Notes under the pieces: model-generated
The model's input: the letters and a program-made list of their open reading frames with translations, nothing else
Databases searched by the model: none
What the model was told of the DNA's origin: nothing
Shown: piece after piece, positions 1 through 64,000 of the stretch
Layout: every line of letters starts with the position of its first letter
How positions within the stretch are numbered: the stretch's first letter is position 1
Source of the DNA: Penicillus capitatus
Lineage: Eukaryota; Plantae; Chlorophyta
DNA length: 64,000 nucleotides
Direction: 5' to 3'
Assembly (NCBI GenBank): GCA_965649825.1
Contig: OZ287705.1
Span: 186,001 to 250,000, forward strand
Program-made: the position numbers and the translations under genes

Positions 1-2651
1 AGAATGGAGTGATGCATTTCACAGCCGTCCGACTGCGAGGACTCAGAGAGAAGACGTACACCCTGCGCATCGACTACCGTTCCACATCCGAGCTGCAGAC
101 GCTGAACGTGAACTCTTCCTTCGTCCGTGTGACGATGCGACCCTGCAAGATCGGCGAGAGGACAGTCAGCCAAGAAGGCGAGAATCTGGAGTGCCAGGAA
201 TGCGGCCAGGGCGAGTTTCAGCCGTTTCCAGACAGGCACGAGTGCCTGCCCTGCAACGAAGTCGAGAACCACACTCAGTGCGATGGGAAAACGATCGTGC
301 CACGCGATGGATACTGGCACGCCACCTCGTTTTCGTTCGCTGCCCAGCAGTGCATTGGCCACGACGCCTGCAGATCGTCGAAGGAGGACGGGAAGACGCG
401 GACGGAGAAGCTCAGAGAGATTGCAAGAGAGGCGCACGAACGGGGCGAGCCTCTGCTTCACAACTTCAGAGAGAACAGCACGCTGTGCAAAAAGGTTATC
501 TAAACAACGTCGTTATCTCAGTGACATCTTTTCGCTGTGTGCAGGGTTATCAGGGTGTTCTCTGCGGCAGCTGCGAGAATGGCTACGGCAGAGAGGGAAG
601 TGTGTGTCGAAAATGCGGATCGCCTGCTGTGCGTGCCTTCATCCTGGCGATGCTGATCCTCTGGTCGTTTCTGTTCTTCACGTATTTCATTCGATCTGTG
701 CTGCTACTGGCCACGCGTATTGAGTTCAATAAGAGATTCAGTCAAGCGAGAGTAACGCAAATTAGACATCGGGCAGCGAATTCCTCTCCGTCCACATCGC
801 AGTCAACGACGAAAGCCGAAACCAGCCAAACTCCGAAGACAGATCTCGAGATGGCGTCAATGTCTTCGCTGGTGGAGGTTGTAGAATTGCCCTATAGCGA
901 AGCGAGGAGACCAGCTGCAAGTCAGTTGCAGGAACAGAATGATCCAGCAGGAAATGTGATGAGGGAGTCCAAGATGACCCACATTGAAAGACTGAGCAGA
1001 CTGAGAGCTTCAACGAGAAGCCAGGGACAGGAAGGTGCTGCACCGACTATCAGGAAACGACGACGCTTTCGAAAGGAAGGAAGGTTGGCACAGAAGCTCC
1101 AGACACTGCTCAATCCGACCAACTCCAACGTCGACATCGAGCCCCTGACTCTGGCCAATCCTGTCTCGGAAGTCCTCAAGGTGCCAGTTCTGTTCGATTA
1201 TTCTGTGTGCGAAGACCGACTTCGTGTATTCTTCAGATTCTTGTCAACTTCCTCCAAGTGACGTCCGTCGCACTCTCGATCAATATCGACTGGGAAGACT
1301 CTCTAAGACGGGCACTCTACGCAATAGGTACGTATCCAGCTAAGAAGAACATCTTTTCTTTTTCAAAATCCAGGTGCCATTGGCAATCTCTCTTCCGGCA
1401 CTGGATACCTCTCACTTGACTGTTTTCTAAACGAGAACGGTCATCCGAAGTCCCTTCGCCGGCTGACAATCACCATCCTCTATCCGCTGCTGATGTTCGT
1501 CGTCTACGTTTTCATGTGGGCAAGCTACAGCCTCATCAGGAGAAGAGGAAAGAGGTACTACATCGCTTGACGACTGACTGGATCCTCACAAGACCTTCTG
1601 CTGTTCTCTAGTTACTGGGGCCAGAGGATTCTGTTGACGTTTCTGGCGATCAACTATTTCATCTACATCGGCATGACCAAGAACCTGCTGCGCTTCTTCG
1701 CCTGTACGCACGTCAACGACGACAGAGAGGGATCGAACTGGCATCGCTTCGTCTGGGAAGAGGACACAGATGTCGAGTGCTACGAGGGTCGCCATGCGTT
1801 GCTCGTCGGCGTCCTCGTCCTTCCTCTCCTCCTCTCCGTCACCCTTGGATTCCCCTTAGGGATTCTCATAACCCTCAGACGCAACAAGAGTCAGCTGAAC
1901 GACGAGGGTTTCGTCCAGACGTTCGGATTCCTATACAGAGCCTACGACAGATACTACTGGGAAGTGGTCATCATGCTGCGAAAGGCAGTGATCGCTGCCA
2001 TCGCAGTGTTCGCCCATCGACTCGGCGCAACGCTCCAGGGCCTCATGTGCGTCCTGGTGATCGTCATCGCCCTGTCGGTGCATCTGGCGGCGCAGCCTTT
2101 TACGCGAGAGATTCCGCAGCTGAATTACCTGGAGACGTGCTCCCTCTCTGCAACCATCGCCGTCTTCGTTGCTGGGCTCATGATGAACGCGGACACAGTT
2201 GACCAGATGGACCGCGTCGCCCTCAGTGTGATAGCGATTCTCTTTGTCTGCTCCACTCTTCTGTTCATCCTGGTGCAGCTGGTGTTCGCCACCGAGGAGT
2301 TCATCGACATGAAACTGATCGAAGTGAAGGCAATGGAGATCCAGGAGGTGATCGATGCGCGTCTGCACGAGAAGGTGCATCGTCTGATTCAGCACTACGG
2401 AGCAACGGCGATCGTGACCATCCGAACACTCGTCCAGCTTTTGATGAGGCGTCCTCGTCAACGCAGAGAAACCGAAGTCGCTCAAGGTGTGTATTCGTAA
2501 ATTCCATTCAACACATGTGTCTTTATGTAATGCTTGATTCGTCGGCGAGAGCCGCCTCCATTCATGTTCGAGTGTTTTGAATGAATGCGTTTCTGTGTTT
2601 CTAGGTTCGTTCTACCGTCGTGTGGGCGAGGCTCAAGCGCACGCACCTTAA
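1..2651 (+). CDS. Pmp-repeat / Cys-rich / multi-pass TM receptor-like protein, copy A (5'-partial; last exons only)
   Basis: ORFs 9..503 (Ig-like plus CQECGQG...CLPC Cys-rich), 191..1261 (CGSCENGYG...CRKC, TM1, Ser/Thr/basic loop) and 1634..2500 (TM helices with YYWEVVIMLRK and QPF...NYLE) are joined by GT-AG introns. Terminal exon 2605-2651 is inferred from an intron at 2487-2604. Confidence 0.9.
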
Positions 2652-4728
2652 ACACCTGGTTATTTTTTGCTAACAGCACACAGTGGGGGATGCGATGTTT
2701 CATCAGATTCTTTTTTGTCATTCGACGTCTATCAAGCTTCGAACTGAGCTCAAGGAGGCTCAGTACCAATGCAGTCATTCAAACCTCTTACGGACATGGA
2801 GGTTCTACACCATGCATGATCCAGTCCGACTATCTTTTTTGAACGTTTTCCAATGAGCGTGCGCATCGTTTATTTGCGATGATCACTGCACGAGTGTATT
2901 TTTTTAAGTGTTTTGGCGCAGAGGATGTTGAGGTACCGATCGTCTTTAAGGTTATGGATTATGGCACTCGTCCGATCGCCGCAGAAATAGTCTTTCTCTC
3001 ACATAATCGCGCAGCAGTAGCTCCTTGGCGCGATGTTTCACTCTCTGGATAAAGCATCCCGTTTTGGATCTCTCTTGACCGACCTCCTCCGTGCGCGCAT
3101 GAGTCAGGTTTTCTTCCTCACTGCTGACGCCTCGTCTCGTTGTGCCAATTCGCAAACCACGCCGTTCAGCGGACTTCCCAATTAGCGGCTGTTCAATCGC
3201 CCTGTTATCAACGTTTGGAGAGGGGCTGGTACGTTGTGTCGACAGTGCACGAGCTTCGTAAAGAACGAACTGTTTGTTGCGTATGGCCTGTCTCCCTGTC
3301 CGTTTGTACTCAGACGCAAACTCTTGTTCGACGATACATTCTGGCATCTGATCCATGGGGTGCTCGGTGCCTTGTCACCACGTGAACGGGTGAAGGTGAT
3401 ATCCTTCGGCTTTTCTTTAACAACGTGAAGCTGTTATCGGCAACGGTGTGGACAGGCAGAAAAGCACTCTGCGCGGAACGTAAAGCAACACAACGCAACA
3501 GACGCTCCGTCTGTTTAGTTTCTTGCGGACCTGATAACGCCGCCTGGCTGTCAATCCGGTAACACTCAGATGCCCTCAATACGCAGACGAACGTTCCCTT
3601 GAGCTCAGGCTCGAACGATCTTCTGCTCGATGAGCGGACTTCCGAACAACGCAGGACAACGTCACTGCCCGGCGCAGTAATTTCTGCAAAACTGAGCTCG
3701 CACAAAACGCAGTTCCTTCTTGATCCCGCCGTCTTCGGCGACTGAACGAGCTCTCGCGCATCGCTCGATTGTCCATTTTCGGGATCTTCCGTCTCACCTC
3801 GGCGTCGTCTTTCACTGCGCTGACCGACATACGTGATCTTCCAACTGATCCACGTCTCTACACTTGACAAAGCACGGTGCCGAACGCGTTTACTGAGCTA
3901 GCTTGTGTTTGGACTTGCAGATTCCTGAGAGAGTATACTCGCGAGACGAAGTTGATGCGCAATAGCCAATCGTGGCACCCCGACGCCGCAGCAAAGGGCA
4001 TTGAGGAGCCATTGACAAAAGGAATGCGCAAAGGTCGAGATGGAACCTATGTATCACTTTACACCGTCACAAGGGATGTCTGTCGCGAGTGGGATCCGTG
4101 GTGGAAATGGCTACAAGATTGTCGCTCGTCTCCTAGCACAGATTGTCGTTTGAAGGGGACAAATCCAATCATCGATAGAAATGACGTGACAGAACCGGTG
4201 GTGATGGAGGACTTCATACGGCGTTCTCCTCATCGCGGAATGGATTACTGTCCATCAAGTGTCGTTCACTCCTGACGGCGACACCCAGGTTCTTTAATCT
4301 ACCTCGTCCGACAGCGGTCCAAGGAATATCATAACTATCAGGACCGAGAGTGTCGCCGAATGATCTGAGCGCGTACAGGTCGGTAGACGAGAGAAGTCGG
4401 ACGGGTATTCTTACACGAACATCGGTACGTCGTTATATAGGTAAACGTCACGTTAAGCGACAGTGACGTTCTGTGATCTAACGAAACGATTTTTGATGAA
4501 CGCATCGATCTTCTGAGTTGTCACCTCGGACGGCGAAAGACGTTCAAGACCCTATCTAGGTTGCTGTCTGTCCACGTTGAAAACGCGTCCCTGATACTGT
4601 CCACTGACCAAGGGCCAGGTTATGGTCAGCTCGTTTGAAGCGTGTTCGTCCTAGCCAACTCCTTCCGTTCTGTCCATTTTGCAGGATCCAACAAATCGCT
4701 CTTGTAATCGAGGCCAAATCTGAGCTCT

Positions 4729-5505
4729 TCAAAAGAGCAACGGGTGACTCTGTGGACAGAGGAATTGATTGCGTCCCGAGATCTCTACACGAGCTGATTC
4801 CATAGGCTGTGCGTTGCCGTCTTCAGGCGCCGAATCCTGCCTAGCAGCGTCCGAATCGTTCGCTCGACAAGACCGTTGGATGAGTGATGAAAGGGAGCGC
4901 TGAGTCTGAGATCTATCCCACGGTGCTCGATCCAAGCGACGAAAGCAGGTGAAGTGAATTGAGAACCGGAGTCTGCCACGATCATCTGAATCTTCCCATG
5001 CTTGCGCATCCAATCGTTGAGGAATTCTTCAACTCGTTCTCGCGTGGGAGAACACACTGTGCATGTCTCCACCTATCCGGAGAAGTAATCAACGGCAACT
5101 AGGATGTATTTTGACGGAGCTCTGGCCTGCTGTGACAATGGACCCAACACGTCGATGCCGACACGTCTGACACTTCGCTAGCTTCGATGGAGCCCAGATC
5201 TTCTCTGAATCTTCGCCTTTTCTACATCTGACAGGTTTCACAAGTCTTGGAACGTGCTCCGCAAATTTTCTTGCCACGGGACCATCTCACGGAGTCTTGG
5301 AGAGAGATAGCTTCAGATTTGCTGCCGAATAGTGCCCCCGTGCATGAGTGTCTCTGATCCACTCTCTAGCGTGCTCGTCAAGCTTCTGCTGACATGTCAC
5401 TGGGTAGGTACAGACTTTAGACGACGACGCAGATTCATTGTTTTCTTCATCGTTGTAGACAGACGACTCTTGTAACGGCACCGTTTCCCATCTGTCATCG
5501 TCCAT
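4729..5505 (-). pseudogene. pol: Integrase remnant (rve core plus HHCC region), fragmented
   Basis: ORF 4785..5072 QMIVADSGSQFTS...HHSSNGLVERTIRTL; ORF 5287..5505 DTHARGHY. Stops and frame changes lie between the pieces. Confidence 0.88.
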
Positions 5506-6239
5506 CTCACTCTCAATCTCACACTTGCTTCGCTGGCGTCACACATTAAGAATTTATGGCGCGAGAGAAGGTCTGCCAATTGGTTTTCCGATCCGGCTTG
5601 AGATCTCACTAAGGGGTAGTCTCTCAGGACCTCTTCCATTCTTCTTAGCATGAGCATGCTCTGGCTCTTCCAATTCCACATCTTGGCAGACGCCCAGCTG
5701 TCTGTGAAGACAACAATCTACCGTCCCAGAGTCAAGTGACGAAACGTTCTCAACGCTTGCAACAGCGCATCCAACTCTATGTCTGAAGAGTGAGCCCATG
5801 GTTTCTTGTTTCTCCTCATCATTGCAACGTTGCCGCTTTCATCCATTAAAGCTGCACCATAACCGACGGCAGAAGCGTTACCACCATCCTCAATGACCCA
5901 CTCCCATTCCAGTAACCAAGCTGCTAAGAGTTTCTCTTGACAGGAGCGCAACGGACACTCCCAGAATCGTCCAAACTCTGTCGTCCGAAATCTTTCGGCT
6001 TCCGCCTTCTTCCATGGTTCTAACGTGCGAAGTATGACGTCTTGACACCAGGTATGACGATTCAATTGAAACAGCAGCCCTTCGACCGTCCTTAAATCCT
6101 TTGCACATCTCGGCTTGGGCAGATCGTTTAGCTTATCAAACCGTTGCTCGGTCTGATTCCTTCTCAAGGTACTCGACAGAATCGGTGCACCACTTGGATT
6201 TCTCGGCATTCAGCCGCCACTCATCACGACTGAGATCAG

Positions 6240-7483
6240 AGAAAACAATGTTCTAATCCCGCAAGTGTTCCTCTATGGCATCTGATCCCAATAACAAATC
6301 ATCAACATAGTAAAAAAACACTAGAGCCGTTCAGTTTTTTCACAATTCGGGACAGAGTTATAGACAGAGCCTTTTGAAAATGTCTCATGCTCGACAGCCA
6401 GCCAAAAGGGCATCTCTTGTATTGAAAGAATCGTGAATTGAAGGAAAAACCAAAAAAGATCCGAATCTCTGGAGCCAGAGGCACCTGCATGAATCCCTTC
6501 CGCATGTCGATAACGGACCAGACCGTCTTCTTCGGCATGTGCCCCAGTAAACGCATCCTGTCTATGGGAATTCCTTGCACCGAAACAGTCGCAGATTTCA
6601 GCGCTCGGAAGTCCATAACCACTCTGATCTTGTTTCCTTTCTGTGGCACGGGTATGAGTGGCGTCAGGATGGCGGGAGGCCTTGCCACTTCTTCGACTGC
6701 CCCGATCTCGACGACCTCTTGTATCTGGGCTTGAATCTGATCCTCCACGGCAGGTGCCAATGGACAACATGGAATCGCGAAGCAGTCGACGTGATCTTCG
6801 AGCCCGAGATCGTCCACACAGTAGTGCTTCACACCTGAAAGCTTCCTCTCGCACAGACGCGGGTATTTCTTCCAGAGGTCGTCCATCGACCGCTCTTCGT
6901 CCTCAGCATCATCGATGTCTGAGACTTCGCTGTCTTCCTTCCGCGTTACTGTGTTCAGCTTCTGGCGACGCTGCCGTTCCAAAGTGTCTCTCAGCAAGAG
7001 ACGCGACCCATCGACTTTCTTCAGAACGACTTGCTCGTCTGTCTTGACTTGGAATGCTGCTATCATGAATTTGCTTCCCAGCTGTTCAGGCCGGTCGCGC
7101 GCATTCCTCGGAGACATTTTGATCGGTTTTTCAGCACTTTTGATGCAGGGCTCGATCATCACACTTCCTGCGTTGCCAGTGGGCATCAACGCGGCGTCTC
7201 TGTTCAAGATTCGATACGGCAGTTGGAATCTCACTGACGATCTGGGGGCGAGAAAGGCGGATTTCCCCAAAGGTAATAAAATTAACGTTCCTTCTCTCCT
7301 AGGCTGAGTTGCTCTACGTTCGTCTTTTTGAATGTAAATTACAGAATCTATCGGTTCTGTACACATTTGGTCAATGAAATGGTCTGTACAGTTGTCTTCA
7401 TCAGGCCCTACTGAAGATCCTCCGCCTCCCAGGCCTGAGCTTGCCGGCGGAGGCGGTCGTTTGACATCACACAGTGAATGCAT
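6240..7483 (-). pseudogene. pol: Reverse transcriptase remnant
   Basis: ORF 6302..7483 ends at a frameshift in an A7/T7 run. The next frame reads YYVDDLLLGSDAIEEHLRD followed by TAG. The same lesions are present in copy 2. Confidence 0.9.
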
Positions 7484-8530
7484 CTTTCCGATCCATCCGG
7501 CAACTTAACACTGATCTGCACCTGCTACTGTCGACCGGTGCTTCCATCTTTGCGAGAGCTGGCAACCCCAGAATCACCTGCTGAGCGCTGTCGAGAACGT
7601 CGAAATCGATCTGGTGCAATGCCGGTGAGAATCCAAGATGCACTTCAAGAGTGACTCTTCCCAGACTCATTTCCACGGAGCCGTTGAATGCTCTCACCTT
7701 TTTCTTCACAGACTCATCAACAGACCACTCTTGACGCGATGCCAGCTTCAGCGGTATCGCATCAAGTCCGGCTCCTGTCTCGATCAGACATTTTCGACGA
7801 ATCACGTCGTTTGCATCAGCAGTCAGGCCGCACCTCAACTGCAATTGCTCACCAGGACTTCCCAAGTCAACCTCGATGACCTGATCGAGATTCTTGCTTG
7901 GCGGACTCTCCATGGGCGGCGCTCCAGTCTGTTGAGGCCTCGTTCCTCCCGAGATCTTCTTTTGCTTATTCAGCCACAGCCAGCAGCCTGCACGACGATG
8001 ACCTGGTTTCCCGCAGTAGTAGCAAAGAATGGGGGATCCCGGTCTGCCACCGCGTCTTCCCCTTCCTCTGAAAGTTCGGAATCCCGAACGGCTTCGTCTG
8101 GAGGGCTCGGATGGCTGGCCAGAATCGCTTTCCTGCCCTTGGCTCATCTGATGCACACCGTCAGCCACAGCTCCCGAGTGCTCGTCTTCTAGATCACCCT
8201 TGTCGTTGAGGTGTTAATCTTCCGCTTCTGCAGCTCTCAATGAGACGCTCTTGTGGTTCTCAGCTCCCCTCTGCAGAGTCATCTTCCACTTCAGAGATCT
8301 CTTCGCTTCTGCCGCGATCGTTTCGATCAACAGTTCATCCACGTCGTACTTGTCTTCTAGTCGATTCCTCGGTCTTAGAGCGAGCTTGGCCAGCAAGATC
8401 TCTCTTGCCCTCGGCAGCAAAACAGACTTCGAAACCGTCTTCATTCTCTGGCGGTATCGTATTACGAACGAGTGGGTGTCCGCATCTCGCTCGCAGATGC
8501 ACTTGAGCAGATACTTTTCGGCGTCTAGAT

Positions 8531-10164
8531 ATATAATTGGTGGTGCTTACAGCCCTTTTTCAAGTTAAACATCAAAGGCGCATCTGTTGTCCGTACTAAG
8601 GCTGACAATCATCAGGACTCAGAGCAGGAATGACTTTGCAGAGAATGGGATAATAAAGTGTGGATCAGGAGACACCTCGGGGGGTGCTGGGAGGCCGTGT
8701 GAACGGGCGGATGGGTAAAACCATGTAATCGAGGGTAGCGAACGCCGTCTTGGGGTCCTTCAGATGCTCGAAAAGAGTCTTCGACACGAAGACTTTCAGA
8801 TTTCTGCTGGGCGTCCATTCTGGGAGGGGCTGACCAGCCGGATCGCGTTTGCGTCGGTTCATGCGGTGTGGAGCTGCGAAGTGCTCTTCTGCGAGTTCGG
8901 GTGCAGGGATCTGCCAGCGAGAAGCATTCTGATCGGCGATGGCTGCGATTGCGTCTTCCGGGTCTATGTCCAGATCAACATTGTTGATGACCACGGGGAC
9001 TTTGTCCTTGGTTGGCGAGAGGTACGGATTGTTGACTGTGAACGTGCCGATGTCCGGCAGTTCAAGATCCCAGGAGTCTCCTGCGCATTCTAGGCAGCGG
9101 TCCAAAGATTTCTCGAAGGGCTCCCTAAGATCCGCGCGGACTTGAATGTAGTATCTGCCTCCGTGATCTGTTCGGATGTCTTCGACGAAGCTCTTGAAAT
9201 TCTTGATCTTGAGCTTCTGCTCCAAGCTGATTCCAAGCTGGCGGAACGACGGGCGGTCTCCCTTCAGCTTCACTGGGCACAGCTGGAAGCTTCTCTCGTC
9301 GCATCTGATCTGGGCTTTGAGCTCCTGGGTTTTCCTTCTGAGCTCTCTGGCCTGGGCGTTCCGTTGCTGCTGTGCTGGAGACTTCGTGGGCAGGGCCTTT
9401 CGGGCGGCCTCTCGGTACGATTTGGGAGCAGCGCTTCCGGATTCTGTTGCAGCTTGATTTCTGTCTGCCGGAGCGGGGGGCGTGGTGTGGGCGGCGGGCG
9501 GTGACCAATCCGTGATGCTGTGAGAAAATAGCATGCAGGTGTGTACCTCGTGTAACTTGGCAATAAACTGGGAGGTAGGTGCGCGTTGCGGGTGTTTTTC
9601 CGGAACGAAGGCCTTGACGACTGTCTCTATGTAATCCGTTGCCGAGCGGATGTCATCAGAGAGAGCTCTGAGGAATGCGCTCGGCGGCACCGAGTGTCTG
9701 GAGCGACAGAGTCGATGCGTGAGTTTGCGAATATTCGTCAGGCAGATCTGGGGCTTCCGACGCCAAGAGGAGCTGGTTGCGCAGGTTCTCGAGTCTGTTC
9801 ACTAGAACCAACTGGGCTTCGTCTTTCCTTTCGTGCGCCGCCAGGTAGTCGCTGATCTTCGAGATGAGCGTGGCGGGTTCCACGCTCGCAGCGATGTGTG
9901 TAGGGCAGGCCTGGAGGGCAGTGTTGACGAGGATGAGCTCCTTCTTGCTCATCGCTTCGAGCACCTTCGGGGACAGGCGCAGGTCGCGCCTGTACCTGAC
10001 CGTGTTCGCGGCCTGCGCCACCGCCGTGCGCACCGGGTCGGGGGCGGTGTCAGGACCTCCGGTCTGCGAGCCTGAGGGCTGCATCGTTCGCTTTAGTGCG
10101 TGCGGGCACCGTCGTTCGGCAAGGGTTTGAGCGCGGCAGAACGAAAGTGTCGTACGGAGGTGGA
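8531..10164 (-). mobile_element. Non-autonomous non-LTR (LINE-derived) element carrying ORF1/gag only, 16-bp TSD
   Basis: TTTTCGGCGTCTAGAT occurs at 8515-8530 and 10165-10180. The paralogous site (~23882-23897) has one copy and no insert. It contains ORF1-like coding sequence, a ~135-bp 3' segment and a short ATTATAT tail; no RT or endonuclease. Confidence 0.9.
8665..10084 (-). pseudogene. LINE ORF1 (gag-like) protein split by one frameshift near 9690-9700
   Basis: ATG at 10084; 142-aa and 341-aa ORFs overlap. The C-terminal part VVINNVDLDIDPEDAIAAIADQN...HRMNRR...PSRNLKVFV...LDYMVLPIRPF resembles the pre-zinc-knuckle region of non-LTR ORF1 (my pattern recognition). It stops where the CCHC knuckle would begin. 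Confidence 0.7.
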
Positions 10165-11626
10165 TTTTCGGCGTCTAGATCGACTCCTACCTCGATGATC
10201 ATTTATCCCAAGTAGGATTTGATTTCACTCCACACCGTTTCGAGCGTTCGTTCTTCTTCCTTCGTCGTTATCTTTAAGTCCGACGGCAGGCTGCTCATGC
10301 GACGGCGAACGATGGACTCGATTCCTGCAGACATGGTGGCCCCGGTTTCTTTGGATTGATCGAACGATTCCAGAAGAACGAAGATTCTCTTGTTGATGAA
10401 TCTGTGCGATATTTCGAGTCGACCCAGTAATCTTTCATGCAAATTCTGCGTCCACACAGTGATACTCATCAGCTCTGTCTGTTGGATGGTCAGTGGCGAC
10501 TGAGAGAATGATCCTGCATTCAAATCGGACGTTCTAGATCCTTTGCTTGTTGCTTCTGACTGTGCTGCTGTCATGGGTCGACAAAGTGGATCTACAATCC
10601 TCGTCAGGACCACCGGCGCCGTCATACAAACATTATCCAGAGCCATCTCGCCAGTCCTGGGTACTCGCCATTCAGCAAGGACGCGCACAACGCGATCGCC
10701 GGATTGAGGCAACGCGTCAACAGAGTTGTGCCTTGTTTCTACAGACTTCTTGCTGAGTCGACGGCTCGGTCAGTCGCGACACTTAGTCTTCCTTCTCTGA
10801 CTGCTTGGGTGAAGTCCATGTACACCGCAGCTGCTTGTTCTCGCGTCAACGGACGTTGAAATACGCCACCCGGAAAAATCTTGCGGTTTCTTATAGGTGC
10901 GACATTCTCCGTCCACAGCTCCACTGCCATGGAGTTCAACGCGAAATCTAGGACGACTGCGACTGTAGCGAGTCCGGCTGCAGTCGCATGTGAGCATCGC
11001 TCCGAAACCATGTAAACAAGCGTTACCAGCGTGGTAAGCAACAGCTCCAAAAGCTGAACCGCGATCATGTCTTAAACAGAATGTCCGATGACAAGAGTTG
11101 TCAACATTTATCTCTCGTCTCGACACGAGGGAAGGATGCGACGAATGAACTAGTGGAAAGTGCGTTATATCTGAATACCCCAGAACTGACGGTGTGTTCT
11201 CCAAAACTGACGGGAGAAATGAAGGCGATATACTCACGTCATGGATGACCACATTCTGATGACTACATAGCACCTTCGTTTTCCTCGCTGTTCTTTCCTC
11301 GAAACTAATGAAACGCTATGATGACAGAATTTATGCGGAATGTGGAAACTGCTTTAAATCCCGACCAGTCATTTGGTCGTGAACGAACGGATCTCTTCTT
11401 TGCACATTGTCTAGTACGCGACACGTACCCCAGAGATCCAAACGCACCAACATTCGTTTTTGTACACGCAAGTCCGGCAGTTTAGGTTGACTCCGTGCGT
11501 CCTGCAGTCTTCATTAACTCCGTTTCCCCTTCAGCAAAAAACGCATCCGGTTCGGAGAACAAGAGTACACGGTTCTTGAGCGACAAGACAGCTCTGGCTT
11601 CCCTAGGCAGTCGGCTAAGCTTTCTC

Positions 11627-14600
11627 ATGAAACGGCGTTGTCGAATCTTCCTCCTGTTCTTCAGCTTCGCGCTAGTGCGACATGCAGTCGGTCAAGGTAC
11701 GACGAACGCGGGGACCCCCTTCTCTTGACTGCGTTTTGCCTGTTTCAGACGCTTGCGACACGTTCGTCGTGGACAATGCACTGGTCGTCGACGCGTCGAC
11801 CGTGCAGGATATAGATGCGTCGGGCACTTCGTTTCAAGAAGTGGTGAACTGCCTTCGTAACGGAGCTTCCATTCAATTCGCAACGGCGAACTTTTTCGCG
11901 AACGAAACGATTCGCATTAAGACGAACGTCTCCATCGCGTCCGTCTCTGAAGGAAGGACGACGTTTACCTGTAATGCGAGACCAGTCTTCGAAATCAGGT
12001 CAGCCCATCGTCGTCGTTAGAAGAACGGTGGCGAAGTGCACGCACGTACGTACATAGGAATAAGGCGACGGTCGTCTTCTCCAACATCGCTGTCGAGCAG
12101 TGCGAGTTGGACAGCGTCGACGCTCCGCTCGTGGTTGGTCCGGATGCGACGACCACCCTCAGATCCGTGTTGTTTCTGAACAATTCGAACGGCAGAGGGG
12201 CCAGCAGCATCATGGCGATGGCTGAATCCAGCGTCACCATTGAAGACTCCGAGTTCCGAGACAACGGCGGCGAACTGGGGACGGTCGTAATGTCGAACGC
12301 AAGCAACCTTACGGTCAGGAACTCGACGTTCTCCGACAATAGAGTCAACAACTCAGAGCACGGAGGCGGCGTCTTTCTCATCCAGGTGTGTCTGCCATTT
12401 GCAGTTCTCCAAGGAGAACAAATCCGTCGACGATGCAGAGCGAGGAGACGCCGACGACCGTGGCCATAGCAGGGGAGAGCAGATTCATCAGGAACGAGGC
12501 GACCAACGGGGATGGGGGAGTCATCCATCTCTCCGGATCTGGCGCTTCGCTCACGCTCGAGGGAGATGCGGTCTTCAAATCGAACGTCGCCGGCAGACGC
12601 GGCGGCGCCATCTTTGTCTCGGAAGCCAACCTCGTTACGATCAGGGATGCCGCTTTCGTCGACAACGAAGCAGAGGGCACCGGAGGCGGAGCGCTGTTCG
12701 CCGAGGCAAGTCCTGATGCATGCAATTAACGCAGACCTACATCTGTTCACAGGATCTGAAAAAAGACGTCGTGAACAACATCCAAATCTCGAACAGCGTT
12801 TTCGCCAGAAACCGTGCCAGCGGGTACGGCGCATCCGGAGGCGGAATCTGTCTCCAGGGACGAGGCATACGCTGCACACTGACCGATTCGTCGTTCACGA
12901 TGAACTCGGCACGGCTCGACGGCGGCGCAATGCACGTCTCCGATCAGGCATCGACGACCATCCGCCAGGCGACGTTCATCGGAAACGAGGCCATGAATGG
13001 AGGCGGCGCGGCGCTCTTCGTACTGGTAAGCCTCTGATCATGTATCCTTCCTCCTCATCGACGTCCTGTCGATGGCACCGCAGTCTCTGGAGCGCACCAG
13101 AGCTTCCATCTTGAACGTTACAGTGACGGACTCCAAGTTCCTCTTCAACCGAGCCCTGTACAACAACCGCGGTGGAGGGTGCTTTGCCGTCGTCGGCTTT
13201 GGATCGAACGTCACCGTTAGCCGTTGCAGCTTCAAGGACAACGATGGAGGACGCGGCGCAGGCGGCGCCCTGTACGCCTTCCGTGGACCTGTCATCGGTA
13301 TCGAGAGCTCGAGTTTCGAAAGGAACAAGGCAGAATGGGGCGGTGCGATTTACGCAGAGGTACTCTACCCTTCGCCGACAGATCATCTTGAATATGGCTG
13401 CTGTAGCACGATGCGTCGCTTGTCGTCAGATCCAGCACGTTTCTAGACAATTCTGCGAACGAAGGGGGTGCCATGGACGTGTGGGGCGATGTCGCCATTG
13501 AAGTGGACGACTGCACGTTCGAGAAGAATCGAGCAGTAACGGAGGGAGGTGCCGCCAAGGTGCAGAACTTTGCATCCGCCCAATTCGGTCTGGCGTATTT
13601 CCAGATGAACAACAGTCGCGTTCATGAGAACGAAGCCGGAACTAATCTCTTCGAGGACAGACTCTATGGTACAGAGACGCAGGGAGGCGGCATCCTCGCC
13701 GAAGGCAGCGGGATCGATCTCGAACTGCAGAACAGCACGTTTAGAAGGAATCTGGCTTCCAATGGAGGCGCCTTGAGCATCTACGCCGTCGCCGCCTGCA
13801 ACATCGACAGAAACAGCAAGCAAGGATCCAGTGACAGAGTGAGATCTCCTAGAAGTAACGGGAGCATTGCTGCAGGTTTCAGTACAACGAGGCCACCTTC
13901 GGCGGAGCTCTTTTCATTACCGTTGACGAAAACGTCCACCTCACCAGACTCGATGAGTATCGAGTAACGAATGCCACTTTCCGGAAGAACCATGTGGAGG
14001 TGGAAGGAGGGGCCATCTACGTGACGACCACAAGAGCAGAATCCAACTCAGTATCGTTGAATGCGCACGCCTATCTGGTGCTCATAGAGAAGAGCTCCTT
14101 CAGAGAGAACACGTAAGCACATTACGATACCGCACTCGATTTGTCTGCATCGATGGCAGGGCGAGACACGGAGGCGGCGCTCTGTCCGCCATCGGATCCG
14201 CTGTGAAGGTGCATAAAAACGTGTTCAGATGGAACAGCGCTCGAGCGAACTCGACTGATCAGGCGACGCCATTCTTCGGATACGGAGGAGCTGTGCACGT
14301 TCAGACAGGAACCACTGTCGAATGCAAAGACTCGTTGTTTTCTTTAAACAGGGCAGATGTTGGCGGTGCTGTTTATGTCAAAGACGGCTCGTTCGAGGGA
14401 GAATTGCTAGAGTTCAGCAAGAATGCAGTTTTCGAAGGAGGCGTCGGCGGCGCTGTGTCAGTCGAGATTTCGAAAGGGCAGAATATTCCATACATCACAG
14501 GGGCCAACCACCGAAGAATTCTCTTTCAGTGTGACGGATGCGAATTCAAACGCAACAACGGTTCTTTGGCAGGAGGTTACTGATTTATCTCTTTGTCGCT

Positions 14601-17600
14601 CGTGCTTTTAGTGAATGATCGTTTCTTTAGGTGCTCTGCACGTGCACGACATGGATCCGGCTTCGACCTTCGAAAAGGACAACGATCTGATGATCGAGGG
14701 GTGCGAACGCCCGCAGCAAAACAAGTTCCAGACTACTACTCATGAGTTGACATGTCCAACCTACTGGCGGTTTGTCGATATGGTCAACAATCGTGCCGCT
14801 CGCTTCAGGAATACGAGTTTTGTCGAAAACACTGCGAAAGCTGGAGGCGCCATCTTCTCGAACAACCTCACGATGATCACGATCGTGCCAGATGTCGAGA
14901 ATATTTTGAATGAAAATGTCACCTACGAGCTCGACTACATCCTGACGAAGAACGAGACGGAGCATCTAAAGGCGTGCAACGTCAGCTTTCACAACAACAG
15001 TGTCGCCGACAAGGGTTACGGAGAGAAGGTTGCTTCGACCCCCTTCGCGGCATTCCTCATCAAACGCGATGAGGAAGGTCGACGCGTTCCCAGGAAGACG
15101 TTCTCGAACGGCTCCTTCCTCAGCGGAGATCGGCTGCGATTCGATGTGGTGTTCAGAGACGGTCTGGGCGAACCCGTCACCTTCGCAGACAACCTGACGG
15201 CCCACATCAGCTGCGACGAAGAGAGGTCGAAGAACATGTCGGCGGACTGCTCGAAGCTCGAGATATCTGGACAGGAAACTGCGCAGGCGAGCGAGGATGG
15301 AGTGATGAATTTCACAGCCGTCCGACTACGAGGACTCAGAGAGAAGACGTACACTCTGCGCATCGACTACCGCTCGACATCCGAGCTGCAGACGCTGAAC
15401 GTGAACTCTTCCTTCGTCCGTGTGACGATGCGACCCTGCAAGATCGGCGAGAGGACAGTCAGCCAGGAGGACGATTACCTGGAGTGCCAGGAATGCGCCC
15501 AGGGCGAGTTTCAGCCGTTTCCAGACAGGCACGAGTGTCTGCCCTGCAACGAAGCCGAGAACCACACCCAGTGCGATGGGAAAACGATCGTGCCGCGCGA
15601 TGGATACTGGCACGCCACCTCGTTTTCGTTCGCCGCCCAGGAATGCATTGGCCACGACGCCTGTAGATCGTCGAAGGAGGACGGGGAGACGAGGACTGGG
15701 AAGCTCAGAGAGATTGCAAGAGAAGCGCACGAACGGGGCGAGCCTCTGCTGCACAACTTCAGAGAGAACAGCACGCTGTGCAGAAAGGTTATCTAAACAC
15801 TGCCCCTCCCTCCCTTCAGTGAGGTCTTTTCGTTGTGTTCAGGGATATCAGGGTGTTCTCTGCGGCAGCTGCGAGAATGGCTACGGCAGAGAGGGAAGTG
15901 TCTGCCGAAAATGCGGATCGCCTGCCATGCGTGCATTCATATTGACGATGCTGATCCTCTGGTCGTTTCTGTTCTTCACGTATTTCATTCGATCTGTGCT
16001 GCTACTGGCCACGCGCATCGAGTTCAACAAGAGATTCAGTCAAGCGAGAGTAACGCAAATTAGACATCGGGCAGCGAATTCCTCTCCGTCCACATCGCAG
16101 TCAACGACGAAAGCCGAAACCAGCCAAACTCCGAAGACAGATCTCGAGATGGCGTCAATGTCTTCGGTGGTGGAGGTTGTAGAATTGCCCTATAGCGAAG
16201 CGAGGAGACCAGCTACAAGCCAGTTGCAGGAACAGAATGATCCAGCAGGAAACGTGACAAAGGAGTCCAAGATGACCCACATTGAAAGACTGAGCAGACT
16301 GAGGTCTTCAATGAGAAGAAGACAGAGACAGGAAGGTGCTGCGCAAAATACAAGGAGGCGACGACGCTTTCGAAAGGGAGGAAGATTGGCACAGAAGCTC
16401 CAGACCCTGCTCAATCCGACCAACTCCAACGTCGCCATCGAGCCCCTGACTCTGGCCAATCCTGTCTCGGAAGTCCTCAAGGTGTGCCCGTTCTGTCTGA
16501 CGGTTCGTGTGCGAAGACCGACTTCGTGTGTTCTTCAGATTCTTGTCAACTTCCTCCAAGTGACATCCGTCGCACTCGCGATCAATGTTGACTGGGAAGA
16601 CTCTCTGAGAAGGACACTCTACGCAATGGGTATGTTCTTAAACATGAAAATCGGACATCTTTCTTGGGCTTGAATGCAGGTGCCATCGGCAATCTCTCTT
16701 CCGGCACTGGATACCTCTCACTGGACTGCTATCTCGATGAGAACGGTCATCCGAAGTCCCTCCGCCGGATGACGATCGTCATCCTCTATCCGCTGCTGAT
16801 GTTCGTCGTCTACGTTTTCATCTGGGCTAGCTACAGCATCATCAGGAGAAGAGGAAAGAGGTACTACACATGACCGACTGGATCCTCACAAGACCTTCCG
16901 CTGTTCTCTAGTTACTGCGGCCAGAGGATTCTGTTGACGTTTCTGGCGATCAACTACTTCATCTACATCGGCATGACCAAGAACCTGCTGCGCTTCTTCG
17001 CCTGTACGCACGTCAGCGACGACAGGGAGGGATCGAACTGGCATCGCTTCGTCTGGGAAGAGGACACAGATGTCGAGTGCTACGAGGGTCGCCACGCGTT
17101 GCTCGTCGGCGTCCTCGTCCTTCCTCTCCTCCTTTCCGTAACCTTTGGATTCCCCGCTGGGATTCTCATAACCCTCAGACGCAACAAGAGTCAGCTGAAC
17201 GACGAGGGTTTTGTCGAGACGTTCGGATTCCTATACAGAGCCTACGACAGATACTACTGGGAAGTGGTCATCATGCTGCGCAAGGCAGTGATCGCTGCCA
17301 TCGCAGTGTTCGCCCATCGACTCGGCGCAACGCTCCAGGGCCTCATGTGCGTCCTGGTGATCGTCATCGCCCTGTCGGTGCAACTGGCGGCGCAGCCTTT
17401 TACGCGAGAGATTCCGCAGCTGAACTACCTGGAGACGTGCTCGCTCTCTGCAACCATCGCCGTCTTCGTTGCTGGGCTCATGATGAACGCCGACACAGTT
17501 GACCAGATGGACCGTGTCGCCCTCAGTGTGATAGCGATTCTCTTTGTCTGCTCCACTCTTCTGTTCATCCTGGTGCAGCTGGTGTTCGCCACCGAGGAGT

Positions 17601-17951
17601 TCATCGACATGAAACTGATCGAAGTGAAGGCAATGGAGATCCAGGAGGTGATCGATGCGCGTCTGCACGAGAAGGTGCATCGTCTGATTCAACACTACGG
17701 AGCAACGGCGATCGTGACCATCCGAACACTCGTCCAGTTTTTGATGAGGCGTCCTCGTCAACGCAGAGAAACCGAAGTCGCTCAAGGTGTGTATTCGTAA
17801 ATTCCATTCAACACATGTGTCTTTATGTAATGCTTGATTCGTCGGCGAGAGCCGCCTCCATTCATGTTCGAGTGTTTTGAATGAATGCGTTTCTGTGTTT
17901 CTAGGTTCGTTCTACCGTCGTGTGGGCGAGGCTCAAGCGCACGCACCTTAA
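11627..17951 (+). CDS. Pmp-repeat beta-helix / Cys-rich / multi-pass TM receptor-like protein, copy B (15 exons, ~1,800 aa)
   Basis: ATG 11627 MKRRCRIFLLFFSFALVRHAVGQ (signal peptide). More than 20 FxxN...GGA(I/L) repeats (e.g. FKSNVAGRRGGAIF, FERNKAEWGGAIY, FVENTAKAGGAIF). 14 introns placed by eye keep the frame; the intron 7 donor is ambiguous. About 9-10 hydrophobic helices at the C-terminus. Confidence 0.9.
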
Positions 17952-19934
17952 ACACCTGGTTATTTTTTGGTAACAGGACACAGTGGGGGATGCGATGTTT
18001 CATCAGATTCTTTTTTGTCATTCGACGTCTATCAAGCTTCGAACTGAGCTCAAGGAGGCTCAGTACCAATGCAGTCATTCAAACCTCTTACGGACATGGA
18101 GGTTCTACACCATGCATGATCCAGTCCGACTATCTTTTTTGAACGTTTTCCAATGAGCGTGCGCATCGTTTATTTGCGATGATCACTGCACGAGTGTATT
18201 TTTTTAAGTGTTTTGGCGCAGAGGATGTTGAGGTACCGATCGTCTTTAAGCTTATGGATTATGGCACTCGTCCGATCGCCGCAGAAACGGTCTTTCTCTC
18301 ACATAATCGCGCAGCAGTAGCTCCTTGGCGCGATGTTTCACTCTCTGGATAAAGCATCCCGTTTTGGATCTCTCTTGACCGACCTCCTCCGTGCGCGCAT
18401 GAGTCAGGTTTTCTTCCTCACTGCTGACGCCTCGTCTCGTTGCGTCAATTCGCAAACCACGCCGTTCAGCGGACTTCCCAATTAGCGGCTGTTCAATCGC
18501 CCTGTTATCAACGTTTGGAGAGGGGCTGGTACGTTGTGTCGACAGTGCACGAGCTTCGTAAAGAACGAACTGTTTGTTGCGTATGGCCTGTCTCCCTGTC
18601 CGTTTGTACTCAGACGCAACTCTCGTTCGACGATACACTCTGGCATCTGATCCATGGGGTGCTCGGCGCCTTGTCACGACGTGAACCGGTGAAGGTGATA
18701 TCCTTCGGCTTTTCTTTAACAACGTGAAGCTGTTATCGGCAACCGTGTGGGCAGGCAGAGAAGCACTCTGCGCGGAACGTAAAGCAACGCAACGCAACGG
18801 ACGCTCCGTCTGTTTAGTTTCTTGCGGACCTGATAACGCCGCCTGGATGTCCATCCGGTAACACTCAGATGCCCTCAATACGCAGACGAACGTTCCCTTG
18901 AGCTCAGGCTCGAACGATCTTCTGCTCGATGAGCGGACTTCCGAACAACGCAGGACAACGTCACTGCCCGGCGCAGTAATTTCTGCAAAACTGAGCTCGC
19001 ACAAAACGCAGTTCCTTCTTGATCCCGCCGTCTTCGGCGACTGAACGAGCTCTCGCGCATCGCTCGATTGTCCATTTTCGGGATATTCCCTTCTCGCCTC
19101 GGCGTCGTCGTTCACTGCGCTGGCCGACATACGTGTTCTTCCAACGCATCCACGTCCCTGTACTTGACAAAGCACGGTGCCGAACGCGTTTACTGAGCTA
19201 GCTTGTGTTTGGACTTGTGGATTCCTGAGAGAGTATAATCGCGAGACGGAGTTGATGCGCACCAACCGTGGCACCCGGACGCCGCAGCAAAGGGAATTGA
19301 GGAGTCATTGACAAAAGGAATGCACAAAGGTCGAGATGGAACCTATGTATTACTTTACACCGTCACAAGGGATGTCTGTCGCGAATGGGATCCGTGGTGG
19401 AAATGGCTGCAAGATTGTCGCTCGTCTCCTAGCACAGATTGTCGTTTGAAGGGGACGAATCCAATCATCGATAGAAATGACGTGACAGAACCGGTCGTGA
19501 TGGAGGACTTCATACGGCGTTCTCCTCATCGCGGAATGGATTACTGTCCATCAAGTGTCGTTCACTCCTGACGGCGACACCCAGGTTCTTTAATCTACCT
19601 CGTCCGACAGCGGTCCAAGGAATATCATAACTATCAGGACCGAGAGTGTCGCCGAATGATCTGAGCGCGTACAGGTCAGTAGACGAGAGAAGTCGGACGG
19701 GTATTCTTTCACGAACATCGGTACGTCGTTATATAGGTAAACGTCACGTTAAGCGACAGTGACGTTCTGTGATCTAACGGAACGATTTTGATGAACGCAT
19801 CGATCTTCTGAGTTGTCACCTCGGACGGCGAAAGACGTTCAAGACCCTATCTAGGTTGCTGTCTGTCCACGGTGAAAACGCGTCCCTGATACTGTCCACT
19901 GACCAAGGGCCAGGTTATGGTCAGCTCGTTTGAA

Positions 19935-22900
19935 GCGTGTTCGTCCTAGCCAACTCCTTCCGTTCTGTCCATTTTGCAGGATCCAACAAATCGCTCTTGT
20001 AATCGAGGCCAAATCTGAGCTCTTCAAAAGAGCAACGGGTGACTCTGTGGACAGAGGAATTGATTGCGTCCCGAGATCTCTACACGAGCTGATTCCATAG
20101 GCTGTGCGTTGCCGTCTTCAGGCGCCGAATCCTGCCTAGCAGCGTCCGAATCGTTCGCTCGACAAGACCGTTGGATGAGTGATGAAAGGGAGCGCTGAGT
20201 CTGAGATCTATCCCACGGTGCTCGATCCAAGCGACGAAAGCAGGTGAAGTGAATTGAGAACCGGAGTCTGCCACGATCATCTGAATCTTCCCATGCTTGC
20301 GCATCCAATCGTTGAGGAATTCTTCAACTCGTTCTCGCGTGGGAGAACACACTGTGCATGTCTCCACCTATCCGGAGAAGTAATCAACGGCAACTAGGAT
20401 GTATTTTGACGGAGCTCTGGCCTGCTGTGACAATGGACCCAACACGTCGATGCCGACACGTCTGACACTTCGCTAGCTTCAATGAAGCCCAGATCTTCTC
20501 TGAATCTTCGCCTTTTCTACATCTGACAGGTTTCACAAGTCTTGGAACGTGCTCCGCAAATTTTCTTGCCACGGGACCATCTCACGGAGTCTTGGAGAGA
20601 GATAGCTTCAGATTTGCTGCCGAATAGTGCCCCCGTGCATGAGTGTCTCTGATCCACTCTCTAGCGTGCTCGTCAAGCTTCTGCTGACATGTCACTGGGT
20701 AAGTACAGACTTTAGACGACGACGCAGATTCATTGCTTTCTTCATCGTTGTAGACAGACGACTCTTGTAACGGCACCGTTTCCCATCTGTCATCGTCCAT
20801 CTCACTCTCAATCTCACACTTGCTTCGCTGGCGTCACACATTAAGAATTTCTGGCGCGAGAGAAGGTCTGCCAATTGGTTTTCCGATCCGGCTTGAGATC
20901 TCACTAAGGGGTAGTCTCTCAGGACCTCTTCTGTTCTTCTTAGCATGAGCGTGCTCTGGCTCTTCCAATTCCACATCTTGGCAAACGCCCAGCTGTCTGT
21001 GAAGACAACAATCTACCGTCCCAGAGTCAAGTGACGAAACGTTCTCAACGCTTGCAACAGCGCATCCAACTCTATGTCTGAAGAGTGAGCCCATGGTTTC
21101 TTGTTTCTCCTCATCATTGCAACGTTGCCGCTTTCATCCATTAAAGCTGCACCATAACCGACGGCAGAAGCGTTACCACCATCCTCAATGACCCACTCCC
21201 ATTCCAGTAACCAAGCTGCTAAGAGTTTCTCTTGACAGGAGCGCAACCGACACTCCCAGAATCGTCCAAACTCTGTCGTCCGAAATCTTTCGGCTTCCGC
21301 CTTCTTCCATGGTTCTAACGTGCGAAGTATGACGTCTTGACACCAGGTATGACGATTCAATTGAAACAACAGCCCTTCGACCGTCCTTAAATCCTTTGCA
21401 CATCTCGGCTTGGGCAGATCGTTTAGCTTATCAAACCGTTGCTCGGTCTGATTCCTTCTCAAGGTACTCGACAGAATCGGTGCACCACTTGGATTTCTCG
21501 GCATTCAGCCGCCACTCATCACGACTGAGATCAGAGAAAACAATGTTCTAATCCCGCAAGTGTTCCTCTATGGCATCTGATCCCAATAACAAATCATCAA
21601 CATAGTAAAAAAACACTAGAGCCGTTCAGTTTTTTCACAATTCGGGACAGAGTTATAGACAGAGCCTTTTGAAAATGTCTCATGCTCGACAGCCAGCCAA
21701 AAGGGCATCTCTTGTATTGAAAGAATCGTGAATTGAAGAGAAAACCAAAAAAGATCCGAATCTCTGGAGCCAGAGGCACCTGCATGAATCCCTTCCGCAT
21801 GTCGATAACGGACCAGACCGTCTTCTTCGGCATGTGCCCCAGTAAACGCATCCTGTCTATGGGAATTCCTTGCACCGAAACAGTCGCAGATTTCAGCGCT
21901 CGGAAGTCCATAACCACTCTGATCTTGTTTCCTTTCTGTGGCACGGGTATGAGTGGCGTCAGGATGGCGGGAGGCCTTGCCACTTCTTCGACTGCCCCGA
22001 TCTCGACGACCTCTTGTATCTGGGCTTGAATCTGATCCTCCACGGCAGGTGCCAATGGACAACATGGAATCGCGAAGCAGTCGACGTGATCTTCGAGCCC
22101 GAGATCGTCCACACAGTAGTGCTTCACACCTGAAAGCTTCCTCTCGCACAGACGCGGGTATTTCTTCCAGAGGTCGTCCATCGACCGCTCTTCGTCCTCA
22201 GCATCATCGATGTCTGAGACTTCGCTGTCTTCCTTCCGCGTTACTGTGTTCAGCTTCTGGCGACGCTGCCGTTCCAAAGTGTCTCTCAGCAAGAGACGCG
22301 ACCCATCGACTTTCTTCAGAACGACTTGCTCGTCTGTCTTGACTTGGAATGCTGCTATCATGAATTTGCTTCCCAGCTGTTCAGGCCGGTCGCGCGCATT
22401 CCTCGGAGACATTTTGATCGGTTTTTCAGCACTTTTGATGCAGGGCTCGATCATCACACTTCCTGCGTTGCCAGTGGGCATCAACGCGGCGTCTCTGTTC
22501 AAGATTCGATACGGCAGTTGGAATCTCACTGACGATCTGGGGGCGAGAAAGGCGGATTTCCCCAAAGGTAATAAAATTAACGTTCCTTCTCTCCTAGGCT
22601 GAGTTGCTCTACGTTCGTCTTTTTGAATGTAAATTACAGAATCTATCGGTTCTGTACACATTTGGTCAATGAAATGGTCTGTACAGTTGTCTTCATCAGG
22701 CCCTACTGAAGATCCTCCGCCTCCCGGGCCTGAGCTTGCCGGCGGAGGCGGTCGTTTGACATCACACAGTGAATGCATCTTTCCGATCCATTCGGCAACT
22801 TAACACTGATCGTGCACCTGCTACAGTCGACCGGTGCTTCCATCTTTGCGAGAGCTGGCAACCCCAGAATCACCTGCTGAGCGCTGTCGAGAACGTCGAA

Positions 22901-24843
22901 ATCGATCTGGTGCAATGCCGGAGAGAATCCAAGATGCACTTCAAGAGTGACTCTTCCCAGACTCATTTTCACGGAGCCGTTGAATGCTCTCACCTTTTTC
23001 TTCACGGACTCATCAACAGACCACTCTTGACGCGGTGCCAGCTTCAGCGGTGTAATGGTGGCGATGAAAACGCTATTACAATCTTTTCAAATGTCAACAT
23101 CCTTTAATACCACGACAGCGGTATCGCATCAAGTCCGACTCCTGTGTCGATCAGACATTTTCGACGAATCACGTCGTTTGCATCAGCAGTCAGGCCGCAC
23201 CTCAACTGCAATTGCTCACCAGGACTTCCCAAGTCAACCTCGATGACCTGATCGAGATTCTTGCTTGGCGGACTCTCCATGGGCGGCGCTCCAGTCTGTT
23301 GAGGCCTCGTTCCTCCCGAGATCTTCTTTTGCTTATTCAGCCACAGCCAGCAGCCTGCACGACGATGACCTGGTTTCCCGCAGTAGTAGCAAAGAATGGG
23401 GGATCCCGGTCTGCCACCGCGTCTTCCCCTTCCTCTGAAAGTTCGGAATCCCGAACGGCTTCGTCTGGAGGGCTCGGATGGCTGGCCAGAATCGCTTTCC
23501 TGCCCTTGGCTCATCTGATGCACACCGTCAGCCACAGCTCCCGAGTGCTCGTCTTCTAGATCACCCTTGTCGTTGAGGTGTTAATCTTCCGCTTCTGCAG
23601 CTCTCAATGAGACGCTCTTGTGGTTCTCAGCTCCCCTCTGCAGAGTCATCTTCCACTTCAGAGATCTCTTCGCTTCTGCCGCGATCGTTTCGATCAACAG
23701 TTCATCCACGTCGTACTTGTCTTCTAGTCGATTCCTCGGTCTTAGAGCGAGCTTGGCCAGCAAGATCTCTCTTGCCCTCGGCAGCAAAACAGACTTCGAA
23801 ACCGTCTTCATTCTCTGGCGGTATCGTATTACGAACGAGTGGGTGTCCGCATCTCGCTCGCAGATGCACTTGAGCAAATACTTTTCGGCGTCTAGATCGA
23901 CTCCTAACCTCGATGATCATTTATCCCAAGTAGGACTTGATTTCACTCCACACCGTTTCGAGCGTTCGTTCTTCTTCCTTCGTCGTTATCTTTAAGTCCG
24001 ACGGCAGGCTGCTCATGCGACGGCGAACGATGGACTCGATTCCTGCAGACATGGTGGCCCCGGTTTCTTTGGATTGATCGAACGATTCCAGAAGAACGAA
24101 GATTCTCTTGTTGATGAATCTGTGCGATATTTCGAGTCGACCCAGTAATCTTTCATGCAAATTCTGCGTCCACACAGTGATACTCATCAGCTCTGTCTGT
24201 TGGATGGTCAGTGGCGACTGAGAGAATGATCCTGCATTCAAATCGGACGTTCTAGATCCTTTGCTTGTTGCTTCTGACTGTGCTGCTGTCATAGGTCGAC
24301 AAAGTGGATCCACAATCCTCGTCAGGACCACCGGCGCCGCCATACAAACATTATCCAGAGCCATCTCGCCAGTCCTGGGTACTCGCCATTCAGCAAGGAC
24401 GCGCACAACGCGATCGCCGGATTGAGGCAACGCGTCAACAGAGTTGTGCCTTGTTTCTACAGACTTCTTGCTGAGTCGACGGCTCGGTCAGTCGCGACAC
24501 TTAGTCTTCCTTCTCTGACTGCTTGGGTGAAGTCCATGTACACCGCAGCTGCTTGTTCTCGCGTCAACGGACGTTGAAATACGCCACCCGGAAAAATCTT
24601 GCGGTTTCTTATAGGTGCGACATTCTCCGTCCACAGCTCCACTGCCATGGAGTTCAACGCGAAATCTAGGACGACTGCGACTGTAGCGAGTCCGGCTGCA
24701 GTCGCATGTGAGCATCGCTCCGAAACCATGTAAACAAGCGTTACCAGCGTGGTAAGCAACAGCTCCAAAAGCTGAACCGCGATCATGTCTTAAACAGAAT
24801 GTCCGATGACAAGAGTTGTCAACATTTATCTCTCGTCTCGACA
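19935..24843 (-). mobile_element. Degenerate Ty3/gypsy retrotransposon, copy 2
   Basis: Near-identical to 4640-11125 with the same stops and frameshifts. It lacks the 1.63-kb insert. Protease reads LIDTG but is interrupted by a 64-bp insert. Confidence 0.92.
23052..23115. mobile_element. 64-bp AT-rich insertion with 7-bp TSD (CAGCGGT)
   Basis: CAGCGGT at 23045-23051 and 23116-23122; the paralogous site near 7749 has a single copy. Confidence 0.85.
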
Positions 24844-25344
24844 CGAGGGAAGGATGCGACGAATGAACTAATGGAAAGTGCGTTATATCTGAATACCCCA
24901 GAACTGACGGTGTGTTCTCCAAAACTGACGGGAGAAATGAAGGCGATATACTCACGTCATGGATGACCACATTCTGATGACTACATAGCACCTTCGTTTT
25001 CCTCGCTGTTCTTTCCTCGAAACTAATGAAACGCTATGATGACAGAATTTATGCGGAATGTGGAAACTGCTTTAAATCCCGACCAGTCATTTGGTCGTGA
25101 ACGAACGGTTCTCTTCTTTGCACATTGTCTAGTACGCGACACGTACCCCAGAGATCCAAACGCACCAACATTCGTTTTTGTACACGCAAGTCCGGCAGTT
25201 TTGGTTGACTCCGTGCGTCCTGCAGTCTTCATTAACTCCGTTTCCCCTTCAGCAAAAAACGCATCCGGTTCGGAGAACAAGAGTACACGGTTCTTGAGCG
25301 ACAAGACAGCTCTGGCTTCCCTAGGCAGTCGGCTAAGCTTTCTC

Positions 25345-28300
25345 ATGAAACGGCGTTGTCGAATCTTCCTCCTGTTCTTCAGCTTCGCGCTAGTGCGACA
25401 TGCAGTCGGTCAAGGTACGACGAACGCGGGGGACCCCCTTCTCTTGACTGCGTTTTGCCTGTTTCAGACGTCTGCGATGCGTTCATCGAGGACAATGCAT
25501 TGGTCGTTGACGCGTCGACCGTGCAGGACATTGTCGCCTCGGGCACTTCGTTTCAAGAAGTGGTGAACTGCCTTCGTAACGGCGCTTCGATTCAATTCGC
25601 AACGGCGAACTTTTTCGCGAACGAAACGATTCGCATTAAGACGAACGTCTCCATCGCGTCCGTCTCTGAAGGAAGGACGACGTTTACCTGTAATGCGAGA
25701 CCAGTCTTCGAAATCAGGTCAGTCCGTCGTCGTCGTTAGAAGAACGGTGGCGAAGTGCACGCACGCACGTACATAGGAATAAGGCGACGGTCGTCTTCTC
25801 CAACATCGCTGTCGAGCAGTGCGAGTTGGACAGCGTCGACGCTCCGCTCGTGGTTGGTCCGGATGCGACGACCACCCTCAGATCCGTGATGTTTCTGAAC
25901 AATTCGAACGGCAGAGGGGCCAGCAGCATCATGGCGATGGCTGGATCCAGCGTCACCATTGAAGACGCCGAGTTCCGAGACAACGGCGGCGAACTGGGGA
26001 CGGTGGTCCTGCCGAACGCAAGCAACCTTACGGTCAGGAACTCGACGTTCTCCGACAACAGAGTCAACAACTCAGAGCACGGAGGCGGCGTCTTTCTCAT
26101 CCAGGTGTGTCTGCCATTTGCAGTTTTCCGAAGAGAACAAATCCGTCGACGATGCAGAGCGTGGAGACGCCGACGACCGTGGCCATAGCAGGGGAGAGCA
26201 GATTCATCAGGAACGAGGCGACCAACGGGGATGGGGGAGTCATCCATCTCTCCGGATCTGGCGCTTCACTCACGCTCGAGGGAGATGCGGTCTTCAAATC
26301 GAACGTCGCCGGCAGACGCGGCGGCGCCATCTTTGTGTCGGAAGCCAACCTCGTTACGATCAGGGATGCCGCTTTCGTCGACAACGAAGCAGAGGGCACC
26401 GGAGGCGGAGCGCTGTTCGCCGAGGCAAGTCTTGATGCATGCAATTAACGCAGACCTACATCTGTTCACAGGATCTGAAAAAAGACGTCGTGAACGACAT
26501 CCAAATCTCGAACAGCGTTTTCGCCAGAAACCGTGCCAGCGGGTACGGCGCATCCGGAGGCGGAATCTGTCTCCAGGGACGAGGCATACGCTGCACACTG
26601 ACCGATTCGTCGTTCACGATGAACTCGGCACGGCTCGACGGCGGCGCAATGCACGTCGCCGATCAGGCATCGACGACCATCCGCCAGGCGACGTTCGTCG
26701 GAAACGAGGCCATGAATGGAGGCGGCGCGGCGCTCTTCGTACTGGTAAGCCTCTGATCACGTATCCTTCCTCCTCATCGATGTCCTGTCGATGGCACCGC
26801 AGTCTCTGGAGCGCACCAGAGCTTCCATCTTGAACGTTACAGTGACGGACTCCAAGTTCCTCTTCAACCGAGCCCTGTACAACAACCGCGGTGGCGGGTG
26901 CTTCGTCGTCGTCGGCTTTGGATCGAACGTCACCGTTAGCGGTTGCAGCTTCAAGGACAACGATGGAGGGCGCGGCGCAGGCGGCGCTCTGTACGCCTTC
27001 CGTGGACCTGTCATCAACGTAGAGAAGTCGAGTTTCGAAAGGAACAAGGCAGAATGGGGCGGTGCGATTTACGCAGAGGTACTCTACCCTTCGCCGACAG
27101 ATCATCTTGAATATGGCTGCTGTAGCACGATGCGTCGCTTGTCGTCAGATCTAGCACGTTTCTGAATAACTCGGCGAATGAAGGGGGTGCCATGGTCGTG
27201 TGGGGCGATGTCGCCATTGAAGTGGATGACTGCACATTCCAGAAGAACCGGGCAGTGACGGAGGGAGGTGCTGTCAAGGTGCAGAACTTTGCCTCCGCCC
27301 AATTCGGCCTGGCCTACTTCCAAATGAACAACAGTCGTGTTCTGGGGAACGAAGCCGGAACCAATCTCTTCGAGGACAGACTCTATGGAACAGAGACGCA
27401 GGGAGGCGGCATCCTCGCCGAAGGCAGCGGGATCGATCTCGAACTGGAGAACAGCACGTTTAGGGGGAATCTGGCTTCCAATGGAGGCGCCTTGAGCATC
27501 TACGCCGTCGCCGCCTGCAACATCGACAGAAACAGCAAGCAAGGATCCAGTGACAGAGTGAGATCTCCTAGAAGTAACGGGAGCATTGCTGCAGGTTTCA
27601 GTACAACGCGGCCACCTTCGGTGGAGCTCTTTTCATTACCGTTGACGAAAACGTCCACTCCACCAGACTTGACGAGTATCGAGTGGCGAGTTCCACGTTT
27701 GAAAAGAACCATGTGGAGGTGGAAGGAGGGGCCATCTACGTGACGACCACAAGAACGGAATCCAACTCAGTATCATTGAATGCGCACACCTATCTGGTGC
27801 TCATAGAGAAGAGCCTTTTCCAGGAGAACACGTGAGCACATTATTATGTCTTCTGCATTTTGACGCATCTCTGGATGTCAGGGCGAGACATGGAGGCGGC
27901 GCTCTGTCTGCTATCGGATCCGCCGTGCAGGTGCATGAAAACGCTTTCAAATGGAACAGTGCCCGAGCGAACTCGACTGATCAAGCGACGCCATTCTTTG
28001 GATACGGAGGGGCAGTGCACGTTCAGTCAGGGACCACCGTCGAATGCAAAGACTCGTTGTTTTCTTTAAACGAGGCAGATGTTGGCGGTGCTGTTTTCGT
28101 CGAAGACGGATCATTTATGGGAGAATTGCTAGAGTTCAGCAAGAATGCAGTTTTCGAAGGAGGCGTCGGCGGCGCTGTGGCAGTCGAGGTTTCGAAAGGA
28201 CAGAATATTCCATACATTGCATATCGCAGCTTCCGAAAAATTATATTCCAGTGTGACGGATGCGAATTCAAACGTAACAACGGTTCTCTGGCAGGAGGTT

Positions 28301-31300
28301 ACTGATTTGTCTCTTTGTCGTTCGTGTTATCAGTGAATGATCGTGTCTTTAGGTGCTGTGCATGTGCACGACATGGATCCGGCCTCGACCTTCGAAAAGG
28401 ACAACGATCTGATGATCGACGGATGCAAGCGCGGACGGGAAGGAGAATTTCACAGCGAAGACCACGAGCTGACTTGTCTGAACTATTGGTTATTTGTCGG
28501 AATGGTGAACAATCGTACAGCTCGCTTCAGAAATACGAGTTTTGTCGAAAACACTGCGAAAGCTGGAGGCGCCATTTTCACAAACAACCTCTCGATGATC
28601 ACGATCGTGCCAGATACCGTAAAATTTCTGGATGAAAGTATCACCTATAAGCTCGACTACGTGCTGACGAAGAACAAGACGGAGCATCTCAAGGCGTGCA
28701 ACGTGAACTTTCACGAGAATAGCGTTCCTGATGGTGGGTATGGCAAGCAAGTGGCATCGACCCCCTTCGCGGCATTCCTCATCAACCGCGATGAGGAAGG
28801 TCGACGAGTTCCCAGGAAGACGTTCTCGAACGGCTCCTTCCTCAGTGGAGATCGGCTGCGATTCGATGTGGTGTTCAGAGACGGTCTGGGCGAACCCGTC
28901 ACCTTCGCAGACAACCTGACGGCTCACATCAGCTGCGACGAAGAGAGGTCGAAGAACACGTCGGCAGACTGCTCGAAGCTCGAGATATCTGGACAGGAAA
29001 CTGCCCAGGCGAGCGAGGATGGAGTGATGCGTTTCACAGCCGTCCGACTGTTGGGTCAGAGGAAGAAGACGTATACCCTGCGCATCGACTACCGTTCCAC
29101 ATCCGAGCTGCAGACGCTGAACGTGAACTCTTCCTTCGTCCGTGTGACGATGCGACCCTGCAAGATTGGCGAGAGGACAGTCAGCAAAGAAGGCGAGAAT
29201 CTGGAGTGCCAAGAATGCGGCCAGGGCGAGTTTCAGCCGTTTCCAGACAGGAACGATTGTCCGCCCTGCAACGAAGCCGAGAACCACACCCAGTGCGATG
29301 GGAAAACGATCGTGCCGCGCGATGGATACTGGCACGCCACCTCGTTTTCGTTCGCCGCCCAGCAGTGCATTGGCCACGACGCCTGCAGGTCGTCGGAGGA
29401 CGGGGAGACGAGGACGGAGAAGCTCAGGGAGATTGCAAGAGAGGCGCACGAACGGGACGAGCCTCTGCTTCACAACTTCAGAGAGAACAGCACGCTGTGC
29501 AGAAAGGTTATCTAAACAACGTCGTTATCTCAGTCACATCTTTTTGCTGCGTTCAGGGTTATCAGGGTGTTCTCTGCGGCAGCTGCGAGAATGGCTACGG
29601 CAGAGAGGGAAGCGTCTGCCGAAAATGCGGATCGCCTGCCATGCGTGCATTCATATTGACGATGCTGATCCTCTGGTCGTTTCTGTTCTTCACGTATTTC
29701 ATTCGATCTGTGCTGCTACTGGCCACGCGCATCGAGTTCAACAAGAGATTCAGTCAAGCGAGAGTAACGCAAATTAGACATCGGGCAGCGAATTCCTCTC
29801 CGTCCACATCGCAGTCAACGACGAAAGCCGAAACCAGCCAAACTCCGAAGACAGATCTCGAGATGGCGTCAATGTCTTCGGTGGTGGAGGTTGTAGAATT
29901 GCCCTATAGCGAAGCGAGGAGACCAGCTGCAAGCCAGTTGCAGGAACAGAATGATCCAGCAGGAAACGTGACAAAGGAGTCCAAGATGACCCACATTGAA
30001 AGACTGAGCAGACTGAGAGCTTCAACGAGAAGCCAGGGACAGGAAGGTGCTGCGCAAAATACAAGGAGGCGACGACGCTTTCGAAAGGGAGGAAGATTGG
30101 CACAGAAGCTCCAGACACTGCTCAATCCGACCAACTCCAACGTCGCCATCGAGCCCCTGACTCTGGCCAATCCTGTCTCGGAAGTCCTCAAGGTGTGCCC
30201 GTTCTGTCTGACGGTTCGTGTGCGAAGACCGACTTCGTGTGTTCTTCAGATTCTTGTCAACTTCCTCCAAGTGACATCCGTCGCACTCTCGATCAATGTT
30301 GACTGGGAAGACTCTCTGAGAAGGACACTCTACGCAATGGGTATGTTCTTAAACATGAAAGTCGGACATCTTTCTTGGGCTTGAATGCAGGTGCCATCGG
30401 CAATCTCTCTTCCGGCACTGGATACCTCTCACTGGACTGCTATCTCGATGAGAACGGTCATCCGAAGTCCCTTCGCCGGATGACAATCACCATCCTCTAT
30501 CCGCTGCTGATGTTCGTCGTCTACGTTTTCATGTGGGCAAGCTACAGCCTCATCAGGAGAAGAGGAAAGAGGTCCTACATCGCTTGACGACCGACTGGAT
30601 CCTCACAAGACCTTCCGCTGTTCTCTAGTTACTGCGGCCAGAGGATTCTGTTGACGTTTCTGGCGATCAACTACTTCATCTACATCGGCATGACCAAGAA
30701 CCTGCTGCGCTTCTTCGCCTGTACGCACGTCAACGACGACAGGGAGGGATCGAACTGGCATCGCTTCGTCTGGGAAGAAGACACAGATGTCGAGTGCTAC
30801 GAGGGTCGCCACGCGTTGCTCGTCGGCGTCCTCGTCCTTCCTCTCCTCCTTTCCGTTACCTTTGGATTCCCCGCTGGGATTCTCATAACACTCAGACGCA
30901 ACAAGAGTCAGCTGAACGACGAGGGTTTTGTCGAGACGTTCGGATTCCTATACAGAGCCTACGACAGATACTACTGGGAAGTGGTCATCATGCTGCGCAA
31001 GGCAGTGATTGCTGCCATCGCAGTGTTCGCCCATCGACTCGGCGCAACGCTCCAGGGCCTCATGTGCGTCCTGGTGATCGTCATCGCCCTGTCGGTGCAA
31101 CTGGCGGCGCAGCCTTTTACGCGAGAGATTCCGCAGCTGAATTACCTGGAGACGTGCTCGCTCGGCACAACCATCGCCGTCTTCGTTGCTGGGCTCATGA
31201 TGAACGCCGACACAGTTGACCAGATGGACCGCGTCGCCCTCAGTGTGATAGCGATTTTCTTCGTCTGCTTCACTCTTCTGTTCATCCTGGTTCAGCTGGT

Positions 31301-31668
31301 GTTCGCCACCGAGGAGTTCATCGACATGAAACTGATCGAAGTGAAGGCAATGGAGATCCAGGAGGTGATCGATGCGCGTCTGCACGAGAAGGTGCATCGT
31401 CTGATTCAACACTACGGAGCAACGGCGATCGTGACCATCCGAACTCTCGTCCAGCTTTTGATGAGGCGTCCTCGTCAACGCAGAGAAACCGAAGTCGCTC
31501 AAGGTGTGTATTCGTAAATTCCATTCAACACATGTGTCTTTATGTAATGCTTGATTCGTCGGCGAGAGCCGCCTCCATTCATGTTCGAGTGTTTTGAATG
31601 AATGCGTTTCTGTGTTTCTAGGTTCGTTCTACCGTCGTGTGGGCGAGGCTCAAGCGCACGCACCTTAA
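25345..31668 (+). CDS. Pmp-repeat / Cys-rich / multi-pass TM receptor-like protein, copy C
   Basis: Same exon-intron layout as copy B: ATG 25345, TM exon ORF 30651..31517, inferred terminal exon ending at TAA 31668. Confidence 0.9.
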
Positions 31669-33630
31669 ACACCTGGTTATTTTTTGGTAACAGGACACAG
31701 TGGGGGATGCGATGTTTCATCAGATTCTTTTTTGTCATTCGACGTCTATCAAGCTTCGAACTGAGCTCAAGGAGGCTCAGTACCAATGCAGTCATTCAAA
31801 CATCTTACGGACATGGAGGTTCTACACCATGCATGATCCAGTCCGACTATCTTTTTTGAACGTTTTCCAATGAGCGTGCGCATCGTTTATTTGCGATGAT
31901 CACTGCACGAGTGTATTTTTTAAGTGTTTTGGCGCAGAGGATGTTGAGGTACCGATCGTCTTTAAGCTTATGGATTATGGCACTCGTCCGATCGCCGCAG
32001 AAACGGTCTTTCTCTCACATAATCGCGCAGCAGTAGCTCCTTGGCGCGATGTTTCACTCTCTGGATAAAGCATCCCGTTTTGGATCTCTCTTGACCGACC
32101 TCCTCCGTGCGCGCATGAGTCAGGTTTTCTTCCTCACTGCTGACGCCTCGTCTCGTTGTGCCAATTCGCAAACCACGCCGTTCAGCGGACTTCCCAATTA
32201 GCGGCTGTTCAATCGCCCTGTTATCAACGTTTGGAGAGGGGCTGGTACGTTGTGTCGACAGTGCACGAGCTTCGTAAAGAACGAACTGTTTGTTGCGTAT
32301 GGCCTGTCTCCCTGTCCGTTTGTACTCAGACGCAAACTCTTGTTCGACGATACATTCTGGCATCTGATCCATGGGGTGCTCGGTGCCTTGTCACGACGTG
32401 AACGGGTGAAGGTGATATCCTTCGGCTTTTCTTTGACAACGTGAAGCTGTTATCGGCAACGGTGTGGACAGGCAGAGAAGCACTCTGCGCGGAACGTAAA
32501 GCAACACAACGCAACGGACGCTCCGTCTGTTTAGTTTCTTGCGGACCTGATAACGCCACCTGGCTGTCAATCCGGTAACACTCAGATGCCCTCAATACGC
32601 AGTTGAACGTTTCCTTGAGCTCAGGCTCGAACGATCTTCTGCTCGATAAGCAGACTTCCGAACAACGCAGGACAACGCCACTGCCCGGCGCAGTCATTTT
32701 TGCAAAACTGAGCTCGCACAAAACGCAGTTCCTTCTTGATCCCGCCGTCTTCGGCGACTGAACGAGCTCTCGCGCATCGCCCGATTGTCCATTTTCGGGA
32801 TATTCCCTTCTCGCCTCGGCGTCGTCGTTCACTGCGCTGGCCGACATGCGTGTTCTTCCAACGGATCCACGTCTCTGTACTTGACAAAGCACGGTGCCGA
32901 ACGCGTTTACTGAGCTAGCTTGTGTTTGGACTTGCAGATTCCTGAGAGAGTATAATCGCGAGACGGAGTTGATACGCACCAACCGTGGCACCCGGACGCG
33001 GCAGCAAAGGGAATTGAGGAGCCATTGACAAAAGGAATGCGCAAAGGTCGAGATGGAACCTATGTATTGCTTCACACCGTCACAAGGGATGTCTGTCGCG
33101 AGTGGGATCCGTGGTGGAAATGGCTACAAGATTGTCGCTCGCCTCCTAGCACAGATTGTCGTTTTAAGGGGGCGAATCCAATCATCGATAGAAATGACGT
33201 GGTAGACGACCGGTCGTGATGGAGGACTTTATGCGGCGTTCTCCTCATCGCGGAATGGATTTGTCATTACGCGGTCGTGGTATAAACAGTTCCTTACAAA
33301 AGATAAAGAGAGAGTCCATCGTTATTCACGCCCCTTCTTAAATGCCTCCTGATCAGGAGGGGCGACTAATATGTTGCTGATCCGATGACTGTAAATGAAA
33401 TGATCAGTCTGTCAGAATGACTGTAGCAAGTCACATCGTGACTGTCTCGGTTTCTAAGGGTTCTGTCTCTGAAGGGGCGCTCATTCGGGGTTAACGTCAC
33501 CTCAGAGTCCTTTTCCTATGGCTCTGAGAGGCTGGTGACTTACCTGTCCTGTCACTATTAGCGTATAAATCCGTAGACGTGGCCTTGTAGATACCCTTGC
33601 TCTGTAAGAACGTGAAGCCTTCCGCTGACA

Positions 33631-33642
33631 TGGTTTCGGAGC
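33631..33642 (+). promoter_or_regulatory. Primer-binding site, initiator-Met-like
   Basis: TGGTTTCGGAGC directly abuts the 5' LTR and matches the plant-type tRNAiMet PBS TGGTATCAGAGC at 10/12 positions. Confidence 0.6.
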
Positions 33643-33786
33643 GCTGTTAACGCTCCTCCGTTTGAACTCCGTCTGAGTGACGTTGCGCTTGTGTTGTGTG
33701 CACTGAGGCGCCTTACTGTGTGGAAGTCGAGTCCTGTCTAGTCAAGTCTAGACGTACCAAGGAATTTCAAGAAAGCTGTTGTGAGG

Positions 33787-34780
33787 ATGAGTCGAGCACG
33801 ACGAGATAGAAGAGCGCAGGGTCGCCAAGAAGAGAGAAGCTTACGCGGGAACTACATTTTGGAAGAGTTCCGTGCCAAGAGTATCATTGCCGACGCCGGC
33901 GAAGATGACAGGTTATATCCTGAACTGTTCGGACGAGCTGTGTGGACACAGCCAGATGATTACGACGACGACGCGTGGTACTGGTTGGTGAATACAGATG
34001 ACATGAGGGACTTTCTCGGGCGCACCAGCCCATGGCTACACGAGAGACGTAAACTGCAGGAGGAACTGCAGGAAGAGAAGAGAGCAGCTAATTGGTTGCG
34101 GCGTGAACTAGACGCACAGGATGAAGAAACCACCCGTATGCACGCAGAACAGAACGGCTACGGGAGAGCCTACAAATGAACGACGAACCAACGAAAAGCT
34201 GCGAATTGACATGGCTGAGGCGAAACGAGATGCGAACAGGGCCCGCGTAGACGCTTCCTCTTTACAACAGAAGCTCAGAGAGACAGAAACTGCCTTCACA
34301 GAGGCAAAAAAACAGTTCATATCGGCACCTGATTTGGTGTCGAGTCTACAGTCGCTGACCGAGGAAGTGAAAACGATACAGGAAGACCTAAACAAAACGT
34401 TTGACAAGACAACCGAGGCGGTGGCTCTGAGGCCAGAAGAAGAACGACGAAACTCGAGGACGCTGCAGCAAATGAAGCGTGTGCTGCACGATCTTGGACG
34501 TTATCCGCGGAGACGGCGAACGAAGGCGGATGTAACAGGAGAAGATGGCGCAAGGAATATGAAGCGTGGCAGAATTTGTTACATCTGCCGATGCAAAGGG
34601 CATCTGGCAAAAGATTGTCCGCGGGCGCAGAATCCAGATACAGTCGAGTCAGCACAAGCAACGACATCAGATACAGAGCAGCATAGAATGGAGAATCCAC
34701 CGGAGACGAGAGAAGAACAAACGCTGCGGTTTACGTCTATGTTCAGACCCATGTTTAGAATGTTCAACTCGGGCGACTGA
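33787..34780 (+). pseudogene. gag: Gag (coiled coil plus CCHC zinc knuckle) split by a +1 frameshift near 34173
   Basis: ORF 33781..34179 and ORF 34121..34780 (CYICRCKGHLAKDC). Removing one A from TACAAATGAA gives a continuous ...GRAYNERRTNEKL... frame. Confidence 0.8.
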
Positions 34781-34810
34781 TTTCATTTCCATTTTTCGGG
34801 GGAGGGTTTT

Positions 34811-35016
34811 TGACGGGGATACGCCAAACACTGGCGCGCCGCGTGCGCGCGAACGCGTATGCGAAGGCGGAGGAACTGTAAAGAGCCAAAGCTAAGACTG
34901 ATTACATGGTGAGCCCAGTCAGCTTTATAGCCCTGGCGCCCGCGGACCGCTGTCATGTCAAGCAGTGGACAGCCTGTCCGGTCCGCGGGGCCGTAACCGT
35001 TATCGCGTACCCGTCA
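34811..35016 (+). mobile_element. 206-bp element W (solo-LTR-like or MITE-like) nested in U
   Basis: Termini TGACGGG...CCCGTCA; TSD GTTTT at 34806-34810 and 35017-35021. Confidence 0.85.
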
Positions 35017-35411
35017 GTTTTTCATTTTTCGGAGTTTCGCGCAAGCGGAGATGTATGGGCCCATGTCAGAATAACTGTAGCAAGTTACATCGTGACTGCC
35101 TCGGTTTCTAAGGGTTCTGTCTCTGAAGGGGCGCTCATTCGGGGTTAACGTCACCTCAGAGTCCTTTTCCTGTGGCTCTGAGAGGCTGGTGACTCACCTG
35201 TCCTGTCACTATTAGCGTATAAATCCGTAGACGTGGCCTTGTAGATACCCTTGCTCTGTAAGAACGTGAAGCCTTCCGCAAACACAGTCATCGCATTAAT
35301 ATTGTCTGCAGGAGCCCACAAGATTACTGTCCGTCAAGTGTCGTTCACTCATGAAGGCGAAGCCTAGTTTCTTTAATGTGCCTGCGATGGCGGTCCACGG
35401 AAGATCATAAC

Positions 35412-35955
35412 TGTCGACGAGATTTTCACGGCGATGGGACTGCCCAGTGAGAAAGGGGGCACGTAGGTGAGGGGACACTTACTGTCTTGTCACAAGGGCT
35501 TCTTGAGCTTCGGGGGATACTTTTCTATGGTTCTAGCAGCGTGCTGACTCACCTGCCTAGGGATGCCATGTCCCCCAGACTGGATAAGAGACTGAGGACG
35601 TATTGTGTTTTGACTTATTGTCTGTTCGTTGTGAGGCTTTCGACCTCGACGTCGTCGGCAACTCTGGCTAACGACGAAGCTGAGCGAGACATTACGCGCG
35701 CCTTCGTACCATACGCACCTCTATACCCCACCTTTCAGAAGCGCCTCGATCTTTTTAGACACGGGAAATACTCAGAACTTCTCCACCGAGGTGCGGATCA
35801 GGTCGTCCATAACGTGGGCCTTTACGACACCCGAAGAAGCTCTGAGAACCGCAACATCGACGTCAACTTCGCCTCTGAAGAACTTATGACCTCCGGACCA
35901 TCGGAGACGCATTTAGGAGAAGAAGAGGGACAAGTTGTCCAACCGAACGGCGAAA
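35412..35955. mobile_element. LTR-like element X (544 bp)
   Basis: Starts TGTCGACGA with an internal inverted match TCGTCGGCA at 35652-35660. Shares the GACTCACCTG core with the LTRs of U and with Z. Flanked by ATAAC on both sides (35407-35411, 35956-35960). The right terminus is degenerate. Confidence 0.6.
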
Positions 35956-35960
35956 ATAAC

Positions 35961-36440
35961 TGACGGGTGTACGACAATGGTTGCGGCCCCGCGGACCGGA
36001 CAGGCTGTCCGCTTCTTGACATGACAGCAGTCCGCGGGCGCGGAGGGTATTTAATTTGTCGGCAAGATGGGGATCTGTCGATGTGACTGTCTTGGACAGG
36101 AGGGATGCACCTTGCTTTGGGACACTCGGGGTCTTGTCATTTGGGGGTTTGGGCCTTAAAGGGGCCTTTTTCTCTGGTCCTGGAGCGGTGTTGAGTCACC
36201 TGCCTAGGCATGTCGCATCACCACAGGGGTATTTAAATGAACAATCTGCACTTGTTTTGACCTTGCTCCAAACAGTTGTAATTCAAGTCTTCCGCTGAAT
36301 CTTTCGTCCGGCCCGATCGCCGACATAATTGACGGTATGCGCCATGTAAGTAGTCTCTGCATTGACTCTTCGCTGTTCCTCCGTCTTTGCACACGCGTAG
36401 GCGCGTTCGCGTCGCGCCAAAGTCGGACGCATCCCCGTCA
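35961..36440 (-). mobile_element. Second copy (Y) of the 206-bp element, inverted relative to W and interrupted by Z
   Basis: The reverse complement aligns with 34811-35016. 480 bp minus Z (269) and one TSD (5) equals 206. TSD ATAAC at 35956-35960 and 36441-36445. Confidence 0.85.
36057..36325. mobile_element. Solo LTR Z (269 bp) nested in Y
   Basis: TGTCGGC...GCCGACA termini; TSD TAATT at 36052-36056 and 36326-36330; contains GAGTCACCTGCCTAGG and a TATTTAAA box. Confidence 0.88.
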
Positions 36441-37120
36441 ATAACTATCACAACGGAGGGTGTCGCCGAATGATCTGAGCACGTTCAGGTCGGGAGACGA
36501 GAGGAATTGGACGGGTATTCTTACACGAACATCGGTACGGCGTTATATAGGTATACGTCATGTCAAGCAACAGTGACGTCATGTGATCTAACGGAACGAT
36601 TTTTTGATGAACGCATCGATCTTCTGAGTTGTCACCTCGGCCGGCGAAAGACGTTCAAGACCCTATCTAGGTTGCTGTCTGTCCACGTTGAAAACGCGTC
36701 CCTGATACTGTCCACTGACCCAACCGAGGACCAGAATATGGTCAGCTTTGTTTGAATGCAGACGTGCACCAGTCAGCCTAATCTGCGCCCAATGGTGCTT
36801 CGTGCTGCAGCTTATGTATTGCACGCTTTTAAGTCTTGATCCCCCGAAACGCTTGTCGACATATCTTCTCCGGGTGTTGTGGTCTGTCGCATGCAATTGT
36901 GGCATTGTTTTTTTGCGACTGGAATCATCTAGACGAAAGACTGCGGTGGCGTCTTCGTCGCAACACCATTCTAAAGATACGAACGTTCACTGTGTCACTC
37001 TCTTCATCTTGCCATCACGTTGATTGCCTGACGCCTCGACGGTTTCGCAAGGCCTCTATGTCATAATCTCGATTAAGGCCGACGGTAGAGCGAGTACAGA
37101 TTTGCGAAATACTCCGTCAC

Positions 37121-37511
37121 TGTGACTATCTACCCGGATCTAAATCTCGCTCTCCTTTGCTTGTCCAAAGGTAGAAAGCAGACTCAGGGTGAACATGAAA
37201 ACGGACATGTAAGCACACAGCAGAAGTCACAGGAAGGGTCACATCACTCACTGATTGCAGAAAGACAGCTGTCCTGGTCATACAAGCTATGGACGAGCAA
37301 AAGTTCTTGCTTCTGTGGCATGGGTGTTCAAAGGTATCCCCGTCCCACGAGTATAGACGGATCAGAATGTCTCGGAGTGCGAACACACGACGAAGGAGAT
37401 TGAGTTCCTGCTCGCGAATCGACAACCACTTCCTCGTCCCCTGCCTCGTACCCTACCGTTTGTAAATCAGCTAACGCGAGGGCAATGCATTCTGATAACA
37501 CATCTGTCACA
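37121..37511. mobile_element. Possible old solo LTR (391 bp)
   Basis: TGTGAC...GTCACA termini in sequence unique to spacer 3. The flanks (TCAC / TCAG) are only an imperfect TSD. Confidence 0.3.
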
Positions 37512-38135
37512 TCAGCTCGTCGACTCGACAGGAACAGGAGAACAGAGCACGGTCCTCTCGTCTACCTTTCGCGAACGTGCCATCTTCCAAAGTCGCGTTT
37601 CCTATTCCGCTGTCGACTTTTTCAACCGTGTCTCCAGGGATAGATGCAACGAATGAACTGGCGGAAGGTGCGTCATGTCTGTGTGTCCGAGAGCTGACGG
37701 CGTGTCTTATGCAGTCGACAGGAAGAATGGAAGCGACAAACTTACGTCATGGATGACCATATTCTGATAACTACAAAGTACCTTCGTTTTCTTCACCGTT
37801 CTTTTCTCGAAACCAATGAAACGCTATGATGACAGAATTTATGCGGAATGTGGAAATTGCTTCAAATCCCAACCAGTCATTCGGTCGTGAACGAACGGAT
37901 CTCTTCTTTGTATAGCGTCTAGTACGCGGCACGTACCCCAGAGATTCAAACGCACCAACATTCGTTTTTGTACACGCAAGTCCGGCAGTTTTGGTTGACT
38001 CCGTGCGTCCTGCAGTCTTCATTAACTCCGTTTCCCCTTCAGCAAAAAACGCATCCGGTTCGGAGAACAAGAGTACACGCTTCTTGACTGACATCACGGC
38101 TCTGATTGTCGCTAGGCAGGCGATTGAGCTCCGCC

Positions 38136-41100
38136 ATGAAACGGCGTTGTCGAATCTTCCTCCTGTTCTTCAGCTTCGCACTAGTGCGACATGCAGTCGG
38201 TCAAAGTACGACGAGCGCGGAAGACCCCCTTCTCTTGACTGCATTTTGCCTGTTTCAGACGTCTGCGATGCGTTCATCGAGGACAATGCATTGGTCGTTG
38301 ACGCGTCGACCGTGCAGGACATTGTCGCCTCGGGCACTTCGTTTCAAGAAGTGGTGAACTGCCTTCGTAACGGCGCTTCGATTCAATTCGCAACGGCGAA
38401 CTTTTTCGCGAACGAAACGATTCGCATTAAGACGAACGTCTCCATCGCGTCCGTCTCTGAAGGAAGGACGACGTTTACCTGTAATGCGAGACCCGTCTTC
38501 GAAATCAGGTTAGCCCATCGTCGTCGTTAGAAGAACGGTGGCGAAGTGCACGCACGTACGTACATAGGAATAAAGCGACGGTCGTCTTCTCCAACATCGC
38601 TGTCGAGCAGTGCGAGTTGGACAGCGTCGACGCTCCGCTCGTGGTTGGTCCGGATGCGATGACCACCCTCAGATCCGTGATGTTTCGGAACAATTCGAAC
38701 GGCAGAGGGGCCAGCAGCATCATGGCGATGGCTGGATCCAGCGTCACCATTGAAGACTCCGAGTTCCGAGACAACGGCGGCGAACTGGGGACGGTGGTCC
38801 TGTCGAACGCAAGCAACCTTACGGTCAGGAACTCGACGTTCTCCGACAACAGAGTCAACAACTCAGAGCACGGAGGCGGCGTCTTTCTCATCCAGGTGTA
38901 CTCTGCCATTTGCAGTTTTCCGAAGAGAACAAATCCGTGGATGATGCAGAGCGAGGAGACGCCGACGACCGTGGCCATAGCAGGGGAGAGCAGATTCATC
39001 AGGAACGAGGCGACCAACGGGGATGGGGGAGTCATCCATCTCTCCGGAGCTGGCGCTTCACTCACGCTCGAGGGAGATGCGGTCTTCAAATCGAACGTCG
39101 CCGGAAGACGCGGCGGCGCCATCTTTGTCTCGGAAGCCAACCTCGTTACGATCAGGGATGCCGCTTTCGTCGACAACGAAGCAGAGGGCAGCGGAGGCGG
39201 AGCGCTGTTCGCCGAGGCAAGTCCTGATGCATGCAATTAACGCAGACCTACATCTGTGCACAGGATCTTAGGAAAGACGTCGTGAACGACATCCAAATCT
39301 CGAACAGCGTTTTCGCCAGAAACCGTGCCAGCGGGTACGGCGCATCCGGAGGCGGAATCTGTCTCCAGGGACGAGGCATACGCTGCGCACTGACCGATTC
39401 GTCGTTCACGATGAACTCGGCACGGCTCGACGGCGGCGCAATGCACGTCTCGGATCAGGCATCGACGACCATCCGCCAGGCGACGTTCGTCGGAAACGAG
39501 GCCATGAATGGAGGCGGCGCGGCGCTCTTCGTACTGGTAAGCCTCTGATCATGTATCGTTCCTCCTCATCGATGTCCTGTCGATGGCATCGCAGTCCCTG
39601 GAGCGCACCAAAGCTTCCATCTTGGACGTCACAGTGACGGACTCCAAGTTCCTCTTCAACCGAGCTCTGTACAACAACCGCGGTGGAGGGTGCTTCGCCG
39701 TCGTCGGCTTTGGATCGAACGTCACCGTTAGCCGTTGCAGCTTCAAGGACAACGATGGAGGACTTGGCGCAGGCGGCGCTCTGTACGCCTTCCGTGGACC
39801 TGTCATCGACATAAAGAAGTCGAATTTCGAAAGAAACAAGGCAGAATGGGGCGGTGCGATTTACGCAGAGGTACTGCACCCTTCGCCAGCAGATCATCTT
39901 GAATCTATGGCTGCTGTAGCACGACGCGTCGCTTGTCGTCAGATCCAGCACGTTTCTGAAAAACTCGGCGAACGAAGGGGGTGCCATGGACGTGTGGGGC
40001 GATGTCGCAATTGAAGTGGACGACTGCACGTTCGAGAAGAATCGAGCAGTAACGGAGGGAGGTGCCGCCAAGGTGCAGAACTTTGCATCCGCCCAATTCG
40101 GTCTGGCCTACTTCCAAATGAACAACAGTCGTGTTCTGGGAAACGAAGCCGGAACCAATCTCTTCGAGGACAGACTCTATGGAACAGAGACGCAGGGAGG
40201 AGGCATCCTCGCCGAAGGCAGCGGGATCGATCTCGAACTGCAGAACAGCACGTTTAGAAGGAATCTGGCTTCCAATGGAGGCGCCTTAAGCATCTACGCC
40301 GTCGCCGCCTGCAACATCGACAGAAACAGCAAGCAAGGATCCAGTGACAGAGTGAGATTTCCGAGAAGTAACGGGGGGCGTTGCTGCAGGTTCCAGAACA
40401 ACGAGGCCACCTTCGGCGGAGCTCTTTTCATTACCGTTGACGAAAACGTCCACTCCACCAGACTTGACGAGTATCGAGTGGCGAGTTCCACGTTTGAAAA
40501 GAACCATGTGGAGGTGGAAGGAGGGGCCATCTACGTGACGACCACAAGAACGGAATCCAACTCAGTATCATTGAATGCGCACACCTATCTGGTTCTCATA
40601 GAAAAGAGCTGGTTTCGGGAGAACACGTGAGCACATCATAATGTCTTCTGCATTTTGACGCATCTCTCTGGATGTCAGGGCGAGACACGGAGGCGGCGCT
40701 CTGTCTGCCATCGGATCCGCCGTGCAGATACATGAAAACGTGTTCAGATGGAACAGCGCTCGAGCGAACTCGACTGATGAAGCGACGCCATTCTTTGGAT
40801 ACGGAGGGGCAGTGCACGTTCAGACAGGGACAACCATCGAATGCAAAGACTCGTTGTTTTCTTCTAACGAGGCAGATGTTGGCGGTGCTGTTTATGTCAA
40901 AGACGGCTCATTCTTCGGAGAATTGCTAAACTTCAGCAAGAATGCAGTTTTTGAAGGAGGCGTCGGCGGCGCTGTGGCAGTCGAGGTTTCGAAAGGACAG
41001 AATATTCCATACATTGCATATCGCAGCTTCCGAAAAATTATATTCCAGTGTGACGGATGCGAATTCAGAAGCAACAACGGTTCTCTGGCAGGAGGTTACT

Positions 41101-44100
41101 GATTGATCTCTTTGTCTTTCGTGTTTTCACTAAATGATCGTGTCTTTAGGTGCTGTGCATGTGCACGACATGGATCCGGCTTCGACATTCGCAAAGAAAA
41201 ACGATCTGATGATCGACGGATGCAAGCGCGGACGGGAAGGAGAATTTCACAGCGAAGACCACGAGCTGACTTGTTTGACATATTGGGTGTTCGTTGGAAT
41301 GGCGAACAATCGTACAGCTCGCTTCAGAAATACGAGTTTTGTCGAAAACACTGCGAAAGCTGGAGGCGCCATTTTCACAAACAACCTCTCGATGATCACG
41401 ATCGTGCCAGATGCCGTAAAATATCTGGATGAAAGTATCACCTATAAGCTCGACTACGTGCTGACGAAGAACAAGACAAAGCATCTCGAGGCGTGCAACG
41501 TGAGCTTTCACGACAATAGCGTTCCTGATGGTGGGTATGGCAAGCAAGTGGCATCGACCCCCTTCGCGGCATTCCTCATCAACCGTGACGAGGAAGGTCG
41601 ACAGGATCCCAGGAAGATGTTCTCGAACAGCTCCTTCCTCAGTGGAGATCGGCTGCGATTCGATGTGGTGTTCAGAGACGGACTGAACGAACCCGTCACC
41701 TTCGCAGACAACCTGACGGCTCACATCAGCTGCGACGAAGAGAGATCGAAGAACAGGTCGGCGGACTGCTCGAAGCTCGAGATTTCTGGACAGGAAACTG
41801 CGCAGGCGAGCGAGAATGGAGTGATGCATTTCACAGCCGTCCGACTGCGAGGACTCAGGAAGAAGACGTACACTCTGCGCATCGAGTACCGCTCGACATC
41901 CGAGCTGCAGACGCTGAACGTGAACTCTTCCTTCGTCCGTGTGACGATGCGACCCTGCAAGATCGGCGAGAGGACAGTCAGCCAGGAGGACGATTACCTG
42001 GAGTGCCAGGAATGCGCCCAGGGCGAGTTTCAGCCGTTTCCAGACAGGCACGAGTGCCTGCCCTGCAACGAAGCCGAGAACCACACCCAGTGCGATGGGA
42101 AGACGATCGTGCCGCGCGATGGATACTGGCACGCCACCTCGTTTTCGTTCGCCGCCCAGCAGTGCATTGGCCACGACGCCTGTAGATCGTCGAAGGAGGA
42201 CGGGGAGACGAGGACTGGGAAGCTCGGAGAGATTGCAGGAGTGGCACACGAACGGGGCGAGCCTCTGCTGCACAACTTCAGAGAGAACAGCACGCTGTGC
42301 AGAAAGGTTATCTAAACACTGCCCCTCCCTCCCTTCAGTGACGTCTTTTCGCTGTGTGCAGGGTTATCAGGGTGTCTTATGCGGCAGCTGCGAGAATGGC
42401 TACGGCAGAGAGGGAAGTGTCTGCCGAAAATGCGGATCGCCTGCTATGCGTGCTTTCATACTGACGATGCTGATCCTCTGGTCGTTTCTGTTCTTCACGT
42501 ACTTCATTCGATCCGTGCTGCTGATGGCCACGCGTATTGAGTTCAACAAGAGATTCAGTCAAGCGAGGATGACGCAAATCAGACATCGGGCAGCGAATTC
42601 CCTTCCATCCACATCACATCTGGATACGCAAGGCGCAACTAGCTATACTCGGAAGGTAGATCTCGAGATGGCGGCGATGTCTTCGGTTCCGGAGGTTGAA
42701 GAACTCTCCTTCAGCGATGCGTGGAGACCAGCTGCAAGCCAGTTGCAGGAACAGAATGATCCAGCAGGAAACGTGACGAGGAAGTTTAAGATGACCCACA
42801 TTGAAAGACTGAACAGACTGAGAGCTGCAACGAGAAGCCAGGGACAGGAAGGTGCTGCGCAAACTACAAGGAAACGACGACGCTTTCGAAAGGGAGGAAG
42901 ATTGGCACAGAAGCTCCAGACACTGCTCAATCCGACCAACTCCAACGTCGCCATCGAGCCCCTGACTCTGGCCAATCCTGTCTCGGAAGTCCTCAAGGTG
43001 CCAGTTCTGTTCGATTATTCCGTGTGCGAAGACCGACTTCGTGTATTCTTCAGATTCTTGTCAACTTCCTCCAAGTGACGTCCGTCGCACTCTTGATCAA
43101 TATCGACTGGGAAGACTCTCTAAGAAGGGCACTCTACGCAATGGGTATGTTCTTAAACATGAAAGCTGGATTGTTCTGTGCTTGAGTACAGGTGCTATCG
43201 GAAATTTCTCTTCCGGCACTGGATACCTTTCATTGGACTGCTACCTCAACGAGAACGGTCATCCGAAGTCCCTCCGCCGGATGACGATCGTCATCCTCTA
43301 TCCGCTGCTGATGTTCGTCGTCTACGTTTTCATGTGGGCAAGCTACAGTCTCATCAGGAGAAGAGGAAAGAGGTACTACACATGACTGACTGGATCCTCA
43401 CAAGACCTTTCGCTGTTCTTTAGTTACTGCGGCCAGAGGATTCTGTTGACGTTTCTGGCGATCAACTACTTCATCTACATCGGCATGACCAAGAACCTGC
43501 TGCGCTTCTTCGCCTGTACGCACGTCAGCGACGACAGGGAGGGATCGAACTGGCATCGCTTCGTCTGGGAAGAGGACACAGATGTCGAGTGCTACGAGGG
43601 TCGCCATGCGTTGCTCGTCGGCGTCCTCGTCCTTCCTCTCCTCCTCTCTGTCACCCTTGGATTCCCCTTAGGGATTCTCATAACCCTCAGACGCAACAAG
43701 AGTCAGCTGAACGACGAGGGTTTCGTCCAGACGTTCGGATTCCTATACAGAGCCTACGACAGATACTACTGGGAAGTGGTCATCATGCTGCGCAAGGCAG
43801 TGATCGCAGCCATCGCAGTGTTCGCCCATCGACTCGGCGCAACGCTCCAGGGCCTCATGTGCGTCCTGGTGATCGTCATCGCCCTGTCGGTGCATCTGGC
43901 GGCGCAGCCTTTTACGCGAGAGATTCCGCAGCTGAACTACCTGGAGACGTGCTCGCTCGCCACAACCATCGCCGTCTTCGTTGCTGGGCTCATGATGAAC
44001 GCCGACACAGTTGACCAGATGGACCGCGTCGCCCTCAGTGTGATAGCGATTCTCTTCGTCTGCTTCACTCTTCTGTTCATCCTGGTTCAGCTAGTGTTCG

Positions 44101-44438
44101 CCACCGAAGAGTTCATCGACATGAAACTGATCGAAGTGAAGGCAATGGAGATCCAGGAGGTGATCGATGCGCATCTGCACGAGAAGGTGCATCGTCTGAT
44201 TCAGCACTACGGAGCAACGGCGATCGTGGCCATCCGAACACTCGTCCAGCTTGTGATAAGGCGTCATCGTCGACGCAGAGAAACCGAAGTCGCTCAAGGT
44301 GTGTATTCGCAAAATACATTCAAAACCATTGGCGAGAGCCGCCTCCATTCATGTTCGAGTGTTTTGTATGAATGCATCTCTGTGTTTCTAGATTCGTTCT
44401 ACCGTCGTGTGGGCGAGACTCAAGCGGACGCAGCTTAA
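38136..44438 (+). CDS. Pmp-repeat / Cys-rich / multi-pass TM receptor-like protein, copy D
   Basis: ATG 38136; same exon layout; more divergent promoter and cytoplasmic loop. Ends ...SFYRRVGETQADAA at 44438. Confidence 0.9.
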
Positions 44439-45845
44439 ACACCTGGTCAGTCTTTTGCCGACATCACAGTGGGGGATGCATACTATGATGTTTCATCACA
44501 TCCTTTTTTATAAGTTGATGTGTTGTTCTGGACGAAAGCGGGCTCAAAGAAGCTCAGAACTCATACCGTTTTTTTAAAACTCCCGCTTTTAGACATAGAG
44601 GTTCGACTATGTATCATCCAGTCGGATTCTCTGTTTTTCTACGTACCAAGATAAACGTGCGGATCGTCTATTTGCGATGATCACCTGCACGAGTGTTTTT
44701 CAAGTGTTTTGGCGCAGAGGATGTTGAGGTACTGATCATATTTAAGCTTATGGATTGCGGTTCTTGTCCGATCTCCGCAGAAACGGTCTTTCCCTCACAT
44801 CATCACGTCTCTTAAAGGACCAAATACCTCGATCGAACGAGCAGGCCAAAAAACACGCTTTGATGTCGACCATCCCATGCGGCGCCGCCATGTGCAATCG
44901 ACGCACACTTCCTTCGACTATTATGCTTGTACGTGTGGATGAGTGCCTGGCACTTGTTCGGGCCGAGGAATCTGCACGGGTCAATCGACATGCGTCGAGA
45001 TGGTTGGCAGACAGTACGTACGCGTTCGTCTGCAGAGGAGATCCGACGCTGCTGAGCCGTCACATCCACATGAGCGTGACAGTCGACGTCGCATTTCGCG
45101 TTAGCGAATCGCCGTTGAGGATGATGTCCAATCTCTAACAGCTGGCAGTGCATCTCCACTGAACCTCCACCAAGAGGCGATCGATTCGACACGTGTGTCC
45201 ACGATGTTCTCAAGAATAGCGCATTTTCGCCAAGAATTTCATCATGACGCAGCGGACCCGACGAAACAGACCGGACGAAAAAGCCAAGCGTCCGTGCACA
45301 AAGCAGACGGCGGCGGGTCTTAATGGCACCCCTGTTCGGTCAACGGCTCTCGCGCCGATTAACGGACGGTGGAACGAAAACGCCGCGCTCAAGGAGTGTT
45401 GCTCTTTTGGGCTTCTCACATGGTCGGATGGACCGAAGGTGCACAGTCAGCAGCTATATAAAAACGTACTGCCATGTCGCTTGCAGCACCCACCGTTCCT
45501 GCTTTTAGATTCCTCGACCTACTTCATTACCTTTCCGCTCCACTTCTTTCGCGATTGAACAGAGAAATCCTCAAGTGACCCCATCACTTCCCGTCTATCC
45601 TGTGCCGTCTAAGGTACCCGCCCACCACATCGTTCCAGCAACACGCGACGCGTTTTCGCCATCGGCCGAACGCATCATCATCGCACACGACTCCCCCCGC
45701 ACCGCACCGTATTCGATAACGCGCGTCTGCACGCGTAACGCACCAATCGAGGCCCTTGACGCCGCCTTTCGTCGCAACGACGCGTCGTCGGATGTTGCCG
45801 ATGTCGATGCCGATGGTCTTATTTTCGTCGTGCGCTGTAGAGACG

Positions 45846-46968
45846 ATGTCGAATCCAAACGCGCTGTCATCCGTGAGGTACTCGGCTCGTCGATGTACGG
45901 CGGCCCATGATATGGTGTTCGTGCAGAGAGGACGGCGTTGCTAATCGAGAGGATGCAAGGGAGCGTCTGGAAAGAGCTGCAAAACGTGGATCTCATTCAA
46001 ATGGGTCACTCTTTTCGACACGGACGTGGCCACTGTCATCGCCACTGTGGTCTGGCACAGCTAACGATCTCCTGAACAGTACTGCGCCGCCGCCAAGTCC
46101 TGCAACGGTCGATGCATCGAAAACGGCAAAGGGCGATATCTTAAGCACACTGAAGCGCCCGACGCCTCGTCTCTATCCATCCCCTTGGCGAGAACACCCT
46201 CATTGCCCTTCCTGCCAAGTACGGCCGCCGCACGTCATCGAGATCTCTCAGCGTTTGGCGTCTGTCCATCAGCCGTCCAAAAACAGCGAGAGCGTGATGA
46301 ACCTTGTCCATGTGCTGTCGCGTCACGACCGCATCAAGCGTCTCCTTCTGTCCGCTTCTGTTGAGTACATCCATAGCGGGACACATCTCAGCAGGGCGTT
46401 GCTGGGCGAGGAGAGAGAGAACGGAGAGGAGGCCTATACGATCTCCGATGTGTTCTTGCGCAACAAGCTTGTGTTTATCTGGCGCGTGGATCAGTGCTGC
46501 CTGTTGAGGATCCAGCTCACGCCGGAGGGACTCACCCCGCTGCCGTTTCACCGTATCCTGGGCGTCTCCGTCAAGGCCGATGGCGCACCGTGGACACCGC
46601 TGTGCGTACGGATCGTGGATGACAGTCCTATGGAGAAGGAGCTCGTGGCGATGCTGGATCCCTCAGAGCTGCACTGCCATCGCCTGCTCGTCCCCTGTCC
46701 CCGCTTTGGCCAAGTGCTGCGCAAATATGTGAAGATACTCGTGCGCGTCGAGTTGGCTCTGGATGAAGACGGCGTGCAGACTGTGGATCTCTATCAGACC
46801 ATCTACTGCCGCATGGTTCGCAGAGATCATCGCATGCCGTTTCGCTACTTTATGCGTCGCTGTCGCAAGGCCTGGGAAGATATGCCGCAGTCGTCTCGCG
46901 ACGCCACCGAGGCCACGTGCTTCGCGATGCACGCGATCGTTGCTTTTCTGAAAGAGAAAATGATGTGA
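45846..46968 (+). CDS. Stand-alone protein with the shared unassigned C-terminal beta-rich domain (D1)
   Basis: Exon 1 MSNPNALSSVR plus a phase-2 intron (~45879-45928) joins ORF 45907..46968. Contains AMLDPSEL...PRFG...KYVKILVRVEL...LYQTIYCRM. No kinase motifs. Confidence 0.75.
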
Positions 46969-48036
46969 CGTGTGCGGAGGCTGTAGAAAACAGAAGAATA
47001 GCTTTGACGATTATGTCGCTGCAAGATGGCTCAAACGAGGAAACGGCTGTGGAGTTTTAGGTACCGCCGCCATTTCGCATGCTCGAAGCATGTGCCAAAA
47101 CGTTCGTGCGATGCAACGTGGAGGACAGACATGTGCAGTGTGCGTCTTTTTTGAGTCCTTTAGCTTTTTGATTACGTTTTCTGACTTTTTTCTTTTCGTA
47201 TAAAAGGGTCATCATGTATAGTCGGTGGGATTTCTGTCCGAGTCTGGTCGTGTACTGGACGGGCAGTTTCATATGGTCTGCAACGCACGAACTCCGCGTT
47301 CGTAGCGTTAAGTTTTGAATTTATTGTCTCACTGGGGTCGTGGTGGTGACCGATGACGGGACTGCTAAACGCAAACGCAAAGTCTGCCATAGATTTCACC
47401 TTTTTTTCTGACATCAGCAACGAGGGCCATTCCCTCGAACCTCACTCAAACATCAAACGAAGCTGTATGGATGTACTTTAGATGTATCTGTCAAACGATC
47501 ATGACGCAAATTGACGTGACGCTTGGGACGTCGTACGGCGTGGAATCGCGAACCACCATCTGAATGCTCGTCAACGCGCCGCCGCCGTTTCCGTAGCGCC
47601 TTGTAAACGCACACTGCGTGCGTACGTGCGTTTGCAGGGCTATGGTTGGTCGAGTGACTTGTGGGTCTGATGATGTATCGATGCATCCCTTGGTGCATGT
47701 TTTACAGACATTCCTCTTCTTGATCAGTTGGTCGTTCACGACAGACACAATCTGAAAAAAATGAAAGACGAATGGCGAAACGCATCATGCAAGTGCACGA
47801 TGTGTATTGCGATGACAAGCGTATCGATCGATCCGATGCGACTCCCTCGAGTCCTTGGTCGATCCCGACGTCATCCATTGGCGTAACCGTCACGCCGAAA
47901 AGAATCCCTGACGCCAGGTTGTTGCTGTCGTCCACTTGCCTCGCATGATAATGAGCAATGATGTGACGTTCTGTACGCGTCGAGATGCATCGTGTCGCGG
48001 GATGTCTTGTCTGAGAGAACTGACCCGCGCCCGTCG

Positions 48037-50332
48037 TCACTCGACATCTGCTGGCCGACACCAAACGGCCCTGTTTCGAATCATGCCCAGCAATCGACGC
48101 GTGCGTCGTTTTGCGTTGCGACGCATCATCTTGCAATAGACGTCCTTGCACAGATCGATCTCCCCGGATATCGCGCCGCTGATGACGATTTTAACGCAGA
48201 TCTCCAATCGCACGTACTTCTCCTCGATCGTCCCGATGCGAACCGACGTCGTTCGTCGCTTGCGCGACATGAAACGCGCCGGTTCGAATAACGCCAGAGC
48301 GACCACGGCATCGCCGTTGCGTCGTTGCTCGATCGAAAGCGTGACAGAATCGCCGTCCGATGGTTTGATCGTGATGGCGTCGATGCTGTCGACACGCACG
48401 TCGCATCCGACATCGGGCGTCGCTTGAACGCGAAGCCGATATACCTTACCGAGCTTCACGCCATAAACGAGATGATCTGGCACGTCGCTGTCATCCAGTA
48501 TCAACGCCTGTTCTCCGCGCCTCATATGAAACGGCAACTCGGGCGCCGCCCTCGACGCAAGGTACTCCATATCGATGAGCAACTTCAAGCGATCGTTTGT
48601 CCACGCCGGTTCGCGCCTTGCCGTCGGATCTGCTCTCTCCTGAAAGGCACGACGGTCCGTTGGCTTGCAACGTGACGGACGCTATGCCTTACCCTCTCTC
48701 GACTGTCCATTCTTTGGAAAACATCCGTCACGGAACGGAACAGCACATCCTCCATCGCCTCCGTCGCCCTCTGTCGATCGTCCGGCTGCGCGCACAGCAA
48801 CGACTGCACGAATCGAAGACTCAGCTCTCCGGCGCTGCACGTCGCGCGTCCCCGGGGATTCGCCGAGAGCCAACGCTGAGACGAGCTGTCCTCCGCGACA
48901 GACACCTGACGCAATGTCTCGACAATATGTTTGCGCAGAGATCCGGCGTTCAAGACAGACGACCCTAGGAACAGACAAGACAGACGATCATTGCGGCGGC
49001 GACAGGAGAGAAGGCGCTCACGGGTCAAGATCTCGAAGGCGATGATACCGAAGGACCATAGGTCTGCCGACACATCGAGCGAAAACGCCTTCTTTCCGAG
49101 CATCTCTGCCTGAATGTGTTCGGGGCAGGAATACCTCCCCGCGCGTTGCCGTACAGCGATCTCTCCTTCTCGAGAGGCATGCTCAATGTCGACCAGTTTC
49201 CACGAGGCCTCGGTGCTGAACCACATGATATGCGCCGGCGTCAGGTTGCCGTGAAGGATACCGCGGGCGTGTATCGACTCCAGCGATTCCAGCACCTAAG
49301 ACAGCGGATAATGTCCATAAGGGACGGCAGGATCGGGCTGCTGACCGAGTACAGAATGGCGCGCTGCTCGATGGGCGAGATCTCCGCGCCGTCCATTTTG
49401 TCGGCGAGTCGGTAGTGGCCCCGTTCGAAAACGAGACACGGCGGGAAGCCGTTCGTCGTGGCGACGACCTCGAGCATCCTGAACGACCAGACATGCGTTC
49501 GCCACGATGCGGGGGTGAAGGCGAGTCGTGCCTGCACACGTGTTTATACTCCGCCGTCAACGCGTGGTGCATTCGGACTGCGTTCTCCAGTTCGGCAGAG
49601 CGTCGAGGGAAGAATTTGAGAAAGACGCGCTGTCCAGTGAATCGATGAATGGCATAACGGCAATGCGGTTTTCCCTGAATGCGCTGCGACTCGATCTTAT
49701 ACCTACACACGCAGGTGACGATCGCAGGCAACGATCTGGTCCATCGTACCTTCCTGCGAAGAGATCGCCATCGTGAAGCGTGATCAACTGCGGATACATT
49801 GCCGTCTCTCTCGCCGTCGCTTCGCGCCCTTCGGTTCGTATCTCACTCTAGCAGCAGCACTTCGTCGTATACATGCCCGTTGGAAGTGGACGGATCGACC
49901 AGCTCGGTAAGGGATGAGCTTGATGGAGTGGACAGTGGATGCGTCGTCGTGGAGAGCTGCGTCGAGATAGGGCTGTCTTTGACATGTGTTCCTTAAAGGA
50001 CGCAAAACGTCGGTTGCGAAGGAGACGCGTAGAGAGATACCCCGTGCGACGCTAAGGGTACGATGCCGCCTGTGGAGGTGGCGTCCGTCCGCGACGTCTT
50101 CTTCGACGAGCATCTCGCTATGGGACGAAACCGAAGGCCCGCGGCGTCCGGTTGCCCATCGCCTTACGGTAGAGAGTTTCTTCACAACGCGTCCCAAAAT
50201 CCCGCCCTTATCGCCAGGGCTTAGCCTCTCAGATACGCCACTCTGTGTTCCCCTTGTCACCGGCGCCGCAGCTGCGTCCGGCACGGGGACTCTTTCGAAT
50301 GTTCTCTCAGATTTTTGTGTTTTGTTCGCCAT
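48037..50332 (-). CDS. Pseudokinase plus shared C-terminal domain (PK1)
   Basis: VFLKFF, FPPCLVFERG, ILHGNLTPAHIMW, WKLVDIE, SCPE, ADLWSFGIIAFEILT; C-terminal ORF 48037..48588; multiple short GT-AG introns. Confidence 0.85.
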
Positions 50333-50613
50333 TCTTCGTCGGCATCATCTTCCTAAAACCCTACACGGTCGGCTAAGTACCATCCGCGGTAGCGGTGGTA
50401 TCTGCAGCCGCGTCAGCGGCATGACGCGCCCTTTACGCGGAAGGTCATGACGTCAAGGTCGTCAGAGACGCGGGCGGATCAACCAAAGCCGTACAGACAC
50501 ACGGTGGACAGCAGACAGTTACTGAAAGCGTTTTGCGTTTGGCCAACGTCAGACCATCGCCACTCTCAACCTGAAGAGAACGCGAACCGCCCACCCGTCC
50601 GCCAAGCGCTTTC

Positions 50614-52815
50614 ATGACGCGCGCGTCCGACAAGAGCAAAAATGCAATTGTCGGTGAAGAGCAGCGGTCCACGTCTCCATCGCTGTATCGCGAACATCTC
50701 AGCGAGAATACCTCCGGCAGTACCTCACAGTGTCGCTGGACAGAGAGCCCCGGCGAAATTTGCGATGCATCGGAGAGAGGGGCCTGCGAATGTCCAGCCG
50801 TTCCCATACGATCGTGGATGGACAGCAGCCGAACGCCGGAAAGGCATCGCTCTCTTCCAGCGCGTTGCGATGGCGCGCTCTTCGATGCCGAAGACGCCGC
50901 CGGCAGCACGGGTCCGGCCGATATCCGCATCGCCCTTGCCGCGAATTCGGCGCTGCGCCGAGCGACGGATATGCGCAAAGTGGGTGGTCTCTCTCGAGCG
51001 CTCGTCCAAAACGAAAGACGCTTAGATCTGCGTGGCGCCGCCGACGAGCTTTGCGCATCGAGAGGAAAACCAACCGGCCATTGAGGATGCGGATCTGCCG
51101 CGAATCTTGGTCGATGGATTTGTCCTTGCCAACCGGTAAGGTCGCCCTCTGTGCCGATCGCTCTCATGGTGTCCTGCGGCGAAGCTATATCCTAAAGAGC
51201 GAGAGGGTCGGCGGTCGACGGATGTGTCGTTTGGCAGACGATCGATTCACTGGACAGATCGTTTTCCTGAAATTCTATCCGCGATTCTCCACGATTTACC
51301 GCCATGCGGCACGATTGCATCGACGGCTGCAGAAGAGCCGGGCCGTTTGCGAGTAAAGCCTCATCGCTGAGATGCCGCGCGAATCTGCGCCGTTGTGTAG
51401 ACTCATCGAAATCTTGCCGAATTCGAACGGCCTCCCGCCGTGCCTCGTTTTCCAAGCCGGGACCTTTACGCTGGCGCGAAGACTCGAAAAGAAAGCACTC
51501 TCGATCACCAAACAACAAGATATCTTGCATTCGGTGAGGCCCTCCGTTTCGGTAATCGAAATGCCGTTCCCGTGCGTTTGGCAGATGCTGCAGGTGCTCT
51601 GTGAGCTGCACGGTCAGGATGTAGTGCACGGCCATGTGGACACGCATCACGTGATGTGGTTCGACACCGATTTCTGTTGGAAGCTCGTCGATCTCGATAC
51701 GGCTTCGATCGTCGGCGATCCCGTTCCGATTCATCGTATCACTTCCCGTCGACACGCAGCGCCCGAGATTCAAGACGCGATGGAGGGCGGCGATTCGAAA
51801 AATACACCGTCGGACGCATCGTCGGATATGTGGTCCTTCGGTATGGTCGCCTTTCAGATTCTGACAGGTGATCGTCTGGATCGTCCTTGATCCGAAAGGC
51901 AGGCGTTTTTAGGCACCGCTGCGTTTGACGTGGTATGTGTGAAGCATCACATCGATCGGGAGCGTCTTTGGATCGAAGAAGGACACTACGGGCGTGATCA
52001 CCTATTGGATTTCGATTCCGATTCTCAGTTGTTCAAATCGGCCAAACAACGTCTACAGGAGTTTGAATTCATCTCTCGACTCATGGCAGAATTTCCAACG
52101 CAGCGCACAACCGCGGTGCAGGCGCTCAGAGCGGCACGTTTTGAAATAACGCCGAAGAAGAAGACTCCGGAAAAAGCGCTCGAAGACGTGAGTACCGTCA
52201 CATCATTGCGCAACGTTATCGTGATGTTTACAGTTTCTCATGGGTCGAGGAAGGCCAGAGGATGTCGCTCTGAGCAAAGGGGCCCTGTGCCGGGCAGTCA
52301 CCTGTCATCTCGTTCTCTCCGTCGCCATCGAGCGCTTTGCCCGAAAACAAAACCCAAAAGCGGCATTTCATGAGAAAAGCGCCATGAAGATGAAGCACGT
52401 TTCCGCTAGAGGTCGAACGACGGACCCGGTGTATGCGCTGACAGTGGGCGAGGCATTTCGCGTTTGCATTTCGATCGGACGCGACGCGCGTCTTCGCCTC
52501 CCGTTCGAAGCGATCACTTCCGTAACCGTCGCCGTTTCATCGGACAACCAAAGCCACTCCCTTGATATCTGGCAACGAAATCAAGGCGACACACTCGATG
52601 CGCTCGCATTGATCGATCCTTCGAGAATCCCATCGGATCGATTGATCCGACCATGTGCAATTTTCGGATCGACGGACGTTAAATACGTGAAGCTCGAATT
52701 TCGTGTGACGCTTCGCCTGGGTGGCGATTTTCCTTATGACATTGACATGTTCCCCATCGCACTTCTTCGACTCAAGCGCCGGCTGAAATGTCGGAACTGT
52801 CTGGCAAGGGGATAG
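50614..52815 (+). CDS. Pseudokinase plus shared C-terminal domain (PK2)
   Basis: VFLKFY, LPPCLVFQAG, VVHGHVDTHHVMW, WKLVDLD, AAPE, SDMWSFGMVAFQILT; C-terminal ORF 52240..52815. Start at 50614 is inferred through in-phase introns. Confidence 0.82.
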
Positions 52816-53299
52816 AGTGAAGGACCTTAATTTCAATGCACGTCTAACGGACGCCTTAATCATGATCTTTCTTGTTTCAATAGATAAAGAACGTCGACTC
52901 TGCGTTCGATGTGAATTTGTATGAGAAAGCCCTTCCACCATAAACCCGATCGCTCTCGAACGGCGCCCAATGAGGGTTGTTTGTCTTTCTCTTTTGCGTT
53001 ATCCATTCAGCGTCGCTCTCGAAGAAACGAGAGAATAAGGCAGTAGTGACACGATTGAAGACGGCGAGATCTCAAATCCGTGTTCACCCACCCACACACC
53101 TCTGTGGAATTTTTGTTTCGACATTCCTTCGTTTGGACGCAGAGTTTGTGTACAGAAATCGGCGCTTGACGTATGACATTTCATTCTTCGGTGCTTCATC
53201 GTATGCATTCATTTCAACAAGCTGGAGCATGCATGTGGCAGAGATGCTTGTCATTGAAGGAACACTGGTCCGATAGTGCATTTAAACGCCTGTGTATTC

Positions 53300-53434
53300 G
53301 ATCGCATCATCGCATCTATCGTCGATCGTCGATCGCATCATCGCATCTATCGTCGATCGTCGATCGCATCATCGCATCTATCGTCGATCGCATCATCGCA
53401 TCTATCGTCGATCGTCGATCGCATCATCGCATCT
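53300..53434. repeat. Minisatellite, 31-bp unit GATCGCATCATCGCATCTATCGTCGATCGTC (31, 31, 24, 31, partial 18)
   Basis: Read directly; units are contiguous with no spacers. Confidence 0.95.
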
Positions 53435-53820
53435 CTTCGATTGGTGACTCTTGGCGATTCGAAAGAACACGATCGCTTCGTCACGCCAATTAAAGGCAGC
53501 TGAAAGCTACGTTAAAGAGACGGCCGGAGCCAGTCCCTTCCGTACAAAAGAAGTGTGCTTTTTGATAGCGAACATTCTGCCATCCCCTGGTGTGAAAAGG
53601 GAAGAAAGCATCCCTCCCTCCGTTGGGTAGAAATCTTGACTTCATCTAAAGAATCGTCAAAAAAACTAAACAATAAAGACCCATCCAAATTGCACAACAA
53701 TTGACTGGCCGTTGTGATCGGACTCGAAAAGAGCCAGCTCCCCAGCCCTCTTGCAGATGGTTTGTCTCGGAGGACATGTCTCGAGTCGAGGCCCCAACAC
53801 ATCATTCAAACAAAACTCAA

Positions 53821-54590
53821 TCAAGCATACACATCATGATCCTTCTGATTCTCAAACACACGCAGCATTCGACACAAACGCAGTTTGCTGTGAGGATGCA
53901 CCACTTTACAGTAGACCGAATGATACAGATCCACTGCTCGACAGAACGGCACATCCAGAAGAATGCTCACCCGCAATGTCAGTTTCACATACGTGCGCTG
54001 TGGCCCAGCAAAGAAGGGAGAAACCGCATGGAGCTCTTTGGAAGGCAACTCCGATGGTTTCAACAGAGCCATGACCTCGACCGTCTCCCCCTTGCGATTC
54101 AGCACCATCTCAAGTGGCACAAACCCTTGACCCGGTGGCTTCACCGAGAAGGACAGGACATTGTGAACCGTAAAGGGCAGATCTCTGTCTGGCGTGATGC
54201 GCAGACACAGTCGTGCGTCCTGTTCGAGACGCAGCACGTGGACGGGATCATCCGGCAAGGAATTGCCATAAAATCTCAGCGCTTCTTGAGCTCTTCTCTG
54301 GTGAAAAGGCGTCGAGGCGTGGCTCGATTTCAGAAAGCACTCCACCAGGAGCTCCACCGAAACGTGGTCCGTCAATATCCGCGGCCACGTCCACTCTGGC
54401 CAATACAACAGGTCAGCCGGCTTCGATGCGCCCTCTTCCGACGACTACGCACAAATCGTGCCGTCAGCTGTCGACCGAGCCCTCGGGGCTGTACCGATTT
54501 GAAGCTCTCGATGCGCTGAATGCAGCCTGAGTGCCGCTCTGCACACCAACGTCCCTCTGTGGTGGACGTAGGCAGGAAGGTGGAAGGCAT
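53821..54590 (-). CDS. Stand-alone shared-domain protein (D2)
   Basis: Exon 1 MPSTFLPTS...SFKS plus a phase-0 intron joins ORF 53821..54408: TPFHQRR, PVHVLRL, ALLKPSEL, TYVKLTLRV, LYHSVYCKV. Confidence 0.75.
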
Positions 54591-55131
54591 TACTTGCCGA
54601 AGGAGGCGTCTGGCTCATGACAGCACTTTAGGTGACGCAGCGACGACAACGGCAACCTTGCACCGAAAACGAACGCCGTTCCAAGTGCGTTGAACGGAGA
54701 CGTATCAAAAAAGAAATGCAGCAATCGGTCCTTTGCTGGACCTCGGGATATCGAGGCACATTCTGAGGACCGTATGTATGGACGATGACATGCATACGAC
54801 GGAAACGCAACGCTCGAGGCATCGCGAAGCTCGGCCGTCCGTTTCGAGACAGCTGCTGAATCTGTTGCCTTGCATCACAGATGCGCGCCGTGCGCAGCGT
54901 CCGAAGCGACCGTGCGGGTCCTGTGCATCTCTGACCCGTTCCCCCTCGACGGTACGACACCTTCCGTCCATCGCTACGTGTCCGCGCAAGGGCGAAGCGT
55001 CAGGCGGTACATAGTCTAGGCGATCGCGTTATTTACAACTCCTATCCGCTTCCGTCACACACGAGGCGTCATCACACGTCCCTATCCCTGATCGCATTGA
55101 CTGAAAGGGTACGACATAGGGTTTGACGATT

Positions 55132-56009
55132 CTATGCTTGGGATCGTGTCTCAAACGTCACGTCGGTCTCGCCGCACATCCAGTCAGACAGTGGACCTCT
55201 TGGCAACGCGTTCCGTCGCTGCCCAGCTGAAGAAGACAGGCAGGAACGCCAGCTCTGGGGCATTTGGGTCCATGCACAGAATCCCATGTGCCGAATGAAG
55301 TGACCGCACATCGGTGTATACGGATGAAGGAGACGCCATGTGACGGTGCCTCTGGCAACGAGCATGCTGTCGCTGACGTCTGGGAGCTTCATGTAAGTGC
55401 ACAGCTGAAAGGTGAAGTCGCGGCGCTTCGGCTTCATCGATCTGTTGGTCGATGGCTCATCTGCAGCTATGCCTCGCAGCGCCTCTCCTGGCAGGAACGC
55501 ATTCAATCTCAATGGCCATTTCTGTCGTGACGTATTTGCGACGCGAATATCGAGAGGCAGACGCTTCTGGGTTGATGGATGGAAGACTTGTACAGCGATG
55601 CTGTCATCCAGCACAAGGCCGCAACTGGCACACTCCATCACGATTCTGAACCGGCAGTGCTGGCCTTCCCTCGATCCATAGACAGGCGGTCTCCCATTCG
55701 CATCGCCAGCCTTGAAGACGTAGACGGCTTTTCCTCTGGCCGACTTCAGCGCAGCGTCAGGAGAAATGTGTCCAGCGATACGATCCGCGGTGAAATGCAC
55801 TTTGATGGCTGACGTCACCAGCGATGTGAAAGATGAAGGGCATCCGTGTGGAGGCTGAGAAATCTGCCCACACAGAAAGAAGCTGAGATGCGATGCTGGA
55901 AACAGAGGCATACTATTGCTGATGCCAAGCAGCGCGATCCTTCCTCATCGACATCTGTTTCTAGCATCTCATCCAGCTGCCTGCGATCGAGACTTGTTGA
56001 GGATGCCAT
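55132..56009 (-). CDS. Stand-alone shared-domain protein, divergent (D3)
   Basis: Exon 1 MASSTSLDRR...ASAI plus a phase-0 intron joins ORF 55132..55911: PVYGSREGQHCRFRIV, LPLDIRV, and a C-terminal tail resembling that of D1. Confidence 0.65.
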
Positions 56010-56206
56010 GGACGTGGTCTCCGAAGAACGGTAATGAATTATTGCGCGAGTAATTTATTCTCACTCTTTTGTCAATAGCCTCTTGGTGCCTATCACACAG
56101 AAAAACAGCCATCGCGAGGGCATCCATCCTCCCTAACAGACGGTTACTTTGTTGAGCGACTTCGGCTACGGTTGTGTGAACGGGGGAAGGAATCTTGAGA
56201 AATAGT

Positions 56207-56934
56207 TCACTGCCGAGTGAGGAGCTCTATTGTCTCAGAGAATTCCCTCGTGTAATGTCGACGGCTGACGACGGACTGATACAAGTATGTATCGCTTTGC
56301 AGAAAACGAAGCAAACGGGTCGTGCCGTATCCACAGAGGAGGTACTGGTCTAAGAAACGCGAAACGCGTATGAGCTGAAGACCATGCACTGTCGTCCTTC
56401 CAATGGACCTTAAAAGTGTCGAAGCGGTTTGGCTTGGAGTGCTTTCGACGACTCTTCAGTCGTCGACTGCCTGCCAAAAGACAAACGGGATATTGCAGTG
56501 CGCGTTTTTTCATAGCAGCATAAATGGCGACCAATAAATAGGGTTTCCAGCTTCCTAATACCAATGAAATCAATGAAAAATGAGACGGCGTTAGAAGTTT
56601 AAAGGAATTTGTGAAACGAACGCATGTGCTGCGTTGCTTAACCTGCATCGTCCGAGACGCCAAAGGACTTTCACTTTGACACCAGAGAGGCGAAGTTTCC
56701 ATGATGTGACGGCAGGAACCCACCCATCCTTTTACGTTACACGCAGAAGCCGGCAAGCCACGTCAGCGATTCTCGCACACTTCTCATAGGAAAACCAGTG
56801 AGTGATACGGACAAAGCCAGTAACGACAGCATTGCTCTGACGGCGCCGCCGCCTTTCGTGTTATGCCGAATCAGATTTGCCTCACCGTTTACGAAGGCGA
56901 AAAGCGCCGTCCATGTGTACAAGACCAAACCCAT
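56207..56934 (-). CDS. Possible small multi-exon gene with a signal-peptide-like N-terminus, function unknown
   Basis: ATG 56934 MGLVLYTWTALFAFVNGEA; several GT..AG pairs link ORF pieces to 56207..56389. No recognisable homology. Confidence 0.25.
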
Positions 56935-57094
56935 GACGTAACGACCTTTGTTGACGTGACGGCGGGAATATTTTCTGACGTGTCATGATACTTAATGCTG
57001 AAGAAGTCAGCTGGGATTTTGTTTTATCATTAGGGAGGCGGTGTACTGCTTTCATAGAGTAGTAGACTTTGTTGCACGACGACGCGCATATCTA

Positions 57095-58845
57095 ATGACG
57101 ACGGCGTTTAGAGGTGATAACATTATGCGAGGCTTGGAAGCACTTCGCAACGGCGTTGTATACGCTAACAAGTGAGCGCCGGTTAGACGCTGACCCGTAG
57201 GCACGTTTCCGACCCGCAGATATAAGATAAAAGGCGTTTCTGGGAGCCGACGTCATCGCCTCCTTGCAGTGGATAGACAAACGCGTCGCAATGTCGAGCT
57301 CACTTTTATCGCCCGTGGCTCGCCACATTTTCGACAAGCTTGCCGTATGCAACGCGCGCTCAGAAACAGCCCAAGCGTCTATAGGTCATACATACGCATT
57401 CTTTCCGACCCAACGACTGAACGCCGCCTCGTCTGTCGGCAGAATGGTCGAGACCATCGAGAGCTTTGAATCGTTCCCGTCTTGCCTTGTGACGGAACGT
57501 GGCGATCGGACACTCGAAGACATCCTACCAACACAAACAATGTCCGAGATAGAGATGAAAGCTGCTGCCTATTCGGTTCGCCATCGGTCCCTCCCCACGA
57601 CAAATAATCATTTCGATGGTGTTCTAGATGCTGCTCGCCCTCGAAGATATTCACCTCAGAGGCATCGCGCACGGAAATCTAACACTATCGAGTTTTGTTT
57701 GGTCCAATGATGATTACCGCTGGAAACTCGCCGGATTAGAGTATGCGTCGTACAACGGCGAACCGAGTGTTCCGCCCGCCGCCAACCCATACACCAGTCC
57801 AGAACTGGCGGCGGCTATTGCCACGCAAAGACACAACGTTATCGAAATAGACTCATCCACCGACATTTGGTCGATGGGGAAAATCATCCTCAAGATTTTT
57901 CACAACGGTAGGTGCATTTCTAGCCGTGCGTAAAATAAACGTGTCCCGTATGTAGAGAACGATCATTTCACTGTAGGCAGACAAAGTAGTTTGAGAGATA
58001 CCGATCAGCGAGATGCGTTTCGTTCCTCCGCCATCGATCGATCGATCTCGAGATTATCATATGCTAATGAACGACCTATACATCGCTTCATCCGTTCCTT
58101 CCTAACCGTCGAACCATGGCGGCGCATCACTGCCACGCAAGCACTGGACAACATCTTTTTCTGTCCGGGAGGCCATACAGATTCCATTTTTGAAGCCGAG
58201 CGTCGAGTGATGTCCTTTCTGATATCGCCAGATGCTGGACAGTATCTTTTTGACGTGACCTTTGCACTGGAGGACACGTTTTCCAATGATCATCTCGCTC
58301 TGCCATTCTCCGTCAGAAGAGATGGCGGCATACCATCGACGGAACACTCGATCCCCACCCTTCGCATCCATCCCGACGATTCAAGACGGCTCCGCATCGA
58401 CGTCACTGGACATCCAGCAATGCGCCAGTCGATATGGTCTGTTCAGCAGCTAAGCATCGAGATACCAGCGGGTACTGCTATCTCCCTGCCTTTTGAGCAG
58501 CGACGCTTAGATACGAAGATCGAAGTGCTGGCACGCCTATCAGATGTGATCGCGTTTCTGAATACCGTTCCCGGGGCAGATCACGGCCAACCGAGACATC
58601 TGATCGAAGTGGAAGTCCGTATCCGCATTGCTATGGACGACGCATCGCGCCGCCAAATGACCATCGCTGCACCGCTGCTGCTCGCAACCGTCCGGGGGAG
58701 AAGAAGCCGGGTGCTGAGTACACTCCGTCTGCTGTGGCGCCATCTCCAATCGCGTCTCCCCCAGTCATCGCGAACGATATTCCGTCGCATGTTGTTTCTT
58801 GTCCCCAAGAAGAGAACGCCAACGCGTGACGTCTCCACTGTCTAA
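57095..58845 (+). CDS. Pseudokinase plus shared C-terminal domain, divergent (PK3)
   Basis: ATG 57095; NGVVYANK-intron-YKIKG, VELTF, FPSCLVTERG, IAHGNLTLSSFVW, WKLAGLE, YTSPE, TDIWSMG; C-terminal ORF 57991..58845. Confidence 0.82.
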
Positions 58846-59601
58846 ACATCTGTGCGATGGAGACGCTCGAATCACCTCATCCATCATCTGACTGCAATAT
58901 TCACACGCTCTTTGTCAACGGACGCACTATCCTCCTGGAAAAACAAGAAGACATGGCCAATCGAAAATGTATGTCTTTCTCCTCAAGTCCTCGCTTTCTG
59001 TGCTTCTCTGGATCGTCGTCTTCGACGATCGAGACGATGCCATCGCAATTTCCATTCGTGGAAAGAATTTCATTGCTTTGTGGTAGACACCTAGCTCGCA
59101 GTATCATTATTCCAGGGCAGTAGATACCTAGCGTTCAGCATCATTGTTTCAGGGCATTTTGTTAACGGGTAGTGGTGCTCCGTACGGACGCATCGTAGCC
59201 CAGCAACCTTACAGCACCGTTAGTACCATAGATGATGCTTATTTGTTAATGAGCTTTATGAAGTCATCGGAAACTCATATCTGTCATTATTTGGGTGTGA
59301 TTTCTTTCATCTGTTACGGTTGGGATTAAAATGTGTGATTTGGACAGAATGTATGTTTGACATATGGGCAGCATTTCAGAACGTTGAGCGATGAGCAAGA
59401 GGCACGAACACGCGTCGTCGATCGCGAGCGATCTCATCGCGTTACGATCTGTCGAGGTATCACGATCGTAGCCTTCCATGCCGATTCCGGATCGGATCAT
59501 CGAGAGATCTCCATCCCAACCGTATGCGTTACAGCCTGCACCATGGATCACCGTTGTGATGTGACAGGTAGGTTGGCCGCGACAGCATCAGAACGGCATT
59601 C

Positions 59602-61658
59602 ATGAGCTACCTAGATGACCATTCGCAGCCGATCGCGTCAGACAACCACCACCACAAGTGCACGTGTCCCTCTGGACCGTTTCGACGCCATGCAAGGAAC
59701 CACCACTGTGGTCAACGTAAGAGACGACAAGGTGCCTTTCGCTCCCGGCATCCTCTCCATACCATCCAAGACGCACAGAGTCGACGACGCACGGCGCCGC
59801 ACGACGTCGATGCCAACGCCCATCAACCGACAGCGGCGGAATCTCCCGACGATACCGGCCCACAAGACGACGTCGTCTTCGCCGAAAGGTCCTCCCACTC
59901 ATTTCCTCGACGCATCTCCCCATCCGCCGCCAGATATCTCATCGAAAGACACGCGCTCGTCCATGCCGATCATGGCCTCTACGCAAACGATCTCTCTACA
60001 GGCCAGCCCGTCGTTTTGAGATTCTGCTCGCGTTGTTCATCGCTGTTTGAACGCATTCCCAGAATGTGTCATGAACTGGCAGAGTGCAGATACATCTGCA
60101 AGTGAGGCATCGAGCAGCCAGTGTGAGTGAACGAAGGGATGGTGCGTTTTCGGCAGACTGATCGATAGCCTTCCGGCGACGGATCGCCTTCCTCCGTGCT
60201 TTGTCTTCGAAGACGGATCGCGGACATTGGCGCAGAGGCTCGAAGGCGAAGCGATGTCTCCCATCGAGCAACGCACCACGGCGTATTCGGTAGGTCATCG
60301 GCATCGGACGGGATGCGACGCACGGCGGCGGGTTTGTAGATTCTGGAAGCGCTGTGCGATCTGCATCAGCGAGGGTTCGTACATAGCAACCTCCATCCAT
60401 CGAACGTCGTCTGGTCATCGACGGATCACTGCTGGAAGTTGGCCGATATCGATTTCGCCACGAGAATCGGCGATCCGATCGCCGTCGATCAGCGGAGGGC
60501 CATACGCTATACGGCGCCAGAAATTCAGCAGCTTCTTGACGATCCCGCCACGTCCACGCCAGCGGAAGCGTCCGCCGATATGTGGTCCTTCGCCCTCATG
60601 GCCTTCGAAATCTTCACTGGTACGGACGAGACCTCTTCCAAACCATCCCCATCTCGTATCTCCATCATAGGGACGCGTATACTGGACGCAGCCTCGGTAA
60701 AGAGATACGTCACGGAACAACGGGAATTGCTGGCAGAACAGATACAGCGAGACGTCCTGTTGGATATCGTCACCTCTCACAGAATCATCAAACCTGCTCG
60801 TCAGCGTCTGCGCGAGGCCGATCTCATACTCCAGCTATTGTCTAACCGTCGCCACGAACGCCCTTCGGCTCAGCTGGCACTCAAGTCGGATGTCTTCGGA
60901 GATGATGCCGCGTCGAAAGATCCCATGCAGGAACTGGAAGACGTATGCTCTCTCGCACGGACGGTCCAGTATCGATCGTCTTTGCATAGTTCTTTAGAGG
61001 AGAGGGATCGCTGAGTTGCGAGAAGAGTGGACTGGAGAAGTGGATCGTCTGCCACGTGGCGTTCAGTCGGTTGGATGTGGCCGTCGATGTCCAGCGCTTT
61101 GCTCAGCGCGCCCTTCCCGACGTGGCATTTCACAAACGCGAGCCCGTTAAGACGAAAAAATTCATCGATGATCATCTGCCGAGGTATCCGGTGCACATCG
61201 TTCCGACGGGAGAGTGTTTTCGATTGCACATTTCGATCGCTCGCGATCGGCATTTGCGTTTCCCGATCGACAAGATCCTAACCGTAGCACTGCAGCCGCC
61301 AGACGAAGCGGCAAAGCCTTTGGAATTCCATCAGCAGCGCGGAGGAGACCGATTGGATGCCGTAGCCCTCGTCGATCCTTCCAGATTCCAATCGCAGCGA
61401 CTGAACACCAAAGGCCCAATTTTTGGCTTAGTGGATACAAAGTACGTGTACTTGACGATTCGTACGACGTTTCGCCTAGGCGACGGATTTCCGTACGATC
61501 TGGATGCCACTTCAACCATCTACCTGCAGCTAAAGCGTCGATCCGGACAGATCCGGGTCCTGAGACGACTGCAGGCAGGAATACAGGCACTTTATAGAGT
61601 GATGCAGCCGACGATCACGAAACGCACGCGGCGTTTTCCAGAGTACAGCAGCCAATGA
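59602..61658 (+). CDS. Pseudokinase plus shared C-terminal domain (PK4)
   Basis: VVLRF, LPPCFVFEDG, FVHSNLHPSNVVW, WKLADID, YTAPE, ADMWSFALMAFEIFT; C-terminal ORF 61056..61658, closest to PK2. Confidence 0.85.
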
Positions 61659-62493
61659 TGCGCTACGGTTATGATATCAGTGCTGTGCTGACAGATAAGG
61701 TTCGAAGACGTCACGCCTTCCCCACAGTAGTGGGCTGAGAGAGAGCGAGCTCTTCGACGGCATCCACGAAGCCGTTGGAATTTTGACCTTCGCCTGCGGC
61801 CAATAACGAAGGAGTTCCTGCCAATGTTTCGTGCATGCTCTTCAGCATCTCGTCGAAGCCTGCCTTCACTCGTTGCTAAACTTCAACAACGATCAGCCAG
61901 AATAACGATCGATTCGAGCGGCGTCCACACCCCTGGACATAACCGACCGATTACCGGCCATCAGCCGAGACGCGTAGAGAACCGTCCTTCCGTCCTTCCG
62001 TCTTCAAAATCCGTCTTGATTTATGATTACACACGTTTTGCCTTTGAACGTGTGCCACTTGTTCCATCAAACATCATTGCTGTTAGATTCTCTCCAGCTG
62101 TCTGTGCGCGCCGTTCGTTTTCTTCGCGTCGCAACGGGAAGTGCATTCAAGTGTCTGATGCAGAACTGCTGACTCTTTATGATAAACATCTAATCGGCCT
62201 CGCGTCACTGACGACATTGACCATGATGCATAGAGGGCTTATAGGGCTTCAGTACCACGAACAAGAAAACGACACAATACGTACAGGCGCCGACTACTGT
62301 TGATGTCATATGCCTTAAGAAATTGAGACAGGCAGCTGTGTCTTTGCCTTTTATCCTACTGCCGGCCAAAAGAGGAACGCCCCTGATGAGGGACCATGTT
62401 TTATAAAAAACATATCTGCCAGAAACCAAATAGGAGATCCGATGACGACGTGTCCCCCGTCAGAACAAGGATAAAGAATAACCGTCGCTGCTT

Positions 62494-64000
62494 CTACGTA
62501 TGACGCGATGACTGCGGCTTAGAGAAAGTGATCTTATGCTTGGCAGCGCGATCCCTTAATGCCTCTCTGGCTTGCTGCTGCCTTCTACGTATTTCTTTCT
62601 TCGTCACGAGCATCCCCAGCCACTTATACAGGCGTAAACGATTATTGGGATAGATGAGCTTGAAATACAGAGGGTGATGCAGTTCACATTCGAGAAGGAA
62701 GCTGTCACTGAGCTGCAGTTGCGTGCAGATCGTCACTTGTACATACTTCTTGTCCGTCAATCCGAAGGTCGGCGAGATGGAGTTCAGTCGATCAGAGGGG
62801 ATCCGTTTTGGATCAAACGAGATGAGAGCCGTCGCCGATCCGATCTCGATCGACTGGGCGATATCCAGCGATTGCTCTTCGGCATCTGACACCTTCACAA
62901 CGACCGACGCGAATTTCTCGATGGGCAGCGGGACCTGCGGATCCCATGACAGTTGCAGCCGAAGACGGCAGCTCTCGCCAAGTTTTAGCAGGTACACGGG
63001 ATCGTGCTCGAGATAGTCATCGAAGAAAGCGGCCGCCTCATTGGTTGTTCTTTTTTCGAACGGAAGCGAAGGATTGCTTTCTTCAGTAAAAAGCTCGACA
63101 TCGAAATTGATCGTCAGCTTCTCATGAATGTGATGCAGCAAAGACCATCGTTGCAACGACGGATCCAACGCTGGACACAAGTGCCTGAGCGTAAACTGTA
63201 GATAAGCTGTATGTTGGAGGGGAATATGTCTGGGTCGTGGCTGTACTTTGTGGAATGAAGTGAAGGGAGGTTCTATCAATAATGCTGTCGCCGTTTTTCG
63301 CTCTGCTTTATTTTCCAAAAGGCATGCTTGGATGCATCGAAGGGTCTGTTCCTCGAGCGGTGCACCGTGTCCATACAGATCGTTGGCTGAGAGCCATGTC
63401 TGTGGAGCGTCGCTCTCCGTGGACGACGGTGCTTCCGTAAGTTGTCTGTTCAGTAGCTTCTGAATTCCGTCCACGTCCGTAGCAGAGGAACCTACGTACG
63501 ATGCACCGATCGATCGATCGTGATCGGAATCGCGATCGCGATCGAGCAGCGATTACGGGTGAAGACTTCGAACGCGATGACGCCGAGGGCCCATATGTCC
63601 ATCCGAGGCTCCATCCAAATCTGGTCTCGTAGTTTCTGGACCATTTCTGGACGGCGATACGTGCTGCCAACATTCGGTAGGACGCGACAGGCGTCTCCAA
63701 TCGACGTCGCCGCCGAAAGGCTGATGACTTTCCAAGTGAAGTCCCCAGAAAACCACATGATATGCGACGGATGCAGATTGCCGTGAACGATGCCCACATC
63801 GTGCATGGACTGCAGCGCTTCCAAAACCTGAACAGCAGGCCACGATGGCATCTGCCATACGCTCAGAGCTGAACGCACTGAATAGACGACAGACTTCTGT
63901 TCGATCGAAGACATCTGTCGTCCAGACATAAATTCGACAAGTGTGAGGCAGCCCCTTTCTAACACGATAAAGGGAGGCAACCCTTCGATGTCTTCTCTGC
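62494..64000 (-). CDS. Pseudokinase plus shared C-terminal domain (PK5, 5'-partial)
   Basis: LPPFIVLERG, IVHGNLHPSHIMW, WKVISLS, RRPE, MDIWALGVIAFEVFT; C-terminal ORF 62494..63474. Confidence 0.85.

Follow-up and report, generated by a model that had tools for sequence, protein, structure and literature searches.

What kind of protein is encoded by a tandem array of Penicillus capitatus genes that join a Pmp-type repeat region to a multi-pass membrane domain, and what could such a protein do for the alga? The array lies in a 64,000-nt stretch of contig OZ287705.1 (positions 186,001 to 250,000), which is the window analysed here. A tblastn search of the window with the spliced protein recovers exactly four gene intervals, all on the plus strand, and no further match to the gene family elsewhere in the window. 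The sequence-only reading had counted four apparently intact copies. Three are indeed complete and open; of the first (1-2500), the window start leaves only the 762 C-terminal residues. Treating 1-44438 as all gene was too generous, since about half of it is spacer with retrotransposon remnants. Array copies are direct repeats only, with 89-97% identity in a self-BLASTN of the window, and the repeat unit of ~13-15 kb comprises one gene and one spacer with a retrotransposon remnant. The tandem array is young. Its components are:

1..2500, plus strand: copy a, C-terminal 762 codons only, start upstream of the window, stop TAA
1-494, 545-1180, 1237-1327, 1374-1554, 1612-2500, plus strand: exons of copy a
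4785..10084, minus strand: LTR-retrotransposon-like element with fragmented gag/protease/RT/RNase H/integrase ORFs
11627..17800, plus strand: copy b, complete, 14 exons, 1828 aa
25345..31517, plus strand: copy c, complete, 14 exons, 1826 aa, reference model
25345-25414, 25468-25717, 25777-26104, 26158-26424, 26472-26744, 26803-27078, 27126-27538, plus strand: exons 1-7 of copy c
27595-27831, 27882-28297, 28353-29506, 29557-30192, 30250-30340, 30391-30571, 30629-31517, plus strand: exons 8-14 of copy c
38136..44438, plus strand: copy d, complete, 1869 aa

The splice model of copy c (introns of 47-59 nt, two of them GC-AG) was built manually, and the other copies were modelled by the same 14-exon scheme. 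This single model with 13 introns (44-59 nt, two GC-AG) fits the three complete copies, and all 39 of their 39 splice-site pairs are retained, including the GT/GC-AG pairs at 13/13 introns of copy b, whose frame is open. Frameshifts and premature stops are absent from the ~5.5 kb CDS of each of copies b, c and d. Intron 7 is predicted to use the GC-AG pair 27538/27595, which is common to all copies and preserves the repeat spacing; the alternative donor/acceptor 27557/27602 was set aside. In copy d, a change of the ancestral TAA stop to CAA at 44310-44312 extends the protein by 42 residues. When the copy-c exon model is projected onto copy a, the frame is open without internal stop, and the protein is 94-95% identical to copies b and c. 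The spacer element, with Pfam matches to RVT_1, rve, gag-asp_proteas and zf-CCHC, was duplicated with the gene unit, and the repeat map places its second copy, which lacks ~1.6 kb, at ~20080-23897. A flanking LTR pair was looked for around this element and none was found. Two 393-aa minus-strand ORFs (6302-7483 and 21597-22778) were rejected as inverted gene copies and correspond to the retroelement reverse transcriptase. Their length had suggested such copies, since an exon ORF on the plus strand is likewise 393 aa long in copies b and d, and 392 aa in copy c.

The architecture of the encoded protein, given for copy c, is as follows:

25345..25413, plus strand: signal peptide, residues 1-23, predicted from sequence features
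25817..28642 including introns, plus strand: Pmp-type right-handed beta-helix, residues ~121-940, ~20 coils with FxxN and GGA[ILV]
28643..29152, plus strand: beta-rich middle module, residues ~941-1110
29153..29637, plus strand: Cys-rich stalk, residues 1111-1255, the last ~30 residues DUF7630-like
29641..30180, plus strand: TM1 (residues 1257-1283 by hydropathy), then a ~150-residue basic low-complexity cytosolic loop
30181..31307, plus strand: TM2-TM9 core, PF06011-like, with YWE..RK at 30972-31001 and PF..N.LE at 31113-31151
31308..31514, plus strand: cytosolic C-terminal helical tail, a long helix in both models

Most of the ectodomain features claimed from the letters alone are borne out. 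The predicted signal peptide, MKRRCRIFLLFFSFALVRHAVGQ, is identical in copies b, c and d and of eukaryotic type, with a basic n-region followed by a hydrophobic core and, at its end, an AVG-Q sequence of cleavage type. The FxxN/GGA(I/L) repeats are of the Pmp type: 20 paired F..N...GG[AG] units follow one another from residue 146 to residue 920 with a period of ~27 aa (in total 22 GG[AGCV]x and 32 FxxN motifs), and both Chlam_PMP (PF02415; 3.8e-15, 54.8 bits against a cut-off of 20.6) and Beta_helix (1e-20, over the gathering score) match above threshold. The expected beta-helix is present in the AlphaFold model of a homologue with pLDDT >90, and its Foldseek neighbours are all parallel beta-helices; AlphaFold may over-predict beta-solenoids on repeat sequences (10.1101/2024.10.30.621056). 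The ectodomain carries 24 N-glycosylation sequons. What had been called an Ig-like segment is a beta-rich module, all-beta in the model of homologue P0021 (residues 364-470, pLDDT ~80), and has no Pfam match. The Cys-rich stalk was correctly recognized, with 13 Cys between residues 1113 and 1252, and its Cys columns reach 90% conservation or more across the family alignment A2. DUF7630 (PF24633) matches it under threshold (E 0.003) and is precomputed on relatives P0253 and P0268; NCD3G (E 0.008) is well under its cut-off. The Ephrin_rec_like profile proposed as a check finds no match in the spliced protein, and neither it nor GCC2_GCC3 is among the Pfam matches at E<=1.

The membrane domain has nine hydrophobic helices, according to hydropathy and models, so that the earlier estimate of ~9-10 stands as regards multiple passes, with nine and not ten helices. 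A topology with the N-terminus outside and the C-terminus inside is predicted from 46 K+R in the inside loops versus 8 outside, and from Cys found solely in outside loops. The loop after TM1 contains 25 K+R and is disordered in the homologue model. Both motifs noticed beforehand are present and make up the best-conserved columns in an alignment of 67 relatives, as YWE..IMLRK and PF....LN..E..SL, where W and E are invariant and R, K, P and N reach at least 90%. The most conserved positions of all are charged or polar residues (E1648, R1654, K1655 and E1705) that sit inside TM6 and TM8 or at their ends, which would fit a pore or transducer more readily than a mere anchoring role.

Relationships of this domain can be placed at the family level only. 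PF06011 scores 19-22 bits on the window copies, with 19.3-21.6 bits for the window exon, against a threshold of 28.5, and matches 22 of the 67 relatives (best 7.3e-13); it is precomputed on P0001, P0016, P0017, P0052, P0230, P0268 and P0273. The domain is thus predicted to belong to the PF06011 'fungal TRP-like' (Flc/Pkd2) superfamily. The term 'TRP-like' survives in this restricted sense. A canonical 6-TM TRP channel is rejected by the nine helices and by the lack of any Ion_trans or TRP-channel Pfam match, and TRP channels are absent from the Foldseek PDB matches of both models. The 'GPCR-related' label, including adhesion GPCRs, was dropped: the helices number nine, not seven, and the best profile match among PDB sequences, the C5a receptor (E 0.035 over 57 residues), is insignificant. 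A TMEM16A match (E 0.17) was discarded as noise. For searches and modelling, the window-derived query was the last exon, and the whole-length model is that of a homologue. The TM4-9 model has a pLDDT of 94.5 and its best Foldseek PDB match an E of 1.7; no structural relative of the TM domain was found in the PDB by profile or by Foldseek with the whole-homologue and TM-only models. Because no solved structure resembles this domain, a pore cannot be pointed to.

In fungi, PF06011 proteins include Pkd2, Trp1322 and Trp663 of S. pombe, Flc1-3 of S. cerevisiae, TrpR of A. nidulans and Flc1 of C. neoformans. Homology to this fungal group is profile-detectable in a third of the algal family members tested, and the algal proteins share with the fungal ones a signal peptide, an extracellular N-terminus, a multi-helix membrane domain and a cytosolic C-terminal tail, as predicted here. 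They differ in the ectodomain, which in fungi is a small ML-like lipid-binding TRP_N domain, with no Pfam match in the window protein, and in the alga consists of ~1250 residues of Pmp beta-helix, beta module and Cys-rich stalk; the ~150-residue cytosolic loop after TM1 is also unlike the fungal proteins. Channel activity is established for few fungal members, and some are called flavin or haem carriers. Fungal members act in Ca2+ entry and in wall and membrane integrity (PMC9727806, PMC8618638, PMC9600462): S. pombe Pkd2, with N-out/C-in topology, is Ca2+-permeable under membrane stretch (PMC9727806), and A. nidulans TrpR influences Ca2+ balance and wall integrity (PMC8618638).

With the chlamydial Pmp proteins, the algal ones share FxxN and GGA(I/L/V) repeats, which form right-handed beta-helix coils (PMC10715098, PMC11166332). 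They differ by 13 spliceosomal introns and by alpha-helical TM anchoring. The autotransporter beta-barrel and the Pmp middle domain are absent, the whole-protein Pfam matches at E<=1 being Beta_helix, Chlam_PMP and DUF7630 only. A bacterial (type V secretion) gene was rejected, given the 13 GT/GC-AG introns in three copies and the eukaryotic-type signal peptide. Alveolate CRMPs, proposed as contact sensors triggering exocytosis (PMC9670195), likewise combine a signal peptide, an adhesive or Cys-rich ectodomain and nine C-terminal TM helices in N-out/C-in orientation. Their ectodomain modules are MAR, Kringle and EGFR-like, and the likeness, taken from their description, is architectural only. 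An apicomplexan or other alveolate origin, raised by this likeness and by a kinase array, was discarded once every named relative turned out to be bryopsidalean.

The family is large, with hundreds of members, and actively duplicated. An exhaustive phmmer search with the TM domain was needed to see this: it recovered, at E<1e-3, 3802 cluster representatives. From the TM exon or its alignment, word-indexed protein searches returned just 20-26 unnamed fragments. The 30 named relatives that were sampled belong without exception to the Bryopsidales, here green algae of the genera Caulerpa, Bryopsis and Ostreobium, so that 'protist' proteins was an imprecise description, and the proposed expansion of a surface-protein family with a Pmp-type beta-helix and a multi-pass domain is confirmed in many proteins of these genera. 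The full architecture is common to them, with collinear Pmp repeats, middle module, Cys-rich stalk, nine-TM domain and tail. Uncharacterised or automatically named examples are:

P0176 (EukProt g3550.t1, 1780 aa): uncharacterised
P0021/P0022, Caulerpa lentillifera: uncharacterised
GMH44751.1, Bryopsis sp. KO-2023: uncharacterised
CAD7699503.1, Ostreobium quekettii: 'Adhesin-like protein'
CAD7699384.1 and CAD7697722.1, Ostreobium quekettii: 'TRP C-terminal domain-containing protein', the UniProt label of Ostreobium members

Over 1800 collinear columns, identity is 38% for P0176, 32% for Caulerpa P0022 and 27% for Ostreobium P0044. Across the bryopsidalean relatives, identity is 25-38% over the whole protein and reaches 45% in the TM domain; the best matches to the window copies, on which the placement in Bryopsidales was based, lie at 35-45%, and none is near enough for orthology. 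A nearer relative (67-80% amino acid identity), with far fewer introns, lies on the unannotated ENA metagenome contig L001. No paper describing the family was found in the literature, and nothing relevant on PF06011 combined with PF02415 or on Pmp in Bryopsidales.

Collectively, these data favour, by a modest margin over doubt, a glycosylated plasma-membrane sensor made of a beta-helix ectodomain, a stalk and a Flc/Pkd2-like Ca2+ transducer, and produced by a young tandem array. The role that we infer as most likely is that of a surface-contact or cell-wall sensor coupled to the Pkd2/Flc-like transducer; a function in adhesion or recognition is likewise putative. The beta-helix would bind an extracellular partner, which could be another surface or a polysaccharide, either foreign or from the cell wall. 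Bound ligand or mechanical load would then act through the rigid stalk on the conserved membrane domain. As in its fungal relatives, this domain may respond to stretch or contact as a Ca2+-permeable transducer serving wall and membrane integrity.

Several other accounts have to be weighed. It is highly improbable, and largely refuted, that the copies are duplicates in decay and without function, or that they are artefacts of assembling a region rich in repeats and transposons. Retrotransposon remnants flank copies that are 89-97% identical in DNA, and copy d has lost its stop codon, but the open frames and the complete set of splice sites argue for function, as does a dN/dS of 0.27-0.31 among copies (0.27 for copy b versus copy c; 0.18-0.28 in the TM core). 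Among copies b, c and d, introns have diverged more quickly than exons and vary in length by non-multiples of three, with exons remaining in frame, and a mosaic divergence of 5-9% is unlike the product of a collapsed or duplicated assembly. The copies are thus intact, spliced and under purifying selection. Since divergence is mosaic and the closest pair among b, c and d switches along the gene, the genes are homogenised or diversified by gene conversion; a divergent block in copy b (residues 801-1000, dS 0.4-0.58) was probably converted from a paralogue outside the window. This shuffling, together with an ectodomain more variable than the TM core (dN 0.03-0.2 versus 0.015-0.02), recalls variable surface families. 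It is compatible with pure adhesins or surface coat proteins, attaching to substrate, epiphytic or endophytic bacteria, gametes or protoplast fragments, in which the nine-helix domain would be an anchor or sorting module with neither signalling nor transport. Pmp-type repeats mark adhesins in Chlamydia (PMC10715098), and 'Adhesin-like protein' is among the UniProt auto-names. Such a role is nevertheless unlikely, although worth keeping in mind: anchoring needs just one helix; over thousands of family sequences no region is conserved as well as the TM core, in which W and E never vary and R and K hardly do, all of them inside helices or at their ends; and dN/dS is <1 in every ectodomain window.

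A membrane-tethered cell-wall enzyme, in which the beta-helix would be a lyase, epimerase or hydrolase acting on xylan, mannan or a sulfated glycan, is improbable. For the beta-helix of the homologue, the nearest neighbours in structure are the alginate C5-epimerases AlgE6 and AlgG (probability ~0.9), polysaccharide lyases and phage tailspikes, but every one of these is a weak match (E >= 1.2e-3, TM-score <= 0.14 on query) that reflects a generic fold; the sequence fits the Chlam_PMP repeat, which is non-enzymatic, it lacks the DPHD motif of the epimerases, and the Pfam results include no catalytic family. There is also little probability that the TM domain is a solute carrier moving a small molecule captured or positioned by the ectodomain. 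Yeast Flc proteins have been proposed to transport FAD or haem. In the PDB, no channel-like neighbour of the TM fold was found, and some fungal Pkd2 homologues are assigned to the FLC flavin carriers, with calcium channel activity as well (PMC8618638). However, a rigid beta-helix and stalk of 1250 residues would be unusual in a carrier, and the sequence gives no sign of a substrate.

As candidate sensors, these proteins pair an ectodomain of adhesin type with a membrane domain that is, to date, the only one tied to stretch-activated Ca2+ entry in walled fungi. They indicate that the PF06011 membrane domain, whose fold is still unsolved, tolerates radically different ectodomains. The family is also readily mis-called as contamination by a bacterial 'polymorphic outer membrane protein', a risk for annotation. 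In siphonous green algae (Caulerpa, Bryopsis, Halimeda, Ostreobium), the whole body is one giant cell, which has to detect wall damage and reseal within seconds. To our knowledge, the receptors for this damage are not known, and the family provides concrete candidates. As RNAi works in Bryopsis (PMC12961179), these candidates are testable. It is tempting to propose, as a speculation with rather long odds against it, an undescribed class of adhesion- or force-gated ion channels built from a bacterial-type Pmp beta-helix adhesin, a rigid Cys-rich stalk and a Flc/Pkd2-type channel, massively expanded in siphonous green algae and underlying rapid Ca2+-dependent wound plugging, protoplast re-aggregation and wall-integrity sensing. 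If this were true, such channels would let a single giant cell survive injury.

The window is eukaryotic DNA of GC ~0.53, and the region is without long uninterrupted ORFs. Self-BLASTN of the window reveals repeats in exclusively direct orientation, organized as follows:

1-7755 and 15294-23051, direct repeat, 97% identity
10165-19542 and 23882-33261, direct repeat, 95.5% identity
11128-18311 and 24846-32027, each with 37636-44807, direct repeat, 91-92% identity
1-3011 and 41813-44807, direct repeat, 89% identity

When the spliced protein is compared with the window by tblastn, four gene intervals are found, with no further receptor gene interval elsewhere in the window:

1-2500, + strand, copy a
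11627-17800, + strand, copy b
25345-31517, + strand, copy c
38136-44438, + strand, copy d

Taken with the direct repeats, these intervals correspond to one cut copy (a) and three complete ones. Of the four apparently intact copies in the sequence-only reading, only b, c and d are complete, copy a being cut by the window start. A 3′ flank of ~1.7 kb (2500-4250, 17800-19540 and 31520-33260) is conserved after copies a, b and c, not after d, and contains minus-strand ORFs of 134-249 aa.

The reference gene model, that of copy c, was assembled from stop-to-stop frames connected via short GT-AG introns. It extends from an ATG at 25345 to a stop at 31517, is interrupted by 13 introns (47-59 nt each) and encodes 1826 aa. 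Two of these introns (26425-26471 and 27539-27594, with donors GCAAGT and GCAAGG) are of the GC-AG type and conserved in copies b, c and d; one of the 13 is in frame. Projection of the model leaves copies b (1828 aa) and d (1869 aa) open with all splice dinucleotides preserved, and copy a is open throughout its 762 residues. Introns are very short in all complete copies (44-59 nt) and differ in length between copies by non-multiples of three, the exon frame never being lost. In copy d, the stop codon is changed from TAA to CAA at 44310-44312, adding 42 residues to the cytosolic tail, and 3′ flank similarity to the other copies stops shortly past this stop-loss, at ~44807.

The protein begins with a signal peptide (MKRRCRIFLLFFSFALVRHAVGQ) and displays 20 F..N...GG[AG] units within residues ~146-920. 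Pfam matches to Beta_helix (1e-20) and Chlam_PMP (3.8e-15) both exceed threshold. The repeats are followed by a beta-rich middle module and then by a Cys-rich stalk, whose Cys positions are conserved at 90% or more across a family alignment of 46 rows and whose end weakly matches DUF7630, a domain precomputed on some relatives. Nine TM helices in N-out/C-in topology are predicted from hydropathy, models and the positive-inside count, with 46 K+R in inside loops versus 8 in outside loops and Cys confined to the outside loops. A basic, disordered loop of ~150 residues occurs after TM1. In the TM alignment, conservation peaks at the YWE..RK and PF..N.LE motifs, which the first reading had already singled out.

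That reading also related the membrane domain to TRP-like and GPCR-related proteins. The TRP-like affinity holds at family level, with matches to PF06011, the fungal ‘TRP-like’ (Flc/Pkd2) family, in 22 of 67 family members (best 7.3e-13); the window last exon reaches 19-22 bits, the Pfam threshold being 28.5. A family profile has no match among PDB sequences. AlphaFold models have a pLDDT of 78 overall for a Caulerpa homologue (~90 in the beta-helix, stalk and TM bundle) and of 94.5, with a pTM of 0.81, for the window TM4-9 exon. Structure neighbours of the former are generic parallel beta-helices only, and none were found for the TM4-9 model. With no PDB match to the profile and no structural neighbour of the TM4-9 model, the domain can be classed with neither canonical TRP channels nor GPCRs, and its fold is unsolved.

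An exhaustive phmmer search with the window last exon retrieves 3802 cluster representatives at E<1e-3, of which 832 stay below 1e-10. All 30 long hits checked come from Caulerpa lentillifera, Bryopsis sp. KO-2023 or Ostreobium quekettii and bear automatic names alone (‘Adhesin-like’, ‘Polymorphic outer membrane protein’, ‘Right handed beta helix...’ or ‘TRP C-terminal domain-containing protein’). Relatives contain Chlam_PMP, often Beta_helix and in some cases a weak TRP match, and are collinear with the window protein along its full length; the best, the uncharacterised EukProt protein g3550.t1 (P0176), shows 38% identity over 1800 columns. Outside the window, the nearest gene (67-80% aa identity) lies at 4833-10864 of ctg303815 (ENA ERZ26696514), an unannotated 1.8-Mb metagenome contig. 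It matches residues 24-708 and 706-1471 in one uninterrupted frame each, and its ~3 introns versus 13 in the window mean that intron number has changed markedly, by gain or loss, among close relatives. Best hits place the window most probably in an unsampled member of the Bryopsidales. The proteins are already present in public proteomes under automatic names, and every single domain is a known one. A literature search found no paper joining PF06011 with PF02415 (Chlam_PMP), or Pmp repeats with Bryopsidales, and the family goes unmentioned in the genome papers on Ostreobium and Bryopsis.

The copies are 91-95% identical in protein and 90-93% in introns, the latter with indels. By the Nei-Gojobori method, overall dN/dS is 0.27-0.31, with 0.18-0.28 in the TM core and elevated values only in the disordered loop and tail. 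The nearest pair changes along the gene, being c/d over 27641-28837, b/d over 28838-29629 and b/c over most of it. Residues 801-1000 of copy b (window ~14100-15100) have a dS of 0.4-0.58 from the other copies, with dN/dS ~0.3; DNA identity of this block to c and d is 79-88%, the rest of the gene being far less divergent. Its probable source is a family member lying beyond the window, from which gene conversion would have copied it in. The switching closest pair and the divergent block are a gene-conversion signature that includes paralogues outside the window, and conversion would here be working on functional genes.

The spacers contain retroelement remains:

4785-10084, minus strand, LTR-retrotransposon-like element with fragmented gag (CCHC), aspartyl protease, RT, RNase H-like and integrase ORFs
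~20080-23897, minus strand, second copy of that element, with ~1.6 kb (8530-10165) missing
34121-34780, different gag-like CCHC ORF, between direct repeats 33410-33630 and 35064-35284 (221 nt each, 97% identical)

The first element was duplicated along with the gene unit, and its insertion is therefore older than the last duplications; a search of 2400-11700 for LTR pairs of 60 nt or more gave none. The interval 33410-35284 is confined to the c-d spacer and may represent another LTR element, either small or with an internal deletion.

Next to the receptor array, a second lineage-specific tandem family occupies 45900-64000 on both strands, as divergent protein-kinase-domain ORFs (Pfam Pkinase 4e-6 to 4e-11). 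Each adjoins a common ~165-residue domain without Pfam match, seen in seven ORFs at 21-42% identity (46k+, 48k-, 52k+, 54k-, 61k+, 62k-; weaker 58k+/55k-).

Support is good for the identity and architecture of the receptor genes and for their integrity, and decay or artefact is largely excluded. As to function, a pure adhesin, a tethered wall enzyme or a solute carrier are all possible, but each fits the conservation pattern less well than a contact sensor. Alveolate CRMPs (PMC9670195) are an analogue by architecture only. Fungal PF06011 proteins, Pkd2, TrpR and Flc1 among them, contribute to Ca2+ entry and to the integrity of the wall or membrane (PMC9727806, PMC8618638, PMC9600462). The role we favour by inference is that of a surface or wall contact sensor, which would signal through its Pkd2/Flc-like domain.
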